Of a stretch of DNA of 64,000 bases, positions 1 through 64,000 are shown one piece after another. Within the stretch, counting starts at the first letter, position 1; every line of letters starts with the position of its first letter. The translations under genes were made by a program, and so were the position numbers. Source of the DNA: Candidatus Oxydemutatoraceae bacterium (GTDB lineage Bacteria; Pseudomonadota; Gammaproteobacteria; Poriferisulfidales; Oxydemutatoraceae); NCBI GenBank assembly GCA_965220085.1, contig CBDCOZ010000003.1, positions 1,120,001-1,184,000 of the forward strand, in the 5' to 3' direction. A model generated the notes under the pieces. It was not told where the DNA came from and did no database searches. It saw only the letters and a program-made list of their open reading frames with translations.

Positions 1-2
1 AT

Positions 3-1118
3 GTGCATCTGACTTTGGTGCCGTATTTGCAGAGCAGCGGTGAGATCAAGACCAAGCCGACCCAACATTCGGTCAAGGAGCTGCGCTCCATCGGAATTCA
101 ACCGGACGTGTTAATGTGCCGCACCCAATATGATTTGCCCAAGGAGCAGAGAGCAAAGATTGCGATGTTTACCAATATTTCTTCCGAGGCGGTGGTATCT
201 GCGATCGACCTTGAAGACCTGTACGAAGTTCCGCTGTGGCTGCACCGGCAAGGCGTGGATGACATTCTTGTCGGGAAACTGGGAATCGAAGCGCCGGCGG
301 CCGATCTGTCGGCATGGCAGCGGGTCGCAGACTTGCGCAAACGCGCGAAGGGCTGCGTGACGGTTGCCATTGTCGGCAAGTACATTGACTTGGCCGACGC
401 CTATAAGTCGATCAACGAGGCTTTGATTCACGCCGGTCTTGAGACCGCAACCCATATTGACGTGGAATATATAGACCCCGAAAACGACAGTGTCAAGCGT
501 TTGTCCGCGGCGGATGCGATTCTGGTGCCGGGCGGTTTCGGCGAACGCGGCGTCGAAGGCAAGGTGCGGGCGGTCGCGTATGCGCGCCAGAACAAAGTGC
601 CGTATTTCGGCATCTGTCTCGGCATGCAAGTGGCGGTGATAGAGTTTGCCCGCAACGTTGCCGGGCTGGACGGCGCGGGAAGTACCGAATTCAGCGCCAA
701 GCCGCCGCATCCGGTTATCGCGATGATGAGCGAGTGGATGGACGATTCGGGCAAGCTGGAGCAACGCGACATTGATTCGGATATGGGCGGCACGATGCGG
801 CTCGGGGCGCAGCCGTGCAAGCTGCTGTCGGGCTCGCGGATTCGCGAGGCATACGGTCGCGACGAGATCATTGAGCGCCATCGCCACCGCTACGAGTTTA
901 ATAACAACTATGCGGACAGGTTGGAGCGGGCCGGGCTTTTGATCGCGAGCAAATCATCAAATAACGAGTTGGTCGAAGTGGTGGAGTTGAAAGACCATCC
1001 GTGGTTTGTCGGCTGCCAGTTTCATCCCGAGTTCACCTCCAGGCCGCGCAACCCGCACCCGCTTTTTTGCAGCTTTGTCAATGCCGCGAAAGAATACAAA
1101 GAGGGGCGACAACAATGA
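3..1118 (+). CDS. pyrG: CTP synthase (5' end outside window)
   Basis: [32 protein letters not shown] and QFHPE motifs; upstream of kdsA-eno. Confidence 0.97.
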
Positions 1119-1927
1119 AACTATGTCATTTTGAAGCCGGGCTTGAGCATCCGTTCTTTCTGATTTCCGGCCCTTGTGTCGTGGAGAGCGAAGAGCTCGC
1201 TATGGAGACTGCGGGAACTTTGAAGCAGATCACCGACGAATTGGGCATTCCGTTCATCTATAAATCGTCGTTTGATAAGGCCAACCGTTCCTCGCATCGG
1301 AATTTTCGCGGTATCGGCTTTGAAAAAGCCCTGGCGGCGCTGGAAAAAGTGCGCGCGACGGTAGGGGCGCCGGTGCTGACCGATGTGCACGAAGATACGC
1401 CGATGGACGAAGTCGCGGCCGTCGCGGATGTGTTACAGACGCCGGCTTTGCTGTGCCGGCAGACGAATTTCATACAGAGGGCAGCCGCCGCCGGCAAGCC
1501 CGTGAATCTTAAGAAGGGACAGTTTATGTCGCCGTGGGAGATGCGACATGTGGTCGATAAGGCGCGCGCTGTCGGCAACGAACAATTGCTTGTTTGCGAA
1601 AGAGGGTTTAGTTTTGGGTACAATAATCTGGTATCCGACATGCGTTCGCTGGCAGTGATGCGGGATACGGGTTGTCCGGTTATATTTGACGCGACACACT
1701 CGGCCCAGTTGCCCGGCGCAAAAGGCGGGGCGTCGGGCGGCCAGCGCGAGTTCGTGCCGGTCTTGGCGTCGGCTGCGATCGGGGCCGGGGTTGCGGGGCT
1801 GTTTATGGAGTCGCACCCCGACCCCGAAGCGGCATTGAGCGACGGGCCGAATTCGTGGCCGCTCGCCGATATGCGGGATTTGCTACGGCGCCTGAAAGCT
1901 CTGGATGCCGCGGCAAAAGGACATTGA
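1115..1927 (+). CDS. kdsA: KDO8P synthase
   Basis: [22 protein letters not shown] motifs; ATG at 1115 overlaps pyrG stop. Confidence 0.96.
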
Positions 1928-1948
1928 GCCGAAGAAAACTTAGAAACT

Positions 1949-3238
1949 ATGAAAGCTATTTCTGACATCCGGGCGCGCGAGATCATTGACTCGCGCGGTA
2001 ACCCGACGGTTGAAGCCGATGTGATCGTCGGCGATGTATGCGGTCGCGCGGCGGTTCCGTCCGGCGCGTCAACGGGCGCGCTGGAGGCGATCGAGTTGCG
2101 CGACGGGGATGCCGCGCGCTTCAAAGGCAAAGGGGTTCTCAAGGCGGTTGATAATGTCAATACGAAGATTCGGGATGCGTTGGTCGGCACGGACATAGAC
2201 GATCAGGCGGCGATTGACCGCGCGATGATCGCTTTGGACGGCAGCAAAGACAAGGGGCGACTCGGCGCGAATGCCGTGCTTGCCGTATCGCTTGCGGCAG
2301 CAAAAGCCGCCGCGGCGCTGCGCTCGGTTCCCCTTTATCGCCATCTTGCCGACGGCAGGCAACCGCTGTTGCCGGCGCCGTTAATCAATATCCTGAACGG
2401 CGGGTCTCACGCCGACAACAGCGTTGACTTGCAAGAATTCATGATTGTGCCGGTCGGCGCGGGAAGTTTCGGCGATGCGGTTCGGGCGGGCGCGGAAGTG
2501 TTTGCTTCTTTGCGCGGCATTCTCAAGAAGCAAGGGCTTAGCACGGCGGTGGGCGACGAAGGGGGCGTCGCGCCCAACCTGCCGTCTAATGAATCCGCGA
2601 TCGATATCATTTTGGAAGCGATTCAGGTTGCGGGTTATTCGCCCGGGAAGGACATATGGCTTGCGTTGGATGTGGCCAGTTCGGAATTCTTTGCCGACGG
2701 CAAGTACCATCTGCAATCCGAAAATGCGCAATACAGCGCCGCCGAATTCGTTGACTACCTGGCTGACTGGGTCGGGAAATATCCGATTTTATCGATTGAA
2801 GACGCCCTGTCCGAGACCGACTGGGACGGTTGGAAACTATTGACCGAAAAGCTCGGGGACAAGGCACAGCTTGTCGGTGACGATTTGTTTGTGACCAATG
2901 TCGATTTGATCAAGAAAGGCATCGATATGGGAGTCGCCAATTCGGTTTTGGTCAAGCCGAACCAAATCGGCACCTTGACCGAGACGCTGGAGGCAATCGC
3001 GATTGCGACGGAAGCCGCCTACAGCTGTGTTATTTCTCATCGCTCGGGCGAGACGGAGGACGTAACGATTGCGGACTTTGCGGTAGCGAGCGCGGTCGGT
3101 CAGATCAAAACAGGTTCCCTTTCCCGTACCGATCGGGTGGCGAAATACAATCAACTCCTGCGCATAGAAGAAGAACTCGGCGCGGCTGCCCGCTTTGAGC
3201 CGGCGCAAGTGTTCAAGCGGTTTCTGCGCTCACATTAA
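1949..3238 (+). CDS. eno: Enolase
   Basis: [32 protein letters not shown] motifs. Confidence 0.98.
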
Positions 3239-3247
3239 TCTCTGTTG

Positions 3248-4357
3248 ATGCCTGCCAGCCCTATTCCCGATATTGTAGAAGCGATTCGCGCCGGGCGTCC
3301 GGTCATCGTGCTCGATGACGAAGGGCGCGAAAATGAAGGCGATTTGATAGTCGCCGCCGAGTTGGCGACTCCGGAGCATATCAATTTTATGTCCAAGCAC
3401 GGGCGCGGCTTAATCTGTTTGGCATTGAGCAGCGAGCGCTGCGACTATCTCAATCTGCCGCTGATGGTCAAGGACACCGATTTTCACAAGACGACGAACT
3501 TTACCGTATCGATCGAAGCGTGCAAGGGCGTCACCACGGGCATCTCGGCGCAAGATCGCGCGCATACGATTCGGGTTGCCACCGCCGCCGATACGCAGCC
3601 CGAAGATATCACCCAACCGGGGCATGTGTTCCCGCTGATGGAGCAGCCCGGCGGAGTATTGGCGCGTGCCGGTCATACCGAGGCGGGTTGTGATTTGGCG
3701 CGACTTGCCGGTTTCGGGCCGGCGGCGGTGATTGTTGAGATTCTTAACGATGATGGCAGCATGGCGCGGCGTCCCGAGCTTGAAACTTTTGCCCGCGAGC
3801 ACGATCTCAAGATTTGTACCGTGGAGGACTTGATCCGTTATCGCATTGAGCACGGGAAGACCGTAGTATCGCTTCTGTCCGCACCGGTAAAGACGCAATA
3901 CGGCGAATTTGTATTGCATGCGTATGACGATCTGGCTAATCGGGTTGTACATCTCGCTTTAGTTAAAGGAAATATAAAAAGGAATGAGCCGACTCTGGTG
4001 CGGGTGCATGTGGAAAACGCTTTATACGATGCGTTTGGCATAATCGCACCGCAACCGAGATGGTCAATAGAGAGCGTTATGCAATATGTTTCCAAACAAG
4101 ACTGCGCATCAGCAGTTGTTTTTCTGCGTTTGCCGGAGAGCGACGGTGAGATTCGCAACCGCCTCTCGACAATTGCATCAAAAGAGCGACAGCAAGCGGA
4201 TGATAACAATGAAAGGGAGCGTTGGACGCTGGGTATCGGCAGCCAGATTTTGAATGAACTCGGCGTCGGCAAGATGCGCTTGATGAGCACGCCGCAAAAG
4301 TTTCACGGCCTCGGCGGCTTCGGCTTATCGGTGGAAAGTTATGTCAAAGAAGCATAA
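3248..4357 (+). CDS. ribB: DHBP synthase fused to a degenerate GTP cyclohydrolase II-like domain (RibBX type)
   Basis: RENEGD, GVTTGISA, GHTEA; C-terminal domain has VRVH but lacks the Zn-binding cysteines. Confidence 0.9.
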   Translation: MPASPIPDIVEAIRAGRPVIVLDDEGRENEGDLIVAAELATPEHINFMSKHGRGLICLALSSERCDYLNLPLMVKDTDFHKTTNFTVSIEACKGVTTGISAQDRAHTIRVATAADTQPEDITQPGHVFPLMEQPGGVLARAGHTEAGCDLARLAGFGPAAVIVEILNDDGSMARRPELETFAREHDLKICTVEDLIRYRIEHGKTVVSLLSAPVKTQYGEFVLHAYDDLANRVVHLALVKGNIKRNEPTLVRVHVENALYDAFGIIAPQPRWSIESVMQYVSKQDCASAVVFLRLPESDGEIRNRLSTIASKERQQADDNNERERWTLGIGSQILNELGVGKMRLMSTPQKFHGLGGFGLSVESYVKEA

Positions 4358-4823
4358 GGAACATAACGCGCTGCCCGACGGCAGCGGCCTGCATATCGCT
4401 ATCGTTGCGGCCAAATACAACCGCAAGATAACCGATGCGATGGTTGCGAGCGCCGAGCATGCTTTGGCAGCGCGCAAAGTCGCGCGCACGGAGGTATGGC
4501 GTGTCCCGGGTGTTTTTGAGATTCCTTTGGCGGTACGGCAGTTGCTCAAAGATAAGGGCTGCGACGGGGTCGTCGCGCTCGGTTGTGTGATTCGCGGTGA
4601 GACCGCGCATTTTGATCAGATCGTTTCATCCTGCACGCGCGGCATACAAAAGGTGTCGCTTGATTCGGGCATTCCTGTCGGGCACGGTATCTTAGCGGTT
4701 GAAAACGAAGCGCAAGCTTTGGTGCGCTGTCAAGCGGGCGGTGATCACGACCGTGCCGCCGAAGCGGCTGTGGCGGTTTTGGAACTCGCCCGCCTGTTCA
4801 AGGAAATGCCGAATGGCGGATGA
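4341..4823 (+). CDS. ribH: Lumazine synthase
   Basis: VPGVFEIP, LGCVIRGETAHF; position before nusB. Confidence 0.95.
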   Translation: MSKKHKEHNALPDGSGLHIAIVAAKYNRKITDAMVASAEHALAARKVARTEVWRVPGVFEIPLAVRQLLKDKGCDGVVALGCVIRGETAHFDQIVSSCTRGIQKVSLDSGIPVGHGILAVENEAQALVRCQAGGDHDRAAEAAVAVLELARLFKEMPNGG

Positions 4824-6186
4824 TCGGCAAGAATTCTTTCATGCCCGCAGCCGCGCCCGGCGGCTTGCGATGCAGGCGCTATACCAATGGCAGATTACGG
4901 CGGGTGATATCAATGAGATTGCCAAGCAGTTTGAGAGCGACGACGGCTACGACAAGGTCAATCAGAAGCATTTTCAAGCGTTGCTGCATGCAGCCGCGCA
5001 GCGGGAATTTGATACGCAGATTGAAGCCTGCATGGATGTCTCTATTAAGAAACTTGACCCGATTGAATGGGCGATTATTTGCAATGCGGCATATGAGATT
5101 ACCCACTGTGATGATATTGACGCTGCTGTCGCCATTACCGAAGCAGTCCGGCTGGCAAAGAAGTTCGGCGGAGAGAACAGCTACAAATTTGTTAACGGTG
5201 TGCTGAACAAACTTGCGGGGCGACAATCGTCGGCAAGTGAGGAAAATCTGATAAAAAAGTACTTTGAAAAGGCCTGTGGTGAAGAGGTCGCACTTGGCAT
5301 CGGCGATGACGCCGCTGTCATAAGCGGTATTCGCGACAATCTGCTTGTGTCAACCGATACCATGGTGGAAGGGGTGCACTTTGAGAAAGAAGATGATGCG
5401 AGCGATGTGGGATACAAAGCGCTGGCTGCCGCCCTGAGTGATTTGGCCGCGATGGGTGCGGATCCTAAGTGGGCCCTGCTCGCTGTGAGTTTGCCACAAG
5501 CGGACGAGCAATGGATTGAACGCTTTGCCGATGGTTTTTTCACAGTGGCAAAAAAGTATGGAGTGGACTTGATTGGCGGCGATACGACACGCGGCCCTTT
5601 GACCATCACCGTGCAAGTGCTTGGAGTGGCACAGTCAAAATATATGACCCGTGGTAGTGCGCAGAGCGGTCAGGGTGTTTATGTGACCGGTGCGGTAGCG
5701 GCGATAGCTTTGGCCGCCCTGCATGCGGATGAGATATCAAAGTGCGGGGCACAGTCGATGGCGCAGTGTCTGGAAAGACAGAAGCGGCCTGATCCGCGTA
5801 TTGATGCGGGGAAAATTATTGCTCAGTATGCGAGCGCGGCAACTGATACATCGGACGGATTGCTAATAGACCTTACGCATATATTGTCGGCAAGCGGAGT
5901 CGGTGCGACCGTTGAAATACAGAATCTGCCATTTGTTGATGGCTACCAACAGTGTTGCTCTGATATCGGCGGCATCCTTGAAATATTAACTTATGGCGGG
6001 GATTTTGAATTGCTGTTTGCGATGGATGAGAAACATTATCCCGACTTGCAGAAGGCATTGTCTGAGGTATCAATCACAGCAACACAAATTGCCACCATAG
6101 AAGACGCTTCCGGCTTGCGTTGCACCTTCAATGGTGAAGCTGTCACGTTGCCGGACCCGCTTGGATATGACCACTTCCGGCGGTAA
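4813..6186 (+). CDS. In-frame fusion of NusB and thiamine-monophosphate kinase ThiL
   Basis: N-terminal RSRARRLAMQALYQW...KFVNGVL (NusB) continues without a stop into GIGDDAA, DTMVEGVHF, SDLAAMGA, GGDT, DTSDGL (ThiL). Confidence 0.88.
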   Translation: MADDRQEFFHARSRARRLAMQALYQWQITAGDINEIAKQFESDDGYDKVNQKHFQALLHAAAQREFDTQIEACMDVSIKKLDPIEWAIICNAAYEITHCDDIDAAVAITEAVRLAKKFGGENSYKFVNGVLNKLAGRQSSASEENLIKKYFEKACGEEVALGIGDDAAVISGIRDNLLVSTDTMVEGVHFEKEDDASDVGYKALAAALSDLAAMGADPKWALLAVSLPQADEQWIERFADGFFTVAKKYGVDLIGGDTTRGPLTITVQVLGVAQSKYMTRGSAQSGQGVYVTGAVAAIALAALHADEISKCGAQSMAQCLERQKRPDPRIDAGKIIAQYASAATDTSDGLLIDLTHILSASGVGATVEIQNLPFVDGYQQCCSDIGGILEILTYGGDFELLFAMDEKHYPDLQKALSEVSITATQIATIEDASGLRCTFNGEAVTLPDPLGYDHFRR

Positions 6187-6196
6187 ATATCAGTGG

Positions 6197-6676
6197 ATGC
6201 GTGACCCCGATATAAAATTTCTCTTCAGCAATCCGGTGCATTGGGTATCCCTCGGTCTCGGTGCCGGATTATCGCCTGTCGCCCCGGGTACTTTGGGCAC
6301 CGTGGTCGGCGTCGGGCTGTACTTTCTTGTCTCCGAGTGGTCATTACCACTTTACTTGCTTCTCGTTGCGGTATTATTCTTTGCAGGTTGTCTCGCAGCC
6401 GGTTTCACTTCCCGTAAGTTGGGAGCCCATGACCACGGGAGCATTGTAATCGATGAGATTGTCGGTATGCTGCTGGCATTAGCCCACTGTCCGGCGGGCC
6501 TTGGCTGGGTGTTGCTCGCTTTTTTGCTATTCCGCGCTCTGGATATTTTGAAACCGTGGCCGATAGGGGTTATCGACCGGCGCGCGCCCGGCGGCGCGGG
6601 CATCATGCTTGATGATTTGGCGGCGGGCGCCTATGCTTTGATCGCAATTCAAACAGCAAATTTTCTGACCGCATGA
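6197..6676 (+). CDS. pgpA: Phosphatidylglycerophosphatase A
   Basis: APGTLGT, IVIDEIVG, FRALDILKPWPI, GIMLDD; follows thiL. Confidence 0.94.
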   Translation: MRDPDIKFLFSNPVHWVSLGLGAGLSPVAPGTLGTVVGVGLYFLVSEWSLPLYLLLVAVLFFAGCLAAGFTSRKLGAHDHGSIVIDEIVGMLLALAHCPAGLGWVLLAFLLFRALDILKPWPIGVIDRRAPGGAGIMLDDLAAGAYALIAIQTANFLTA

Positions 6677-8076
6677 GTAACGCCGACAATATCCGCACCC
6701 GTTTCGCGCCCAGCCCGACCGGCTTCTTGCATATAGGCGGCGCGCGCACGGCGCTTTTCTCATGGCTTTATGCGCGTCATCACGGCGGCTCTTTTGTGCT
6801 TCGCATAGAGGACACGGACGAAGCGCGTTCCAGTCCGGAGTTGAGCCGCAGCATACTGGAGGCATTGGCATGGCTTGGCATCGACCACGATGAGGAAGTG
6901 ATCTATCAGAGCGAGCGGCGCGCGCGTTATGCCGAAGCGGTCACACAGTTACTGGACGAAGGCAAAGCCTATCGCTGCTATTGCACCCGCTCCGAATTGG
7001 AAGCGCTGCGCGCCGAACAGATAGCCGCCAAACAAAAGCCGCGCTATGACGGCCGCTGCCGCACCCGCGCTTCGCCGCGACCGGGCGTTGATCCGGTTAT
7101 TCGTTTTATCACCCCGCGGCAAGGTAGCGTCGTATTTGATGACCGCGTGCGCGGGCGCGTACAAACGGAGAATGCGGAACTCGATGATCTCGTTATCATG
7201 CGCGCCGACGGCGCGCCGACCTATAACTTTTCCGTTGTGATTGACGATGCGGATATGCGAATCAGCCATGTCGTGCGGGGCGATGACCACCTCAGCAACA
7301 CCCCGCGCCAGATTCATATCCAAAAGGCTCTTGCCATCGCGCAACCGGCCTATGCGCATTTGCCGATGATTCTGGATGCGGACGGCAAGCGCATGTCAAA
7401 GCGGGACGGCGCGATCAGCGTCGAATATTACCGCGAGCGCGGTTATCTGCCGCAAGCCTTGCTCAATTATCTGGTGCGTTTAGGGTGGTCGCGCGGCAAT
7501 CAGGAAATATTTTCATTGCAGGAGATGATCGATTGTTTTGACTTGGGCGCAGTCAGCTCTTCGGCTGCCGCTGTCAACCCGGATAAACTGGACTGGCTCA
7601 ACTCGCACTACCTGAATGAGATGCCGATTGACGAGTTGGTTGATTCATTTACCGCACAGCTCAATGTGCTTGGCTGGGATACGGCGGGAGGGCCGTCACC
7701 CGCTACGGTTATCCCGCTATTGCGCGAACGATATAAAACCGTCGTCGCAATGGCCGAGGGCAGCCAATTTCTTTATTGCGATGAGGCGGGGAGCGATGGC
7801 CGGGACGCAAGCCGGTATCTGACGCCCGACACGCGTCGGTTGCTTGAATACGCGTTGTCCGAGTTTGCAAAAGTTGATTGCTGGCAAGAGGACGCCTTGA
7901 AGCGGACGCTCAAATCCATTCTGGCGACGTTGGATATCGGCATGGGAAAACTGGGCAAGCCTTTGCGTGCTATTTTGACCGCCGGCGCGGCCGCTCCCGA
8001 CCTGGCGCTGACGATGGAGTGGATTGGCAAGCGCCGTTGTCTGGCCCGCATTGCGGCGGCTCTCAAAGAGCGCTAA
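6673..8076 (+). CDS. gltX: Glutamate--tRNA ligase
   Basis: RFAPSPTGFLHIGG, LRIEDTD, RMSKR (KMSKS-like). Confidence 0.96.
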   Translation: MSNADNIRTRFAPSPTGFLHIGGARTALFSWLYARHHGGSFVLRIEDTDEARSSPELSRSILEALAWLGIDHDEEVIYQSERRARYAEAVTQLLDEGKAYRCYCTRSELEALRAEQIAAKQKPRYDGRCRTRASPRPGVDPVIRFITPRQGSVVFDDRVRGRVQTENAELDDLVIMRADGAPTYNFSVVIDDADMRISHVVRGDDHLSNTPRQIHIQKALAIAQPAYAHLPMILDADGKRMSKRDGAISVEYYRERGYLPQALLNYLVRLGWSRGNQEIFSLQEMIDCFDLGAVSSSAAAVNPDKLDWLNSHYLNEMPIDELVDSFTAQLNVLGWDTAGGPSPATVIPLLRERYKTVVAMAEGSQFLYCDEAGSDGRDASRYLTPDTRRLLEYALSEFAKVDCWQEDALKRTLKSILATLDIGMGKLGKPLRAILTAGAAAPDLALTMEWIGKRRCLARIAAALKER

Positions 8077-8091
8077 GCGGCGCCCGGATCA

Positions 8092-8721
8092 TCATTCGCC
8101 ATCGTCCTCAACCGCCGTGATATATGCCAGAATGCCGATGGCGGGATGATCCAGATAATGCAACTCGCCCTCACCCAGTATCTTTTTGATGTGGATTGAG
8201 ATCGGGGATCTCTGACCCGACAAAGAATCGGTTAATTGGGGTTCTTTTTCAAACGATGCATCGTATTGGAAATCAAGCCGCAATTGAAAATAACGTTCGT
8301 AACTGGCCCACGCTATTCCCTTTAACAACCCTTTGACCGGTTCGGGCACGATATTGATATGTTTCGCCTGCGCCCGGGAGTAGGGCGGCTGTTGCCAGAC
8401 GATGTGATACAAGACCTCAAACTGATCCGAGTCCTCAAACTTTTGTGCCTCTGCGTTCAGATGAAACCGGCTCGTGTCCGCAACGATATGCGTTTCGCTG
8501 TCTGATGACGCTTTGAATATATCAAGCGCCGCCTGTTGCAAGCGGTACTCAAGGTTCGGGTTGATTACCTTCTCCAGTTGATCCAACTGCGTGTCAGAGT
8601 GCTTTACGATTAACAATTCAAGCTGATATGCTTTTGCCGCTTCTTGTGCGGTTGACGGAACTGAGAGTACGCTCAAAACGAGGAGCAACGCCGATAGGTA
8701 TTTCTTGCCGGGCTTTGTCAT
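8092..8721 (-). CDS. Exported CsiV-like (peptidoglycan-binding) protein
   Basis: Signal peptide, YQLELLI, W-Q-Q-P, ELHYLDHPAIGIL C-terminus; position downstream of mfd. Confidence 0.6.
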   Translation of the reverse strand: MTKPGKKYLSALLLVLSVLSVPSTAQEAAKAYQLELLIVKHSDTQLDQLEKVINPNLEYRLQQAALDIFKASSDSETHIVADTSRFHLNAEAQKFEDSDQFEVLYHIVWQQPPYSRAQAKHINIVPEPVKGLLKGIAWASYERYFQLRLDFQYDASFEKEPQLTDSLSGQRSPISIHIKKILGEGELHYLDHPAIGILAYITAVEDDGE

Positions 8722-8764
8722 GTGTTTATTGTAATGCGTGTGTCCAATCCGTGCCAGCGGTGAT

Positions 8765-11700
8765 TTATGCGCGAACGGACTCAATAAACCGGATGAGCTT
8801 GTCATGGAGCGATTCAATCGTCTCCTTGTCCCGGTCCCTGAGCAGCAGAGATTGATTGCCGTAGAGCTGATAATCCCCGGGCTTGTCGGACACCAGCGAC
8901 AATAACTTGTCCGTATCAATCTTGGTATTTTCATCAAAGCGTATCCTGAGTCCGTCGGCCGTCTTTTTTGCTTCGGTGATATTCGCTTTGCGGCATTGTA
9001 TTCGCAGCGCGGCATTTTTGAACAGGTTCGTCAAATAGGGCGGCGGCTCCCCGAAGCGATCCCGCATCTCGGATTCCATTTCACGGATGGCGCCGTCGTC
9101 TTCCAGAGCGGCAATCTTGCGATACAGAATCAGACGCAGATTCACATCCGGCAAATAGTCATCCGGTATCAGCGCGGGTTCGCCGAGATCGATTTCGGTG
9201 ACCGTATCGAGCGGCTTGTCTATGTTGAACTCCTTGTCGGTTTTTAACACTTCGATCGCGCGGTTCAGCAAGCGGTTATACATGGCAAAACCGACCTCGT
9301 GAATATGCCCGCTTTGTTCCTTGCCCAACAACTCGCCGGCGCCCCGAATCTCCAAGTCTTGCAATGCCAAAGTGAGCCCGACACCCAAGTCTTTCAACGC
9401 TTCAATCGCTTCCAGTCGGCGCAGCGCATCCGGCGTCAATTCCGCTTTCGGCGGAATGAGCATATAGGCGTAGGCCGAGTGATGCGACCGCCCGATGCGC
9501 CCGCGCAATTGATGCAGTTGCGCGAGACCGAAATGATCGGCGCGGTTGATAATCATCGTATTGGCAGTCGGTATGTCTATGCCGTTTTCTATGATGGTCG
9601 TACACACCAGAACATTGCTCTTTTGGCTGTAGAAATCGAGCATAGATTTTTCCAGCGTATGTTCGCGCATCGCTCCGTGGGCGATTGAAATACGCGCTTC
9701 CGGCAGCAAGTCTCGCAACCGTTCGGCGATATCGTCTATCGTCTCGATGCGGTTATGGACAAAATATATTTGCCCGCCGCGGCGAATCTCGCGCTGGCAA
9801 GCTTCGCGAAGGAGCGCGTCATCCCATTGCTTGATAAAAGTTTTTATCGCATGGCGGCGCGCCGGCGGAGTGGATATGATGGTGATGTCGCGGAGCTTGT
9901 TCAAGGACATATTGAGGGTGCGCGGAATCGGGGTGGCGGTGAGCATAAGGACATCGGTTTTGGCGTATAAAGCCTTGATTTTCTCCTTGTTTTTCACCCC
10001 GAAGCGATGCTCTTCATCGACCACGATCAAGGCCAGTCTGCGGAAGCGGATATTGTTTTGCAACAGTTTGTGGGTGCCGACCACGATATCTACCGAGCCG
10101 TCTTTGATACCCGCAATCGTGCTTTTCTGACTCTTGGGCGTATTGAAGCGCGACAGCATCTCAACCCTGACCGGGTATCCGGAAAAGCGGTTATGGAATG
10201 TTTCAAAGTGTTGGCGCGCCAACAAAGTGGTCGGAGTCAATACCGCGACCTGATAGCCGCTGTGCGCGGCGATAAACATTCCCCGCATGGCGACCTCGGT
10301 TTTGCCGAAACCGACATCGCCGCAGATCACGCGGTCCATCGGTCTTGGCGATTGCATATCCGACAATATCTCGTCAATCGCTTTCTTCTGATCGGCTGTC
10401 TCTTCGTAAGGAAAGGTCGAAGCGAACAGATGGTATTCGGGGGTATCGGTTTGAAAGCGGAAGCCGCGCAGAGTCGCCCGCCGCGCCTGCGTGTCCAGCA
10501 GTTCGGCGGCAATGTCCGCCGCTTTCTGTGCCGCTTTGCGCTTGGCCGCATCCCATTGCTTGGCGCCGAGCTTGTGCAGCGGCGCATCGATCGCATCGCC
10601 GACGGCATAGCGGCTCAACAGGCGCAAGGCCGCGATCGGAACATAGAGCTTGTCGTTATCGGCATACTCGATCACGCAGAACTCGGATACCGCGCCCGAC
10701 ACTTCCAGTATTTCAAGACCGAGAAAGCGCCCGATACCGTGTTGCTCGTGTGCGACAGGGCAGCCGATTTCCAGATCGTTGATGTTTTTGATTATCAACT
10801 CGGCATTGTGCGCGCGTCGCGCGTCGCGTTTTTGTCGCGCGATATGTCGTCCGAGGACTTTGTGGTCGGGTATCAGAGCGATTCCTTCCTGCGCCAGAAT
10901 CACGCCGTCGTGTAAGTTGCCGGGGCATATTCCCGTCTTGCAGTCATCGGCGACGAATTGTTGCCAGCTTTTAACGCTGCGCGGTTTTGCTTTTAAGTCG
11001 GTCAGCAGTTTCAGAATCTGTTCGCGATAGCTCGGCGATTCGGAGGCAAATAAGATGCGCCCGTCAAAGTTGTCTATAAAATCCCGCAGGTTGCGGGTGG
11101 GTTCTTGCAAACCGGCATCCAGCGCGACCGGCGGCAGGAAACGATATGCCGCCTCGCCCGTCTCCTCTTTGAAGCGGGACAGCCGTATCATTCCGAACTT
11201 CTCCAGATGGCGTTTGATTTCATCGGCAGTATGGCAGAGCCTGTCCACAGCAAGCAACGGCCAGCGCCGGTCATCGTTGAGTTGTTCGTAGCGGTCGCTT
11301 ACATACGCCCGGTAGCGCTCGATGTCGTGATCGATAGTTTCATCACAGATGACCACGCAATCTTGACGGATGTATTCCGGCAGGCTGCTGAGCTCCTCAA
11401 AAAACAATGGCAGATAGGACTCTATCCCGTCCGGCACGATGCCCTCGCTGACTTCCCGATAGACAAGAGATTCGGCGGGCGTCTGATGAAACTCGGTTCT
11501 GAAGCGGCTGCGAAAGAATTCAATCGCTTGCTTCGTGAAAGGATGCTCCCGTGACGGCAGCACCCGAACCGACTCCGTGTTTCTTTTTGAAAGCTGGGTG
11601 GCGGGGTCAAAGAAACGCAAGGTTTCTATCTGTTCGTCAAACAGATCCATGCGCACGGGGCAGTCGCTTCCCGCCGGAAAGAAATCTATGATTGAGCCGC

Positions 11701-12184
11701 GTATCGCGTAATCGCTCGGGTTGGAAACCTGCGATACTTTTTCATACCCGACCTCGTTAAGACGCTGGCGAAAGGCGTCAATATTAATCCGGTCGCCGCA
11801 CTGCAAACGGAATGTATGCTTGGCGATGAAGTCCGGCGGAGGCAGTCGCTGCAACAAGCTCGCGATCGTGGCGATACAGATACCGTGTTCAAAGCGCGGC
11901 AGATGCGCCAATGTCCTCAGGCGCTCGGCAGAGATGTCCTTATGCGGCGACAGCTTGTCGTACGGCAAAGTCTCCCAATCGGGGAAGCTGATGACAGGGA
12001 GGCCGTCGGGACAAAAGAAGCGCAACTCATCCTCTATTTGCGCCAACACGCTCGCATCGGCAACGAGTAACAAAACCGGCAGCCGATGCTCCGCGAGCAA
12101 CCGCGCGATAGAGTAGGCGGCGCTGCAACCGTACAGTTGCGACCAGTGTATGGGAGAGCCCCGATTGGGAAGTGCGATTCTCAT
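8765..12184 (-). CDS. mfd: Transcription-repair coupling factor
   Basis: FPDWETLPYD, CGDVGFGKT, DEEHRFG, QLRGRIGRS, TRCF C-terminus; 1139 aa. Confidence 0.98.
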   Translation of the reverse strand: MRIALPNRGSPIHWSQLYGCSAAYSIARLLAEHRLPVLLLVADASVLAQIEDELRFFCPDGLPVISFPDWETLPYDKLSPHKDISAERLRTLAHLPRFEHGICIATIASLLQRLPPPDFIAKHTFRLQCGDRINIDAFRQRLNEVGYEKVSQVSNPSDYAIRGSIIDFFPAGSDCPVRMDLFDEQIETLRFFDPATQLSKRNTESVRVLPSREHPFTKQAIEFFRSRFRTEFHQTPAESLVYREVSEGIVPDGIESYLPLFFEELSSLPEYIRQDCVVICDETIDHDIERYRAYVSDRYEQLNDDRRWPLLAVDRLCHTADEIKRHLEKFGMIRLSRFKEETGEAAYRFLPPVALDAGLQEPTRNLRDFIDNFDGRILFASESPSYREQILKLLTDLKAKPRSVKSWQQFVADDCKTGICPGNLHDGVILAQEGIALIPDHKVLGRHIARQKRDARRAHNAELIIKNINDLEIGCPVAHEQHGIGRFLGLEILEVSGAVSEFCVIEYADNDKLYVPIAALRLLSRYAVGDAIDAPLHKLGAKQWDAAKRKAAQKAADIAAELLDTQARRATLRGFRFQTDTPEYHLFASTFPYEETADQKKAIDEILSDMQSPRPMDRVICGDVGFGKTEVAMRGMFIAAHSGYQVAVLTPTTLLARQHFETFHNRFSGYPVRVEMLSRFNTPKSQKSTIAGIKDGSVDIVVGTHKLLQNNIRFRRLALIVVDEEHRFGVKNKEKIKALYAKTDVLMLTATPIPRTLNMSLNKLRDITIISTPPARRHAIKTFIKQWDDALLREACQREIRRGGQIYFVHNRIETIDDIAERLRDLLPEARISIAHGAMREHTLEKSMLDFYSQKSNVLVCTTIIENGIDIPTANTMIINRADHFGLAQLHQLRGRIGRSHHSAYAYMLIPPKAELTPDALRRLEAIEALKDLGVGLTLALQDLEIRGAGELLGKEQSGHIHEVGFAMYNRLLNRAIEVLKTDKEFNIDKPLDTVTEIDLGEPALIPDDYLPDVNLRLILYRKIAALEDDGAIREMESEMRDRFGEPPPYLTNLFKNAALRIQCRKANITEAKKTADGLRIRFDENTKIDTDKLLSLVSDKPGDYQLYGNQSLLLRDRDKETIESLHDKLIRFIESVRA

Positions 12185-12205
12185 GGCGCCCGTATTTTAG
12201 CCAAT

Positions 12206-12232
12206 AAAAAGGCGGGGAGTCCCCGCCTTTTT
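12206..12232. terminator. Intrinsic terminator hairpin between fccB and mfd
   Basis: AAAAA-GGCGGGGA-GT-CCCCGCC-TTTTT. Confidence 0.8.
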
Positions 12233-12252
12233 ACCCGCCTATCGCCGAGTAA

Positions 12253-13539
12253 CTAGCCGAACATATCGGCTGTCACATTGGCAAACCAACTGTATGCATA
12301 CTGCACTTCCCGCTTCAGCGCATCAGGCGACGCATCGCTCGGGGTCAGTCCGCCGGCCACTTTCTTAATCGCGCTTTTATCGTCCGCCAGACGATAAACC
12401 GCCGCCACCGAAACGCCGTAGTCCGTGCCCGCTATGCTATAGCAGGTATTGACATAGGAGGGCGTAGGCGCGGGCTTCTCTTGCAACGAAGCGACGACCG
12501 CCGCCGCGCACACTTTTGCTTCGGAATTCGCGGCATAGCCCGATTTCGGCAAACCGGTCGCAATGCTGGCATCGCCGACGATGTAAGTCCCCGAGTGCTT
12601 GACCGATTCAAAGGTGCCAAGGTGAACCGGGCACCAACCGGAATCGTCGGCACAGCCGGAAACCTGAGCGATGTGTCCGGCCTTCTGCGGCGGGATGACA
12701 TTGATTACATCGCCTTCAAAGTCGTCAAGCTCGGTTGAGACAGTCATTTTTGCGGGATTGACCGCAACCACGCCGCCGCCCGTGTCGGAACCCGGCAACC
12801 ACTCGATCATATCGCCGTAGAGTTCTTTCCAAGCTTTCGTGAACAAGCCTTGCTTTGAAAATTTGTCTTTTGCGTCAATCACCAAAATTTTTGATTTCGG
12901 TTTATGCGCTTTGAAGTAATGGGCAATCTGACACGCTCTCTCGTAAGGCCCCGGCGGGCAACGGAAAGGGTTAGCAGGCACGGTAATGATTACGGTACCG
13001 CCGTCTTTCATGCCTTCCAGTTGTCGCCGAAGGAGCGCGGTCTGTTCGCCCGCCTTGTACGCATGCGGCATCCTTTCGGGCGCGGCTTCGTTATAGCCTT
13101 CGATCGCATTCCACTTGAAGTCAATGCCGGGCGACAGAACCAGCCGGTCAAACGAAAATTTCCCGTCGCCGGCTGTGACCATTTTCTTGCGATGATCAAC
13201 CGCTATCGCTTCGGCATGAACGACATTAATCCCGTGGCCGCTCAGCCCTTCGTATGAAAAGCGCAACGATTCGATGCTGCGGTCGCCGCCAATCACCTCA
13301 TTGCTCATAAAGCAAGTGTGGTAATGCTCATTGCGTTCAATCAAGACGACATCGATCGTCCGATCCATCATCTTGATGTACTTGGCGGCGATAGCGCCGC
13401 CGGCGCCGCCGCCGACGACCACTGCTTTCTTCGGCGCGCCAAAGGCAATCTGCGGAAAGCCGACACCGGCAACGGCGCCGATAGCCGCAACGCTGCCCGA
13501 AGCTTTAATAAATGTGCGTCTGTTTAATTTTGTCACCAT
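12253..13539 (-). CDS. fccB: Flavocytochrome c sulfide dehydrogenase, flavoprotein subunit
   Basis: Tat signal RRTFIK, GGGAGG FAD motif, [23 protein letters not shown]. Confidence 0.92.
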
Positions 13540-13550
13540 CTTCTTCCCCC

Positions 13551-14243
13551 TCACTTAACGCTTGCGTAATAATTTAACAAATCCAGAATGCCATCCTTGC
13601 CTTCGCTCTCCTGCAACTCCCTGAGCGCCTTTTTCATCTTCTTCGGCATATCGCGATTGCCTTCCATGTAGTCATGCAGGGTATAGCGCAGATAGGGCAT
13701 CCACTGTCCCGCCAGTATGCCAACATCGTCTTCGGGCGACAGGCCGCCGTCCTCGTGGCATTTATCGCAGTATTCTTCGTGCAGGCTCTCGCCGGAGGCA
13801 ACCCGCGACTTGTCAAAGCCTTGCATCACCGGCACATGCTCGCTGTCGGAGAACACAGCCGCCATGACTTTGATCTCTTCAAGGGTATAGCCTTTTGCAA
13901 TCCGCCCCATAATCGTACTGTAGCGGCTCAAGGCCTCCGCATCTTCGTACTTCTTATCTTTGCCGAGCTCCTCCATCGCCTTTGCCAACCCCTCGGGGTC
14001 ATCGTGATACTTATAGGCAAGCATCGCCCCGACGAAGTAGTTCTCGGTCAGGCCGGCCAGCGACGGAATGGCGGGCCCCTGGCTCACGCCGCCAGGGCCG
14101 TGACAAGCAACGCAAGTATTAGTCAGCATGTCGGCGGTAGCCATTTTGCCATCGTCCATTTTGCCCCCGTGTTTATCCGCATAAGCGGATGTGAAACAGA
14201 GCATTCCTGTAAACAGGATTAGTAGAAAAACAAACCGTTTCAT
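13551..14243 (-). CDS. fccA: Flavocytochrome c sulfide dehydrogenase, diheme cytochrome subunit
   Basis: Signal peptide, CVACH and CDKCH; immediately upstream of fccB. Confidence 0.85.
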
Positions 14244-14438
14244 TTATATCCCCCTTGAACCAGTCACGCAAAATCACAAATTCTTAAATAGCGAATGAGC
14301 TTTGTGACTGTCATTAAGTAATGTGCGCAAATAACACTCGGTTATTTGCGGACTGTTTATTGAGGCTCATAGTACATAGGACAATTACCGTTGTCAATGC
14401 TGGCAACGGCGACTCGCGCAAAGCAAGGCGGGGCGGGA

Positions 14439-14996
14439 TTATTGCGAGCGAAGCGATATGTCTTTTGCCGGTTTCTTCGGCTTCTTCGGCTCCTTATGGG
14501 CGACTCCAGTGTGGCAACCGATGCAGTTTTCTCCCTCTGCGTGCGCCCGCTTATGTTTTTTGCGCGCGGTCCTGTCCTGCTCATCAAAGTCCATCGCCTC
14601 AAACACATGACAGGATTTGCATTCGCGCGCATCGCTCGCTTCCATTTTTGCCCACACCCTGTTCGCCATCGCCCACCGATGCGCTTCAAACTTTTCCTTG
14701 CTGTCAATCGTTCCGAGAATCTCATGCCAAACATCTTTGGCAGCCATCAGCTTAGCGTGCAGTTTCGGAAACACCGGATTAGGCACATGGCAATCATGAC
14801 ATTCGGCGCGGACACCGGATGCGTTGGAGTAATGGATTGAGTCCTCCCATTCTTTTTTGACCCATTGCATTGAATGACACGAGGTGCAAAATTCAGTTGA
14901 GTTAGTCGCTTCCAGTGTGACGGAAAAGCCAACCGTGAGAAAAATTCCGGGCAACAATATGCCGAGCAACAGAATAGTGAGTATTAAAGTGCGCAT
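14439..14996 (-). CDS. NapC/NirT family membrane tetraheme cytochrome c
   Basis: N-terminal TM helix; CTSCH, CHDCH, CKSCH, CIGCH. Confidence 0.9.
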   Translation of the reverse strand: MRTLILTILLLGILLPGIFLTVGFSVTLEATNSTEFCTSCHSMQWVKKEWEDSIHYSNASGVRAECHDCHVPNPVFPKLHAKLMAAKDVWHEILGTIDSKEKFEAHRWAMANRVWAKMEASDARECKSCHVFEAMDFDEQDRTARKKHKRAHAEGENCIGCHTGVAHKEPKKPKKPAKDISLRSQ

Positions 14997-15288
14997 TGGG
15001 TTGTTTCCGTACAAAATTATAGCCACATGAGCCGTGATAATGCAAGCCGAGCGGCAAATCGGGGCTTGAGCGCAAACTCCGCACTGGCGCCGGCCACACG
15101 CTCCCCTCGCGGGAGAGTTGGCGTAGTTACGCTATGCCGGAGGGGGAGCGTTGTCGGCGAAGCGCTCCCTCTGCCGGCGCGAACAGGATACGGCACAGTC
15201 TCAAACGCAGAGTCACATAAATGCAACTATCAAAGTCGCCAACCCAAGCGCGGTTGCCACAAGCCATTTTATGTTTTTTGTTGTCGGC

Positions 15289-16584
15289 TCAGCCATGTCT
15301 TTTTTTGATTTCTAACCCGCACTTGGCAAACGCTTCTTTAATCGCTGATTCGCACTTGGCCAAATCTTCCCCGGTCGCTGGCTTGGCTAACTTCCTTTTC
15401 AACTGAGTTGATTCTTTAATCGCTGATTCGCGCTTGGCCAAATCTTTCTTGGTCGCTGGCTTGGCTGACTTTTTTTTCAATCGAGTCGCTTTTTCTTTGA
15501 TCGCTGATTCAAACTTGGCCAAATCTTTCCTGGTCACTGACTTGGCTAACTTTTTTTTCAATCGATTCGCTTTTTCTTTGATCGCTGACTCAAACTTGGC
15601 CAAATCTTTCTTGGTCGCTGACCTGACTAACTTTTTTTCCAACTGATCCAATTCTTCTTTGATCGCTGATTCAAACTTGGCCAAATCTTTCCTGGTCGCT
15701 GACTTGGCTGACTTTTTTTTCAACTGAGTTAATTCTCTTTTGATCGCTGATTCAAATCTGGCCAAATCTTTCTTGGTCGCTAACTTGGCTGACTTTTTTC
15801 TCAACCGAACCAATTCTTTTTTGATCGCTAACTCAAACTTGGCAAACTCTTTTTTGGTCGCTGGCCTGGCCACCGCTTCTTTAATCGCTAACGCACATCT
15901 GGCCAAATCTTCCTTGGTCGCTAACGTGGCTAACACTTCTTGCAACTTGGCAAACTCTTCTCTGGTCACTGACTCAGCCCATGCTTCTTTGATCACTGCT
16001 TCAAACTTGGCAAAATCTTCTTGGGTCGCCGACTTGGCTAACGCTTCTTTCAACCGAGCCAATTCCTTTTTCAACTGCGCCAACTCTTCTTCGATCGCCG
16101 ACCCAAGCTTAGCCAATGCTTCTTTGATTGCTGCTTCAAACTGGGCAAACTCTTCTTTGGTCATTGACTTGGCTGACTCTTTTTTCAACTGCGCCAATGC
16201 TTCTTTGGCCGCCGATTCAAACTTGGCAAACGCTTCTTTGATTTCCGACTCAAACTTGGCAAACCCCTTGGTCGCTGACTTGGCTAACTCTTTTTTCAAC
16301 TGAGCCAATGCTTTTTTCATCGCTAACTCAAACTTGGCCAACTCTTCCTCGGTCGCTAACTCGTCTAATGCTCTTCTGAGCGCTAACTCAAACCTGACAA
16401 ATGCCTCTCTCGTTGCCAGAGCGCTCAGACGTTTGCGCAACTGTGTCAATTGCTTGTTGGCAATCGCGCGCGCTTTCTGTTTGTCAAAGCCCGCGGCGGT
16501 CAAGTTGCGGGCAGAGTCATCAGTGACCTCCGCCGCATCTTCCGCTTTTAAGTTTTTAGATTTCTTCATCATCATCCTCTGCAT
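15289..16584 (-). CDS. Repetitive coiled-coil protein with DUF1640/CCDC90-like head and ATKxDL repeats
   Basis: LTAAGFDKQKARAI head then ~27-aa (81-bp) repeats KDLAKFESAIKE. Confidence 0.6.
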   Translation of the reverse strand: MQRMMMKKSKNLKAEDAAEVTDDSARNLTAAGFDKQKARAIANKQLTQLRKRLSALATREAFVRFELALRRALDELATEEELAKFELAMKKALAQLKKELAKSATKGFAKFESEIKEAFAKFESAAKEALAQLKKESAKSMTKEEFAQFEAAIKEALAKLGSAIEEELAQLKKELARLKEALAKSATQEDFAKFEAVIKEAWAESVTREEFAKLQEVLATLATKEDLARCALAIKEAVARPATKKEFAKFELAIKKELVRLRKKSAKLATKKDLARFESAIKRELTQLKKKSAKSATRKDLAKFESAIKEELDQLEKKLVRSATKKDLAKFESAIKEKANRLKKKLAKSVTRKDLAKFESAIKEKATRLKKKSAKPATKKDLAKRESAIKESTQLKRKLAKPATGEDLAKCESAIKEAFAKCGLEIKKRHG

Positions 16585-16811
16585 TGCATAGTAATATTAA
16601 TTTGGAGGCTATGGTCAAATAGCCTTGTTTCGGATAGTAGCGCCAATTCAAGGGCTATGGTCAACCGAATAGAACAGGCGGTATCAAACACCTGACGAAC
16701 GGTCTAATTAACCCAGTTGTTTGTGGCTTCTTAGGGATAGTTACCGCCGGACTGCCCGCCAGTCAGCCCCAAGGGAACGTGTGGCGCAAGTCCCGCGAGG
16801 GATTGCTCGCG

Positions 16812-18672
16812 CTATCGCAGCGGGCCTTCCAGAAAGAGGCGCAGCCGCAAGCGCAGGTTGGGTATGGCAACGCAAGCGGGCCAGGTTCCGAGGTATCCGT
16901 CGCCGCAGATGCATTCGGTTGCGCCGCCAGTGTTGTGGTCGGGCGGGTATCCGCCGGGGGCGTTTCCGTCAAGGTCGCAGTTTGCGACAAAGTCGTCGGT
17001 GTTTCCGCTGACAACAACATTGGGATGGTCATTGGCGTTTGGAAAGTTCGGAGGGTCGCCGAAAAGTTCGGCGCAAGCAGTCTTGTCGGAAGTTCCGTGA
17101 ATCAGACAATCCGTGTCGGTGGTGCGGATTGCTTGGTCGGCGCCATACAGGAGATATGGAATGCTGCAAAATGCGTCTGGGGAGTTCAAGAGAACAAGCC
17201 AGTTCGCGTTTTGGCAGTCCATAACCGTCTGCGTGGCGGCGGAAGGAAGACATATGGAAGAATCGCTCGCAGTGACAAGGGTTTGTCCCGCCGGACATCC
17301 GCAAGGAGTTGGTTTCGGTATCGTATGTTGTTCCTGTCGGGCATCCGTAAGAGTTGGTTTCGGAGGAGTAAGTCTGTATGCCGGGGCATTCGCAGGAGTC
17401 GGTTCCGGTGTCGTATGTTGTTCCCGTCGGGCATCCGCAAGAGTTGGTTTCGGAGGAGTAGGTCTGTATGCCGGGGCATTCGCATGAGTCGGTTTCGGTA
17501 TCATATGTTGTTCTGGCGGGACATCCGCAAGAGTTGGTTTCGGAGGAGTAGGTCTGTATGCCGGGGCATTCGCAGGAGTGGGTTTCGGGGTCGTATGTCG
17601 CGTCTGTCGGGACATCCGCATGAGTGGGTTTCGGGGTCGTATGTCGCGTCTGTCGGGCATTCGCAGTCAGCGGGGTTGGCACCGATGACATTGCATTCGC
17701 AGTCGGTCGGGGAGAATTTCATGTCGTGGGTGGCGGCCCATGTGACAAAGGCGGCGGTCGGCTCCGCCCAACCGAGGCATTGGCATTCGCGGTGATCGGA
17801 GTGGTACCGGGCGAGCGAATTTTCGTCGCCGCATCGGCGCCCGTTGCATCTCTGATATTGTCCGCTTGTCCCATCGTTTCTTGAAAAGCTATAGCGGGCG
17901 CAGATGCCGGTGTCATCGCTTTGTATTCCGCAGAAGCTCAGCGTTCCGTCGCCGATGCTGATGAAGCGATCCTCGGTGCTAATGCGGTGGCAGGTGTCGT
18001 AGGCGTAAAGGTGGTCGGGCGTCACGCAGGTGACCCGAGTCGGGCTGTGGGTGCCGGTCCAGACGCCGGTTCGTTGCGCGAAGACGCTGTATCCGTGCGC
18101 GCGTCCGGCGGGGCAGGCGGCGCGCCGCTATTGTTGTGGGTGCGGTCGTAGGAGTATCGGACGCCCTCGTGCTTGTAGCCGCGGGAGTAAATAGGGTCGG
18201 TGATGGCCTGGGGGCCCGAGGGGATGACATCGCCGACCGGGTTGTTGACGGAGTTGACGGCGATGATATGCCATCGGTAGCAATTTCCCCAAGATTGGCC
18301 GGATGAGGAGGGTGTTCGCACGGCCGTGTAAAACTTCTCCGGGTCGGTAATGAGTTCTCCGCTGCCGCTGGTGATTCGCCATTGTCCCGGGGTGAGTTCG
18401 TCGCACCGGGTGGGGTATGCGTTAGGGGGCGTGACAGGCACCTCGTCTTTGCTGAGAGACCGGTGTTGGGAGCGGTAGATGTAGTATCCGATGATGGGCG
18501 ACCCCCCGTCGGAGACGGGCGGGCGCCATCGGATGGTGAATGCCTCTTTGGCGAAGTCGGCCTCAATGACGCGGGTGATGCGGGGCTTTCCGGGCGCGGT
18601 TTGGGCTTGCGCGGCGGAGACGGCGGCGATTGCCGCAAAGAGGATGACGGAGAGTGCGAGGGCAGTCGTCAT
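16812..18672 (-). pseudogene. Frameshifted secreted protein: FN3-like domain, Cys-rich 15-aa repeats, Cys-rich domain, C-terminal LRLRLFLEGPLR
   Basis: Coherent protein segments lie in ORFs 18022-18672, 17501-18025, 17029-17691 and 16812-17660 in different frames; at least 3 frameshifts (real or sequencing indels). Confidence 0.65.
17290..17670 (-). repeat. ~45-bp coding tandem repeats (CECPxxxTYxxETxS)
   Basis: Alternating CECPGIQTYSSETNS / CGCPTGTTYDTETDS units. Confidence 0.8.
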
Positions 18673-19006
18673 CGCGCCCTTCGTCGGAAAAGTGCGGAAG
18701 ACAGAAGCTGAAATCCAGACCTGTGCGCAAAACCCTCATTGTGCGCCAATTATATCAAACCCCCGGCGCCGGCTTCGTTCGCGCACAGAGCATCACCCCG
18801 CTCCGGTGTGCTTGCGGGGATGGCGCGAGAGGAGCGTTATGGGGCACAGTGGTGGGAGCACAAACAGTAGTAGGAGCACAAACAACACTCAGTTGTTTGT
18901 GGCTTCTTGAGTTGTTTGTGGCTTCTTAGGGTAGTTACCGCCAGACTGCCCGCCAGTCAGCCCCCAAGAAGCGTGCGGCGCAAGTCCTGCGAGGGGATTG
19001 CTCGCG

Positions 19007-19666
19007 CTATCGCAACGGGCCTTCCAGAAAGAGACGCAGCCGCAAGCGCGGGCCCGGTGTGCAGCTCGGCCAGTCGCCGAAGTGCGAGCCCGGATTGCAT
19101 ACGCATTCGGTTGCGCCGTTCCGGTTGATGTCTGGATAGCCGCCGGGGACATTTCCGTCTCGGTCGCAATTTGCCACAAAGAACTTGCTGGTACCGACAA
19201 AGGGTCGGACGGCGGGGTGGTCCGCCGCTTTCGGAAAAACCGGCGGGTCGCCGTACATATCCGTACAGGCAATACCGCTCCCGCTTCCCAAAACAATGTT
19301 GCAGTCATTAGCGGTAATGCTAGCTGTTCTTGTCCCAAGGTTGGAGGGAATCAAACAAATCATGTTTCCCAGAAAGTACTGCGCCCCTGTCGCTTCGCGT
19401 CCGTCCCATCCCGCGTCTTCGCAGGCGTCCAGAATCGAGACGAAGGCGTTGTCAAAGCATCTGGTGTTCATTTCCTCAAGGAAATGGGGGGAAGTGACTC
19501 GGGTTTGCCCTTGTGGGCAGATAGTTTGGCAAATGCCGCGAACATTTTCCTGCCCTGCCGGACACATCGTTTGCGCTTGTGCGCTGTTTGCGACGAACGC
19601 GAAAGTTATTGCCGCGCAAATCCCGCAAATTTTAAGGGGGTCAGTATTAATAAGTTGTCGTTTCAT
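19007..19666 (-). CDS. Secreted Cys-rich protein with C-terminal LRLRLFLEGPLR
   Basis: AGGAGA RBS, signal peptide ending AQA, Cys-rich domain paralogous to the C-terminus of the 16812 gene. Confidence 0.8.
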   Translation of the reverse strand: MKRQLINTDPLKICGICAAITFAFVANSAQAQTMCPAGQENVRGICQTICPQGQTRVTSPHFLEEMNTRCFDNAFVSILDACEDAGWDGREATGAQYFLGNMICLIPSNLGTRTASITANDCNIVLGSGSGIACTDMYGDPPVFPKAADHPAVRPFVGTSKFFVANCDRDGNVPGGYPDINRNGATECVCNPGSHFGDWPSCTPGPRLRLRLFLEGPLR

Positions 19667-19807
19667 CGTATTTCTCCTAATGGTTTTTGATTCGTGAACG
19701 CGGTTGCGCAATGAGCGCTTCCGCCCCAAAGACCTCTACAAGTGTCTTCACATCCTGTCTCATCCTCGCGCGCCTCATAACACTCTCCTTCTCCGTAGTT
19801 ACTCGCG

Positions 19808-20923
19808 CTATCGCAACGGGCCTTCCAGAAAGAGGCGTAGCCGCAAGCGCAGACTTGAGTCGGACCTGCCTTCCACAGGAAGGCCGATGCTGCATCGCTC
19901 CTCGGATGCCGGCATGGAGTGCTGGTCCTTGAAGGAGGCGCATACGCGAAGGTATTTTCCGGCATGGGTGGCACGAGGCGTGAAGCCGGAGGTGAGGCCG
20001 CCCGTTGTTGTGGTACCCGCTATATCGCTGTAAGCGCCGACTACAGAGGTGCCGCTAGAGGGGGCATCGGCCTCTTGCCACTTCCAGCCCAGAGTGCTTG
20101 TATCAATGCCATTTCCATCAGCCACGCCATAGATGGAAGCCGTCAGCGGCGCATTGGCGGCATATGAAACGCCCGTACTGCCCGTCACCGTGGGCGCACC
20201 CTGGGCGGGAATCTGCGAGGTTTCCCCTCTGACCAGATTGATGGTAACGGTGCCATGCGAACTATAGGTGTTGATATCGTCGAAACTGTAGCCGCGATAA
20301 GCGAAACTAGCATAGTCAGGGGTGACAGAAATGGCATCAGGGGGAGGCACATAGTACACACTTCCCACATCATTGAGGGAAAAGTCGCCAGGGGTGAATC
20401 GAGTGTTGATGCGGGAACGGTTCTGTTTCTTCTGACCAATATGCCACGGTCAGGCAAAGTAACCAATTCCACGACGAAATCACTTCTGGTGGCGGTGCTA
20501 CCATTCGCATCCTTGAAGGCAAAGTCGTTTAACTGAAAGACGTAGGCACCGACCCCAATTCCGACATCAATGCTGGTATTCTGGGCGGCGGGGATGCCGC
20601 TTGTCTGGGCCGAGGCGCAGGTTGCGCCCAATGCCAGGGGCAGTAGCAACAGGCAACGCGTGGCGGTTCTGGACATAGCCCCGTCGGTCGGTACTACCGC
20701 TCGTGCGGGCGCAAAAAGCGCCACAAACCGTCGCCGCAACGAAAGCCCGAGCCCGGGTGCCCCCGGGGCGTGCGACCGCTTTGCGGATGGCGGGTTGCGA
20801 TATGCGGGTGATAAAAAGCGGGTGAAGAGGCGATACGGCGAAACGCCGATAAACCCTTTACTTACAAGGCTAGGGGGGGGGGGGGGGGGGGGGGGTAACA
20901 GTATTAAAAATATGTCGAGTCAT
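19808..20923 (-). pseudogene. Secreted beta-rich (adhesin-like) protein with C-terminal LRLRLFLEGPLR, interrupted by a poly-C tract and one frameshift
   Basis: GAGGAG RBS and ATG at 20923; C23 tract puts it out of frame; ORFs 20185-20739 and 19808-20368 join by a frameshift near 20410-20440. Confidence 0.6.
20873..20895. repeat. G23 homopolymer tract
   Basis: 23 consecutive G. Confidence 0.9.
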
Positions 20924-20982
20924 AGTATTACTCCTCACAGTCTGAATTTAGCGAATGTAGCTGTACAACAAGTGCTGTGTGC

Positions 20983-21206
20983 TCTGCCACAAAGTACAAG
21001 TCATTTGCAAGATCTGAGTTGTTCATTGTTTCCCTCATTTAATGTACTCTATCACAAAGTGCAAGTCATTTGCAAGAACTGAATTGTTCATTGTTTCTCT
21101 CATTTAATGTACTCTATCACAAAGTACAAGTCATTTGCAAGAACTGAATTGTTCATTGTTTCCCTCATTTAGCGTACTCTACCACAGAGTACAAGTCATT
21201 TGCAAG
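20983..21206. repeat. 65-bp tandem repeat, ~3.4 copies
   Basis: CACARAGTRCAAGTCATTTGCAAG recurs at 20988, 21053, 21118, 21183. Confidence 0.9.
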
Positions 21207-21412
21207 TGCCTTTTGTATCCTGTCTTACCCGCCCAAAGATGTCGGTGATGGCCAAGACGATGATGCCGCCACACGGCGGTTGAGAGAGGCGGCTGAAAAC
21301 GAGCCGAACCCCGATATATGAGAAGGCTTGGGGCGCTTATAGAGAATATAAGAAAGGCGGGTAGAATAGCGCACTTATGCAGAGAGGAATCCAAGCGTGA
21401 AAATACAGTGCT

Positions 21413-23167
21413 ATGAGTCGATATTGCAAAAGTGATTTAAATCCGGAACCGATTCTTGCGGCAGCGAAACGGTGGCGCGACGATTGTTTGTTAGGGGACG
21501 GTTCTGTATTTGGTGATGAGAAAGTTTGGACTCATGAAAACCTTGCACGATTACACCAAGCCTTTACAGAGAACCTGATAGAAGGTCGCCGAAGCTTTTT
21601 TGATAAGTTTGAAGAACAACTGAGAGACACTTCCGAGAGCGTCAAGCATCTGGCGGCCGAAATGTACTGGGCGATGCAACTGTCTCCGGTCAAGCTTATC
21701 AAACCCTCTACCAAGCGCGAAAATATCATGCGGATATTGCAGTGGGGGAACTCGGAACTCGATGAATCACATCCGATGCTGACAGATGAGGTATTACACG
21801 GGCTTGGCAATCCCGGAAGAGGGTTTGCCAATTATATGTGGAAGGAACTCATATTCTTCATGGACTTCATGCAGAAATTTAAGGGCTTGGGCAGAGATGA
21901 GCAGAGCGCTTTGTGCGCAGATGGCTGGGAGTTTGCAGAGTGGCTGGAGGGTTTTCAAGAGCATAGGACTCGCCAGTTTCGGCACATGACTCTGTTCTTA
22001 CTGTTCCCTGACGACTTTGAACGTACTTTTTCGTCTCGCGCGAAACGTAAGATGATTCAGAAATATGATGGGATGACTCTCAAGGAAAGTAAGAGCATTC
22101 CGCGCCCGGAAGTTGACCGCAGGGTGAAGGCGGTGCGCGAGAGGCTGGAGGGGCGTTTCAAGAGGGAGTTTGATTTTTATGAACCGGATATCAGAGAAGA
22201 GTGGGACCCGTCGGAGCCTCAGCCAAAGCCATCGGCAACATTAACGGTGGGGGACGGGGAAGAACTTGCCCCATCGGACGGGGAATTATTCCTTGACGAG
22301 GAGGAGATAGAAAAAATCACAAATGCTTTGCGTACCCGCAAGAATATTATTCTCGAAGGCCCGCCCGGAACCGGCAAGACATTCGCCGCCTCCCGACTTG
22401 CCTACCGGCTCTTCGGCAAGAAGGACAGCAGTTGTATTCGGACAGTCCAGTTTCATCCCAACTACTCGTATGAGGATTTTATGGTCGGTTATCGCCCGTC
22501 AGAGTCGGGGTTTAAGCTCAAGCCCGGCGTCTTCTTGGAGTTTTGTAAGAAAGCGGCAGGCGACCCGCAACAGAAGTATGTCTTGATTATAGATGAGTTT
22601 AATCGTGCCAATGTCACATCGGTATTCGGCGAACTGATGATGCTGATCGAGCACGACAAACGCGGGAAAGATTATGCAATACCGCTGGCTTATTCCGACG
22701 GCGCTCCTGATTCTGACGATGCCCTTGGTCACAGCTTTTATGTGCCCGAAAATTTGTATGTCATCGGCACGATGAATACCGCCGACCGCTCGCTTGCTAT
22801 GGTGGATTACGCACTGCGGCGCCGCTTCCAATTCTTTGAGATCACACCGTGCTTCAACGACAAGTTTCGTGAATTCTTTGTCCGGCAAGGCGGGGATGAG
22901 GAGATGGCCAAAGCCATCTGTGGCAAGTTGAAAGAATTAAACAAAGTGATTGCCGATGATGCATCTCTCGGATTCGGGTTTGAAATCGGTCACAGCTATT
23001 TTTGTCCTGCAGGCGACAACAGCAGCGAGGACGATTACGATTGGGAAGGCTGGTATCAATCGGTTATTGATCAGAGTATCGCCCCGTTGTTGCAAGAGTA
23101 TTGGTTTGACTCGCGCGAAACAGCCAAGGCTGCGATAGCCAAGCTTGATCTGGAGACAGATACCTGA
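21413..23167 (+). CDS. mcrB: McrB family GTPase (type IV restriction)
   Basis: GPPGTGKT, QFHPNYSYEDF, IIDEFNRAN, GTMNTADRS, ALRRRF. Confidence 0.92.
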   Translation: MSRYCKSDLNPEPILAAAKRWRDDCLLGDGSVFGDEKVWTHENLARLHQAFTENLIEGRRSFFDKFEEQLRDTSESVKHLAAEMYWAMQLSPVKLIKPSTKRENIMRILQWGNSELDESHPMLTDEVLHGLGNPGRGFANYMWKELIFFMDFMQKFKGLGRDEQSALCADGWEFAEWLEGFQEHRTRQFRHMTLFLLFPDDFERTFSSRAKRKMIQKYDGMTLKESKSIPRPEVDRRVKAVRERLEGRFKREFDFYEPDIREEWDPSEPQPKPSATLTVGDGEELAPSDGELFLDEEEIEKITNALRTRKNIILEGPPGTGKTFAASRLAYRLFGKKDSSCIRTVQFHPNYSYEDFMVGYRPSESGFKLKPGVFLEFCKKAAGDPQQKYVLIIDEFNRANVTSVFGELMMLIEHDKRGKDYAIPLAYSDGAPDSDDALGHSFYVPENLYVIGTMNTADRSLAMVDYALRRRFQFFEITPCFNDKFREFFVRQGGDEEMAKAICGKLKELNKVIADDASLGFGFEIGHSYFCPAGDNSSEDDYDWEGWYQSVIDQSIAPLLQEYWFDSRETAKAAIAKLDLETDT

Positions 23168-24249
23168 AGATTCCAATCCAAAACATCTACTTCCTGCTCT
23201 GCTATGCGTGGAACTGCTTGCCGCAGGGCGATGTCATCCGACGCTCAAACCTCCCCAATGACAGAATCATAAACCTGCTGGCGCATGTCTTGCATGAGGC
23301 GATTGCCAACTTGCTCAAGCACGGGTTGGAGCGCCGATTTAATGTTGTCCGTGAGACGACCGACCGCATTCGCGGCAAGATTGATTTGGATGAGTCCATT
23401 AAGCAAGGCTTGATACAAGGGCAGAACCTCATCTGCATCGTGCCAACCCTGAGTCATAACACGGCCGCTAACCGCGTCCTCAAAAGCACCCTGGCAGCAT
23501 TGATTGCCCAACCGGATTTGGATCCGAAGTTGAAGCAACAACTCATTGAACTGTCTCGCCGCTTCAAGGAAATTCCCGCATCCGATTCGGTCGCGACCGA
23601 CTTGAGAAGAGTGGTCGTACACCGCAACAACAGGCTTTATCGGTTGGCCATATCGCTATGTCGTCTGTGGTGGGAGCGCTGGCTGGCGCGGGATGAGGAC
23701 GGTGTGCATCAGTTTCCGGATTTTGAGCGCGATGAGCGCAAGATGCGCGAGTTGTTTGAAAAGTTTGTGCGGAATTTTTATTGCATACATCTGTCGGATG
23801 ATGCGGGTGCGCCCATAATAAGATGGCAGGCGACAGGCTCGGAAGAGAACCTCAAACTGATGCCGGAGATGAGAACCGATGTCGTCATTACCGGCGCGGA
23901 TTATCGTCTGGTGATAGACACTAAATTTACCGGATCAACCCAATGGCATCGCGAAACAGAAAAAGCAAAATCGGGTTACCTCTATCAGATATTTGCCTAC
24001 GTGATGAACATGCGCAACGATGACCGATTCGCCGCTCTGCCGTTAGCGGGCGTATTGCTGCACCCGGTTATCGAGGGCGAAAGAGACATAGAAGTGGAAA
24101 TTCTCGGTAGCCCGATAGCCGTCAAGCATCTCAACCTCGCGATGGATTGGCAAGCGATTGAAGAGCGGCTGCTGGCAATCCATCGGCGGGAGATGGAACG
24201 AGCGCGAGCAACTGCAACAACGATTCCGCCCGCGCAAAAATATGCATAA
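23164..24249 (+). CDS. mcrC: McrC family nuclease subunit (probable CTG start)
   Basis: KIPIQNIYFLLCYAW N-terminus, RGKID, TD...IDTK nuclease motif, YQIFAY. Confidence 0.88.
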   Translation: MKIPIQNIYFLLCYAWNCLPQGDVIRRSNLPNDRIINLLAHVLHEAIANLLKHGLERRFNVVRETTDRIRGKIDLDESIKQGLIQGQNLICIVPTLSHNTAANRVLKSTLAALIAQPDLDPKLKQQLIELSRRFKEIPASDSVATDLRRVVVHRNNRLYRLAISLCRLWWERWLARDEDGVHQFPDFERDERKMRELFEKFVRNFYCIHLSDDAGAPIIRWQATGSEENLKLMPEMRTDVVITGADYRLVIDTKFTGSTQWHRETEKAKSGYLYQIFAYVMNMRNDDRFAALPLAGVLLHPVIEGERDIEVEILGSPIAVKHLNLAMDWQAIEERLLAIHRREMERARATATTIPPAQKYA

Positions 24250-24260
24250 AATAAGCAGCA

Positions 24261-27200
24261 ATGCAGTATATTAAAAACGGACCAGATATACCCGATGAGC
24301 TAATTGAAGCGCAACAAAAGAGTGAGGTAATTTTTATCTGCGGCGCAGGAGTTTCAATAAACTCTGGCTTACCAGATTTCAAAGGGTTGGTAAGCAAAAT
24401 TTATGAATCCCTAGATTTGGATATAGAACAAAACCAGGCAGAAAAATTAAGCTTTGATAAAGGGCAATATGACAAAGTTTTATTTCTCCTAGAGAGAAGA
24501 TTAACAAATGGTCGGAAAAGAATAGAAGCAGAAGTTAACAGCATACTTGGCAAAAGCCCAACCTGTCGTAATATTCATAATGCACTTTTAACATTATCTC
24601 GTGATGGAAATAATGAACCTTACTTAATCACTACAAATTTTGATGAGCATTTTGAAAAGTGTAACCCTAAGATCCCAAGTCTCTCACCACAAGCCTTGAT
24701 TCAATTTCCTCCTCCCGCAGGCATAATCCATTTACATGGAAAGATAAGAGAAGAGGGTATGGTTTTAACTTTTGCTGACACCTCTGATGCATATTTACAA
24801 AGTGGGTGGGCAAAACGGTTTCTAAATAAGGTTGCAAGATGGAAGAGTATTGTTTTTGTTGGGTTTTCTGGTGAGGATCCCTATTTTCAACTTTTAATGG
24901 CAGCCATTTCACAAGATAGAAAGTGGGCTAAAGGCATGCCATCAGCTTACGCTTTCAGTTCTAATAAAGAAAAAATCTTATGGGATATGTTTGATGTAGA
25001 AGTTATAGAGTATACATCGAACGATGCCCATTCCTTATTAAACGAAACACTCATTGAATGGGTTCATCATGCAAATGATAAAAGCGCATGGGAAGAGAAT
25101 GCTTTAAGATACTTGCTACAAAAGAAACCTGCGGAGCATAACGAACTAGAAAAAAATCAATTTGAGTTTTTAATTACAGAACACGGAAAAATTCCTGATG
25201 GAACCAATCCTTTCCCAGAATGGTGGTCAACAATAAAAACCTTACAGTTGCCACCAGACTCTATTATTCCATGGGTTATGCAAAACCTAGAAAATCCCGA
25301 TATGGTTAAAGCTTTTGTTAAGCATCCAATTGAAGGAACGCAATTCATCTCTAAGTTTGAAGATAGATTTATAGAACAAGAAAGAAAGATAAAAGAACCA
25401 TATCGACAAGCTTGGAAACTACTTATCCATCAGGCAAAGCAATATAGGTTAGAAGACATGGAGTATTTTGATAAGTGGTGTAAGTTGAAGCAACGTATGC
25501 AAAATGGGGAATATGGAAGTGAGGTAATAGATGGGATAGTAAAAGTCATCACCCCTACCCTCAATATAACGCCCCCACTTTCCCTGTATGATTCTCTGAG
25601 TGAGCAAGAGGAAGAACAAAACAATAATATGTCTCTTTATGATCTTATGCGCTGTGAATTTAGGACTTCTTCATACATTAAAGCAAGAGAAATTCTGCAA
25701 GCATGGACGCCTACAGATTCACAAGAAACTTTGAGGCTATGTCGCAGACTGACAGAGCGAATGGTTGAAATGCTAGAATTTGCTCAAGAGCAGAGGATAG
25801 ATTGGACAGTGTACATTCCATCAATTGAACAGCATTCTCAAAACAGATGCTACAAGGATGGCTTTTATCAGATTGTCCGCTTGACGACTGGCATTTGGCA
25901 AACATTAGATAAAGAATATGCATTGAAAATTTCCTCTCGTTGGCGAGAGCGTAGAAATATAAATTTAATGCAAAGAATGTTTCTTTATGCCCTCACAGAA
26001 GAAAAGGAGTGGTTTCCGGCAAAGGAAGCTGCAGATGAATTATTAAATATGGATGAGAAAATATTCTGGGGTCTGCGTAGTAGGGGTAGCATTTGTAGCA
26101 TTTGGGTTCTGTATAGTGGGGGTAGCGTAAAAAAAGAAATAGCAACGCTACTAGAGAAGCACTGGGATGAATTCCCGCAAGAACAAAAAGGTAAATTAGA
26201 AGAAAAAATTCTTAAGGGCCCTCCGCGTGAGAAGTTTGAAAGTCTCCCACAAGAAAAAGCAGATGAATATCATGAAGTTGAAATTCTCGAAAAGTTGCGT
26301 GCTATTAAGAATCTATCTGAAGAAACTCAGAAGAGAAAACTTGAACTAGAAAAGAAGCATCCAAATCATCCAGAATGGCAAACTAAATTTAACGAATTCG
26401 ACCATGGAATCTTTCGCGGAGACCAAGGAGATCCTGAAGAACTAGATGCCTTGCCCGCAGAGAAACGCATAGAAAAAGCGAGAGAATTACAAAGAGTCGA
26501 TTTTGATCAACATGATATCTGGCTTAAATATTGCCGCCATGACCCTAGAGGTGCTTTAGAAGCTCTAAAAGCAGAAGCGCAAAAACAAGAATGGCCGGAA
26601 GCAAAGTGGCGCCATTTTTTCTGGACAAGTGACACATGGAAAAACTTCAATTTTGAGGAAGAATCAAAAAAGCAACTTATTGCAGACGTTGCAGAAGCGA
26701 TAAAGGGGATACCAGATAAAAACCTAGTGCTCTTTGTTGATAGCCCTGCTTCTTGGTTTCGAAATTTGTTGACACATTTTGATGAAAAGCAACGGCTTTC
26801 TCTCTGGCATAAAATGATGGGTGCATTAGAACTTCGTGACGAAAGTAACGAGCCACCTGATGCTTATGGAGTTGCTATAAATCGTGCTGAAGGGAAATTG
26901 ACCGAAGTCGTTTTTTCATGGTGTGGCAGTCGCAACAAAAATCAGGGATTTGAAGATAAAATCAGACCGCTGATGGATAAGCTTGTAAGCCTAGGGGGTT
27001 ACAGTGGTGCCTTGGTAAGGGCAACCATGATGCCGTTTTTGGACTATCTTTACCATACCGAACCTGACTGGACGGAGAAACATATCTTACCTTGGTTAAA
27101 AGAAAGCCACCCAATGCGCTGGGCTTTATGGGATGGGTATAAATATAATAAGTATCTTCCCAGAGAAGAACTATTTAACAAAATGAAGCCGGATATATTA

Positions 27201-27806
27201 ACGGCAATTGATGCAGATAATACTAACGAAGACGGATATGGGGAGAGCAATATAAAACACCGCCTCATTTATACGCTCATACAAATATTATTCTTTAGAC
27301 AAGAGCCAGACTATGCTCTGGAGGCAAAGGAAATACGTCAAAGGTTAAGAAAGGTGGATGATGAAACACGATGCAACGTTCTAAGAAATTTACGACATGG
27401 TCTAGGGAGCCAAACTGACAAGGATAAAAAAGAAAGCATAATAAAATGTTTTTTTGAACAGGTTTGGCCATTGGATGCTGAATTTATAGAGGGCAGTCTA
27501 AATGAAATGTTCTTTTTTCTGACACGCATGGAAGATTCTTTCCCGGCAGCTTTAGAAGCCACAAAGGGTTTTCTCCGTCCAATGAAAGACAGCTCCCAGT
27601 TTTATAACCTTGAACATGCCAATCTACACCAAAGATTTCCAGAGGATGTCCTCACGCTTCTTGATTCAGTCATAGGCAAGGAAACTCGTATTAGAGACTA
27701 TGAGGGAGATAAAATAAAAAACATACTTGATTCCATTGTGGAAAGCAGACCTGACCTGAAACAGGATAACCGCTATCAAAGATTACGCAGATATATACGT
27801 CACTAG
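24261..27806 (+). CDS. SIR2-domain anti-phage protein, Dsr1-like
   Basis: MQYIKNGPDIP...CGAGVS, TTNFD, HLHG, FVGFSGEDP; 1181 aa, AT-rich, follows mcrBC. Confidence 0.75.
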   Translation: MQYIKNGPDIPDELIEAQQKSEVIFICGAGVSINSGLPDFKGLVSKIYESLDLDIEQNQAEKLSFDKGQYDKVLFLLERRLTNGRKRIEAEVNSILGKSPTCRNIHNALLTLSRDGNNEPYLITTNFDEHFEKCNPKIPSLSPQALIQFPPPAGIIHLHGKIREEGMVLTFADTSDAYLQSGWAKRFLNKVARWKSIVFVGFSGEDPYFQLLMAAISQDRKWAKGMPSAYAFSSNKEKILWDMFDVEVIEYTSNDAHSLLNETLIEWVHHANDKSAWEENALRYLLQKKPAEHNELEKNQFEFLITEHGKIPDGTNPFPEWWSTIKTLQLPPDSIIPWVMQNLENPDMVKAFVKHPIEGTQFISKFEDRFIEQERKIKEPYRQAWKLLIHQAKQYRLEDMEYFDKWCKLKQRMQNGEYGSEVIDGIVKVITPTLNITPPLSLYDSLSEQEEEQNNNMSLYDLMRCEFRTSSYIKAREILQAWTPTDSQETLRLCRRLTERMVEMLEFAQEQRIDWTVYIPSIEQHSQNRCYKDGFYQIVRLTTGIWQTLDKEYALKISSRWRERRNINLMQRMFLYALTEEKEWFPAKEAADELLNMDEKIFWGLRSRGSICSIWVLYSGGSVKKEIATLLEKHWDEFPQEQKGKLEEKILKGPPREKFESLPQEKADEYHEVEILEKLRAIKNLSEETQKRKLELEKKHPNHPEWQTKFNEFDHGIFRGDQGDPEELDALPAEKRIEKARELQRVDFDQHDIWLKYCRHDPRGALEALKAEAQKQEWPEAKWRHFFWTSDTWKNFNFEEESKKQLIADVAEAIKGIPDKNLVLFVDSPASWFRNLLTHFDEKQRLSLWHKMMGALELRDESNEPPDAYGVAINRAEGKLTEVVFSWCGSRNKNQGFEDKIRPLMDKLVSLGGYSGALVRATMMPFLDYLYHTEPDWTEKHILPWLKESHPMRWALWDGYKYNKYLPREELFNKMKPDILTAIDADNTNEDGYGESNIKHRLIYTLIQILFFRQEPDYALEAKEIRQRLRKVDDETRCNVLRNLRHGLGSQTDKDKKESIIKCFFEQVWPLDAEFIEGSLNEMFFFLTRMEDSFPAALEATKGFLRPMKDSSQFYNLEHANLHQRFPEDVLTLLDSVIGKETRIRDYEGDKIKNILDSIVESRPDLKQDNRYQRLRRYIRH

Positions 27807-27891
27807 TGTCATAGCCTCATACATACAATTTGATTTCGTAAATTGCTATGTTATTATGGCTTCGTTCTTTTATCAGCGTGAGGTCAAGACA

Positions 27892-28833
27892 ATGTATCCT
27901 TTCAAAAGTGTCAAAAGTATTTTTCTGGCATTAGTTGTGCTTGCTTTATTAGCCGGCTGTGCCAGCCAGCAACCCCGCTTTTCAGAAGCGGCAATGAAAA
28001 AACAAACCGCGACAGGCGTTGCAATAAAGCCCAGCGAAGCGGGACGCGCGATGACCCCGTCTGTGGAATATATCCGCGTAAAAATGGAGCGGAGCATTTT
28101 TCTGGATCCCCCCGAAGGCAATACGGATACTTATTTGCGTATTCGTGACACTTCCGGACGCGACTGGGGAATTGAGTTGGAGAGAGTGGTAGAGCAGGAG
28201 ATGCGCAGACAGGGGTTCAGGGTGGTAAAGAATGCCAAGAATGCGGCTTATTCTCTTCATGTCAACGTGCTGTTCGCGGATGAGGCTTCGGCAGCCGAGA
28301 TTGCTCAGCTGGATGAAACGGAGTATGGGCAAAGCATTACCGGGATTCTTGGTTCTAGTCTGGTCGGCGCCGCTGTCGGCGGCTTGGGCGGAGGGATTAT
28401 TGATGACGGAGGCATTGGGGGTGTGGCCGCCGGCGCCGTAGTGGGCGCGGTAGCCGGCGGAGTGGCGAATACACTGCGCAACAAAGAGCGGGATGAATTG
28501 CTCAAAGCCAAGCAGGAAACAAAGTTCTTTTCTGTAGTCGCCGACATTGAGGTTCGCGAGAGAATTAAGAGCGGCATTATCAAGCGAGAGCACAAGGCTA
28601 CCAGAAAAACGACGAAGGAAGCCGAGTCCCATGCTGACCTTGCGGATAGCAGAGATTCGGGCGGTCAGACAATTACGCAGGCCAGCACGGAAGTCTCCGA
28701 GGGGGAGACGAGCACTTGGAAGCGGCACCAGACCCGGATGGTTGGCAAGTCAAAGGGGAAGTTGGTTGTCTTTGAAGATGTTCAAGGCGACTTTGCTATG
28801 AAGATAGCCAAGTCTTTGGCCGGGGTGTTCTAA
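27892..28833 (+). CDS. TraT-like outer membrane lipoprotein, copy 1
   Basis: Lipobox LAGC, MERSIFLDP, RDTSG, glycine zipper, DIEVRER. Confidence 0.75.
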   Translation: MYPFKSVKSIFLALVVLALLAGCASQQPRFSEAAMKKQTATGVAIKPSEAGRAMTPSVEYIRVKMERSIFLDPPEGNTDTYLRIRDTSGRDWGIELERVVEQEMRRQGFRVVKNAKNAAYSLHVNVLFADEASAAEIAQLDETEYGQSITGILGSSLVGAAVGGLGGGIIDDGGIGGVAAGAVVGAVAGGVANTLRNKERDELLKAKQETKFFSVVADIEVRERIKSGIIKREHKATRKTTKEAESHADLADSRDSGGQTITQASTEVSEGETSTWKRHQTRMVGKSKGKLVVFEDVQGDFAMKIAKSLAGVF

Positions 28834-28844
28834 AGCAGAGAAGT

Positions 28845-29267
28845 TTGTACAAGAATTATTTCACTTTGTTGTGCGCGGTCTCGGTTTGCCTTGGTTGTAG
28901 CGCTCAGGCTTACAAGCAGATTTCGTGGACGCATCCCGTTGGCAACGACTGGGATATAGACTCTGCTATTTGCTTGGAGCATTCTGATGTGCTTACCGAA
29001 GCTGATCGGGAGGAGATAAAAAGGATCGAAGAGTCTGCGAAAAGCAGTCAACAATCCGCGCGGCGCATGGCGGATAATTACGAACTTAATAAATCTATTC
29101 AGCAATTACAAGGCGTTCCTGTTGATAAGGATTTGGACTTGGCTATGGATATCGTAACCGGAGTGATTTCTTTTGCAGCGGCTGCCGAGGGACAAACTGC
29201 CGAGGGGGTGGTCAGGGAAAATAAATTTGTTGCTTGTCTGGAAGAGAGAGGGTGGAGCAGAAATTAA
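28845..29267 (+). CDS. Hypothetical lipoprotein, partner of TraT-like gene, copy 1
   Basis: Lipobox-like CLGC; DSAIC...ACLEERGW; paralog at 59060. Confidence 0.7.
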   Translation: MYKNYFTLLCAVSVCLGCSAQAYKQISWTHPVGNDWDIDSAICLEHSDVLTEADREEIKRIEESAKSSQQSARRMADNYELNKSIQQLQGVPVDKDLDLAMDIVTGVISFAAAAEGQTAEGVVRENKFVACLEERGWSRN

Positions 29268-29760
29268 GTCGTGTCCGGTTTCATGGCGCTTTTGACGATT
29301 GGGCGGACGGATAACACCCGATGAACAGAAGGAGCTTTCTTGCCGTAATGCTTTAGAACGGGCATCGCGGCGCTTCTCAACAAACAATCATAAGCGCGGC
29401 GCCACGAGAAAATACTTTAACCATACTTTTAACCGCGTTCGTATCGGGGCTATCGTCAGTCCGGGCAGAACACAGTCTTAAGGTGCGGTTGCGCCTTTTC
29501 TTTGAGGCCTCCCTTAAAGCCTCCCTTTAAGCAAGGTCGGTAGCATTCCGGCCGACAGCCGCAACAGCGGCGCCTTCATCGGCTTATCCACCCGGTAAGA
29601 TTCACTCAATAAGATTCACTCAGTAGGATTACTGAATCAGGCACGCCCTCATCGTTTCCTTGAAGCGGGGGATAATCCGACTGCCAAGTCCTCGCTATTT
29701 CAAGGAACAGCCCCTAAGCCAATGATCTATCGTCGGATATAGCCCAAACTCAATAGCCAC

Positions 29761-29822
29761 TTGACAACTGTTTGAGAATAAGAACAATTCCTATCTATGA
29801 TAAATAAGAACTATTCTCATTC
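29761..29822 (+). promoter_or_regulatory. Promoter with Fur-box-like sites
   Basis: TTGACA at 29761; GAGAATAAGAACAATTCCTATC and AATAAGAACTATTCTCATT resemble the Fur consensus. Confidence 0.6.
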
Positions 29823-29863
29823 TTGTCTGTGATTTTAATCCCTCTATCAAAGGAGAACGAGTT

Positions 29864-31180
29864 ATGAATACAAAACCTACAATTACAAAAAAGCGCTCAT
29901 CGGGTTGCTTGAGTTTGCTTGCGATATCCATGGCGCTGTTATCTGTGTTTGCAGATAACGCCATCGCGCGGTCGCACGATGAAGTAGCCGATCTGAAGCA
30001 ATCGATGCAGGAGTTGAAAAAGCAACTTGAAGCGATGCAAAACCGCTTAAGCGAGATAGACGATACGGTCTCTCAAAACAGCGCAGCGGTTGAAGCAACC
30101 GCGGATGCGGTGCAGGAGTACGCCGACAAGCCGTCTGCTTTTGACAGGCTGTCCATCGGGGGTTACGGCGAACTGCATTACAACAATTACGACGTTGAAA
30201 GCGGCGAAGACAAAAAAGAGTTGGACTTCCACCGGTTCGTTTTGTTCTTCGGGTATGATTTCAGCGAGCAGTTGAAATTCTTTTCCGAGTTTGAGTTAGA
30301 GCACGCTTTGGCCGGCGAAGGCAAGGGCGGCGAAGTGGAGCTGGAACAGGCTTTTGTCGAATACAGCTTTGATGACTATAACGCCGCCCGTGTCGGGGTC
30401 TTTTTGCTGCCGGTCGGCATCATGAACGAGACCCACGAGCCGCCGACATTTTATGGCGTTGAGCGCAACACGATTGAGAATGTCATCATTCCGGCAACCT
30501 GGTGGGCCGGCGGTGTCGGCTATACCCACAGGTGGGACAACGGCCTCAGCTTTGACATATCCCTGCACGAAGGATTGAAGGCAGACCCTGCCGACGGCAC
30601 CGCGCGCATCAGAGGCGGCAGACAGAAAAGCGCGGAGGCCGATGCGGATGATTTGGCTACGACGGCGAGGCTGAAATACACCGGCGCGCCCGGTTTGGAA
30701 TTAGCGGCATCGCTTCAGTATCAGTCGGACATCACGCAAGAGAGCGGCGACGGTCTTGACGATGCTTATCTGACGGAACTTCACGCGATATATCATCGCG
30801 GGCCGTTTGGTTTGCGCGCGCTCTATGCCCGCTGGGATATGGACACCGAAGATGTCCCCGCGACGACGGCGGATGCCGATGGGAATGCCGTCGCGAACCC
30901 CGCTTTGGGAATCGAAACAAACGGCTATGACGAGCAAGAAGGTTGGTATGTTGAGCCGTCCTTCAGAATGTCCGATGCGTTCGGCGTATTTGCCCGCTAC
31001 GAAGATGTCGAAGGCGGGCGTTCGCGAGACGAGTTTGATCAGTGGATTGTCGGTTTTAACTATTGGCTGCATGAGGATGTGGTTCTCAAGGCCGACTATC
31101 TGGAGCGCGAACACGATAACGCCGCCGACAAAGGGAGAGACTTTGACGGTTTTAACCTCGGCTTCGGTTATCAATTCTGA
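29864..31180 (+). CDS. Outer membrane porin with N-terminal coiled coil (probably iron-regulated)
   Basis: Signal peptide, GGYGELHY, HRFVLFFG, NETHEPPTFYGVER, C-terminal GYQF. Confidence 0.8.
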   Translation: MNTKPTITKKRSSGCLSLLAISMALLSVFADNAIARSHDEVADLKQSMQELKKQLEAMQNRLSEIDDTVSQNSAAVEATADAVQEYADKPSAFDRLSIGGYGELHYNNYDVESGEDKKELDFHRFVLFFGYDFSEQLKFFSEFELEHALAGEGKGGEVELEQAFVEYSFDDYNAARVGVFLLPVGIMNETHEPPTFYGVERNTIENVIIPATWWAGGVGYTHRWDNGLSFDISLHEGLKADPADGTARIRGGRQKSAEADADDLATTARLKYTGAPGLELAASLQYQSDITQESGDGLDDAYLTELHAIYHRGPFGLRALYARWDMDTEDVPATTADADGNAVANPALGIETNGYDEQEGWYVEPSFRMSDAFGVFARYEDVEGGRSRDEFDQWIVGFNYWLHEDVVLKADYLEREHDNAADKGRDFDGFNLGFGYQF

Positions 31181-31312
31181 TTTCTTCCTTGTAAGAATAG
31201 TTACCTGTGCCCGCGCCATTATCCCCCGGTGCGGGCGCAGGCTAACTATCTCGCCTTATGCGCCTATACTGCGGTCGGTGATATGCGATTGAGACTCTTT
31301 GAAAGGGAAGAC

Positions 31313-31846
31313 GTGTCTAAGCCAACACCTCTTTACACGGTCGTTGCGTGTTGTTGCGCAATGATGCTTTTGCCGGGGACGGCAGCGGCGGCGGGCGGAG
31401 TGTATGAAGAGCCCGCCGCTTTCGTCAAACGCCATTTCAACGGCGCTCCTCCCAAGCCTTCCGTTCTGTATCCCGCGCCCGAACTCAAGCGGGAGATTAA
31501 ACGTGTTCTGGGACACAAATACAGCAAGTTCAGGATACGCTATTGGTTACAAGGCCGCCGCAGTGTTTGGATACTGGAAGAGATAGGCAAGGAGCGACCG
31601 ATTACCACCGGGTTTTCTATTGACACCGATCGTATTGCCGAAGTCAAGGTGCTCATTTTCCGCGAGAGCCGCGGGTGGGAAGTGCGATATGATTCGTTCG
31701 CCGATCAGTTCGCCGGCGCCAAGCTGACCGAATCGCTGGATTTGGACCGGCAAATTGATAACATAACCGGCGCGACATTATCGGTGCGCGCAGTAAGCAA
31801 GTTGGCAAGGCTTGCTCTGCTCTTGCACAGGACAGTGACCCAATGA
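31313..31846 (+). CDS. FMN-binding (flavinylated) periplasmic protein
   Basis: DNITGATLS flavinylation motif, IGKERPIT, RESRGWEV; start codon uncertain. Confidence 0.8.
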   Translation: MSKPTPLYTVVACCCAMMLLPGTAAAAGGVYEEPAAFVKRHFNGAPPKPSVLYPAPELKREIKRVLGHKYSKFRIRYWLQGRRSVWILEEIGKERPITTGFSIDTDRIAEVKVLIFRESRGWEVRYDSFADQFAGAKLTESLDLDRQIDNITGATLSVRAVSKLARLALLLHRTVTQ

Positions 31847-32580
31847 GAACATACCGCAGACTACACCGCGCACTGGGCATCAGCGCGGTGACTTTTTTGA
31901 TACTGTTTGCGATCACGGGCTTGCTGCTCCAACACGCTCCCCGCTTCAATCTGGATACAAGCTATGCGCCTGCCTCTATCGCTGAGTGGCTATACGGCAT
32001 CACCGTTGATATAAATAAGAGCTACCGGGTTGGCGGGCACCGACTCGCCCATGCGGGGCATTTCATTTATTTGGACGGTGTTCCTGTCGCGTCCGCCACG
32101 ATTAATAACCTGCAAGGTGCGGTGGAGAGTGCGACCGGGATATGGATAGTCGGCGACAACAAACTCTGGATAATATCAAAACGCGGAGAGGTGTTGGATG
32201 AGCTCTCGGCGCTGAGCGGATTGCCCGGTCTGGTGACCGGAATCGGACAAGATGCAAGAGGCAATATCATTGTCAGCGGGTTGCGCAATAACTGGCAGGT
32301 CGAAGGAAGCATTGATGGTGATACGAGCGACTGGAAAGTTTATGCCGGACATCAAGTCAGATGGTCTGTGTCCGACAGCACACCTCGGGCGGCGTTGGCA
32401 CATAGAGAGGCGATACGCACACATGCTCGCAACCACTTAATCAGCATTGAACGCGTCTTACTTGATTTGCACAGCGGTCGCCTGTTCGGCGCCGCGGGCG
32501 TGTTGGTTGCCGATGCGGCTGCCTTCTTGTTGCTGTTCATTTCTGTGACAGGCATTCTCCTGTGGCTGCAAAGAAAGTAA
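31843..32580 (+). CDS. PepSY-associated TM helix protein
   Basis: LHRALG...ITGLLLQH and DLHSGRLFG motifs. Confidence 0.8.
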   Translation: MRTYRRLHRALGISAVTFLILFAITGLLLQHAPRFNLDTSYAPASIAEWLYGITVDINKSYRVGGHRLAHAGHFIYLDGVPVASATINNLQGAVESATGIWIVGDNKLWIISKRGEVLDELSALSGLPGLVTGIGQDARGNIIVSGLRNNWQVEGSIDGDTSDWKVYAGHQVRWSVSDSTPRAALAHREAIRTHARNHLISIERVLLDLHSGRLFGAAGVLVADAAAFLLLFISVTGILLWLQRK

Positions 32581-32718
32581 AGTTTGGCGGCGCAAGAAAG
32601 CAAACTCGCACCAACAACACTCCCCTTGCGGGGGAATATGCTTATACCAACTTTCATCTCCGGCACCGACACCAAAGCAAGTTATTCATACCGGCTTATT
32701 AAATGAGATAATAAGCGG

Positions 32719-34056
32719 ATGAAAACCGATGCGGGATTATTTGAAACCGGGCGCACAGGCGAAGAACCACTCGCCGCCCGGATGCGCCCGCAAACGCTCG
32801 AAGACTTTTGTGGGCAGCAACACCTGCTCGCTCCCGACAAACCGCTGTATCGCGTAATCCACAGCGGACGACCGCATTCAATGATCTTTTGGGGGCCGCC
32901 CGGAACCGGCAAAACCACACTCGCCCGTTTGATTGGCAACCGTTGCGATGCTGACTTGATTGCAATCTCAGCGGTATTTGCCGGAGTCAAAGATATCCAC
33001 CGCGCGGTTGAACAGGCGCGCGCCGCCCCGCGCCGTTGCATCCTGTTCGTTGACGAAGTACACCGCTTTAACAAAGCCCAGCAAGATGCCTTCCTGCCCG
33101 AAGTCGAAAGCGGGCTTTTGACCTTCATTGGCGCGACGACCGAGAACCCGTCATTTGAATTGAACAACGCGCTGCTGTCCCGTGTTCGGGTCTATGTACT
33201 GAAGCGGTTGCAACACAAAGACCTGCTGCATTTAATTGCACGTGCTTTGGAGCACGATGCCGAGCTCGCCGCCGCCCGCTTGGATGTGCCCGACGATTGT
33301 CGCGAGTTGATTGCAGATGCGGCGGATGGTGATGCGCGCAAAGCGCTCAACCTGCTTGAGATTTGCGCCGGTCTCGCGCTCAGCGAAGCGGAGCAAGGGC
33401 AGGGTGCGAAGGTTGATATTGACACCGTGCGTTTTGCGGTCGGTGATCGCGTGCGTGGTTTTGATCGTCAGGGCGATATGTTCTACGACCAGATATCGGC
33501 ACTGCACAAATCAATCCGCGGCAGCGACCCCGATGCCGCATTGTACTGGTTTGCACGGATGCTGGACGGCGGCTGTGACCCGCTGTACATCGCACGCCGT
33601 CTCGTCCGGATCGCTTCTGAAGACATTGGCAATGCCGATACCCACGCATGGACTGTCGCACTCAACGCATGGCAGACCTACGAGCGCCTCGGCAGCCCCG
33701 AAGGAGACCTCGCAGTTGCACATGCGGTTGTCTATCTTGCCTGCACATATAAGAGCAATGCGGTTTATAAGGCCTTCAATGCGGTGATGAAGGACGTTAA
33801 AGACAGCGACAGCTTGCCGGTGCCCATGCATCTGCGCAATGCCCCGACCCGCCTGATGAAAGTGCTCGGACACGGAGAAGGTTACCGTTATGCGCACAAC
33901 GAGTCCGAAGCGTTTGCCGCCGGCGAAACTTACTTTCCCGAAGAGCTTGCCGGGCGCACCTATTACGAACCGCTGGCACAAGGGCGCGAGACCGGCATCA
34001 AAGAACGTTTAGAGCACTTCAGAGAACTGAACCGCAAAGCCCGCGCTGTTAAATAG
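32719..34056 (+). CDS. rarA: Replication-associated recombination protein A
   Basis: PLAARMRP, GPPGTGKTT, DEVHRFNKAQQD, SALHKSIRGSD, HLRNAPT. Confidence 0.96.
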   Translation: MKTDAGLFETGRTGEEPLAARMRPQTLEDFCGQQHLLAPDKPLYRVIHSGRPHSMIFWGPPGTGKTTLARLIGNRCDADLIAISAVFAGVKDIHRAVEQARAAPRRCILFVDEVHRFNKAQQDAFLPEVESGLLTFIGATTENPSFELNNALLSRVRVYVLKRLQHKDLLHLIARALEHDAELAAARLDVPDDCRELIADAADGDARKALNLLEICAGLALSEAEQGQGAKVDIDTVRFAVGDRVRGFDRQGDMFYDQISALHKSIRGSDPDAALYWFARMLDGGCDPLYIARRLVRIASEDIGNADTHAWTVALNAWQTYERLGSPEGDLAVAHAVVYLACTYKSNAVYKAFNAVMKDVKDSDSLPVPMHLRNAPTRLMKVLGHGEGYRYAHNESEAFAAGETYFPEELAGRTYYEPLAQGRETGIKERLEHFRELNRKARAVK

Positions 34057-35604
34057 TTATATTTTTACTGATGTTGTGATAGGCATCGTTGTGGCTTGTC
34101 AATTTATCGGTTAATATGAATTTTAAATATATTCATATTGCTGGGGAGGAGACAATTATGAAAATAAATTCTTTTGAGGCCAGGCACAGGGCAAGTCTTA
34201 CTTATCTTTTATTACTTCTTGTTTTCATATCAGCATCCATATCAGGTTGTACCTTTCCGCAAGCATATCACACAGTAACCCCTGACGGTAAGTGCAATGA
34301 CGAAGATGATTGCAGACGCTACTATCGTAAATACGCAGGATATGATTTGGCATTTGCTGAGTACACTGATTTCGGTAATGCTTATGACAATAAGAGAATA
34401 AATCGTATTATTAAAAAAATAGAGGAACACGCATATGGGGAAGGGGTTGTACTGGTTACTTTCATTCATGGGTGGAATCATAATGCAGATGAAGATGATT
34501 CACATTTCAAGGAATTTCATGAACTGTTAAAGAAGGTAAGTTCGAACGGTGAACTTCTAGCTGGGCGCCGGTTAGTCGGGCTGTATATAGGGTGGAGGGG
34601 GCAGTCTCTTTCCCTTTTTCCCTTTAAATATCTCAGTTTTTGGGACCGGGAAAGTGCAGCAAAATCTGTAGGTAAGGGTGTTTCAAAGCTTTTGGTGAAA
34701 CTGGACTCGGAGTTGGACATAGCAAATAAGCGTAGGACAACAAAGAATGCATCTATAACGTTTGCTCATAGTTTTGGTGCTCTTATGGCAGTTGAAGCCA
34801 TGGCTGAGGTATTGACTGAGGAGGTTGAGAGTACTACTTCTGAAATGAATGGTATAGGAGATGCTGTATTTCTATTGAATCCTGCGGTTGAAGCTAATCG
34901 AATACTCCATTTGTTTGAGAGTGTATTGAGCAATAAAAACCTTAAAACACAATATAATCTCCCTCTATTAGTTTCAATTAGCACAGATTCTGATTGGGCA
35001 ACACATTCTACTTTCTGGTTGGGAAAACTTTTTAGTCAGTTTATTTTCTGGAATCCAGAAGAGCTCCCCAGAGGCTATTCCACTAATAATATATCTGAAT
35101 ATGAGTTATCTAGAACGGCATTAGGAAATTTTGAGCCCTTTTTAACACATCGGCTGACACTGTTGCCTAATAATGACAACTCTAATATCAGAATAGAATT
35201 CCGTAAACCTTGCTGTAATTGTGAGGAACGCAAAGATTCTCAGGTGCATTCATATTGGGAAGACCCCCGTCGAGGTTCGTATTGGGAGTGTAGGGATACA
35301 TACCCTTTGTATTTTATAAAGACGGACGAAAATATCATGACTGGTCATAATGATATCTTTAATGATTCCTTTGTTACGTTCCTTCTGGCTATTCTTAATG
35401 ATGCTCTATATATACGTAATTCTCAGCGCTGGTCGTCCTTTGGTCAAAAGAGCTCAGATAGTAGAACGAGCAAGGGCTGTTCGCTAGAAGAGGTATCATT
35501 ACTAGCTTCATTAAGACTGGCTAAGGGTGAGGAGCAGTTTCAAAAATGTTTTGATGAGCGAATAAAAATGACTAAGGAAGAACTGAACCGCAAAGCCCGC
35601 GCTG
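34023..35604 (+). repeat. 26-bp direct repeat flanking the inserted gene
   Basis: AGAACTGAACCGCAAAGCCCGCGCTG at 34023-34048 and 35579-35604. Confidence 0.9.
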
Positions 35605-35612
35605 ACGATTAA
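34158..35612 (+). CDS. AT-rich alpha/beta-hydrolase-like putative lipoprotein
   Basis: Lipobox ISGC, FIHGWNHNA, AHSFGA nucleophile-elbow-like motif; GGAGG RBS. Confidence 0.65.
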   Translation: MKINSFEARHRASLTYLLLLLVFISASISGCTFPQAYHTVTPDGKCNDEDDCRRYYRKYAGYDLAFAEYTDFGNAYDNKRINRIIKKIEEHAYGEGVVLVTFIHGWNHNADEDDSHFKEFHELLKKVSSNGELLAGRRLVGLYIGWRGQSLSLFPFKYLSFWDRESAAKSVGKGVSKLLVKLDSELDIANKRRTTKNASITFAHSFGALMAVEAMAEVLTEEVESTTSEMNGIGDAVFLLNPAVEANRILHLFESVLSNKNLKTQYNLPLLVSISTDSDWATHSTFWLGKLFSQFIFWNPEELPRGYSTNNISEYELSRTALGNFEPFLTHRLTLLPNNDNSNIRIEFRKPCCNCEERKDSQVHSYWEDPRRGSYWECRDTYPLYFIKTDENIMTGHNDIFNDSFVTFLLAILNDALYIRNSQRWSSFGQKSSDSRTSKGCSLEEVSLLASLRLAKGEEQFQKCFDERIKMTKEELNRKARADD

Positions 35613-35627
35613 AAAGCAGTACCCGAT

Positions 35628-35659
35628 AAAAAAGGGGCTCACCATTTGATGAGCCCCTT
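35628..35659 (-). terminator. Intrinsic terminator
   Basis: A-run followed by AAGGGGCTCA...TGAGCCCCTT stem. Confidence 0.75.
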
Positions 35660-35684
35660 CGTTGCATACATTTAAGTATGTTGT

Positions 35685-36575
35685 TTAGAACGCATACTCC
35701 AGATTGATACCAACCCACGACTTATCGTCCAGATTCGCAGCTTCCTCTTCGGCTTCTTCGGCCTCATCAAGGTCACCTGCGGCTCTGGCTTCATCGGCTT
35801 CTGCAAGCTCATCGCGGCGTTGCCGACGGATGTCCTCACCGGCAAATACATGTCCGGCGTGAACGGTAACATACAGAGATCTGGTTACGGGCATAAACAT
35901 TTCCATACCGACTTGGTAGTGGTTAACCCCGTCGTACTCTTCGGTCACGAAGTCGTTGTCAAGCGCAACCAACGCGTAAGGGGTTATCGTAATATCATCG
36001 GCATGTATCTCACGGCTGAGTGCAAACACAGAGGCATAGCCGTTTTCCTCAAGGTCGTAAGTCACCTCAAGAGCGGCGGTCATATCCATCGGCAGGCACT
36101 CCTCACAAGCGAGTTCAACCTCAAGCTCGTGACCGTCATGGCCGTCTTCCTCGGCAGCTTTGCCGCCAAAGGTAAGGTAGGTATAAGCGACTTCAAGCTC
36201 AATCTCGCCTTCGGAATCTTCGCCCCATTCAATGTCCCACTCAATCTCTTTTCCAATAGAGAAGTTTGTTTCGTTGGCATTTGCCCCGTCACTTTGTCCG
36301 CTCCAGACACCGGCAAAAAAGCCGTTGTACTCGGCAACGAATTCGGTGGTGAACAGACCTTCACCGGCAAAAGCTTCTTCCTCTCTGCCTTCTTCGTCAT
36401 CAACATATTTTGATTGCCAACTGGCACTGGCACTGAAAGCAACATCGGATAAATGTCCGCTGCCACCATGGTCATCAGCAAAAGCTGTTTGCGTAAGTGT
36501 TAGTACCGCAAAACATGCGACTGAATACAACCATAAGCATGGCTTATCTTTTTCGTAGTCATTATATTTCTCCAT
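35685..36575 (-). CDS. Acidic outer-membrane beta-barrel protein (TorF-like putative porin)
   Basis: Signal peptide, alternating beta-strand pattern, C-terminal GINLEYAF. Confidence 0.65.
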   Translation of the reverse strand: MEKYNDYEKDKPCLWLYSVACFAVLTLTQTAFADDHGGSGHLSDVAFSASASWQSKYVDDEEGREEEAFAGEGLFTTEFVAEYNGFFAGVWSGQSDGANANETNFSIGKEIEWDIEWGEDSEGEIELEVAYTYLTFGGKAAEEDGHDGHELEVELACEECLPMDMTAALEVTYDLEENGYASVFALSREIHADDITITPYALVALDNDFVTEEYDGVNHYQVGMEMFMPVTRSLYVTVHAGHVFAGEDIRRQRRDELAEADEARAAGDLDEAEEAEEEAANLDDKSWVGINLEYAF

Positions 36576-36843
36576 TGATATATATGGGTTTAAGTAGTTC
36601 GTTCTCTTCGTTTCCTCTAGAGAAAGGCGGACATTTTATATAGAATCTATACAATGTCAATTTTTTGACTCAAAGAAAAGTCATGTACCCGCAGGCAGTA
36701 ACCCATGAAATAAGCACTCCCACAGCGCGGGGACTCATATATACCGCTATTATCCAAGCCCACATATTATCCAAGCCCACACCCGGCTTGCTCCCCGATA
36801 GCAGGAGAGCCGACTTCAGGCTAATCTCGGGTAGTTAAACTTG

Positions 36844-36872
36844 TTGCTCTTTTCTACCGCTTAGGATACAAT
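36844..36872 (+). promoter_or_regulatory. Sigma70-like promoter upstream of the 23S rRNA
   Basis: TTGCTC-17 bp-TACAAT. Confidence 0.6.
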
Positions 36873-37516
36873 TCGCTATCCAACTTTTTGAGATGGGGGC
36901 TGTGGTCTTCTGGCCGCAGTCGTTTTTTTACAACTGAATAATAGCCAAGGAATCGGAAAGTGTGATGCTTTCCGGTTTTATCAATTCACAAAAAATAAAG
37001 TCAAATTATTGTTTACGCAAAATAATCTTAAACATCTTTGAGATTGCTTAAGGTTATATGGTCAAGCAATTAAGTGCATATGGTGGATGCCTTGGCAGCA
37101 GAAGGCGATGAAGGACGTGGTAGTCTGCGATATGCTTCGGGGAGCTGACAAACGAGCTTTGATCCGGAGATTTCCGAATGGGGAAACCCGCCCGCTCCGG
37201 CGGGCATTTGCACCTGAATACATAGGGTGTAAAAGCAAACCTGGAGAACTGAAACATCTAAGTATCCAGAGGAAAAGAAATCAATTGAGATTCCCTTAGT
37301 AGCGGCGAGCGAACGGGGAACAGCCTTGCGCTCTTTAGCATTTTGTCTAGTAAAACGGTTTGGAAAGACCGGCCATAGTGGGTGATAGCCCCGTATATGA
37401 AAGACAGCTTGTGGAACTAAGTGCGCGACAAGTAGGGCGGGACACGTGAAATCCTGTTTGAACATGGGGGGACCATCCTCTAAGGCTAAATACTAACTGC
37501 TGACCGATAGTGAACC

Positions 37517-37547
<31 letters not shown>

Positions 37548-38230
37548 GGAAGGGGAGTGAAATAGTACCTGAAACCGTATGCATACAAGCAGTGGGAGCC
37601 GACTTCGGTTGGTGACCGCGTACCTTTTGTATAATGGGTCAGTGACTTGTTTTCAGTGGCAAGCTTAACTCCGAATATGAGGGAGGCGTAGGGAAACCGA
37701 GTCTTAAATGGGCGTCTAGTCGCTGGGAGCAGACCCGAAACCGGGCGATCTAGCCATGGCCAGGGTGAAGGTAAGGTAACACTTACTGGAGGCCCGAACC
37801 CACCTATGTTGAAAAATGGGGGGATGAGCTGTGGCTAGGAGTGAAAGGCTAAACAAGCCCGGAGATAGCTGGTTCTCCCCGAAATCTATTTAGGTAGAGC
37901 CTTGTGTTATTCACTTCAGGGGGTAGAGCACTGTTATGGCTAGGGGGTCGTCAAGACTTACCAAACCATGGCAAACTCCGAATACCTGAAAGTGCTATCA
38001 CAGGAGACACACGGCGGGTGCTAAGGTCCGTCGTGGAAAGGGAAACAGCCCAGACCGTCAGCTAAGGTCCTTAAATTATGGCTCAGTGGGAAACGATGTG
38101 GGAAGGCATAGACAGCTAGGAGGTTGGCTTAGAAGCAGCCATCCTTTAAAGAAAGCGTAATAGCTCACTAGTCGAGTCGGCCCGCGCGGAAAATGTAACG
38201 GGGCTCAAGCCATATACCGAAGCTACGGCT

Positions 38231-38469
38231 ACAGAAGGCAGACTTAATTTCATTACACTTATTTAATAGGAGGTAATACTATGGCAAAACATCCAAAGAG
38301 TGCGCCAAAAAATGCACCATCTAAAAACCCTGGTAAACCATCAGGGGGAGGACGGGGTAACAATCCCCCGCGCCAAAATCCTAATAAAAAGTAACATATG
38401 TGCTGCCAGAAGTGGTTTTCTAATTACTTCTGGTTAGCCATGCAATGTGAAATTAAGTCTGTCTTCTGT
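38231..38469 (+). other. Intervening sequence in 23S helix 45
   Basis: AT-rich insert between CCGAAGCTACGGCT and GGGGTAGGGGAGCG; 22-bp terminal stem 38231-38252 / 38448-38469. Confidence 0.9.
38281..38394 (+). CDS. 37-aa basic Pro/Gly/Asn-rich peptide encoded in the IVS
   Basis: AGGAGGT 6 nt before ATG; MAKHPKSAPKNAPSKNPGKPSGGGRGNNPPRQNPNKK. Confidence 0.65.
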   Translation: MAKHPKSAPKNAPSKNPGKPSGGGRGNNPPRQNPNKK

Positions 38470-39096
38470 GGGGTAGGGGAGCGTTCTGTACGTCGCTGAA
38501 GGTGTGCTGTAAGGCATGCTGGAGACATCAGAAGTGAGAATGCTGACATGAGTAACGATAATGCGGGTGCGAAACCCGCACGCCGAAAACCCAAGGTTTC
38601 CTGTGCAACGTTAATCGGCGCAGGGTGAGTCGGTCCCTAAGGCGAGGTCGAAAGGCGTAGTCGATGGGAAACAGGTTAATATTCCTGTACTTCGCATTAT
38701 TGCGATGGGGAGACGGAGAAGGCTAGGTCATCCGGGCGATGGTTGTCCCGGTGCAAGTAAGTAGGGAGTGCTCTTTGGAAAATCCGGGAGCGCAATTCCG
38801 AGATACGATGCGGAGTTCCTTTTGGAGCGAAGTGACCGGTGCCATGCTTCCAGGAAAATCCTCTAAGCTTCAGATAATGCGGAACCGTACCGCAAACCGA
38901 CACAGGTGGGTAGGGAGAGAATCCTAAGGCGCTTGAGATAACTCGGGTGAAGGAACTAGGCAAAATAGCACCGTAACTTCGGGAGAAGGTGTGCCAATTC
39001 GGGTGAATGGACTTGCTCCAGGAGCTTGGGTTGGTTGCAATAACCAGGTGGCTGCGACTGTTTACTAAAAACACAGCACTCTGCTAACTCGCAAGA

Positions 39097-39135
<39 letters not shown>

Positions 39136-39178
39136 TAAATGATGGGGTTAGCTTCGGCGAAGCTCCGGATTGAAGCCT

Positions 39179-39262
<84 letters not shown>

Positions 39263-39524
39263 CGATGGCCATACTGTCTCCACCCGAGACTCAGTGAAAT
39301 TGAAATCGCTGTTAAGATGCAGCGTCCCCACGGCTAGACGGAAAGACCCCGTGAACCTTTACTACAGCTTTACACTGAACTTTGGACATATCTGTGTAGG
39401 ATAGGTGGGAGGCTTTGAAGCCGAGACGTCAGTTTCGGCGGAGCCAACCTTGAAATACCACCCTGATATGCTCGGAGTTCTAACCCAGACCCGTTATCCG
39501 GGCCGGGAACAATGTATGGTGGGT

Positions 39525-39566
<42 letters not shown>

Positions 39567-39690
39567 TACAAAGGTGTCCTGAGCACGGACGGAAATCGTG
39601 CGGTCAGTATAAAGGCATAAGGACGCTTGACTGCGAGACAGACACGTCGAGCAGGTGCGAAAGCAGGTCTTAGTGATCCGGTGGTTCTGC

Positions 39691-39744
<54 letters not shown>

Positions 39745-39773
39745 ACTGCCCAAGAGTTCATATCGACGGCAGT

Positions 39774-39851
<78 letters not shown>

Positions 39852-40217
39852 TGGTACGCGAGCTGGGTTTAGAACGTCGTGAGACAGTTCGGTCCCTATC
39901 TACCGTGGGCGTTTGAGACTTGAAGGAAGCTGCTCCTAGTACGAGAGGACCGGAGTGGACGTACCTCTGGTGTTCCGGTTGTCACGCCAGTGGCATTGCC
40001 GGGTAGCTATGTATGGACAGGATAACTGCTGAAAGCATCTAAGCGGGAAGCCTGACCTGAGATGAGGTCTCACCGGGGCTTCGGCCCCCTGAAGAACCCT
40101 TGAAGAAGACGAGGTTGATAGGCTGGGTGTGGAAGCGCAGTAATGCGTGTAGCTAACCAGTACTAATTGTTCGTGAGGCTTGACCTATAACACTTAAGCA
40201 AGTTTTGGAAGCAAGTT

Positions 40218-40352
40218 TATGGCACGCAAACAACACTCAGTTGTTTGCGGATTGTTTATGGTGCGCAAACACTCATATGCACACAAACAGTACTCAACTG
40301 TTTGTGGGTTATTAATTGTTTGCGGACTGTTAATGGTTTGCTGATTGTTTAA
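40218..40352. repeat. REP-like hairpin/tandem repeat element
   Basis: CAAACAAC-ACTCA-GTTGTTTG hairpin plus ~18-bp TTGTTTG repeats. Confidence 0.7.
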
Positions 40353-40406
40353 GGTGAGTCAAGTAACATGATTTGACTTCGTGAACTGGCTATACAGTTG
40401 TGTTTG

Positions 40407-40440
40407 AAGCCGTTGTGCAATTTTGCACAACGGCTTTTTT
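40407..40440 (+). terminator. Intrinsic terminator after the 23S rRNA
   Basis: AAGCCGTTGTGCAA-TT-TTGCACAACGGCTT plus T-run. Confidence 0.85.
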
Positions 40441-40503
40441 ATTATTAAGCTTCATCATTGCGCATAGTTCCGCCTTCCCAAACGCCTTCCGACTATCCCT
40501 GCG

Positions 40504-40617
40504 TATGCACACAAACAACACTCAGTTGTTTGCGGACTGTTAATTGTTTGTGGGTTATTAATTGTTTGCAAATTATTAGTTGTTTGCGGGACGTTAATAG
40601 TCTGTAGGTTGTTTATC
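40504..40617. mobile_element. 114-bp non-autonomous repeat element insertion
   Basis: Sits between CCCTGCG and AAGGCG; the paralogous site at 43039-43051 is empty. Confidence 0.65.
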
Positions 40618-40779
40618 AAGGCGTGCATCCGAGCGCCACGAATGCCCCCGCAAACCCGAAAAGCATGTGGAATATAGCGGTGTTTATAGCGGTTGCAAAT
40701 AAGAGTTGCCCCTTGTGGTGTAAACTTCCATGAGTCAGGACTTTGCATCTGCTTGGTTCAAAAGCAAATTAAGGAGGGA

Positions 40780-40932
40780 ATGATGACAAGAAAAATTCAT
40801 GCCACGCCGATTAAAAAATTATCTTTGGGGCCGGATTGCGCGATGATGCTTCCGCTTACATCCGCTTTTGCGGCGCCTAAGATGACACGCAAGACCGAAG
40901 CTGTCGGAAGAAACCAAACGAAGGAGGAATGA
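40780..40932 (+). pseudogene. Duplicated 5' fragment of the PQQ sugar dehydrogenase gene
   Basis: MMTRKIHATPIKKLSLG...TSAFA matches the N-terminus at 43208. Confidence 0.75.
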
Positions 40933-42551
40933 AAATGATTTATCACACAAACCGATGGTTGTTATTCGGGTGCTTGGTAATTTCCTGTGCGCCGGCTTTT
41001 GCCGAGGTTTCGGGGCAAATGGAATCTCAGGCTATGGAGTACCAAGCCGAAGAGATCAAAATTGCGGGCGCCGCAGCTCACGGCAACCCCTTGCGGTTGC
41101 CACGATTCAGCGAACAGGAAGAGCAAGAAATCCTCAAGTTAATCGAAGACAAAACGAGATTCTTTATCAGCATCCCCAGAGAGGCGAATGTCGGCGCCAA
41201 TCACTGGGAGAATGTCGGGCGAGAGGATGGCTTTGACATTTGGCAGTTACATATCTATTCGCCTGATGCCTTCAGCTTGCAAGTTGATTTTTCCGAATTT
41301 GCCTTGCAAGAATCCATGATGGTTAAGGTGTATGGAACAAGCGACAGCCAGATGCCTTATATCGGGGAATATACGAGCGCACGGGGGTACGAGGGCAATT
41401 TCACCTCCATATCCGTTCCCGGCGATACGGTGGTCGTAGAAGCATGGATGCCGGCTGGCAGCGGCGTAGTGGCGGATTTCCCCTTTAAGGTCAGGCGTAT
41501 TTATCATCAATTCAGGGACAGCGCAAACAATGTCAGGGGAGTGGAAAGTTTTTCGCTTAGCAATGAGCAAAGTCATTCTACATGCCCCCTTATAGACGGC
41601 AGATGTAATTATCAAGGTCAGCGATTCCAACCGTGGCGAGCCACTGTGCAAATGCGGGCTGGCGGTTATTCTTGTAGCGGAGCTTTAATTAATAGTCGGG
41701 GCTCTTTCCCTGCGGGCAGCGCTCTTGTTTTAACCGCTTACCATTGTATTGACAATCTGGCGGGCCCGGAAGCGGCAAGAGGCACACGCATAAATGCCAC
41801 GTTTGATATCGGCTCCTCACCTTGTGCGCCTGGTGATACATCTATTGCTGTTGCAAGTGGCGCCAGGTTTGTTGCCGCAAATGCGCAGGGTGATTACGCG
41901 CTATTGCTGGTTGAGAACATTGTAGCTACAGACCGAATAGTGTTTATGGGTTGGTCCGCCACAAGACAGCCTGTGAGATCAGTTCTTGACATATTTCACC
42001 ATGGGGAATCAATATCTACACAACAGTATGCACGGAGTGAAGTAACGGGTTTCTTAAGATCGGAGGGAAGGACGACCTCTGCCGGAACGCTTTTTTCCGA
42101 TTGCGGAAATTCTCCCGGCTGTTCACACTATGATCTCCACTCGGTAGAGGGGGGCATAAGAGAAGGATCATCCGGCGGGGGATACTTTATAAATGACAAT
42201 GGAACATTTCGCCTCAACGCTGTCGCTACGCATGGTAATAGGGCTACTTGCACACAAAGCGCTTCTTTGTTTCAGAAAATTTACGAAGATGGCAGGGTTC
42301 GGTGCGCCCTTGGCGGGGGAGGGTACGGTTATATTAGTCAAGGTCAATGCGATGATAGCAGACGCCCATCATATGCTGTTGACGAAGTTGTTGCCAGCGG
42401 CGGCGGCGGCGGAGGCGGTGCTATCTCGCTGACGGAGTTACTCGCCCTGTTTGGTCTTGTGGCGATTGTGGCGATGCGCCGTCGTGAAAGTCTTTTGCGG
42501 AAGCAACCGACTATTTGCGCAAAGAAAGTAACCCAATGCAATAGGAGATGA
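40929..42551 (+). CDS. Secreted trypsin-like (lysyl endopeptidase-like) serine protease with GlyGly-CTERM anchor
   Basis: CSGALIN, LTAYHC, DYALL, GSSGG; C-terminal poly-G, TM helix, RRR. Confidence 0.85.
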   Translation: MKMIYHTNRWLLFGCLVISCAPAFAEVSGQMESQAMEYQAEEIKIAGAAAHGNPLRLPRFSEQEEQEILKLIEDKTRFFISIPREANVGANHWENVGREDGFDIWQLHIYSPDAFSLQVDFSEFALQESMMVKVYGTSDSQMPYIGEYTSARGYEGNFTSISVPGDTVVVEAWMPAGSGVVADFPFKVRRIYHQFRDSANNVRGVESFSLSNEQSHSTCPLIDGRCNYQGQRFQPWRATVQMRAGGYSCSGALINSRGSFPAGSALVLTAYHCIDNLAGPEAARGTRINATFDIGSSPCAPGDTSIAVASGARFVAANAQGDYALLLVENIVATDRIVFMGWSATRQPVRSVLDIFHHGESISTQQYARSEVTGFLRSEGRTTSAGTLFSDCGNSPGCSHYDLHSVEGGIREGSSGGGYFINDNGTFRLNAVATHGNRATCTQSASLFQKIYEDGRVRCALGGGGYGYISQGQCDDSRRPSYAVDEVVASGGGGGGGAISLTELLALFGLVAIVAMRRRESLLRKQPTICAKKVTQCNRR

Positions 42552-42555
42552 AGAG

Positions 42556-42726
42556 ATGCCTGCTTATGCAACCAAAGATGTGCCTCCGGAAAAATTAGCC
42601 GACTACATAAAGAGGCTGAAAGCAAGCGGCGCAACCGCAGCTTTTGCTGATGAGCAACCCGATGGCAAGTACACCGTTACGTCAACATATCCTGACACGC
42701 AACCTGAAGAACATCCCGAAGAATAA
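42556..42726 (+). CDS. 56-aa small protein (paralog at 56812)
   Basis: AGGAGA RBS; MPAYATKDVPPEKLADYIKRLKASGATAAFADEQPDGKYTVTSTYPD... Confidence 0.7.
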   Translation: MPAYATKDVPPEKLADYIKRLKASGATAAFADEQPDGKYTVTSTYPDTQPEEHPEE

Positions 42727-43207
42727 CACTTGCATAGCAAGGGACTGTCGCAGTCCCCAAGCGACAAGTGATCGCGATGGGTACGCCATTGCCGAGCGCC
42801 GCCTCGCGCCTGACTGATGCAGTGTCGGGGTTGCGCTGTCGAGGTCATAAAACAATCCGCAAACAATTCTGCCGCCATCGCCATCTTGCGCAAGTGCTGG
42901 CGCAAGCGCACACACCCTATTGCCGTTGCCCGGCATATTTCTCGCTACCGCCACACGGCCTGCGTCCCGTGCTCATTTTCTCGCCCGCAGGTTCCGCTAT
43001 CGCGCATAGATCCGTCTTCCCAAACGCCTTCCGCCCGCCCCTGCGAAGGCGTTCATCCGAGCGCCCCGTATGCCCCCCGCAAGCCGGGAAAGCTATTTAG
43101 AATATAGCGGCGCACATGGCGGCCGCAAACAAGAGGGGCATTCTGTGGTAGACTTCTAAGTTAGAACTTTGCTTTTGCTTAGTTAAAAAATAGATTTAAG
43201 GAGGGAA

Positions 43208-44488
43208 ATGATGATAAGAAAAATTCATATCACACCAATTAAAAAATTGTCCTTAGGGCTGGGTTGCATGATGATGCTCCTGGTTACATCCGCTTTTGCG
43301 GGGCCTAAGGTTACGCACGAAGTAGTTTTATCCGATTTGAGCAACCCATGGGACATGGCGTTTCTGCCGGATGGAACGATGTTCTTTACCGAGAAATGCG
43401 ACGGGCTGTCCGTGCTCATGCCATCGGGCAATGTAAACAAATTGCTCGGCATGAAAGATTCCAAGGGCTATGCCAGTTCTGCGAACGATCTCTTTTGCGC
43501 GGGTCAAGCGGGCATGCAAGGCGTGGCCGTCGATCCGGATTTCGCAAAGAATCGTCAGATATATGTCTATTCGACATCCGACAAGGCGGCGCCCGGCTCA
43601 AATCGCCTAATGCGCTTCAAAGTGAATGGCAGTTTCACCGGCGTATCCGACCGGACGGACATTATTCCTGATGTTCCGTATAAGCCCAAAGCGACCGAGC
43701 ATCCGTTCGGAGGGCCCGGCGCGCATAACGGCGGTCGTGTCCGCTTTGGACCGGATGGGTATATCTACCAAACGACCGGCGACACGCACAACGGCGTAGT
43801 GCCGCAAAGTCCGACCATGCTGGGCGGCAAGGTGCTCCGAGTTGACCGCGACGGCAAAGCGGCATCCGGCAACAAGCCGCCGAAAGGTTACGACAAGCGC
43901 ATCTATACCTACGGCCATCGCAACGTGCAAGGCATCGCTTTTCGTCCGAGCGACGGAACGCCGGTGGTAGCCGAACACGGCCCCTGGCACACCGATGAAA
44001 TCACGGTGCTCAAAAACGGCGGCAACGCCGGTTGGGACCCGCGTCCCAACATGGCGGGTCGCGGCGATTGTCCGGAAGGTTACTGCGGTTATATGCCGAA
44101 CCAGATGGAAGGCGTAGATCCCAAGGTACGGTCAAAGTTTATGCCGATGACCGACACCAAGACCTACCCCGACGCAATGCGCCCGGCGACTACGAACAAC
44201 GGCCTCTCCCAAGGCATGTCCAGCGCGGAATTCCTGCGCGGCAGCCAGTGGGGCGAATGGGACGGTCGTCTCGCTGTCGGCATTATGGGTATCGGCTTTG
44301 GCGGAACGCCGGTCGGTCAACGCATAGATGTGGTCAAGCTTGCCTCGGACGGCATGTCCGGCGAAGTGACCTCGGTGTCCTTGCCCATGGCGGCCGGTCG
44401 CTTCCGGTCTGTCGTGCAGGGGCCGGATGGCAGCCTGTATGCGGCTGTGGACGAAGGCACAATCTACAAATTAACACCTAAGAAGTAA
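43208..44488 (+). CDS. PQQ-dependent sugar dehydrogenase (glucose/sorbosone DH family)
   Basis: PWDMAFLPDG, HNGGRVRFGPDG, YGHRNVQG, EHGP. Confidence 0.9.
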   Translation: MMIRKIHITPIKKLSLGLGCMMMLLVTSAFAGPKVTHEVVLSDLSNPWDMAFLPDGTMFFTEKCDGLSVLMPSGNVNKLLGMKDSKGYASSANDLFCAGQAGMQGVAVDPDFAKNRQIYVYSTSDKAAPGSNRLMRFKVNGSFTGVSDRTDIIPDVPYKPKATEHPFGGPGAHNGGRVRFGPDGYIYQTTGDTHNGVVPQSPTMLGGKVLRVDRDGKAASGNKPPKGYDKRIYTYGHRNVQGIAFRPSDGTPVVAEHGPWHTDEITVLKNGGNAGWDPRPNMAGRGDCPEGYCGYMPNQMEGVDPKVRSKFMPMTDTKTYPDAMRPATTNNGLSQGMSSAEFLRGSQWGEWDGRLAVGIMGIGFGGTPVGQRIDVVKLASDGMSGEVTSVSLPMAAGRFRSVVQGPDGSLYAAVDEGTIYKLTPKK

Positions 44489-44588
44489 TACTCTGTCTCT
44501 GCCGCGCTGCCCGACGGTGCGGCAGAGATTCTTCTCGCAGCAATTCTCAACCATACCTGCTAACACACGATCTCTTGCGGTTTCATCA

Positions 44589-44942
44589 ATGAAGATATTG
44601 ACCTTTTTTGTTTTTGTTTTGACGCTGATGCCGAACGCAGCGTTGGCCGAAGAGCGCGCGCCGGACAAGATGCCGACCGAGGCGATGGATACCGACACCG
44701 CGGCAAAAAAGTTTGCCGAGGTGTGTTCCAAGTGTCATGGCCCGACCGGACGAGGGATGGCCAGCTTCCCGCGGCTATCGGACAAAGAGAAAGATTATCT
44801 CGCCAACAGACTCAAGCAGTACCGAGCCGGAGAAAAGGTGGGGCCCAATACTCCTCTGATGGCTCCGCATGCGGTCAATTTGACCGACGCCGAAATCGAC
44901 GGTTTCGCGACTTACATCTCCGCAGTCTTGTCAACCAAGTAA
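44589..44942 (+). CDS. Monoheme class I cytochrome c (c553/c4-like)
   Basis: Signal peptide, CSKCH, FPRL, distal Met. Confidence 0.85.
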   Translation: MKILTFFVFVLTLMPNAALAEERAPDKMPTEAMDTDTAAKKFAEVCSKCHGPTGRGMASFPRLSDKEKDYLANRLKQYRAGEKVGPNTPLMAPHAVNLTDAEIDGFATYISAVLSTK

Positions 44943-44982
44943 GGCCTAATGCCCCGCTAAGTCAGGCAACATAGCCTGACTG

Positions 44983-45108
44983 TATCAGTATCCGCGCCTG
45001 CGTCCCCGGTTGAAGGGCATCTCCGCTAAGATGGTCGCGCGGCGGCAATCGGATGTGGTTTGCAGGGTCGCACAAGCGATTCCCGGCAGGGTTTTCATGC
45101 CGGATTAA
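44983..45108 (+). pseudogene. Degenerate 3' remnant of the LuxR-type HTH gene
   Basis: TATCAGTATCC...GCGCGGCGGCAATCGGAT...CAAGCGATTCCCGGC aligns with 45476-45602. Confidence 0.7.
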
Positions 45109-45190
45109 GGCTATTTCCCGCTATCTTTGGCATTTTTGCTCGCTACAGTGCCGGCGAATCGCCGTGATATGTGTCAAGTAATTGGCAAAT

Positions 45191-45208
45191 ATACCTCATT
45201 TGGGGTAT
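45191..45208 (+). promoter_or_regulatory. 18-bp palindromic box, copy 1
   Basis: ATACCTCATTTGGGGTAT. Confidence 0.75.
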
Positions 45209-45259
45209 GTCTGGCATGCCATTCTGGCCAGAAACAACAAGCATCGATTCTAGGCAAAT

Positions 45260-45304
45260 ATACCCCATTTGAGGGATATACAGCATGCCACAGAAACATA
45301 CCAT
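45260..45304 (+). promoter_or_regulatory. 18-bp box copy 2 with -10 hexamer
   Basis: ATACCCCATTTGAGGGAT-21 bp-TACCAT upstream of the HTH gene. Confidence 0.75.
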
Positions 45305-45332
45305 TAAAGACATAGCATACGGAAAAACCCAT

Positions 45333-45602
45333 ATGTCAGAAGAAGTAATAGATTTAACCAAGGAAGCTGCCAGTGAGCACCTGATTCGTATGTACGGCCT
45401 GACCAAAGCCGAAGCACGTCTCGCATTGGAAGTGACCGGAGGGCTGTTGCTGAAGGAGATTTCAGCAAGACGCAATATCAGTATCCATACTCTGCGCACC
45501 CACTTGAAGAGTATCTTCGTTAAGATGAAGGCGCGGCGGCAATCAGATATGGTGCGCAAAGTCATGCAAGCGACTTCCGGCGGGATTTTCAAGTCGGACT
45601 AA
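45333..45602 (+). CDS. Stand-alone LuxR-type HTH transcriptional regulator
   Basis: YGLTKAEARLA...KEIS..RNISIHTLRTHLKSIF.K...RRQSDMV; no sensor domain. Confidence 0.85.
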   Translation: MSEEVIDLTKEAASEHLIRMYGLTKAEARLALEVTGGLLLKEISARRNISIHTLRTHLKSIFVKMKARRQSDMVRKVMQATSGGIFKSD

Positions 45603-45828
45603 GAACTGCTGTTTATTGTCTGGCGTTGAAACTTGCCCGGCGACAAGCGCCGGCAGATGCCGAGGTATGTCCGGTGTGGTCGCAATGGCGGAAGAACTTT
45701 GCGATCGCTACGGTGCGCCGGCGGATGCCGAGATGTGGTCAAGCAACCGGGAGATTTGCCAACGATGGAAGTTGTGATCGACGGCTTGAACGCGCGATGC
45801 CGAGATATGCGTCAGGTAATTGGGAAAT

Positions 45829-45874
45829 ATACCCCATTTGGGTGATGTCCGGGCAGGCGGAGAAGGTATATCAT
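45829..45874 (+). promoter_or_regulatory. 18-bp box copy 3 with -10 hexamer
   Basis: ATACCCCATTTGGGTGAT-22 bp-TATCAT upstream of haloperoxidase 1. Confidence 0.8.
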
Positions 45875-46011
45875 GAAAAACATAGCCTAAGTACATTTGA
45901 GCTTGGGAGGAGGCGCGCCGGACAATGGCAATATCTGAATATTTAACTGCTATACCGAGCCAGGCTAGAAACCCTGCTCTTACTAATTTATCTTATCGGA
46001 GGTAAAAAATT

Positions 46012-47916
46012 ATGAAAGATCGTCAACAAGCAACTTTTGATTTCCGTGTGAATGCCGCCAAGCTTGCTCGGGATCGTAACCATCCTGAGCACAGAGCAAA
46101 CGGCGAGGAACAACGATACGCAGGCGCAAACTATGCGATGAGCTTCACCAAAGGACTGAAGCATAACCGTAAAACCGGACTTATCTGTGACCCGACGCAT
46201 TTTGAGGCTTTCCGCAAAGCCATAGATGATGCTTTTATAGATCCCTTCACGCTCAATGTGCCGGTAGCTCCGGAGAAAAGAAGAGGTTGGGAAGCGCCGA
46301 CGGCCGGGGTAGCACACGATCTTGAAGGTCCCGATGCCCAAGCGGTGACTATGCCGCCGGCTCCGGAACTTGGTTCAAAAGAGCTCGCTTATGAGATGGC
46401 CGAAGTTTATGAGATGGCCTTGCTCCGAGACAATCCGTTGACTCAATTTCAAACACCAGCCGGAAACCCGCCACCGCCACCGCCAGTTGCGGCCACAATC
46501 GGTCGATTGAATGGTATTGATTATGCGATTGATGGCAGCGAAGGTCGCCCCCGAAAGAACACGAAAGGCGCATTGGATGAGCAGACCCTTTTCCGAGGCT
46601 CTTCGCCGGGTGTTGAGGCCGGGCCCTACTTGTCGCAATTTCTGCTAATTGGCGGCGGATGTTTGGAAGAAGATGTCGAAAGCGGGATGATTGATTATGG
46701 CGCTAATAGCATTGATCAGAGGGTTCCCGTAGCAAGCAAAGAGGATTATATGACCGAGAAAGATGATTACATTGATGTCCAAAATGGCGCAAATCCTTGT
46801 TTCGATAACGGTTGCGAATGCGATGATGCGGATGACAAATCATGCGGGTGCGGCAATGCCGAAGACGGGTGCAACGATGATTGCCGTTGCAGTAATCCAT
46901 GTGTGTGTGATCCTTGCTTGCGCGGGGATTGTCTTGGCGTAACGCTTGACCCGGACGCAAACCCGAAACGTCGTTTTATTTCAACTCCGCGTGATTTGGC
47001 AACCTATGTGCACGTTGATGCTCTGTATCAGGCCTATCTCAATGCGTGCATTATCTTGCTGAACAGCAAAGTGCCGTTTGACCCGGGGTTTGGCGCATTG
47101 TCCGGACAAGCGCCGCTATACCATTTGGGCTCTAAGAACCGGCGGCAGGCAGAAGGCTTTGCGCTCTACGGCGGCCCGCATGTATTGACTTTGGTGACCG
47201 AGGTGGCGACTCGTGCGCTTAAAGCAGTGCGCTATCAGAAGTTTAATAACCATTTGCGCTTGCGCCCGGAAGCATTGGCGGCGCGCATTCACTACAGAGA
47301 GAATATTCGTAAGAAAGTTTGCCCTGATTTTGGTAAGAAACTGACTACAGACTTGTACGCGCGTATTGGAGGTACGGTAGCAGCAATTTCCGGTCAGTCT
47401 GGGACTGAATTATTACCCATGGCTTTCAAAGAAGGTTCGCCGATGCATCCATCCTATGGCGCCGGACATGCTACCGTAGCCGGAGCCTGTGTCACCGTGC
47501 TAAAAGCATTTTTTGATACGAGCACAGTCTTCGTCAAAAGGAAAGTTAAATCGAAATCAGAGCCAGAGGAAGCAAGCACAGTAGTCGCTTTTCGCCGGTG
47601 CAAACGCGGCGACGAGCCCATAGCGTACACCTCAGACTTCAACATTGGTAAAGGAGTTGGAAATGAATTGGTGGAATCAAATCCTGATAAATTCCTCACG
47701 TTGGAAGGGGAGTTAAACAAGTTGGCCGCCAATATTTCTATTGCGCGCAACATGGCGGGTGTGCATTATTTTTCTGACTACTATGACAGCGTGCGTATGG
47801 GCGAGGAAATTGCCATTGGCATACTAGAAGAGCAAGCGCTTGGTTACCCGACCGACCGTTTTGTGATGTCGTTGACTACATTTGACGGCCGCTCCATACG
47901 CATCGGACGACGGTAA
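46012..47916 (+). CDS. Vanadium-dependent haloperoxidase 1
   Basis: QKFNNHLRLRPE, GSPMHPSYGAGHA, ARNMAGVHYFSD; RDLATYVHVDALYQAY. Confidence 0.9.
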   Translation: MKDRQQATFDFRVNAAKLARDRNHPEHRANGEEQRYAGANYAMSFTKGLKHNRKTGLICDPTHFEAFRKAIDDAFIDPFTLNVPVAPEKRRGWEAPTAGVAHDLEGPDAQAVTMPPAPELGSKELAYEMAEVYEMALLRDNPLTQFQTPAGNPPPPPPVAATIGRLNGIDYAIDGSEGRPRKNTKGALDEQTLFRGSSPGVEAGPYLSQFLLIGGGCLEEDVESGMIDYGANSIDQRVPVASKEDYMTEKDDYIDVQNGANPCFDNGCECDDADDKSCGCGNAEDGCNDDCRCSNPCVCDPCLRGDCLGVTLDPDANPKRRFISTPRDLATYVHVDALYQAYLNACIILLNSKVPFDPGFGALSGQAPLYHLGSKNRRQAEGFALYGGPHVLTLVTEVATRALKAVRYQKFNNHLRLRPEALAARIHYRENIRKKVCPDFGKKLTTDLYARIGGTVAAISGQSGTELLPMAFKEGSPMHPSYGAGHATVAGACVTVLKAFFDTSTVFVKRKVKSKSEPEEASTVVAFRRCKRGDEPIAYTSDFNIGKGVGNELVESNPDKFLTLEGELNKLAANISIARNMAGVHYFSDYYDSVRMGEEIAIGILEEQALGYPTDRFVMSLTTFDGRSIRIGRR

Positions 47917-47978
47917 GCAGCACTGAAAAAACCAAATGAAAAAATTATTTCTTATAACAAACAAATCTGGAGACTAAC

Positions 47979-49079
47979 ATGAAAAAATTATTTTTTATTG
48001 GCCTATCTTTTGTCGCCCTGTTGCTGATGACAGCATCAGTGTCGGCTGAACACCTATGCAGAGGAGGTTGCGCATGCCTCGCTAGTAACCCCCTGTGTGA
48101 ACCTTCTTGCGATAACGATGTAAATTGTGTCTTCCGTGGCCATGAAGGCGGCGGCAACGGCAGCGGAGGCGGCGGCGGCAACGGTAGCGGAGGCGGCGAA
48201 GATTTCGTCGAGTGCCGAGCGCCTGCTGTGAACCACTCCGGTACTACATTCGTCGACTTTTACCAAAATTGCGAAGACTGCCGCAACAATCATGGTGGCA
48301 TATGCCAACCATTTGGTGACCGCAGTTGCCCGACCGGCTTCTCTCCGATTGAAGTGAGTCCAGGCACCTCCCGCCATTGCGTAACCAGCGCCGGCGGTGT
48401 CGAGGGCGACTACTGCCTGCAAGATGTCAGTAATAGAATTGAAGTTGTATCCGGTTACTCTTGCCATCAATGCCGCACCCTGTTTGACGGCAGCTGCCGC
48501 ACAAGCCAAAGTTGCCCCGCCGGCTACAGTAGAGATGAGAGCGTCACCGGCTTCTTTTGCACCCGTGGCGGCGGTAGCGGCGGAGGCGGTGGCGGCGGTA
48601 ACGATACCCACCCGCATCGCAATAGCGCAAGCCAACTGCAAATAGGAAGGAGCGCCTCAGGATCTGTCTCGATGCCGGGGGATGTCAATTACACCCGTGT
48701 CACACTGTCTAGGCGGATGTTTGTTACTATTCAAACCACCGGCGGAACTGACACAGTGGGACGACTGGAAAACAGTTCGGGCGGAGTGTTGATTACTAAC
48801 GATGACGGTGGCTCAACCCCTAATTTCAGCATTAGCGGAGTTCTTGAGCCAGGTACTTACTACATCAGAGTTTCAGGCTATGAGAATACGACAGGCAATT
48901 ACATGCTGACCACAACTGGCCGCGAACCCCGTGATGGTGATCCGGTCATCAGTAGCAGCGGCGGCGGCGGAGGCGGCGGCGGAGGCGCTCTGTCACTGGC
49001 CGCGTTGCTCGCGCTGTTGAGTCTTGTCGCGGTTGCGGCGATGCATCGTCGCGCAAGTCTTTTGCGCAGACAACCTTGA
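47979..49079 (+). CDS. Secreted Cys-rich protein with PPC-like domain and GlyGly-CTERM
   Basis: Signal peptide, Cys-rich modules with Gly linkers, NDDGG..NF.I...LEPGTYYI, poly-G/TM/RR tail. Confidence 0.8.
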   Translation: MKKLFFIGLSFVALLLMTASVSAEHLCRGGCACLASNPLCEPSCDNDVNCVFRGHEGGGNGSGGGGGNGSGGGEDFVECRAPAVNHSGTTFVDFYQNCEDCRNNHGGICQPFGDRSCPTGFSPIEVSPGTSRHCVTSAGGVEGDYCLQDVSNRIEVVSGYSCHQCRTLFDGSCRTSQSCPAGYSRDESVTGFFCTRGGGSGGGGGGGNDTHPHRNSASQLQIGRSASGSVSMPGDVNYTRVTLSRRMFVTIQTTGGTDTVGRLENSSGGVLITNDDGGSTPNFSISGVLEPGTYYIRVSGYENTTGNYMLTTTGREPRDGDPVISSSGGGGGGGGGALSLAALLALLSLVAVAAMHRRASLLRRQP

Positions 49080-49188
49080 TACCGCTCTGTAGAGGATATG
49101 ACAAATATAATTAAGAGAGACGAAAGCAAACCATACTCTTAACCCTCTGAGTAAGAAACAGTCAGATACTCTGATTGGTTGTGCCCTG

Positions 49189-49220
49189 AGCCACGGTACC
49201 GCCGGTGCCGTGGCTTTTTT
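49189..49220 (+). terminator. Intrinsic terminator
   Basis: AGCCACGGTACC-GCC-GGTGCCGTGGCT plus T-run. Confidence 0.8.
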
Positions 49221-49351
49221 ATGTTGCGAGATCCGCTATCCGCAAAGCGCAGAACAGCAATAAGGAAACCGGACTATTGTCTCTGGCGTTGGAACTTGCC
49301 CGCAACAGGTGCTAACGGGTGTCAAGATTATGTATCAGGCAACCGGGAAAT

Positions 49352-49396
49352 ATACCCCATTTGGGGGATGTACAACATGTGGCGGAAGTGTAGTAT
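49352..49396 (+). promoter_or_regulatory. 18-bp box copy 4 with -10 hexamer
   Basis: ATACCCCATTTGGGGGAT-21 bp-TAGTAT. Confidence 0.8.
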
Positions 49397-49436
49397 CTAC
49401 TGAAACATAAATATTAATTAAGGGAAGGCTTTTCAA

Positions 49437-51383
49437 ATGAACTTACGAAATAGATATTGTGTTAAGCGAGGGAAATTGCTGAGGCTATTCATTCCATCGT
49501 TCAGATGTAGTTTTAACAGTCGGGCGAGACTTTGCTGGCTATTGTTAGCGTGTTCGCTTTTTATGACTGCGTGTGGTTGGAGCTACAAAGATGAAGGGGC
49601 AATTGACTATCGCAAAGCTGAGATTTTAGTTAAGGATGGGAAAGCCATACTTGAACCTACCGCTTTCACGAACAAACCATCACAACCGCGTAATGAACAG
49701 CCGCGTAACGAACAACATGAGCTCATCCGTGTCGCGCGTCTGGACCGAAAAAATGTGTTACATGATAGCAGTGAAACAAAATTTTCTGATGACGACGCAA
49801 TTTGTATAAGACTTATATCTGCTTATATCGAGGAATATTCAGAAGGCCCACTCAGTATAGTAGGGGATGCTTTCTTTAAAGGACAATTCCGACCAAGAGG
49901 GGAAATTGCTGTTGTTGTCAATGCTTTTAAGATTACAGATGAAAAGAGTTTTGACTTTAGCGATGACAGTATAAATGAGGGGAAAATAGTTTTTTACTCT
50001 GATGATGTTGTTGAAGGGCAATTTCTAAATTTTAACAATATGCCTATTTATGGCCCCTACTCCGTCGATAAAATGAGAGGCATGGGTTTGGAGATATGGA
50101 TTATGGAGTTGGATATACAAGATGCGCTAACCGGCAAACTACTTGAGACCATAGCCGCACAAAGAGGGAAAGGAGTACTCACTGCATTGCCCGGGCATAC
50201 TATCTTGGAATCTTTAGGGAGCACTTTAATAAATTCTGTTAATACTGATAATTCTAATGACACCGATTTTCTCTATCGAGTTTTATTGGAACGCAAAGAA
50301 AACGCAATACTGCCGTATCCCGCTTTGGAGGTTGGGCATTATGTGTTTATTCGTGCCCCTCGAGGTAACGAAATATCCGGAATGCCTCTGGAACTTCCAG
50401 CTATCGAAGATATCAAAGATATCAGAAATATACTGGAAACCAAAGATATCAATTGGGCAAATTTGCGCCTTGATGAAAATACTGGACGATTATATAAAGC
50501 AGAGTGTGAGGACAATAACAACGATGTCGGAAAGGGTGCCAAAGATAGTCAGGAGAATAATAATAACAATGTGTCCGGAAAGAATGCCAAAGATAGTCAG
50601 GAGAATAATAACAACAATGTGTCCGGAAAGAGTGCCAAAGGTAGTCAGGAGAATAACAACAACAATGTGTCCGGAAAGAGTGCCAAAGGTAGCCAGGAGA
50701 ATAACAACAACAATAAGCCCGGAAATGGCGCCAAAGATAGTCAGAAAGGTAGTAAGAAAGGTGACAGCAAATGCAAATACCGAGAGTTCACAGATTATAA
50801 TTACTTAGTTATTAAGATTGACAAAGGTTCGGGCGACAATTTAAGTATCGTAAATAAAGCCTATGGTGATTTCACACGAGCTTTAAAAGCATCGGAGCTT
50901 AAGCGCAGTCGTAAAATCATAGATCGGGTTAACTTGAATGCGAGATTATCTGACCTTAAAGAGAAGTTTAGAAAGTATCGTAAAGATCATAAAGACAAGG
51001 CTGTTGATAATAAAGCTGATCTGGTGGCCTCCTTTAAACTTCTGTGGGCGGATATTCAGCCCTCTATAATGCAACATCGGTCGCCTAATAATCAAGCGGC
51101 GGTTGAACCTCCGGACTTTACGCGACGAGAATTAGAGGAGGTTGCCATTGAATTAGAGAGACAGATGGTCAAGACCTGTACCCCTAATGGCGACACTACT
51201 TCTAGTGGCAATAGTAGTCCGTACGATTGGTTTCCCTCTACACAGGAGACGCGTACCGAAACTGAGATTATCGACGCTATCAAAAATATCGAAACTAAAA
51301 TAGTTAAGCATATAAACGCCTGCATGCCGGTCAGCAGCAAACCTTCTTCAATCTCCACAAATTCTTCCCAAACAGGCAGTTAA
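49437..51383 (+). CDS. Hypothetical lipoprotein with Asn-rich tandem repeats
   Basis: Lipobox-like MTAC; 648 aa; start codon uncertain. Confidence 0.7.
   Translation: MNLRNRYCVKRGKLLRLFIPSFRCSFNSRARLCWLLLACSLFMTACGWSYKDEGAIDYRKAEILVKDGKAILEPTAFTNKPSQPRNEQPRNEQHELIRVARLDRKNVLHDSSETKFSDDDAICIRLISAYIEEYSEGPLSIVGDAFFKGQFRPRGEIAVVVNAFKITDEKSFDFSDDSINEGKIVFYSDDVVEGQFLNFNNMPIYGPYSVDKMRGMGLEIWIMELDIQDALTGKLLETIAAQRGKGVLTALPGHTILESLGSTLINSVNTDNSNDTDFLYRVLLERKENAILPYPALEVGHYVFIRAPRGNEISGMPLELPAIEDIKDIRNILETKDINWANLRLDENTGRLYKAECEDNNNDVGKGAKDSQENNNNNVSGKNAKDSQENNNNNVSGKSAKGSQENNNNNVSGKSAKGSQENNNNNKPGNGAKDSQKGSKKGDSKCKYREFTDYNYLVIKIDKGSGDNLSIVNKAYGDFTRALKASELKRSRKIIDRVNLNARLSDLKEKFRKYRKDHKDKAVDNKADLVASFKLLWADIQPSIMQHRSPNNQAAVEPPDFTRRELEEVAIELERQMVKTCTPNGDTTSSGNSSPYDWFPSTQETRTETEIIDAIKNIETKIVKHINACMPVSSKPSSISTNSSQTGS
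50508..50745 (+). repeat. 48-bp coding tandem repeat (AKDSQENNNNNVSGKx)
   Basis: 4-5 copies of a 16-aa unit. Confidence 0.85.
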
Positions 51384-51424
51384 AGCGTTCATTTCGTGTG
51401 TGTTGACAATCAGTCGAAGGAGAA

Positions 51425-53515
51425 ATGAAAAAATTACTTTTGGTCATCCTGTTGCTGGGAGCGGCATCAGTGTGGGCAAACCCCATGACTGTGCCCCAGG
51501 ATGTGTTAACCATAGCCCAAGCCAATGACCCCGAACCGGATCCTTTGCGTTTGCGTTTGCGCGTATTCTTGGAAGGCCCCTTGCGAGGCGGCTCGTCTTC
51601 GGCCGGGGATCCCCGAACGGGGTCGCGAAGTGATGCGCGCGCACTAGCGCTGGGAAGAAACGTATCAGGAACTATCCAACCGGGCATTACCCATTACTAC
51701 CGTTTTACGCTGTCTTCGCGCGCACTGGTTGGTATTGGAACCACCGGCATGACTGACACCATCCTGCGATTGGAAAACAATGCGGGCACAGTGTTAGCTG
51801 AGAGTGGTAATATTAATATCGGAGGCGCAAACATCAGAATTGTTCGCACTCTTGAACCAGGCACCTATTACATAGCCGTTGCGGGCGTTGCTCCTTCAAC
51901 AACGGGAAGTTACACTCTGGTTCCAACAGCATTATCAACAACCGGACTTCCCCCGAAATTGGGAACAAGAATCTCAGGGACTATCCAACCAGGCATTGTC
52001 GATGCCTACGAATTTACGCTGGATAGGCGCTCAGAGGTTATTCTTGAAACCACTAGCACAATTGACACAGCCGGAATATTGGCAGACGGTATGGGCACAG
52101 TGTTAGCTACGGCCGATGACATTGATCGTAGTGGCGGAAACCTAAATTTCAGAATTAATGAGATTCTTAACGCAGGCACTTATTACATATCCGTTAGGGG
52201 CTTTGCTCCTGACACAACAGGAAGTTACACTCTGCTTAGAACCACAATACCCGTACTAACATTCGGTCTCTCCGAAGAAGGGGATATCTCACCGGAAGGG
52301 GATGTCGATGAATGGTCATTTGCGCTATCTGAGCGCTCAGAGGTTACTATTGAAACCGTTGCCAGTACTCCTTACACATTCGGACGCTTGCTACGCAGTG
52401 ATGGCTCAGTGTTGGCTGATAGTGATGATTTCTCCTCTAATGCTTTTTCTGGCGGAGCCCGTGTTAACGGAAACAAGAATTTCAGCATTACTCAGACTCT
52501 TGAAGCAGGCTCTTATTACATGCGGGTTTCGGCTTGCTGGCAGCGATTCCGCGACGGAGATTGTGACCGGTCTATAGCACAAGGAAGTTACGCTTTGTTT
52601 GCGACCGCCATACCCGCACTAAGCTCGATAGACAGGGCAGAAGAGGCTATCTCACCGGCAGGGGATGTCGATAGATACCAATTTATTCTGTCTTCGCGCT
52701 CAGAGGTTGTTATTCAAACCACCGGCATGACTGACACATTCGGACGATTGGAAAACAGCATGGGCACAGAGTTGGCTACGAGTGATGATATTAGCAAGGA
52801 TGACGAAAATTTCAGAATTACTCGCACTCTTGAAGCAGGCACTTATTACATAGAAGTTAGCGGTCATGATTCTGACGAAACAGGAAGTTACATTGTGTTT
52901 ATAGACACAATACCCGCACTAACATTGGGAGAAAGCGCATCCGGGGATATCTCACCGACAGGGGATCGCGATCGCTACCAATTTGCCCTGTCTTCGCGCG
53001 CGGAGGTTACTTTTGAAACCACCGGCATGACTGACATAATTGGAACATTGTTTGACAGTCGCTTCAACGAGTTGGCTGAGGATGCTGATATTAGCGGCGA
53101 AAACCTAAATTTCAGAATTACTCAGACTCTTGCAGCAGGCACTTATTACATATGGGTTGAGGGTGAGCGCGGAGCAACAGGAACTTACACTCTGATTACA
53201 AAAGGAGAACTCGTGCTAATATTGGGAGAAAGCGTATCAGGGGTTATCTCCCCGGCAGGGGATGTCGATAGGTACCGATTTACGCTGTCTTCGCGCACAC
53301 AGGTTACTTTTGAAACCACCGGCTCAACTGACACATTCGGAAGGTTGTATGACAGTGAGGACACACAGTTGACTAGTAATGATGACAGTGGCCCAGGATA
53401 TAATTTCAGAATTGTTCGCACTCTTGCAGCGGGCACTTATTACATAACCGTTGAGGAACATGGTAATAACAGCACAGGAAGTTATACTTTGATTACGACC
53501 ACAGCAACACCGTGA
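51425..53515 (+). CDS. Secreted protein with N-terminal LRLRLRVFLEGPLR and six PPC-like beta-sandwich repeats
   Basis: Signal peptide; six ~100-aa repeats G.ISP.GD.D.Y.F...TD..G.L...NF.I...L.AGTYYI. Confidence 0.85.
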   Translation: MKKLLLVILLLGAASVWANPMTVPQDVLTIAQANDPEPDPLRLRLRVFLEGPLRGGSSSAGDPRTGSRSDARALALGRNVSGTIQPGITHYYRFTLSSRALVGIGTTGMTDTILRLENNAGTVLAESGNINIGGANIRIVRTLEPGTYYIAVAGVAPSTTGSYTLVPTALSTTGLPPKLGTRISGTIQPGIVDAYEFTLDRRSEVILETTSTIDTAGILADGMGTVLATADDIDRSGGNLNFRINEILNAGTYYISVRGFAPDTTGSYTLLRTTIPVLTFGLSEEGDISPEGDVDEWSFALSERSEVTIETVASTPYTFGRLLRSDGSVLADSDDFSSNAFSGGARVNGNKNFSITQTLEAGSYYMRVSACWQRFRDGDCDRSIAQGSYALFATAIPALSSIDRAEEAISPAGDVDRYQFILSSRSEVVIQTTGMTDTFGRLENSMGTELATSDDISKDDENFRITRTLEAGTYYIEVSGHDSDETGSYIVFIDTIPALTLGESASGDISPTGDRDRYQFALSSRAEVTFETTGMTDIIGTLFDSRFNELAEDADISGENLNFRITQTLAAGTYYIWVEGERGATGTYTLITKGELVLILGESVSGVISPAGDVDRYRFTLSSRTQVTFETTGSTDTFGRLYDSEDTQLTSNDDSGPGYNFRIVRTLAAGTYYITVEEHGNNSTGSYTLITTTATP

Positions 53516-53578
53516 TCGTATTACAGTAAATGTAGTCTTGTAACCGCCGGAGGCCTGAGGTGCAAAGTGCCAAAAGGG

Positions 53579-53749
53579 GTGACCAAAGGGCTGTCGCCGA
53601 AGGAAGTTTCAGAAGAGCGCTATGTCAGTATCCATGCCTTGCGTACCTAGTTGAAGAGCGCCTTCGCTGAGATGGGCGCACGGCGGCAATCGGATGTAGT
53701 GCACAGGGTCATGCAAGCGATTCCCTGCAATATTCTCACGCCGAATTGA
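53579..53749 (+). pseudogene. Second degenerate LuxR-type HTH remnant
   Basis: VTKGLSPKEVSEERYVSIHALRT*LKSAFAEMGARRQSDVVHRVMQA matches the 45333 protein, with an internal stop. Confidence 0.8.
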
Positions 53750-53832
53750 GATATTCCCTATTGTTTCTAGTCTTGGAGTTTGTCCGCTACAGTGTCGGCG
53801 GAGCCGAGGTATGTGTCAGGCAACCGGGAAAT

Positions 53833-53878
53833 ATACCCCATTTGGGTGATAGACGAGCATGCACAGAAGGTATAGCAT
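53833..53878 (+). promoter_or_regulatory. 18-bp box copy 5 with -10 hexamer
   Basis: ATACCCCATTTGGGTGAT-22 bp-TAGCAT upstream of haloperoxidase 2. Confidence 0.8.
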
Positions 53879-53972
53879 CAAAAGTATGGCTAAGCATATT
53901 AACGCTAAGCTTAGTTTTATGAGTGGTAGTTTAGAGTACTAAACTGTTATAGCAATTGAGAGGAGAGAAAAG

Positions 53973-55820
53973 ATGAACAGATTTAATCGGTTTCGCCGCA
54001 AAGAAGCTTTCGCAGTCAGAACAGATGCCGCAGAAATGGCATCATCGCGTCCGCATCCGAGACACATAGCTAATGACGATGAACATCGTTACCCATGTTA
54101 TCCGGCCAGCTTCACCAAAGGGATGCCACACGACTATGATACCGGGCTGATTAGTAACCCTCAGGTGTTTGTAGATTTCATAAAGGCAATTGATAGCGGA
54201 GACCCAAGGGACTTTAAAGATGTCGCATTGGGTCCCAGTGGCGGAAAGTGTAAGCGCTCCTATAAGGAATGTAAGTGTCATGTTACTGAGGAATGGGAAT
54301 CTAAGATAGCGCAGTGCCTGCCTAAGTGCGAAAGGAAAGGAAAAGAGGCAAAGGTTAGGGCATGGGAAAGCCAAAGTGCTGGAAATGCCTTTGACTTGGA
54401 GGGGCCAGATGCCCAATCAGTGACTATGCCTCCGGCACCCGCTCTCGACAGTGATGAGTTAGTTGCGGAAATGGCTGAGGTTTATGCTCAGGCTCTGCTA
54501 CGGGACTATTCTTTTGAGGATATAGATAATGTTATAGGTGGTGTTGCACCCCCACCCAATCCTTGTGCAAAGGGGGACAATGTGCCACCGATTAAGGAGG
54601 TAATTGACTGCTTAAAGGATTTGGAGTTTTATAACAAGGTATCGAAATGTTGCAAGAAAGGCGCGAATAATAGGAATAGATTCAGGGGGAATACCTATGG
54701 TGATGATGTGGGGCCTTATATTTCACAATTCCTGTTAATAGGTAACACGGGCCTTAATAGGTGTGACAAAGAACCTGACAGGGACCAAGATTCTGACAGG
54801 AGTGAGGCATCGGGGCGTATCGCTTTCGGAGCCTTGGACATTGATCAACGCGTACGTGTTGCCGAACCCTGTAAAGACTATATGACGACATGGAATGAAT
54901 GGTTTGACGTTCAGCAAGGGGCGGATGTGAGAGGCCAAGAGGATTATGCTAATAAACCGCCGCGCAGATTTATTGCCACCCCACGAGACTTGGCAACCTA
55001 TGTGCATTATGACGCTCTATATCAGGCGTACTTGAATGCATGTTTAATTATGCTGGGCTCAGGAGTTCCTTTTGATCCGGGCATCCCATTTCAGGAAGAA
55101 GACTGCATTGATCACCAGCAGGGGTTTGCCCTGTTCGGCCCGCCACATATATTGACTTTGGTTACCGAAGTGGCTACTCGTGCTCTGAAAGCTGTGCGTT
55201 TCCAGAAATTTAATGTTCACCGCAGAATGCGACCGGAAGTTTTGGCAGCAAGGTTACACAATAGCGATGCAGTAGATAAAAAATTAGAACGACAATTAGA
55301 ACGAAAATCAGTAGAGAAAGTTACATTATTCGGCGATATGGCTGAGGAACCAGGACTGAAGTGTATCCTCGGATTAATCAATGGGAAGAACGGGGGTGCG
55401 CCAGGAGGAGCAAATTACCTATTGCCAATGGCCTACCCGGAAGGTTCTCCCATGCACCCGTCTTACGGTGCGGGGCATGCCACTGTGGCAGGAGCATGTG
55501 TCACCATCCTCAAAGCTTTCTTTGATACCAAGGCTGTTATACCGCAGGCATACATACCCAATCCTGCAGCTGGTTATACGACTTTAATACCAGACCCTAA
55601 AAATCCTTTGTTGACCGTTGAAGGGGAGCTTAACAAACTTGCTTCAAATATTTCCATTGGGCGCAACTGGGCAGGTGTTCACTTTTATAGTGATTACATT
55701 GAGTCAATCAGGTTGGGAGAACAAATTGCGATTGGTATCCTTGAGGAACAAAAGCTGACATACCATGAAAATTTCTCAATGACAGTTCCTCTATTTGATG
55801 GTGGCGCTATCAGGATATAA
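53973..55820 (+). CDS. Vanadium-dependent haloperoxidase 2
   Basis: QKFNVHRRMRPE, GSPMHPSYGAGHA, GRNWAGVHFYSD. Confidence 0.92.
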   Translation: MNRFNRFRRKEAFAVRTDAAEMASSRPHPRHIANDDEHRYPCYPASFTKGMPHDYDTGLISNPQVFVDFIKAIDSGDPRDFKDVALGPSGGKCKRSYKECKCHVTEEWESKIAQCLPKCERKGKEAKVRAWESQSAGNAFDLEGPDAQSVTMPPAPALDSDELVAEMAEVYAQALLRDYSFEDIDNVIGGVAPPPNPCAKGDNVPPIKEVIDCLKDLEFYNKVSKCCKKGANNRNRFRGNTYGDDVGPYISQFLLIGNTGLNRCDKEPDRDQDSDRSEASGRIAFGALDIDQRVRVAEPCKDYMTTWNEWFDVQQGADVRGQEDYANKPPRRFIATPRDLATYVHYDALYQAYLNACLIMLGSGVPFDPGIPFQEEDCIDHQQGFALFGPPHILTLVTEVATRALKAVRFQKFNVHRRMRPEVLAARLHNSDAVDKKLERQLERKSVEKVTLFGDMAEEPGLKCILGLINGKNGGAPGGANYLLPMAYPEGSPMHPSYGAGHATVAGACVTILKAFFDTKAVIPQAYIPNPAAGYTTLIPDPKNPLLTVEGELNKLASNISIGRNWAGVHFYSDYIESIRLGEQIAIGILEEQKLTYHENFSMTVPLFDGGAIRI

Positions 55821-55826
55821 GATTAA

Positions 55827-56795
55827 ATGCCGACTGAAAAAATGTTCAATCATAAAAAGAGAAGCGGGTTCTTCAGGTGCACACTGTTAGTTTTCGTAGT
55901 GGGCCTACAAGGCGGGTGCGCCTCATGGATTGGTAGTGACGAAGCTAATTTAGCGAAAGATGGTCCTGAACCAATATTTGATTCAGAGTCACTAGAGACC
56001 TACAAAGAAGATCAGAATAAGGCATACGATACCTTTGAGGAAATAGTTAGGAAGAGGGGTAATGCTAACCCTAGTGCTGACGATGTTATTTCAGCAGGGA
56101 TGCAGTACGCAGATGCTAGATGTTCTGAATATCTAGAGTCACTGTACTGGGTTGATAAACAACTAAAAGCTGACATAAAGGATGCTAATGCGGCAGGGAC
56201 ATTAGCCTCGGGTGTGCTGGGTGCCACGAAAGCGGCAGCTAAGGAAATAGCAAGTGTCGCAGTTTTGTTTGGATACCGTGAGGATGTTCTTAATAATGCC
56301 GGAAGTAGAGTGCTATTTGATCTTGATCCATCTACTATTCAATCACTGGTTGAACGTAGCCAAAAAGTATTTAGGGAGCGGTTGAAATCTGGGTATAAAA
56401 AAGCGGACGCTCTCTCAGTTATCAGAGAGTATGATACCCTTTGCTCATCCTCAAGGATAGAAGCAGAGGTTAATGACACTATGAAGAAGGTTGATCTAGT
56501 GGCAACAGAAGGAGATGTCGAGAAAGGTGAACCGCCCAAGGTTTCAGTCGATGACCCTAGAATCCACACCTATGGCTCTGATATTAATAGCTTGTTACTT
56601 GAATCGTATGCGTTCCCTGGAAACGAGAAGAACGATGCCGCGCATAAAGCATTGAAAGAGTGGATGGAAAAAGAAGGCATCGATATTCCAGTCGCGGTTT
56701 TTTTGATGTCTAGCGAACACAAGCCCAAATGGGAAAAAGCAGTTGACTACCTGTACAAACACGGTAATCCAAAATTGAAGGTGATTCCAAATTGA
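55827..56795 (+). CDS. Hypothetical lipoprotein
   Basis: Hydrophobic leader with GGC; 6 bp after haloperoxidase 2. Confidence 0.7.
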   Translation: MPTEKMFNHKKRSGFFRCTLLVFVVGLQGGCASWIGSDEANLAKDGPEPIFDSESLETYKEDQNKAYDTFEEIVRKRGNANPSADDVISAGMQYADARCSEYLESLYWVDKQLKADIKDANAAGTLASGVLGATKAAAKEIASVAVLFGYREDVLNNAGSRVLFDLDPSTIQSLVERSQKVFRERLKSGYKKADALSVIREYDTLCSSSRIEAEVNDTMKKVDLVATEGDVEKGEPPKVSVDDPRIHTYGSDINSLLLESYAFPGNEKNDAAHKALKEWMEKEGIDIPVAVFLMSSEHKPKWEKAVDYLYKHGNPKLKVIPN

Positions 56796-56811
56796 AATAG
56801 GAGGTGAAGAT

Positions 56812-56955
56812 ATGCCTAGTCATGAAATTAAAAATGTGCCTGAGTCGAAATTAATTGGGGGGATAAAAAACCTGCTTCAAGACGGCGCAATTGAAGTCTG
56901 TGTTAGGAAGCAATCTGACGGCACTTACACCATTAAGGCAGCATATCCTAGTTAA
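56812..56955 (+). CDS. 47-aa small protein (paralog of 42556)
   Basis: AGGAGGT RBS; MPSHEIKNVPESKLIGGIKNLLQDGAIEVCVRKQSDGTYTIKAAYPS. Confidence 0.7.
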   Translation: MPSHEIKNVPESKLIGGIKNLLQDGAIEVCVRKQSDGTYTIKAAYPS

Positions 56956-57112
56956 GTTTGCATAATAAGGGTGCTGTGCCCGAAGCGATAAGTTTATCGT
57001 GATGGAGGCGCTATCGCTGGGTTGTGCCTCCCGCATGATTGATACGCTGCCGAAGTCGTACTCCCCGGATCATGCCCGTGGACATGCTTTTTAAGTTTGT
57101 TATACGGAGGAA

Positions 57113-57308
57113 TGCCCGACGCTCACTGATGAAGAAATACGAAGGGTAAAGAATCCTAAGAGATACGGGGAGCTGTCCTGAAAGTGTTGTTCATAAGGGT
57201 GAGCATTACGCAATAGTTGAGATGAAATGGGATGGAAATCCCTGTTACGGTATCCATTGGTTTAACACTATTAAGGAATAGTTACCCACATTCACATGGT
57301 GATTCAAC
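57113..57308 (+). pseudogene. Frameshifted copy of the 59642 hypothetical gene
   Basis: HYAIVEMKW, GIHWF, YPHSHGDS fragments match 59642-60040. Confidence 0.7.
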
Positions 57309-57317
57309 TTTCTAAAA

Positions 57318-57685
57318 TAGATCGGGTTAACTTGCGTATAAGGTTATCTGACCTTAAAGAGAAGTTTAGAAAGTATCGTAAAGACAAGGATGATGATAGA
57401 TCTGATTTAGTGGCCTCCTTTAAACTTCTGTGGGCGGATATTGAACCCTCTATACTGCAACATCGATTGCCTAATAATCAAGCGGCGATTGAACCTCCGG
57501 CTTTTACGCGACGAGAATTAGAGGAGGTTGCCATTGAATTAGAGAGGCAGATGGTCAAGACCTGTACCCCCCCTGGTGCCGGTACTAATCTGTACAATTG
57601 GTTTGCCTCTATGGAGCCGCATACCATCGAAACTGGTATAGTTACTCGTATAAACAGCCAATCGTGCCGTAATGCGCCTTCCTAA
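57318..57685 (+). pseudogene. Duplicated C-terminal fragment of the 49437 lipoprotein
   Basis: IDRVNL...LSDLKEKFRKYRKD...FTRRELEEVAIELERQMVKTCTP near-identical. Confidence 0.85.
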
Positions 57686-57789
57686 ATAGGTTTGTCTGGC
57701 ACAGGTTGTGCGCTACAAGAATGCAACAGGGGAATTGCGAGGATGATGCCGATAATGCTCGTTAATTCCCCGGTTGGTCCCAGTCAATA

Positions 57790-57906
57790 ATCGTCGGATA
57801 GATTATCTGCTATGGTTTAACACCCAACGACCACACTACGGACTAAAGCTTCGGGTGCTCATGACCCACAACATTTGCCCATGTCCGACATGTCTTGGCA
57901 TCCTAC
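57790..57906 (+). mobile_element. IS481-like transposase 3' remnant with right end
   Basis: DYLLWFNTQRPHYGL and terminal TGTCCGACATGTCTTGGCATCCTACA. Confidence 0.5.
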
Positions 57907-57987
57907 ATATTCTTTATGCTCTCTGGCGTTGGAATTTGCCGGCGACAGTATCGGCGGATGCCGATATGTGTCAAGCAACCGGGAAAT

Positions 57988-58033
57988 ATACCCCATTTGG
58001 GTGATGTCTGACATGCGGAGAAGGATATATCAT
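57988..58033 (+). promoter_or_regulatory. 18-bp box copy 6 with -10 hexamer
   Basis: ATACCCCATTTGGGTGAT-22 bp-TATCAT upstream of TraT-like copy 2. Confidence 0.8.
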
Positions 58034-58119
58034 AAAAAGATAACATATAGAAAAATCTATATATCAGAGAATGTAATGAATTTAACTAAAAGGAGGTAAA
58101 GACAGTATATTCTTTCAAA

Positions 58120-59058
58120 ATGCTCACTTATAAAAATATCAAGAGTATTTTTCTGACATTAATCGTGTGTGCTTTGTTGGCCGGCTGTGCCAGCGAGCCC
58201 CGCTATTCACAAGCGGCGATGCAGAAACGAACCGCGACAGGCGTTGCCATAAAACCCAGCGAGACCGGGCGCGCAATGACCCCGTCTGTGGAATATATCC
58301 GCGTAAAAATGGAAAGGAGCATCTTCCTAGACCCGCCGGAAGGCAATGCGAATACCTACGTGCGTGTTCGTGACACTTCCGGACGGAACTGGGGGATCGA
58401 ATTGGAAAAAGTGGTAGCGCAAGAGCTGAACAGACGAGGGTTTAGGGCGGTAAAAGATGCCACGAACGCGGCTTATGCCATCAATGTCAATGTGCTGTTT
58501 GTGGATGAAGCATCGGCAGCTGAGATTGCCCAACTGGATGAGACGGAGTATGGCCAAAGCCTCTCCGGACTGGTTGGTTCCACCCTAGTCGGCGCCGTTG
58601 CCGGCGGCGTCGGGGGAGGGATGATCGACGACGGAGGCCTTGGCGGTGTGGCCGTAGGCACCGTAGTAGGAGCGGCCGCCGGCGGACTGGCGAATACGCT
58701 CTACAGTGACAGTCGAGACGAACTGATCAAAGCACAACAGGAAACAAAGTTCTTTTCTGTGGTAGCCGACATCGAGGTACGCGAGAGAATCAAGAGCGGC
58801 ATCATCAAGCGAACGCACAAGACTGCCCGGCAAACGAAAAAGAAAGCCGGGTCCAGCGGTGACCTTGTCGATAACAGAGATTCCGGAGGACAAACAGTAA
58901 CACAGGCGAGCACGGAAGTCGCCGAGGGGGAGACGAGCAACTGGAAGCGACACCAAACCCGAATGACCGGCAAGGCAAAAGGCAAGCTGGTTGTCTTCGA
59001 AGATGTTCAAGGTGACTTTGCCATGAAGATGGCAAGATCATTAGCGGGGTTAATCTAA
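58120..59058 (+). CDS. TraT-like outer membrane lipoprotein, copy 2
   Basis: Close paralog of 27892-28833. Confidence 0.75.
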   Translation: MLTYKNIKSIFLTLIVCALLAGCASEPRYSQAAMQKRTATGVAIKPSETGRAMTPSVEYIRVKMERSIFLDPPEGNANTYVRVRDTSGRNWGIELEKVVAQELNRRGFRAVKDATNAAYAINVNVLFVDEASAAEIAQLDETEYGQSLSGLVGSTLVGAVAGGVGGGMIDDGGLGGVAVGTVVGAAAGGLANTLYSDSRDELIKAQQETKFFSVVADIEVRERIKSGIIKRTHKTARQTKKKAGSSGDLVDNRDSGGQTVTQASTEVAEGETSNWKRHQTRMTGKAKGKLVVFEDVQGDFAMKMARSLAGLI

Positions 59059-59059
59059 G

Positions 59060-59497
59060 ATGAAAAATCATACAAAAAATTCTCTTGCGCTGTTGTGCGC
59101 AGTCTCGATCTTCGTCTGTGTCGGTTGCAGCGCTCAGGCTTACAAGCAGATATCATGGACACATCCCTCCGGCAACGATTGGGATATAGACTCTGCTATT
59201 TGCTTGCAACATTCGGGTACGCTGACCGCAGCCGATCAAGCGGAGATAAAAAGGATTGAAGCATCCGCAAAAAGCGACAAGCAATCCGCGCAGGTCATGG
59301 CGGATACTTACCAGATTGGCGAAACTATGCAGTCATTGCAAGGTGTGCCGGTTGATGAAGATTTGGGCTTAGCTATGGATGTTGTGACCGGAGCGCTTTC
59401 TTTTGTGGCGTCTGCTGAGGAACAAACTGCCACAGAAGTAGTCAAGAAAAATAAGTTTGCTGCCTGTATGAGAAACAGAGGGTGGAGTGAAATTTAA
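59060..59497 (+). CDS. Hypothetical lipoprotein partner, copy 2
   Basis: Close paralog of 28845-29267. Confidence 0.75.
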   Translation: MKNHTKNSLALLCAVSIFVCVGCSAQAYKQISWTHPSGNDWDIDSAICLQHSGTLTAADQAEIKRIEASAKSDKQSAQVMADTYQIGETMQSLQGVPVDEDLGLAMDVVTGALSFVASAEEQTATEVVKKNKFAACMRNRGWSEI

Positions 59498-59576
59498 GTC
59501 GTGTAAGCAGCGGCTGACAAAGTTGCCGGTAAAAAGCTTAAAGCGTAAGCTTGTACTGTCGGACAGACTAACTTGC

Positions 59577-59607
59577 AACCGCCGCGCTTCGGTGCGGCGG
59601 TTTTTTT
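59577..59607 (+). terminator. Intrinsic terminator
   Basis: AACCGCCGCGC-TTCG-GTGCGGCGGTT plus T-run. Confidence 0.85.
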
Positions 59608-59641
59608 AACTGCAATCATTTTGTTATGAGGAGGATATCCA

Positions 59642-60040
59642 ATGTCTGCTGATAAGCTTACTCGCGAAGAGATATTAAGTGTAAGTAACCCTGTTAAGAA
59701 TGGGGGAAACTGCCCAGATCATTTCGTTTATACTGACGGCTACAATTACGCAATAGTTGCTATGAAATGGAGAAAAGATGAGGATAGCTCTTATGATTAT
59801 TGCTTGGGTATCCGTTGGTTTCGCCCCTTAAAGAATGGCTATCCATATTCACATGGTGATTCAAAAGAAGGGCGGTGGTTTGTTTTGCCAGATGCGCCAG
59901 ATACATTGAATAGGTGTATTCTGGAATTTGTGAAAAAAGAAAAACGTCGCCACCCTAATGAAAAAAGTCGCTTCCCTACTGATGAAGAATTAAGTGAGAT
60001 AGAACAGTTTCTCTTTTCTAAGAACTCTTGCAAAGAGTGA
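59642..60040 (+). CDS. Hypothetical protein
   Basis: GAGGAGG RBS; 132 aa; degenerate copy at 57113. Confidence 0.7.
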   Translation: MSADKLTREEILSVSNPVKNGGNCPDHFVYTDGYNYAIVAMKWRKDEDSSYDYCLGIRWFRPLKNGYPYSHGDSKEGRWFVLPDAPDTLNRCILEFVKKEKRRHPNEKSRFPTDEELSEIEQFLFSKNSCKE

Positions 60041-60245
60041 AGCGGATAGGTTTGGTGTAAAGCGGTAGGTTTTGCGCCGGCTGATTCAGATCCCGTGAAA
60101 GCCGCTACCCCTTTTGTTACCTTCAAAATCTGTTCGTAATTTGTGCGGCGGTTTTCTTGACCTTCATATTCTTTGCTGATACCTTTGCAAAGGCTTTATA
60201 ATAGCCGGAGCAAATCTCATTAACCGACTTAAGGGGTACAAATAC

Positions 60246-60407
60246 ATGAAAAAAGAACGAGACGACGGGTTCCATGTGGACGACCTCGGGAATATAACTC
60301 GCAGTGTGGAAAGCTTATTAAATGATCCCGAGGTTATCAAGGACATGGAAAGAACCGGCAAGATTGTTCAAGAACATATAGAAAGACGCAAAAGGGAAAG
60401 TCGATAA
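60246..60407 (+). CDS. 53-aa hypothetical protein
   Basis: AAGGGG RBS-like; MKKERDDGFHVDDLGNITRSVESLLNDPEV...; directly precedes a membrane protein gene. Confidence 0.45.
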   Translation: MKKERDDGFHVDDLGNITRSVESLLNDPEVIKDMERTGKIVQEHIERRKRESR

Positions 60408-60425
60408 TCTGCGATAGCTTCTCGG

Positions 60426-61253
60426 ATGCCTGTTAATTCATTTGCAATAGTTCCGCTTCTGGTGCTCCCGCTTCTGGGCGGTGTCCTTTTCATCACGAAC
60501 GCCCCCTACATAAAATACATAGTCCGCAACTTTTCCGGTCAATGGCTTATTCTATGGGCGGCCTTGGCAGGTGTTTTGTTGCTCGCAATAGCCCACCTCG
60601 TCGTTGTATTTGCCATATCGCCGATTTGGGCCGAATCACCCAATCGGTTTGCGTCACTTTGGAACGAAATATTCCCCGCTCCTTACTCTCTGTCATTTAC
60701 TCTGGCTTTTTTATTGGGTTGCTTGCCTTGGGTTCTGTTCACATTACTTGCCTGGTGTCCTTACACATCCAAAAAGGTTAAAAATCTGAATGACAAAATG
60801 GTAGGGAAAGCAATTAAGAGGTTTGGCAACGGGGCTGAAAACCTATTCTATGAAGCAACCAAAGGCAAACAACAAATATCTATCACAACCAAAAGCGGAA
60901 AAGTTTACATCGGATATATCATTCGCCGCAAACCCGTCGCATTGCATAGCGACTCATCCTATGTCGGAATTCTGCCGACCGCCAGCGGTTACCGGGATGC
61001 GGTCACGAAAAAGATGGAACTCACCACAGACTATCGTTGGATACGGGAGAAGGGCATCGCGGTGAATGCCAAAGAGGAGACCGCGCATAGCGCGACCCAT
61101 GCCGAGGAGGAAGCTGCAAATAGTGTGGATAAGGACATGGTGTTTGCCAAGTACTTCCCATTCTCCGAAATCGCCATTCTCTCAAGGTTTAACCCCAACA
61201 TCGACAGTTCCGGTTTCTCCGCAGAGGCGGATGACTTTGCCGACAAGAGATAG
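60426..61253 (+). CDS. Hypothetical membrane protein
   Basis: Three N-terminal TM segments; GKVYIG, LPTASGYRD. Confidence 0.7.
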   Translation: MPVNSFAIVPLLVLPLLGGVLFITNAPYIKYIVRNFSGQWLILWAALAGVLLLAIAHLVVVFAISPIWAESPNRFASLWNEIFPAPYSLSFTLAFLLGCLPWVLFTLLAWCPYTSKKVKNLNDKMVGKAIKRFGNGAENLFYEATKGKQQISITTKSGKVYIGYIIRRKPVALHSDSSYVGILPTASGYRDAVTKKMELTTDYRWIREKGIAVNAKEETAHSATHAEEEAANSVDKDMVFAKYFPFSEIAILSRFNPNIDSSGFSAEADDFADKR

Positions 61254-61273
61254 CATGCCCGCTTTATACGCCA

Positions 61274-61780
61274 TCCGCTTGCCGCGCATCTTGCTCGCTG
61301 CCGCCGCTGTCGCACCGAAGCCGCGCTCCCCGGGTCATGCTCGCTGATACCATCCGCATAGCGCCGTCGTCGGGCCGTGCGCCCGTATTGTTGCTACTCG
61401 GCGCATTGCTCATCGCCGCCATCTCAGGCGCCGCCTTGCTCGGCACGGCGCACATTCCGCCATACGACTTGCTGTCGGCGTCGTTGAACGAAACACAGCG
61501 AGCCATTTTGTACCACATCCGCTTGCCGCGCACCTTGCTCACTGCCGCACCCAAGGCGCGCTCCCCGGGTCATGCTCGCTGATACCATCCGCATAGCGCC
61601 GTCGTCGGGTCGCGCACCCGTATTGTTGCTACTCGGCGCATTGCTCATCGCCGCCATCTCAGGCGCCGCCTTGCTCGGCACGGCGCACATCCCGCTATAC
61701 GACTTGCTGTCGGCGTCGTTGAACGAAACACAGCGAGCCATTTTGTACCACATCCGCTTGCCGCGCATCTTGCTTGCCGC
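61274..61780 (+). repeat. 235-bp tandem duplication of the hmuU 5' end
   Basis: Identical starts [13 protein letters not shown] at 61337 and 61572; partial third copy at 61274-61336. Confidence 0.85.
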
Positions 61781-62597
61781 CATCGTCGGCGCCGCGCTAG
61801 CCGCATCCGGCGCCGCCATGCAAGGCTTGTTCCGCAACCCGCTGGCGGACCCGGGGCTGATTGGCATTGCCAGCGGCGCCGCGCTGGCGGTAGCGGTGAC
61901 GCTGGTACTCATCGGGCCGGTCTCAAGCGCGCTGGGAATGTACAGCCTGAGCATCGCCGCTTTTTGCGGCGGCATTACTACGTGCTGGATCATCGCCCGC
62001 TTCGCAAAACTGACCGGCTCGTTTTCGGTCACGCATATGCTGCTTGCGGGCATCGCAATCAACGCGCTGGCAGCGGCAGGCGCCGGCTTCCTCACTTATA
62101 TAAGCGACGATACGCAGTTGCGCACGCTGACCTTCTGGACGATGGGCAGCATCACCGGGGCATTGTGGTCGGGTGTGTTTGTGGCGGCAACCGTCATCGT
62201 GCCGGTCGTATTCGCCCTCATCCGCAACGGCAAGATTTTAAACATCCTGCTACTGGGCGAGGACGAAGCGCGCCATCTGGGCGTCAACAGCGAGCGGCTC
62301 AAGAATGTAATCATGGCATGCGTTGCGCTATCGGTCGGCGCGGCAGTCGCACTCACCGGCATCATCGGCTTCATCGGTCTGGTCGCGCCACACCTAATCC
62401 GCCTTTTAATCGGGCCGGATCACCGCACATTAATTCCCGCCTCGGCAATGCTGGGCGCGCTGATGCTCGTCATCGCCGACACAGCCGCGCGCACCATACT
62501 CTCGCCCGCGGAAATCCCGGTCGGCATCCTCACCAGCCTGATCGGCGGGCCGTTCTTCCTATATCTTTTGCTAAGGCAATATCGCGGGCGGTCTTGA
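61572..62597 (+). CDS. hmuU: Heme/iron-chelate ABC transporter permease (FecCD family)
   Basis: [44 protein letters not shown]. Confidence 0.85.
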
Positions 62598-63436
62598 ATA
62601 TGCTAGAGGCGCGCAACACCACCGCTGAGATTGGCGGCACGCGAATACTAAAAGACATCAGCGTTGCTTTCGCTCCGGGCGAAGTCGCGGCAATGCTGGG
62701 CGCGCTGATGCTCGTCATCGCCGACACAGCCGCGCGCACCGTACTCTCGCCCGCAGAAATCCCGGTCGGCATCCTCACCAGCCTGATCGGCGGGCCGTTC
62801 TTCCTATGCCTTTTGCTAAGGCAATATCGCGGGCGGTCTTGAATATGCTAGAGGCGCGCAACACCACCGCTGAGATTGGCGGCACGCGAATACTAAAAGA
62901 CATCAGCGTTGCTTTCGCTCCGGGCGAAGTCGCGGCAATGCTGGGCGCGCTGATGCTCGTCATCGCCGACACAGCCGCGCGCACCGTACTCTCGCCCGCA
63001 GAAATCCCGGTCGGCATCCTCACCAGCCTGATCGGCGGGCCGTTCTTCCTATGCCTTCTGCTAAGGCAATATCGCGGGCGGTCTTGAATATGCTAGAGGC
63101 GCGCAACATCACCGCTGAGATTGGCGGCACGCGAATACTAAAAGACATCAGCGTTGCTTTTGACCCGGGCGAAGTCGCGGCAATGCTGGGCGCGCTGATG
63201 CTCGTCATCGCCGACACAGCCGCGCGCACCGTACTCTCGCCCGCAGAAATCCCGGTCGGCATCCTCACCAGCCTGATCGGCGGGCCGTTCTTCCTATGCC
63301 TTCTGCTAAGGCAATATCGCGGGCGGTCTTGAATATGCTAGAGGCGCGCAACATCACCGCTGAGATTGGCGGCACGCGAATACTAAAAGACATCAGCGTT
63401 GCTTTTGACCCGGGCGAAGTCGCGGCAATACTGGGC
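62443..63436 (+). repeat. Four 245-bp tandem units spanning the hmuU 3' end and hmuV 5' end
   Basis: CGGCAATRCTGGGC at 62443, 62688, 62933, 63178, 63423; chimeric 80-aa ORFs at 62600, 62845, 63090. Confidence 0.92.
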
Positions 63437-64000
63437 CCAAACGGCGCCGGCAAATCCACTTTGCTCAGGTGCTTAAGCGGCGCTCTGCATCCGGTCACAG
63501 GCGAGGTCTTGCTGGCGCAGCGCCCGCTGTCGGAGTTTGCCCTGAACGCACTGGCCAAAAGACGCGCCGTGTTATCGCAATCCGCTCCGATTGCATTCCC
63601 GTTCACGGCGGGGGAGGTTGCAATGATGGGCCGCAACCCGCACATCAACAACTACCCGGGCGCCGAAGACGAGGCAATCGTTGACGAAGCGCTGCGCAGT
63701 GTCGATGCCTACGACTTCAAAGCGCGCATTTTCCCGACCCTCTCCGGCGGCGAGCAACAGCGCGGGCAATTGGCGCGTGTGCTTGCCCAGATATGGGGGG
63801 AGAGGCGCGCCTGTCTGTTGCTGGACGAGCCGACCGCGATGCTGGACTTAAAACACCGGCACCATGTGTTATGCCTCATCAAAAGCCTCGCCCGCGAGTT
63901 GGAATGGACGGTCATCATCGTCATCCACGACCTGCATCTGGCAAAGATGTATGCTGACAAGGTGGTTTTCATAAAGCACGGCGCGATACACGACAGCGGC
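63335..64000 (+). CDS. hmuV: Heme ABC transporter ATP-binding protein (3' end outside window)
   Basis: GPNGAGKST, FPFT..EV..MGR.P, LSGGEQQR..LARVLAQ, LLDEPT, HDL. Confidence 0.88.
   Translation, partial: MLEARNITAEIGGTRILKDISVAFDPGEVAAILGPNGAGKSTLLRCLSGALHPVTGEVLLAQRPLSEFALNALAKRRAVLSQSAPIAFPFTAGEVAMMGRNPHINNYPGAEDEAIVDEALRSVDAYDFKARIFPTLSGGEQQRGQLARVLAQIWGERRACLLLDEPTAMLDLKHRHHVLCLIKSLARELEWTVIIVIHDLHLAKMYADKVVFIKHGAIHDSG

Follow-up and report, generated by a model that had tools for sequence, protein, structure and literature searches.

The window, by which we mean the entire 64-kb stretch of DNA analyzed here, comes from the genome of a small uncultured marine bacterium. On its reverse strand, three tandem genes terminate in a short peptide tag, with stop codons at 16812, 19007, and 19808, each immediately following ..RLRLRLFLEGPLR, and a fourth copy of the tag lies on the forward strand, all as the earlier note on this DNA had described. 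Cargo gene 1 (16812..18672, reverse strand) combines a signal-peptide-like start with a beta-rich and then Cys-repeat body and ends with the tag LRLRLRLFLEGPLR (16815..16856; stop at 16812-16814), the putative strand 1 of a split X-module-dockerin-like domain. Cargo gene 2 (19007..19666, reverse strand), which has no match in Pfam or NCBIfam, encodes a signal-peptide-like start (..SAQAQ) and a Cys-rich body followed by RLRLRLFLEGPLR (19010..19048; stop at 19007-19009). Cargo gene 3 (19808..20915, the upper end being approximate; reverse strand) encodes a beta-rich body and the tag LRLRLRLFLEGPLR (19811..19852; stop at 19808-19810), the tail used in the complex model below; its start lies near a 23-nt C run (20873..20895, reverse strand) at the 5' end of the gene, a probable slipped-strand on/off switch. 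Cargo gene 4 (51425..53515, forward strand; 696 aa) carries the tag LRLRLRVFLEGPLR (51545..51586) just after a signal-peptide-like start, written with codons unlike those of the other copies and followed by a GGSSS linker and tandem PPC domains (PF04151).

Although the tags of the three tandem genes are in place, only the gene ending at 19007 has an intact frame. Cargo gene 1 contains approximately three frameshifts, so that its FN3-like start is out of frame with the tag, and cargo gene 3 is frameshifted near 20.4 kb; the FN3 assignment itself had been made by eye, and a Pfam search returned no match. Across 16821-17461, 17628-18500, and 20127-20530, the contigs of run X1 have no indel, and the frame breaks within these three stretches are thus present in run X1 too, but the assembly was probably made from this run, which hence provides no independent check.

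Across the genome, 231 matches to RLRLFLEGPLR were found with at most three mismatches, whereas none turned up when this genome was read in reverse or was complemented but not reversed, which excludes chance. The tag consists of 13-14 alternating Leu/Arg residues without a helix and, as had been proposed, occurs at either terminus, with 222 of the 231 copies located directly before a stop codon and three placed just behind a signal peptide. Lacking the combination of a motif, a transmembrane helix, and a basic tail, it is not an LPXTG, PEP-CTERM, GlyGly-CTERM, or MYXO-CTERM signal. The peptide rather than the DNA is conserved: the 14 peptides are spelled in 184 different DNA versions, with all three stop codons in use, pS and pN are 0.505 and 0.033 in the tag codons compared with 0.70 and 0.68 upstream, and other codons are used in other genera. 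Nor is the motif confined to a few recent duplicates, the 70 residues preceding it falling into 13 unrelated classes and the tag occurring in six genera. The suggested association with exported proteins is upheld by the signal-peptide-like start of 135 of the 188 long tagged frames, as judged by a crude rule. Tagged cargo amounts to about 190 genes (186 of the 1942 called genes, approximately a tenth) and 18% of the genome, with adhesin-like domains including cadherin, Calx-beta, He_PIG, and subtilase. Eight tagged frames are 3,000-15,193 aa long, a length difficult to square with the export of folded proteins by type II secretion, and no match to PF03797, the C-terminal beta-barrel of type Va autotransporters, was detected in this genome.

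The intact form of a widespread X-module-dockerin-like domain starts with KVFLEGPY. A profile of this domain (46 sequences, 222 positions) was built from 73 in-frame metagenome matches to KVFLEGPY after removal of 27 that belonged to other proteins, were not complete, or did not fall within 190-275 aa; among three further matches in viral contigs, both translated ones were spurious. The tags align to profile positions 3/4-15. The only strong match to the profile among the 1942 called proteins (E 5e-26) covers positions 19-210, begins right after AHANA, and lacks positions 1-18. This protein, hereafter the catcher, consists of a signal peptide and, from residue 29, the rest of the domain and is encoded by a stand-alone gene outside the window, about 650 kb before it (G000 C3:469175-470137, G000 being the genome under study); its homologs in relatives start at profile positions ~17-32 after the signal peptide. 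Tag and catcher are thus complementary in sequence, which identifies the tag as the likely first strand missing from the catcher, the two being parts of a domain that is split in nature. Of the two options put forward in the earlier note, docking to a surface scaffold by strand complementation and recognition by a secretion apparatus, the former is strongly supported, and its partner can now be named. As to whether the motif matches a described domain, none of 38 tails hit NCBIfam, but the domain from which the tag derives has a known dockerin as its C-terminal part.

By its predicted fold (model pLDDT 92.5), the intact domain corresponds to a type II X-dockerin, with an X-module beta-sandwich followed by a dockerin. 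The best match is the CipA X-module-dockerin (VIA Z 10.7, rmsd 3.5, 148 aligned; Foldseek E 5e-5), followed by a second CipA X-module-dockerin match at Z 10.1, with the next unrelated fold at Z 4.7. Dockerin repeats (PF00404) exceed the Pfam cut-off in one of seven intact domains, with three more weak matches, and the profile matches PDB dockerins at E 1e-4. The dockerin of the catcher is divergent and has no Pfam match, yet it retains two dockerin-type Asp loops. Prediction of the tag-catcher complex also supports binding, with a score of 0.81 compared with 0.02 for the best of three controls, although split halves pass such a test easily, partly through likeness to solved X-dockerin structures; of 157 solved complexes, 116 reached the score mark, as did 2 of 215 mismatches. 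At least 91% of contacts are common to the runs, with a partner pLDDT of at least 59, and only tag residues 18-33 touch the catcher in the model, as an inner strand between catcher strands 142-147 and 183-191. Profile complementarity and the predicted complex concur in suggesting a strand that would insert into an acceptor missing that very strand.

The catcher gene lies between a type II secretion (gsp) operon and a scaffold gene, with a rhombosortase gene behind the latter (TIGR03902, 96 bits against a cut-off of 84); GspD, GspE, and GspF at this locus are over cut-off. The N-terminus of the scaffold (cohesin at residues 24-225) is predicted to adopt the cohesin beta-sandwich fold (pLDDT 68.9): the best 18 VIA matches are all cohesins (Z 8.5-11.2), the top one with rmsd 3.0 over 130 aligned residues, and Foldseek gives E 9.5e-6. 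By sequence, no cohesin Pfam match was obtained in 18 members and no match among PDB sequences; as a single query the scaffold N-terminus retrieved no clear relatives, whereas an alignment-based search did recover them. A cohesin-like gene follows the catcher in this genome and in 20 of 20 regions, which were fetched for having one. A Gly run, a hydrophobic helix, and a basic tail can be recognized by eye in the scaffold of this genome and in 7 of the 12 regions with complete scaffolds; no GlyGly-CTERM model of NCBIfam scored on the tail of the present scaffold, the only match being to choice-of-anchor U, under cut-off. Some cohesin scaffolds themselves carry the tag at their end (G002, G015).

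Collectively, these observations make it probable that the cargo tag completes the catcher and that the catcher, through its dockerin, attaches to a cohesin anchored by lipid. Cargo would reach the periplasm by Sec, as its signal peptides suggest, and the tag would supply the strand missing from the single secreted catcher, completing its fold as in the modeled complex. By analogy with the type II X-dockerin/cohesin pairs of cellulosomes, the catcher dockerin would then bind the cohesin-fold N-terminus of the scaffold. As in Vibrio VesB, rhombosortase may cut the GlyGly-CTERM-like tail of the scaffold, with addition of a lipid link, and type II secretion may carry the lipid-linked scaffold to the surface. 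In this way, some 190 adhesin- and enzyme-like proteins, many of them toggled by C runs, would be displayed in plug-and-socket fashion. Because recognition would occur by fold completion, the tag would be free to sit at either end, with no need for a membrane helix, cleavage, or a free carboxyl end.

With the same tag-catcher pairing, the catcher could instead be a periplasmic adaptor or chaperone to type II secretion, the cargo being freed or only briefly held rather than displayed on a scaffold. The gsp operon ends 3 kb before the catcher gene in this genome, 17 of the 18 family relatives have a GspD over cut-off (partial in the fragmented one), and about 190 cargo genes share a single catcher gene, with one cohesin on each scaffold. 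Several catchers, however, sit far from gspD, and the retained Asp loops and cohesin-fold neighbor of the catcher favor a scaffold partner, so that we regard an export adaptor as unlikely.

Somewhat less probable still is that the tag, although derived from strand 1, has come to be recognized by an outer-membrane translocon or a processing enzyme that replaces lost autotransporter barrels, the catcher being a bystander. PF03797 is over cut-off in none of the 19 genomes of the family (f1), which consequently is without the autotransporter barrel route, compared with 11 of 11 genomes of the sister family f2; this loss, however, suits display by fold completion equally well. Tag and strandless catcher occur together in 15 of 18 family relatives, which at the family level amounts to essentially one event rather than many. 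The three exceptions bear on the question differently. G014 has tags, and no catcher was found in its genome (85% complete, 230 contigs), as expected of a bystander, whereas free tags and strandless catchers are jointly missing from G001 and G008. In G001, no free tag was found, all 26 domain matches belong to frames 687-17,496 aa in length, the strand is present in cis in each of the three inspected, and neither a profile search of the genome nor the surroundings of its rhombosortase and type II secretion genes revealed a cohesin, the latter containing no catcher either; in G008, where neither tag nor catcher was found, there is a weak cohesin-like match nonetheless, and the cohesin results of both genomes weigh against display through a scaffold. 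That the catcher starts exactly where the tag ends, with its own first strand missing, and that the tag works at either end also argue against a bystander. The least credible alternative is that the motif is a DNA repeat or a recombination site, propagated through gene conversion and without function as a peptide. This is in the main refuted by the codon comparison, even though the bases just past the stop are partly common between copies and 26 copies lie in frames shorter than 60 aa, 13 of these within 900 nt downstream of another tag. Nonconsensus residues occur in only 4 of 188 long tagged frames compared with 8 of 34 short ones.

Display through the catcher also fits the behavior of tag dialects. 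The intact strand of a G009 protein predicted the dialect V[LF]LGGA, which was afterwards found before stops in G004 (8), G009 (17), and G013 (2), a few of these not being tags, compared with 1, 0, and 0 in the controls. The G009 protein itself is nested among catchers (SH-aLRT 99, quick tree) and is best read as a re-fusion of strand and catcher. The genus dialects include FLEGPLR, FLEGALE, and VLLGGAVR. Tags of g2 are longer by 4-14 residues, and a named relative also has N-terminal tags. TIGR03902 exceeds its cut-off in 17 of the 18 family relatives and in none of 22 other genomes. Among named genomes, the exact LR[LIV]FLEGPLR-stop had no match outside its own genome, and in a class-wide sample the tag pattern, which does not cover dialects such as VLLGGA, was present only in family f1 (2 of 401). 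A lone Bacteroidales match, a 21-aa frame, was treated as chance.

More tentatively, splitting of X-dockerins after strand 1 may be recurrent and reversible, with at least two origins (the family described here and, as placed by a quick tree, the lineage of P0009, P0010, P0049, and P0095), reducing a 220-residue anchor to a 13-residue label and, through the scaffolds that end in the tag, allowing self-assembling chains or trees. If so, a single socket would let these symbionts assemble branched and phase-variable coats on their surface, and further short orphan tags at protein termini may prove to be separated strands, each with a catcher of its own; their readers could be sought as a domain that starts with the tag together with a gene missing that strand. 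Display through the catcher would also account for the large switchable adhesin repertoire shown by a family that has no autotransporters and probably consists of sponge symbionts. The two-component pair is directly testable and might serve as a protein-engineering tool with genus-specific dialects.

To our knowledge, the known short sorting signals are read by enzymes, such as sortases, or by a translocon, whereas this tag would be read by fold completion, as a natural tag-and-catcher pair linking many cargo proteins to one surface anchor. In the donor-strand complementation of type V and chaperone-usher pili, one chain lends a terminal beta-strand to the incomplete beta-sandwich of another, and pilin subunits are polymerized in this way; here, one acceptor would serve hundreds of unrelated proteins, and no usher or pilin fold is implied. 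SpyTag/SpyCatcher is an engineered split CnaB domain in which a 13-residue strand, usable at either terminus, forms a covalent isopeptide bond with the remainder; the present pair is natural, shows no sign of a covalent link, and has the first strand detached rather than the last.

A split-dockerin tag/catcher pair was not found described in the literature searched, which was mainly that available without subscription. The closest relative by fold is the type II X-dockerin/cohesin pair of the Clostridium thermocellum cellulosome (CipA; PDB 2b59, 3kcp, 5g5d), in which the cohesin protein has a cell-envelope anchor, as its counterpart here probably does. The cellulosomal X-dockerin is complete and lies within the cargo chain, whereas here the cargo carries the first strand only and the rest is a separate secreted protein; furthermore, the present host is Gram-negative, its cargo is adhesin-like, and structural alignment gives an identity of 14-16%. 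In Ca. Stygibacter (Cloacimonadota), another Gram-negative genome, proteins with signal peptides that end in dockerins and a cohesin scaffold have been deduced from sequence (PMC8542988); the available part of that report has whole dockerins on each cargo protein and mentions no split domain, tag, or rhombosortase anchor. The GlyGly-CTERM/rhombosortase/type II secretion route of V. cholerae VesB (PMC6219818) is matched here by the rhombosortase and type II secretion genes of the catcher locus, and eight scaffold tails look similar by eye. The tag has neither the helix nor the Gly motif of VesB-type proteins; the GlyGly-CTERM-like tail is instead found on the scaffold only, which the cargo would join via an adaptor.

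The four copies of the tag, a peptide of 13 to 14 residues of the RLRLFLEGPLR type, stand in the window where the earlier note had placed them, at the ends of three tandem genes (stops at 16812, 19007 and 19808) and behind the signal peptide of a fourth secreted protein (51545-51586); the gene ending at 19007 is the sole intact tagged C-terminal cargo gene of the tandem cluster. The tag is real, and it is both genome-wide and family-wide. A six-frame scan of the whole genome (2.49 Mb, 99% complete), in which the window occupies C3:1120001-1184000, identified 231 matches within three mismatches from RLRLFLEGPLR, 222 of them directly 5' of a stop codon, and none in the reversed-sequence control. 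Among the nine without an adjacent stop, three are true N-terminal tags, including the window copy at 51545, with a signal-peptide-like start, a short linker, the tag and GGS; the other six look like remnants or chance matches. The 222 stop-adjacent tags comprise 184 DNA versions that translate into 14 peptides, with all three stop codons in use. Pairwise pS and pN are 0.505 and 0.033 across the tag codons, vs 0.70 and 0.68 in the seven codons upstream, and departures from the consensus are seen in 4 of 188 frames measuring at least 150 aa vs 8 of 34 shorter ones.

Tagged genes (186 of 1942, the total coming from our own crude gene caller) make up 18.4% of the genome. A signal-peptide-like start was found by a crude rule in 135 of the 188 long tagged frames, and many of the remaining ones start just 3' of a poly-Pro (C-run) stretch. 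The 70 residues preceding the tag sort into 13 unrelated classes, and 9 of 15 sampled cargo frames have Pfam matches, including cadherin, Calx-beta, subtilase and He_PIG. Short tandem re-copies of the last 20-50 codons of a gene, tag included, lie 3' of some genes (C3:908969-909485 and 513752-514223, among others; 26 such short tag-bearing frames in this genome), as they do in the relative G009 (L282 and L285); they are possibly spare tails or duplication scars.

Tags were seen in translation in 16 of 18 same-family relatives, in genus dialects: KVFLEGPL[QR] in g3, R[VIL]FLEGAL[EQN] or FLEGPLQ in g4, R[VM][FL]LGGA[VT]R in g5, RVFL[EQ]GA plus 4-14 residues in g2, and a single RVFLQGALQ in g6. 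The FLEGP-type pattern was at control level only in 22 genomes from other families of the order, and a class-wide sample had the tag pattern in 2 of 401 genomes, both of this family. In named records, the FLEGPLQ/FLEGALE form gave 56 matches, 55 of them under the titles Ca. Oxydemutatoraceae, Ca. Porisulfidus or Chromatiales; in one such record, a different secreted protein has the tag together with GGG at its N-terminus. We take these organisms to be sponge symbionts; Porisulfidus is reportedly tied to a sponge genome paper.

The putative receptor was found by scanning the genome with short motifs of the later part of a domain beginning KVFLEGPY; two of these motifs fell in one frame, C3:469175-470137, the catcher gene. 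From 73 in-frame metagenome KVFLEGPY matches, 46 complete C-terminal domains of 190-275 aa yielded a profile of 222 positions, which had one strong match in the proteome, the catcher (E 5e-26, profile positions 19-210), beginning at the predicted signal cleavage point. The tags align to positions 3/4-15, and therefore tag and catcher tile the domain. The locus reads gspC-N (452121-466032), catcher, a 1346-aa scaffold ending in a Gly-run/helix/basic tail, and rhombosortase. The domain is widespread, with 9,742 representatives found at E<=0.001 (142 of the best 150 intact by our screen and 133 near the C-terminus), and Pfam and NCBIfam hold no model for it beyond its dockerin end.

An AlphaFold2 model of an intact domain (pLDDT 92.5, pTM 0.90) matches the X-module plus type II dockerin (XDoc) of Clostridium thermocellum CipA along its full length, with the sequence-level match limited to the dockerin end (148-217), and the model of the 202 N-terminal scaffold residues (pLDDT 68.9) matches cohesins. 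The tag-catcher complex model scored 0.81, with 0.02 for the best control; 116 of 157 solved complexes reached this mark, as did 2 of 215 mismatched pairs. Runs concur in at least 91% of contacts, with partner pLDDT of at least 59. The modeled tag is sandwiched by catcher residues 142-147 and 183-191, in contact also with the catcher's first residues; within a 33-residue tail, contacts come only from the tag part. The score is support rather than proof, because the two halves of a split domain often pass through their resemblance to solved structures.

The catcher profile matches 16 of 18 family relatives and 0 of 22 other genomes; family kin are not independent, and the informative cases are G001, G008 and G009. 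Fifteen relatives combine free tags with 1-5 stand-alone, strandless, signal-peptide-bearing catchers per genome. In G001, all 26 profile matches lie within frames of 687-17,496 aa; the strand is in cis in the three matches read, the 17 strand-pattern matches are consistent with this, and a quick tree places the intact copies outside the catcher clade. Neither tag nor catcher was found in G008 (97%, one contig), and G014 (85%, 230 contigs) has tags with no catcher found. A 650-aa G009 protein, ordered as cohesin, VLLGGAVR, short linker and catcher, from which the g5 dialect was predicted ahead of the search that found it, nests inside the catcher clade (SH-aLRT 99) and therefore is, by tree position, a re-fusion of tag strand and catcher. 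Outside the family, four signal-peptide proteins (P0009, P0010, P0049 and P0095) have a common start point (..FAQ-TMNTDL), and the closely related intact proteins P0051 and P0052 bear KVFLEGA. The three such proteins in the quick tree fall among other intact domains, apart from family catchers, which suggests a second split.

In 20 of 20 regions, all of them fetched for having a cohesin-like gene, that gene comes after the catcher. Among 12 complete scaffolds, seven have GlyGly-CTERM-like tails, three a helix plus basic tail, and two end in a tag. Of the 18 relatives, 17 have rhombosortase over the cut-off, 17 have GspD and none has autotransporter barrels; in the 22 other genomes, the corresponding counts are 0, 2 and 12. 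Two findings run counter to the model: G001 yielded no cohesin, and a weak cohesin-like match (E 4e-7) occurs in G008 without a catcher. The G005 scaffold frame reaches 19,552 aa (C1:928721). Scaffolds ending in a tag or re-fused domain (G015 L319:2260-10482, G002 L320:1409-11008, G009 L308:2514-4463) are possible adaptors for chains or branches. Autotransporter matches number 32 in G022, of sister family f2, and mostly fall in frames of about 1,100-1,200 aa; in that family, expansion of the surface repertoire seems instead to have taken the barrel route.

The genome has 86 C/G runs of 10-28 nt, of which 82, read as C, are located 5'-terminally in tagged frames; these zones cover 4.1% of strand-bases, the opposite orientation has 0 runs, and no A/T runs of 10-28 nt were found in the genome. 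A 5' run of C9 or more marks 83 of 188 tagged vs 3 of 1321 untagged frames. The runs, including that at window 20873-20895, would form a contingency-locus system dedicated to the surface repertoire. With about 190 plugs for one socket, competition would be expected, and switching would fit it. Imperfect direct repeats of ~62 nt (20960-21210) lie upstream of the cargo gene ending at 19808.

Elsewhere in the window, secreted trypsin-like and PPC-domain proteins (40929-42551 and 47979-49079) have GlyGly-CTERM-like tails, and similar-looking bodies carry N-terminal tags at C1:36487 and window 51425, which makes the two anchors appear exchangeable. Two paralogs of 615-634 aa with weak PAP2 matches and a SYGAGH motif (46012-47916 and 53973-55820) resemble vanadium-dependent haloperoxidases. 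A 1181-aa SIR2-like protein comes after a McrB/McrC-like pair (21413-27806; labels by eye), an arrangement that looks to us like a defense island. A flavocytochrome c sulfide dehydrogenase-like pair with a NapC/NirT-like cytochrome (12253-15026, labels by eye) is consistent with a sulfur oxidizer. The window also encodes a 431-aa helical repeat protein (15289-16584) and a TraT-family lipoprotein over the Pfam cut-off (58120-59058).

A natural split-domain docking tag is the best explanation, and quite a probable one. Cargo would enter via Sec export; the tag would complete the strandless catcher, whose dockerin would bind the scaffold cohesin as in cellulosomes; and the scaffold would be lipid-anchored and exported by type II secretion, by analogy with Vibrio VesB (PMC6219818). 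Tagged frames of up to 15,193 aa would have to be carried across the outer membrane. Tag conservation, tag-catcher complementarity, gene linkage, and intact and re-fused forms were established at the sequence level, and the three folds and the interface are modeled. A literature search that covered mostly open-access main texts turned up no account of a dockerin module that is naturally split and used as a genome-wide tag. A dockerin/cohesin complex has been inferred in Cloacimonadota (PMC8542988). The sorting principle appears to be new; its component modules are already known, namely, X-dockerin/cohesin, GlyGly-CTERM with rhombosortase and type II secretion, and strand donation between chains. 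The tag is not a member of the tripartite sorting signals; the system would operate in the manner of type II XDoc anchoring, minus the cis fusion of XDoc.

Follow-up and report, generated by a model that had tools for sequence, protein, structure and literature searches.

A helix-45 intervening sequence in the 23S rRNA gene of an Oxydemutatoraceae bacterium contains an open reading frame related to a widespread micropeptide family

The window, as the whole 64-kb stretch of DNA analysed here is called, contains a 23S rRNA gene whose position, together with those of the other features, is given in Table 1. It belongs to a 2.49-Mb genome in three contigs, which is 99% complete and has a G+C content of 55.8%. 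A blastn search showed that rrl occurs only once in this genome. The 16S and 5S rRNA genes are also single-copy and lie on the same contig, and none of the three genes is linked to another. No Rfam family other than 23S rRNA was found in the 64-kb window, 5S rRNA included, and no tRNA gene was found around the 23S gene between window positions 30000 and 45000. The 23S gene lacks about 30 positions of the Rfam model near 273-305 (window about 37385-37395), so that a helix of domain I is shortened or missing. The genome also encodes a protein with an RNase III domain at G000:C3:1204978-1205325 (L205), in an open frame of 233 aa that matches PF14622 with 104.5 bits (cut-off 35). This gene is on the same strand as the lone 5S rRNA gene, which it follows at a distance of about 840 nt.

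Table 1. Coordinates of the features and family loci discussed in the text (window positions unless a genome coordinate or locus name is given)
Feature	Position	Strand	Remarks
23S rRNA gene	37060..40187	+	Rfam RF02541, 2885 bits, model 1-2925, full-length bacterial LSU rRNA
23S rRNA gene in genome coordinates	G000:C3:1157060-1160187		same as window 37060-40187
Intervening sequence (IVS) including both stem arms	38229..38471	+	243 nt, replaces helix 45; G+C 0.407, against 0.524 in the rest of 23S
Closing stem, 5' arm	38229..38253	+	presumed RNase III substrate; MFE and centroid folds; unpaired probability 0.02
Closing stem, 3' arm	38447..38471	+	same folds; also a 22-nt inverted self-match, 95%
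Shine-Dalgarno (SD) sequence AGGAGGT	38268..38274	+	15 nt beyond the stem top, 6 nt before ATG
37-codon ORF plus TAA	38281..38394	+	ATG 38281, TAA 38392-38394; MAKHPKSAPKNAPSKNPGKPSGGGRGNNPPRQNPNKK; 'NPG' variant of the micropeptide family
12-bp hairpin after the stop codon	38406..38417 with 38422..38433	+	core of a 20-bp structure at 38397-42
5S rRNA gene	C3:1204021-1204136		single-copy
16S rRNA gene	C3:1848049-1849607	minus	single-copy
SKNPGKPS sub-type loci	L114-L125, L127, L129-L133, L155, L169		metagenome scan
Tail-fusion loci	L139 (= L194), L142, L158, L159, L171, L176, L178, L183, L186
Peptide gene paired with a 500-665-aa protein gene	L046, L084, L110 and seven other loci		Replic_Relax domain in L084 and L110

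Alignment to the covariance model placed about 215 extra nucleotides in the terminal loop of an 8-bp hairpin at model positions 1206-1226, which we take to be helix 45. In an alignment with E. coli rrl, the flanks matched up to about nt 1169 and from about nt 1174. The position is consistent with helix 45 being the site named for the Coxiella IVS (PMC4990558). The predicted fold of the insert has a minimum free energy of -95.7 kcal/mol (z = -8.76), which was equalled by none of 200 shuffles, and its two arms form a closing stem of 25 bp, three of them G-U pairs, around a loop of 193 nt. The Rfam model, the E. coli alignment and the fold thus agree with a preliminary description of this DNA in placing an insert with a long closing stem in helix 45. 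The stem of 22 bp given there is present as the core of the longer stem, so that its length alone needed correction, and the 12-bp 3' hairpin was recovered within a longer structure. This hairpin is followed by no T-run, and consensus scans of the insert showed neither a terminator-like site nor an internal promoter.

Extra sequence at the tip of helix 45, a long closing stem, a host RNase III gene and a sporadic distribution (described below) were all found. The insert therefore appears to behave as a helix-45 IVS of the RNase III type, with excision itself presumed. It seems quite improbable that the stem-loop instead remains part of the mature 23S rRNA and extends helix 45 at the surface, in which case the ORF would not be a message. 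Ribosomes of E. coli do tolerate unprocessed Salmonella IVSs (Gregory et al. 1996, cited in PMC8708148), but a near-perfect duplex of this length is a typical RNase III substrate in a genome that has rnc, and the known helix-45 IVSs described in PMC4990558 and PMC8708148 are excised. According to the same two accounts, excision of IVSs by RNase III does no harm to ribosomes.

The insert is unlikely to be an assembly join, since a single 408-nt contig from a public run bridges both junctions at even depth. This contig spans 38153-38560 with zero differences at a depth of 36.7, the flanking pieces having depths of 36-40; only one public run, which is not recorded as RNA, contains the sequence, and since this run may be the source of the assembly itself, the independent support is weak. 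No joint without the IVS was found at the insert's own boundaries in that one run. The lone joint that skips the region (38170 to 38530) has a depth of 2, comes from a single contig and probably stems from another organism.

The loop contains a complete cassette, in which an A/U-rich leader is followed by a consensus ribosome-binding site, the 37-codon ORF and the 3' hairpin. The perfect ribosome-binding site was found as described, and so was the ORF, which has the same sense as the rRNA and a translation identical to the peptide given beforehand. In a first-order Markov simulation of the 193-nt loop, an ATG-started ORF of at least 37 codons arose in 1507 of 20000 sequences, and one that also had AGGAG or GGAGG 5-10 nt upstream in only 15. 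The predicted unpaired probability of the SD sequence is 0.24, since an A/U-rich stretch at the 3' end of the ORF pairs weakly with it. In this fold, positions 38258-38273 (the SD region) pair with 38373-38388, which are the last codons of the ORF (AAUCCUAAUAAAAAG) and code for a tail that is atypical of the family. The predicted pairing could be a means of translational control or a chance A/U-rich helix.

The peptide has a mass of 3.8 kDa and a pI of 12.0, with nine lysine and arginine residues, no aspartate or glutamate, eight prolines, six asparagines and five glycines. An AlphaFold model based on an alignment of 83 sequences had a pLDDT of 67 and contained no DSSP elements. A basic and disordered product had been proposed from the sequence alone, and both properties are borne out at the level of prediction. 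So is the view that the cargo is not a four-helix-bundle protein of the S23p type, as a Pfam search returned no family at E <= 10 and the model is free of helices. Searches of Pfam, NCBIfam, PHROGs and PADLOC with the peptide and its relatives gave no family, and a profile search of the PDB gave chance matches only (E >= 1.1). In the ESM Atlas, relatives were found in unnamed 'hypothetical protein' clusters and none among the named clusters. By tblastn, in which the low-complexity filter of BLAST deprives a negative result of its weight, no match was found for the window peptide or one relative (P0005) in GenBank phages, nor for P0005 in the PLSDB plasmids.

A phmmer search of 1.84 billion representative proteins with the 37-aa peptide gave one match, P0001 (E 4.9e-4, 69% identity), a 52-aa protein with two copies of a core motif. 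When P0001 was used as query, 254 proteins of 28-91 aa were obtained at E <= 10 from 397 candidates. All of the 60 sequences that were read contained N[AG]PS[KT]TGx[PK]SGGGRGNNPP with a short basic tail after it, and the core of the family can be written as N[AG]PS[KT]TGxPSGGGRGNNPP, which is near-invariant. An alignment of 40 sequences had 12 invariant columns, and the window peptide keeps the residue in every one of them. It also has the layout of the family, being a short ORF with the core near the C-terminus and a short basic tail. It departs at a nearly invariant threonine, where it reads SKNPGKPS instead of SKTGKPS (an asparagine plus an extra proline). The same variant was found in 16 of 146 distinct family sequences and, judged from the sequences, is a recurrent sub-type and not a sign of decay. 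After the terminal PP, the window peptide continues for seven residues (RQNPNKK). Most relatives end two to four residues past PP and some are longer, and the first residue of the tail is lysine or arginine in 114 of the 146.

When one genome from each of 185,579 species was scanned with the back-translated core motif, 426 matches were obtained, 311 of which were confirmed by tblastn. Metagenome contigs gave at least 595 matches, at least 262 of them confirmed, and viral contigs gave 13 confirmed stretches in 11 loci. Homologues of the peptide are thus present elsewhere, in 311 confirmed genome places and at least 262 metagenome places. The loci compared below number 171, namely 80 listed from the 311 confirmed in genomes, 80 listed from metagenomes and the 11 viral ones. 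By record title, the 80 listed genome loci come from Gamma- and Alphaproteobacteria, Burkholderiales, Chloroflexota/Dehalococcoidia, Bacteroidota, Ignavibacteriaceae, Planctomycetales, Myxococcota, Campylobacterota, Clostridiales, Acidobacteriota, Gemmatimonadota and Sumerlaeota. Three of the 80 are archaeal (Thermoplasmatota, Methanoplasma and a closed Nitrosopumilus chromosome). The motif lies in a short ORF that ends soon after it in 79 of the 80 listed genome loci, and in 76 of these the ORF starts with ATG, mostly with an SD sequence in those phyla that use one. Four motif strings were searched for in the open literature (subscription journals lie outside this scope) and were mentioned nowhere; within that scope, the family appears to be undescribed, and it has no annotation.

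Within the search pattern, codon differences between family members were synonymous in 75360 cases and non-synonymous in 2774, a comparison that is circular, since the pattern fixes the residues. Outside the pattern, an asparagine is kept in 123 of 125 sequences, a proline in 123 of 125 and a serine in 122 of 125, the serine being encoded by both AGY and TCN codons. The two prolines that follow the pattern are kept in 141 and 138 of 146 sequences, with all four proline codons used at both, and all six arginine codons are used freely in the family. Because synonymous codons vary freely at conserved residues that the pattern does not fix, the conservation is judged to be at the level of the protein and not of the RNA. 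The expectation that homologous IVSs would preserve the frame had no direct counterpart, as no homologous IVS was found; what stood was that the frame is conserved in the free-standing homologues. On this sequence evidence, the ORF is a real coding sequence and not a chance frame, because it is homologous to a large family under protein-level selection.

An artefact of one kind or another (a chance frame, a family that consists of mis-called rRNA, or a chimeric assembly) is effectively refuted. Ribosomal RNA is often mis-annotated as protein (PMC3203614), and weak E-values like those obtained here are typical of short low-complexity peptides. However, blastn with the window 23S gene placed none of the 171 listed family loci in an rRNA gene. 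Four of the 171 match the window 23S, within the ORF only, and none shows 23S similarity outside the ORF core, whereas four gammaproteobacterial 23S genes used as positive controls were matched over their whole length. A cmscan of 40 of the 171 loci likewise detected no rRNA. The rarity of an SD sequence plus ORF in the simulations, the turnover of synonymous codons at conserved residues and the contig across both junctions speak against the same explanation. The rRNA-borne copy is thus unique so far among the 171 listed loci; the ORF of the window lies inside rrl and is not a free-standing gene.

Several variations on the family plan were observed. Two tandem copies of the core occur in a single peptide of 44-56 aa in P0001-P0012, L096, L161 and L182, and two adjacent peptide genes lie on one contig at L131:1762-2156. 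Several family proteins come from contigs about 3.2 kb long. At the tail-fusion loci of Table 1, which are marine metagenome and viral contigs, the motif is the C-terminal tail of a larger protein that has a domain of about 70 aa in one or two copies. This domain has weak Pfam matches to ThiS, SAMP2 and UBX-like (beta-grasp) families, with E-values from 1e-4 to 0.03.

The genes next to the free-standing family members were variable. The nearest upstream gene is on the plus strand at 37 loci and on the minus strand at 37, and the nearest downstream gene is on the minus strand (convergent) at 44 and on the plus strand (co-directional) at 33, a near-random orientation implying that the family gene is usually monocistronic. 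It often has its own hairpin. About 100 of the 143 nearest neighbours match nothing in Pfam at E <= 1e-5. The others include HsdM and Eco57I-type methylases, GmrSD, IS110 and IS4/5 transposases, Replic_Relax proteins, YagK/YfjJ, HTH regulators and ordinary metabolic genes. NCBIfam and PADLOC searches gave nothing solid. The family thus looks as if it sits in variable and partly mobile regions of genomes, and these regions indicate no functional partner. A role as leader or arrest peptide was considered and is not favoured, given the 44 convergent and 33 co-directional downstream genes and a tail of varying length. A role as RiPP precursor is not favoured either, as no modifying enzyme recurs among the 143 nearest neighbours.

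In Chloroflexota/Dehalococcoidia metagenome-assembled genomes, about 120 nt separate a peptide gene (N-terminus MTQTPRMRGKGG...) from a downstream gene for a protein of 500-665 aa. The pair occurs more than once per genome (L035 and L107; L059 and L084), suggesting that it may be a repeated mobile unit. Two RNA motifs were seen at 4 of the 40 loci scanned: in one lineage (L048:1772-1840, L135:728-796, L138:1565-1633), the peptide gene is followed after 77 nt by the DUF805 motif (RF03081), and in another (L136:1204-1236), it is preceded, at a distance of 22 nt, by the DUF805b motif (RF02914).

The distribution of the insert was examined by several searches. In 60 relatives, nothing matched the insert DNA. 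When the 23S flanks were used as query, a match was obtained in 31 of the 52 other genomes of the order, 30 of them with both flanks, separated by 1-24 unaligned nt compared to 243 in the window. One further genome of the 52 matched the 5' flank only, and 21 gave no 23S match, presumably because rRNA was not assembled. The distance between two anchors was 251 nt in the window and 22-32 nt in 16 loci of relatives; the anchors were located in 17 of 29 such loci, one of which (L008) was mis-anchored and also ends in a 32-nt hairpin, and the other 12, on the opposite strand, were left out of the measurement. In the 399 further genomes of the class that were scored, no real match was found, seven of them having only matches of 19-38 nt (E >= 4e-4). 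Blastn of the IVS against plasmids gave only one 28-nt chance match, and in the collections searched the insert showed no similarity to the ORF-less IVSs of Salmonella, Yersinia and Campylobacter.

The G+C content of the insert is 40.7% and the GC3 of its ORF 0.289, compared to 52.4% G+C in the rest of the 23S gene and 55.8% in the genome. Because the insert is absent from the relatives and low in G+C and GC3, its sequence points to a lineage-specific acquisition from an A+T-rich donor, which was probably recent. Neither a second copy of the motif nor a donor copy was found within the host genome, and the 171 listed family loci revealed neither a donor nor homologues of the stem, the leader or the hairpin. 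DNA similarity between the insert and these loci is confined to IVS nt 33-168 (the ORF being nt 53-166), lies mostly in nt 77-150 and reaches at most 85% identity. Two other kinds of element were considered and rejected. A miniature inverted-repeat transposable element does not fit a single copy in the genome and family loci without flanking inverted repeats. A gene-in-a-hairpin cassette does not apply to the free-standing family genes, which no long inverted repeats enclose: the best flanking helix at family loci reached 14.5 (13.5 in the shuffle control of the same locus) compared to 23.5 for the window.

Taken together, these results are best explained, with a probability that we put at roughly 0.55, by a helix-45 IVS of the kind excised by RNase III, the loop of which is a complete small-gene cassette that was obtained by horizontal transfer from a widespread family of micropeptide genes, which are otherwise free-standing. 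RNase III would cut within the 25-bp stem of the precursor 23S rRNA, leaving 23S pieces of about 1169 nt (~1.17 kb) and about 1716 nt (~1.72 kb) and releasing an RNA of about 200-240 nt with its ends still paired. Since the SD sequence starts 15 nt and the ATG 28 nt beyond the stem, both should survive the cut wherever exactly it is made. The released RNA, or the nascent precursor, could then serve as a mini-mRNA, one per 23S transcript. As rrl is single-copy, the ORF is part of every 23S transcript, in keeping with the proposal in the preliminary description that the message would be made in stoichiometry with ribosome synthesis. Points against this explanation are the predicted ensemble, in which the SD sequence is mostly paired, the single occurrence in one genome, the seven-residue tail and the precedent of Coxiella.

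The main uncertainty is whether the ORF is used in the host or is a young passenger. We consider it doubtful, although distinctly possible, that the insert is a neutral or selfish recent insertion, the ORF of which is undecayed for lack of time, with a short-lived RNA and little peptide made. As the GC3 is 0.29, against a genome G+C of 0.558, and the insert looks recent, the ORF may be intact because it is young and not because the host has selected for it; the low GC3 suggests a recent, possibly passive, acquisition. The single occurrence, a base composition unadjusted to the host, the predicted pairing of the SD sequence and the precedent of Coxiella, whose S23p protein is probably not made and whose IVS RNA is short-lived (PMC4990558), all favour such a passenger. 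On the other hand, the perfect AGGAGGT has ideal spacing and lies outside the stem, unlike that of Coxiella, and all of the family-invariant residues have been kept. Moreover, the genome has no other copy of the family, so that any use of the peptide must come from the IVS copy. These points against a passenger leave room for a recent arrival.

The function of the peptide can be considered from its composition. Our best guess from the sequences is that this very basic and presumably disordered peptide binds a target conserved in bacteria and archaea, most plausibly RNA or the ribosome. This guess is based on the composition, on the invariant 19-residue core and on the G/R/K-rich extensions of relatives. 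The G/R/K/S-rich extensions, which are present at the N-terminus of some relatives, would fit nucleic-acid or ribosome binding, and 19 fixed residues in a peptide modelled as disordered suggest that it may bind a very conserved target in an extended form. Nothing ties the family to the ribosome, the neighbours elsewhere being variable. A bolder version of the mechanism, which we regard as unlikely, is that a pan-prokaryotic peptide acting on RNA or the ribosome has had its gene built into an rRNA gene of this symbiont. One transcript would then yield both 23S rRNA and an RNase III-excised, stem-protected mini-mRNA, and production of the peptide would keep pace with that of ribosomes. The 19 invariant residues would suit a target that bacteria and archaea have in common, and if this version were true, an rRNA gene would also be a protein-coding gene.

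The finding would matter in several ways. What IVSs do and whether their ORFs are expressed is an old question, for which the best-studied case, that of Coxiella, points to a decaying and silent ORF (PMC4990558). The insert described here is the cleanest candidate for a translated IVS known to us, having strongly selected relatives and a consensus ribosome-binding site that is expected to survive processing, and it shows that the cargo of IVSs is not confined to S23p. It also exposes a family whose 19-residue core hardly varies between members from many bacterial phyla and some archaea. As members are present in culturable genera (Myxococcus, Marinobacter, Vibrio, Acidovorax and Oceanospirillum), their function is testable at the bench.

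A short ORF with an SD sequence within 23S rRNA has a reported precedent. In 1996, Tenson, DeBlasio and Mankin are said to have described a pentapeptide mini-gene in E. coli 23S rRNA ('E-peptide'), with an SD sequence and a short ORF, which is reportedly translatable from rRNA fragments and whose product acts on the ribosome. By these accounts, the E-peptide is native rRNA sequence of five codons and is active only when rRNA fragments are over-expressed. The present ORF is like it in combining an SD sequence and a short frame within 23S, but unlike it in being foreign DNA from a protein family; the E-peptide stretch itself is presumably not kept as an ORF in the 23S gene of the window.

The insert also resembles the ORF-less IVSs in helix 45 and helix 25 of Salmonella, Yersinia and Campylobacter, which are stem-loops at a helix tip with a sporadic occurrence among relatives (PMC8708148, PMC2801512). 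Those elements are described as being about 100-200 nt long and as causing RNase III-dependent fragmentation, with no known cost (PMC8708148, PMC2801512), and they lack a conserved coding sequence.

The closest likeness is to the S23p (PF05635) IVS of Coxiella burnetii and pathogenic Leptospira, which shares the same 23S site, a long stem, an ORF in the rRNA sense, horizontal acquisition and a cargo family with further members outside rRNA genes (PMC4990558). According to that account, the Coxiella IVS is excised by RNase III, its RNA is degraded quickly, and its protein was made in vitro only with an engineered ribosome-binding site and is probably not made by the organism (PMC4990558). The cargo is different, however, being here a 37-aa, predicted-disordered peptide that has no Pfam family, whereas the S23p protein has about 120 aa; the insert is 243 nt long, compared to 428 nt in Coxiella; and its stem arms contain no heptamer repeats, unlike those of the S23p-type IVS as described for Coxiella and Leptospira (PMC4990558). 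Furthermore, the SD sequence here is a consensus one that lies beyond the stem, whereas the weak SD sequence of Coxiella is removed by the cut and its ORF is decaying (PMC4990558). Judged from its sequence, the insert is thus a known kind of element, an RNase III-type IVS, that carries a new cargo.

Follow-up and report, generated by a model that had tools for sequence, protein, structure and literature searches.

The heptamer recognized by NarL of Escherichia coli has the consensus TACYYMT, and GerE of Bacillus subtilis is a small stand-alone helix-turn-helix (HTH) protein. A LuxR-family protein deprived of its regulatory domain can remain a signal-independent DNA-binding activator. Vanadium-dependent haloperoxidases (VHPOs) produce reactive halogen species, and published work ties these enzymes to the destruction of quorum-sensing signals. 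In work on NarL (PMC4549865), the output domains recognise two inverted heptamers with 2 bp between them (engineered site, TACCCCTAAAGGGGTA). At napF, a 7-2-7 site at -40 to -49 supports full activation by the NarL C-terminal domain on its own, and the yeaR 7-2-7 site at -38 to -47 also activates.

The whole stretch of DNA that was analysed (64 kb; hereafter the window) contains six boxes of a similar layout, a gene for a small LuxR/GerE-type HTH protein and four cargo units (Table 1). The six boxes had been located in a preliminary description and are confirmed by a mismatch search of the entire window with ATACCYCATTTGRGKRAT, allowing up to 3 mismatches on both strands. This search returns eight matches, six of which are the + strand boxes (one mismatch in box 1, none in boxes 2-6); the other two are the reverse reading of box 1 and a 3-mismatch site at 3608, which is taken as a chance match. 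Across 100 shuffles of the window, the mean is 0.37 matches and the largest count 2, and none of the 100 reaches 8.

The boxes are imperfect 7-2-7 inverted repeats in the NarL style (TACCCCA-TT-TGGGKRA). The arms are complementary at 6 of 7 positions in box 1 (TACCTCA-TT-TGGGGTA) and box 4 and at 5 of 7 in boxes 3, 5 and 6 (TACCCCA-TT-TGGGTGA), in which the right arm TGGGTGA agrees with the left at those 5 positions only. The engineered NarL site equals the idealised box at 12 of 14 heptamer positions. Inverted heptamers with a 2-bp gap are thus common to NarL/NarP and this locus, where binding by a GerE-type dimer is predicted, whereas heptamer position 7 is A here and T in NarL and the right arm here is degenerate. 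Additionally, neither of the two proteins considered below has a receiver domain, and no histidine kinase is implied.

Table 1. Boxes, genes, relics and terminators of the locus, in window coordinates.
Feature	Position	Strand	Remarks
Relic 1, last 36 codons of regulator gene	44998..45105	+	without start codon or HTH core; precedes box 1
Box 1 (ATACCTCATTTGGGGTAT)	45191..45208	+	best palindrome among the six; no -10-like hexamer after it
Box 2	45260..45277	+	promoter cassette of small HTH gene; TACCAT at 45299-45304
Small LuxR/GerE-type HTH gene, 89 aa	45333..45602	+	chimera; preceded by boxes 1 and 2
Two decayed copies (A, B) of cassette upstream half	45603..45786	+	A, box deleted; B, box decayed (~45741-45758); neither heads a gene
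Box 3	45829..45846	+	TATCAT at 45869-45874
Unit 1			box 3, then VHPO1, GlyGly-tail/PPC protein and terminator
VHPO1, VHPO homologue, 634 aa	46012..47916	+	unit 1
Secreted Cys/Gly-rich protein	47979..49079	+	one PPC domain (Pfam); GlyGly-CTERM-like tail (Gly-run, hydrophobic, Arg-rich)
Intrinsic-terminator-like hairpin	49188..49216	+	ends unit 1
Box 4	49352..49369	+	TAGTAT at 49391-49396
Unit 2	49437..53515	+	headed by box 4; putative lipoprotein and 5xPPC protein
Putative lipoprotein, 648 aa	49437-51383	+	unit 2; 48-bp coding repeats
Secreted protein, 696 aa	51425-53515	+	unit 2; 5 PPC domains
Relic 2, last 56 codons of regulator gene	53579..53746	+	in-frame TAG; precedes box 5
Box 5	53833..53850	+	TAGCAT at 53873-53878
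Unit 3	53973..56955	+	headed by box 5; VHPO2, putative lipoprotein and 47-aa ORF
VHPO2, 615 aa	53973-55820	+	unit 3
Putative lipoprotein, 322 aa	55827-56795	+	unit 3
Relic of 648-aa lipoprotein gene 3' end	57296..57685	+	repeat D11; 89% nt identity
IS-like remnant	57774-57850		
Box 6	57988..58005	+	TATCAT at 58028-58033
Unit 4	58120..59602	+	headed by box 6; TraT-like lipoprotein, putative lipoprotein and terminator
TraT-like lipoprotein, 312 aa	58120-59058	+	unit 4; Pfam TraT E 1.7e-30
Putative lipoprotein, 145 aa	59060-59497	+	unit 4
Terminator	59577-59602	+	ends unit 4

Across the 2.49-Mb genome, the 17-mer AATATACCYCATTTGRG is present only at the six places in the window, and a scan with TACCCCANNTGGGGTA at up to 2 mismatches yields 11 sites, namely the six boxes and five copies of one other repeat family. 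A seventh, slightly diverged box lies outside the window on contig C1 (C1:23754) and differs from the six at two left-arm positions. The genome-wide search that the preliminary description had called for therefore recovers its six boxes, but the box is not restricted to the window.

The preliminary description had placed a TAnnAT hexamer 21-22 bp after five of the boxes, and measurement bears this out: the hexamer starts 21 bp after boxes 2 and 4 and 22 bp after boxes 3, 5 and 6, with none after box 1. The frequency of TAnnAT over the whole window is 0.0024 per position; the five spacings and their -10s do not count as independent evidence, because the cassettes that carry them are copies of one another. 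If transcription is assumed to start 7 nt after the hexamer, the box centre is predicted at -42.5 or -43.5 for five of the six boxes and for the C1 box, compared with about -41.5 for class II sites, and no sigma-70-like -35/-10 pair is scored at any box on the + strand. At these predicted positions, the boxes would sit where a class II activator site is expected. Other readings of this DNA were rejected. By the sigma-54 consensus, a sigma-54 promoter at the conserved TGGCGTTGGAAYTTGC that precedes the boxes would need a GG-to-GC spacing one base shorter than the one present; in an ECF-sigma reading (GGAAAT...GTC), the highest conservation would fall in the spacer and the -10 would be variable; and the genome has no PF02583 protein for a CsoR/RcnR-type operator.

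The box also occurs next to regulator genes in other genomes. An exact match to the 18-mer is present at 74 loci of genome_contigs, most by chance; a GerE-type gene is found at 6 of the 74, and in all 6 the distance from the end of a GerE gene to the box is 15-56 bp. The 22-nt box pattern identifies 10 metagenome loci, 7 with a GerE-type ORF. The regulators at L044, L045/L110/L111 and L102 are members of the same PAS-LuxR subfamily, and the recognition helices of the box-associated regulators are alike (S-x-H-T-x-R-T/S-H/Q-L). At the loci of distant homologues from the same class (27 loci, 97.7 kb), 9 sites resemble the box at up to 3 mismatches, against 2.2-2.7 expected (Poisson P ~0.002). 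In other phyla, some of the palindromic matches lack a neighbouring GerE gene. Among 40 relatives, the exact box is not found. Only one of 60 relatives searched, G005, has a regulator homologue (35% identity), and its gene adjoins that of a VHPO sharing 57% identity with VHPO2. At the G005 locus, a search at up to 3 mismatches gives no box-like site, and one at up to 4 gives only two poor matches; a perfect AT-rich 7-2-7 palindrome upstream of its operon (TAGTTAAAATTAACTA) is given no weight, because such palindromes are common in AT-rich spacers. Among the papers covered by a text search, no relevant one contains the operator sequence. Since near-identical boxes abut GerE/LuxR genes elsewhere and the present genome has few GerE domains, the earlier proposal that the palindrome is a LuxR-type operator near -43 is well supported in silico, by this adjacency as well as by the geometry. 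The pairing of operator and regulator is seen again in Gallionella-like, Balneola-like and other genomes from the environment, so one binding result would annotate many loci.

Few proteins of the genome could bind the boxes. The small HTH is the sole match to Pfam GerE in the whole genome, and a local GerE HMM run against 33,995 stop-to-stop ORFs of at least 40 aa detects only the small HTH, a full-length regulator on contig C1 and two relics. The C1 regulator (378-424 aa) does not reach E 0.01 with Pfam but scores 88 bits with the local HMM, and over ~100 aa it shares 53-55% identity with the small HTH. Its gene is followed by the seventh box and then by a PPC-protein gene paralogous to that of the window, the N-terminus of the 696-aa PPC protein matching that of the gene after the C1 box. 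The locus had been called self-contained, which is not supported in view of this sensor-bearing paralogue with its own box and paralogous PPC gene.

The AF2 model of the C1 regulator (pLDDT 85.3) contains two alpha/beta PAS/GAF-like domains, a long helix and the HTH, and its top Foldseek matches are the VqsR ligand-binding domain, VqmA, CviR, RhlR, SdiA and phytochrome PAS-GAF. The best of these, VqsR (5xhx), has a target-normalised TM of 0.63-0.67. Autoind_bind (PF03472) is unmatched in the C1 regulator by Pfam, and the likeness to the VqsR, CviR, RhlR and SdiA domains is one of fold, with a query-normalised TM of ~0.3. The protein thus resembles the LuxR solos VqsR, SdiA, CviR and RhlR and the PAS-LuxR protein VqmA in joining ligand-binding-type alpha/beta domains to a C-terminal LuxR HTH, and as for the solos, no luxI-type partner is implied; however, it has two tandem PAS/GAF-like domains and a long helix, and is ~380 rather than ~240 aa long. 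A NarL/FixJ response regulator was rejected for both proteins, as Pfam Response_reg is absent from the small HTH and from the C1 regulator, whose N-terminus is PAS/GAF-like. The nearest sequence relatives of the C1 regulator are at most 29% identical in the protein database and 35% in G005, and a single-protein query of metagenome contigs returns no relative.

The explanation that we favour, at a probability of about 0.6, is that the boxes are operators of the only LuxR/GerE-type domains in the genome, with the sensor-bearing C1 protein as the input and the small HTH as an accessory, and that the regulon has grown by cassette copying. Each box would be an activator-dependent (class II) promoter site bound by a dimer of GerE-type domains, and we infer two possible binders, the C1 regulator and the 89-aa truncated paralogue that lies inside the island with its own box. 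The small protein would keep its DNA-binding fold and may activate without a signal or compete for sites.

Like GerE, the small HTH contains little beyond a four-helix DNA-binding domain, but it reached this stand-alone form recently, by truncation of a sensor-bearing paralogue, and no orthologues of it were found; and in contrast to N-terminally deleted LuxR, the truncation is natural, produced by duplication, and carries its own putative operator. It consists of ~10 leader-derived codons, from a leader homologous to that of the traT unit, joined to the last ~75 codons of the full-length regulator. An ancestral "sensor-less" regulator is accordingly not supported; the small gene is a truncated chimeric copy, and two more decayed copies precede boxes 1 and 5. 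An ORF of 105 aa is also present, with its ATG (45285) within the promoter spacer, upstream of the predicted transcription start.

The small HTH scores 27.4 bits against Pfam GerE (PF00196; cut-off 23.5), or 27.8 bits in the whole-genome scan. Its AF2 model (pLDDT 84.9; helices 25-35, 40-47, 51-65 and 70-84) has the four-helix GerE-type fold, with target-normalised TM values of 0.78-0.85 to the DNA-binding domains of VraR, LiaR, NarL, DosR and GerE, including 0.82 to NarL-C (1je8; rmsd 1.4 A) and 0.78 to GerE (1fse; rmsd 1.2 A); the small size of the domain keeps the Foldseek E-values weak (0.017 or higher). Compared with the C1 tail, 1 of 10 family-conserved positions differs against 22 of the 46 others (Fisher one-sided P 0.028). 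The model and this retention suggest that the small HTH likely still folds and binds. On the other side, lineage-specific changes over 56 codons (non-synonymous:synonymous) are 16:5 in the small HTH, 15:6 in the pseudogene relic 2 and 8:6 in the C1 gene, a pattern nearer the relic than the C1 gene, so that the gene could be drifting; its dN/dS against C1 is 0.45-0.64. The gene has a weak ribosome-binding site (GGAA, 11 nt upstream), and a search of 5.8 billion proteins finds no short homologue among those of 57-184 aa.

These data bear on an unlikely alternative, in which the island is self-contained and possibly bistable, with the 89-aa HTH as its only master regulator and under its own positive control, and the C1 protein belongs to a separate one-gene circuit. 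The kept family-conserved positions and GerE fold favour it, as do the box and -10 of the gene itself, from which autoregulation, proposed in the preliminary description, is plausible. The isolated NarL C-terminal domain can likewise fully activate from a 7-2-7 site near -44 (PMC4549865). Moreover, the recognition helix SIHTLRTHLK resembles the box-associated SYHTARTQLK, TLHTVRSQLR and SAHTARTHLK, whereas C1 has N for H, A for T and Q for H; as the left arm of the C1 box also differs, the two proteins may not share sites. This co-variation of helix and box is, however, a single case. The recent chimeric origin, leader-derived N-terminus, weak ribosome-binding site and pseudogene-like substitutions also speak against the small HTH as sole master, and the two loci are tied together by cassettes that derive from the junction after the regulator gene and by a C1 target that is a paralogue of window cargo.

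Equally unlikely is the converse, that all seven boxes are served by the full-length C1 regulator alone and the small HTH ORF is a still-open relic. The similarity of 16:5 to 15:6, the lack of short orthologues in the search and the weak ribosome-binding site would be expected of a relic, and the chance that one of 89 codons stays open at such divergence is roughly estimated at ~0.2. Against this, conserved positions are selectively kept in the small HTH and not in the relics (P 0.028), and box 2 and its -10 are intact, while the cassette copies without a gene have decayed. A bolder and rather improbable extension, "trigger and latch", would give both proteins a role: the C1 receptor would switch the cassettes on, and the truncated paralogue, acting on the same boxes, would sustain itself, the haloperoxidases and the surface set after the signal has gone, the whole being assembled by recent cassette copying. 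If this is true, an uncultured and probably host-associated bacterium would have an ON state that is inherited, and its regulon and feedback loop would have arisen from junction duplications alone.

For the favoured explanation, the history of the cassettes is informative. The box lies at the core of a ~135-bp cassette. Whether it is better conserved than the flanking duplicated DNA had been named beforehand as a decisive comparison, and it is: 23 nt (GGGAAATATACCCCATTTGGGKG) are identical or nearly so across boxes 3-6, against flanks that are ~60-80% alike, and synonymous divergence among the regulator copies is ~0.36-0.43. The two gene-less cassette copies have lost the box. The cassettes are ~80% alike, whereas the VHPOs that they head share 42% protein identity, which indicates that the promoter was pasted before unrelated genes. 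Relic 1 (repeat family D10) is 56% identical to the small HTH over 36 aa by tblastn and has a local GerE HMM E of 0.2, and relic 2 has lost 3 of the 10 family-conserved positions that it covers. The two boxes before the HTH gene are thus present, as the preliminary description had noted, but they are a by-product of nested duplication rather than a design feature, box 1 being without a -10. Growth of the regulon would have proceeded by copying of a cassette composed of the regulator 3' end, the DNA after the stop codon, the box and the -10, and by its pasting before unrelated targets (two diverged VHPOs, lipoproteins, PPC proteins and a TraT-like protein). If this reading is true, a small genome displays the stepwise growth of a regulon with cassettes that still carry pieces of the regulator gene, and one cassette copy created a new sensor-less regulator.

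It is very unlikely that the box is not a regulator site and reflects recent copying, homogenisation by gene conversion, or a spread of the cassettes by recombination or insertion at the box. The whole ~135 bp cassette is indeed repeated, with gene relics and an IS-like remnant beside it; however, the box stands out as a sharp conservation peak, is lost from the cassette copies without a gene behind them and recurs beside GerE-type regulator genes in unrelated genomes, and the three tyrosine-recombinase matches of the genome are distant. An integron-like gene-cassette array was rejected as well, as these matches (PF00589) are all far from the window and the repeated element, which bears the -10-like hexamers, precedes the genes. 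A function of the palindrome in RNA, as a hairpin of a shared leader, is highly improbable: box 1 could fold into a stem of 7 bp and a loop of 4 nt, but the right arm GGGTGAT of boxes 3, 5 and 6 breaks 2 of 7 pairs against an invariant left arm without compensating change, the -10-like hexamer lies downstream of the box, and Rfam has no family match in the window region or in the other loci searched.

Each of the four cargo units is headed by one box, and their composition is as first described. VHPO1 matches solved vanadium-dependent bromoperoxidases at E 1e-102 to 1e-110 (Acaryochloris 5lpc; Corallina 1qhb and 1up8), with phmmer E-values against PDB sequences of 1.5e-110 for 5lpc and 6.4e-106 for 1qhb, but differs from them by a Cys-rich insert. 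Both window enzymes contain KxxxxxxRP, PxYxSGHA-like and RxxxGxHxxxD motifs, which we take to be the VHPO motifs. Homology to solved VHPOs places VHPO1 in the family, and the vanadate-binding motifs place both there, as predicted enzymes. In the literature searched, nothing was found on LuxR-type control of a vanadium-dependent haloperoxidase. If the favoured explanation is true, vanadium haloperoxidases are tied to a ligand-sensing LuxR-type receptor, and this in two genera, which would give a lead on when bacteria deploy halogenation chemistry alongside a change of surface proteins. With regard to the GlyGly-CTERM-like tail of the Cys/Gly-rich protein in unit 1, a rhombosortase gene is present in the genome.

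When both strands of the window are searched with the pattern ATACCYCATTTGRGKRAT, allowing up to three mismatches, eight matches are found, against a mean of 0.37 in 100 shuffles, none of which reached eight, which indicates that the six palindromic boxes of the preliminary description are real. The other two matches are the reverse reading of box 1 and a three-mismatch site at 3608, which is regarded as a chance match. The box, TACCCCA-TT-TGGGKRA, consists of inverted heptamers separated by a 2-bp gap (7-2-7). The hexamer TAnnAT described downstream of five boxes was confirmed by measuring its spacing and begins 21-22 bp downstream of boxes 2-6, whereas box 1 has no such hexamer at the corresponding distance. 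If transcription starts 7 nt past the hexamer, the centres of boxes 2-6 lie at -42.5 or -43.5, and the predicted starts fall close to 45311, 45881, 49403, 53885 and 58040. A scan of the + strand for consensus promoters gave no -35/-10 pair at any of the boxes.

Positions of the features discussed (window coordinates unless a contig or locus is named)
Feature	Position	Detail
Box 1 (+ strand)	45191	1 mismatch, pattern search
Boxes 2-6 (+ strand)	45260, 45829, 49352, 53833, 57988	0 mismatches, pattern search
Seventh box	C1:23754	diverged
Small HTH gene (+ strand)	45333-45602	89 aa
Regulator relic	44998-45105	last 36 codons kept
Regulator relic	53579-53746	last 56 codons kept; in-frame TAG
Strong terminator-like hairpin	49188-49216	closes unit 1
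Strong terminator-like hairpin	59577-59602	closes unit 4
TACCCCATTTGAGGTA sites	C3:99336, 109446, 671648, 671865, 672081	L021, L022
TAGTTAAAATTAACTA palindrome	L027 14375-14390	perfect 7-2-7
LRLRLRVFLEGPLRGG-bearing regions	window 51515-51590; L020 7960-8030	translated sequence
Tandem coding repeats (D7)	50514-50753	four to five of 48 bp (NNNNVSGK.AK.SQE)
Short ORF	57774-57850	reads ...NNRRIDYLLWFNTQRPHYGLKL
Tandem repeats (D8)	61307-61776	235 bp, 2 copies, 95%
Tandem repeats (D1)	62443-63477	245 bp, 4 copies, 87-99%
23S rRNA gene	37060-40187
18-bp repeats (D12/D18)	40239-40616	TGTTTGCGGACTGTTAAT-like
Repeat (D20)	40776-40886 and 43204-43314	111 bp, 83% identity
Trypsin-like protease gene	40929-42551
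Glucose/sorbosone dehydrogenase gene	43208-44488

The gene content of the four units is as originally described: the haloperoxidase VHPO1 with a GlyGly-tail protein (box 3), a lipoprotein with a PPC protein (box 4), the VHPO2 set (box 5) and a TraT-like pair (box 6). VHPO1 matches solved vanadium bromoperoxidases (E 1.5e-110) and shares 42% protein identity with VHPO2, which in turn is 57% identical to the VHPO adjoining a regulator homologue in the relative G005. In the remaining cargo proteins, PPC domains, a TraT domain, lipobox-like signal peptides or a Gly-run/hydrophobic/Arg tail can be recognized, and a rhombosortase gene is present in the genome. The gene for the 648-aa lipoprotein contains the D7 tandem repeats.

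In the whole 2.49-Mb genome, the exact 17-mer core is confined to the six sites of the window. A seventh, diverged box, TTAACCCATTTGGGTGAT, is located on another contig, C1, 89 bp past the stop codon that closes a 424-aa ORF (378 aa as called in the protein database), and the regulon can no longer be called self-contained. The C1 box lies in the same flanking cassette as the window boxes, with a TACCAT hexamer 21 bp downstream, and after it comes a gene for a PPC protein that matches the window's 696-aa PPC protein at the N-terminus; the peptide LRLRLRVFLEGPLRGG directly follows the signal peptide in both PPC proteins. Over its last ~100 residues, the C1 ORF shares 53-55% identity with the small HTH, the 89-aa LuxR/GerE-type protein of the window. 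The AlphaFold model of the C1 regulator (pLDDT 85.3) reveals two PAS/GAF-like alpha/beta domains, a long connecting helix and the HTH, and its nearest Foldseek matches are the VqsR ligand-binding domain, VqmA, CviR, RhlR, SdiA and phytochrome PAS-GAF modules. Its sequence relatives are ~380 aa long, at most 29% identical, and in some sources are labeled 'CsgD family transcriptional regulator/PAS domain-containing protein'.

The explanation that we prefer, with a probability of approximately 0.6, is that the sensor-bearing C1 protein would provide the input to a regulon that is not self-contained, at which the small HTH would act as an accessory; we infer the binding, the activation, the start sites and the ligand. 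That the small HTH alone regulates these genes, as first proposed, is improbable. The best argument for separate specificities of the two proteins is that the recognition helix has H in the window and N in C1, while the left arm of the box reads ATACC and TTAAC, respectively, which is a single case.

The boxes are probably operators of these two LuxR-type proteins at activator-dependent promoters. Pfam GerE identifies only the small HTH in the whole genome, and a local HMM run over all ORFs of at least 40 aa adds to it just the C1 regulator and two relics, which leaves the small HTH and the C1 regulator as candidate binders by elimination. The CsoR/RcnR family also uses C/G-run palindromes; an operator of this type was rejected because the genome contains no such protein. 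The 7-2-7 geometry is that bound by NarL output-domain dimers, for which PMC4549865 describes the engineered high-affinity site TACCCCTAAAGGGGTA and full napF activation by the isolated C-terminal domain through a 7-2-7 site spanning -40 to -49; this likeness supports reading the box as a LuxR-type operator.

Additional support comes from the co-occurrence of the box with GerE-type genes in other genomes. The exact 18-mer is found at 74 loci in 596 Gb of genomes, mostly by chance or in unrelated conserved DNA, and a GerE-type gene is present at six of them, in each case ending 15-56 bp from the box. With a stricter 22-nt pattern, 10 loci were found in metagenome contigs, seven with a GerE-type ORF. 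Some box-linked regulators are NarL-type response regulators (Balneola-like, Anaerolineae, Gallionella-like); those of loci L044, L045/L110/L111 and L102 are members of the PAS-LuxR subfamily that also contains C1 and the small HTH, and have a recognition helix of the common form S-x-H-T-x-R-T/S-H/Q-L. In the surroundings of proteins from the same class that are distantly homologous to the C1 regulator (27 loci, 97.7 kb, two unpublished genomes left out), nine box-like sites with at most three mismatches are observed versus 2.2-2.7 expected (P ~0.002), an excess that also argues for a LuxR-type operator; several share a CCCATTTGG core directly after or before the regulator gene.

Two further palindromes lie outside the window. 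The G005 site TAGTTAAAATTAACTA, located 5' of an operon that ends with a VHPO and a regulator homologue, is a candidate operator of the diverged regulator of that genome, but AT-rich palindromes are common there. TACCCCATTTGAGGTA, a better palindrome with one mismatch to the ideal, belongs to another repeat family, which follows gene ends encoding ...RLRLRLFLEGPLR-stop and includes three tandem ~217-bp units (C3:671.6-672.1 kb) 5' of a glutaredoxin-like gene. Its chance expectation is ~0.06 by a rough estimate that counts the central TT, and it is possibly another target of these regulators, or else coincidental.

The box forms the core of a ~135-bp cassette that occurs repeatedly, and the cassette DNA 5' of the box corresponds to sequence that elsewhere lies just past a LuxR-type gene's stop codon; in two cassettes this DNA runs on into the LuxR-type gene itself. 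The cassette flanks are ~60-80% alike, and at synonymous sites the regulator copies have diverged by ~0.36-0.43. Despite these flanks, the 23-nt sequence GGGAAATATACCCCATTTGGGKG is the same or almost the same in boxes 3-6, which speaks against the possibility, raised in the preliminary description, that the box is no more conserved than the surrounding duplicated DNA. The VHPO1 and VHPO2 cassettes share 80% DNA identity (D16), well above that of the two proteins, and the remaining two cassettes precede unrelated genes, which makes the cassette more recent than the genes that it precedes. It was pasted in front of pre-existing genes, bringing along 3'-end pieces of the regulator gene. The small HTH gene and box 3 are separated by two partial copies that head no gene, with the box deleted in copy A and decayed in copy B (45701-45786). 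The tandem arrays D1 and D8, in and around the FecCD transporter gene region, are junction-type duplications, which fits a copy-paste growth of the cassettes. Between a lipoprotein-gene relic and box 6 lies a short ORF, which we take to resemble the C-terminus of an IS3/IS481-type transposase.

The ATG of an alternative 105-aa ORF, at 45285, falls within a CATGC conserved in the promoter spacer and upstream of the predicted transcription start (~45311), so the 89-aa reading originally given is preferable. The DNA from the -10 to ~30 nt beyond the 45333 ATG shares homology with the untranslated traT-unit leader (global identity at 56 of 103 aligned positions; shuffle mean 41.9, sd 5.7, n=100), and homology to the regulator gene starts only at codon ~16, so the small HTH gene is a chimera of a cassette leader and the last ~75 codons of the regulator gene.

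The evidence on whether the small HTH is alive is mixed, and the explanation that it is a dead relic is unlikely. Over 56 codons it has accumulated 16 non-synonymous and 5 synonymous lineage-specific changes (15:6 in the broken copy and 8:6 in the C1 gene), dN/dS versus C1 is 0.45-0.64, the ribosome-binding site is weak, and no short homologue is present in the protein database, all of which count against a functional gene. Its structure model retains the full GerE fold, and its box and -10 are intact, unlike those of the decayed geneless cassette copies, which count for one. Also in its favour, the small HTH departs from the C1 tail at only 1 of 10 family-conserved positions, compared with 22 of the 46 remaining ones (one-sided Fisher P 0.028), and the broken copy differs at 3 of the 10.

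LuxR-type regulators paired with a 7-2-7 operator near -43 are already known as a kind of system. New here are the pairing of this subfamily with this operator, of which no published description was found in the literature searched, its apparent link to haloperoxidases, the natural truncation that yielded a stand-alone HTH with its own predicted operator, and the copy-and-paste history that is legible in the cassettes.

Elsewhere in the window, a lone 23S rRNA gene (the match spans 3128 nt versus 2925 model positions) is followed on its 3' side by 18-bp repeats; no 16S, 5S or tRNA genes were found across the 64 kb. Repeat D20, which includes upstream DNA and contains no box, is common to the 5' ends of the protease and dehydrogenase genes.
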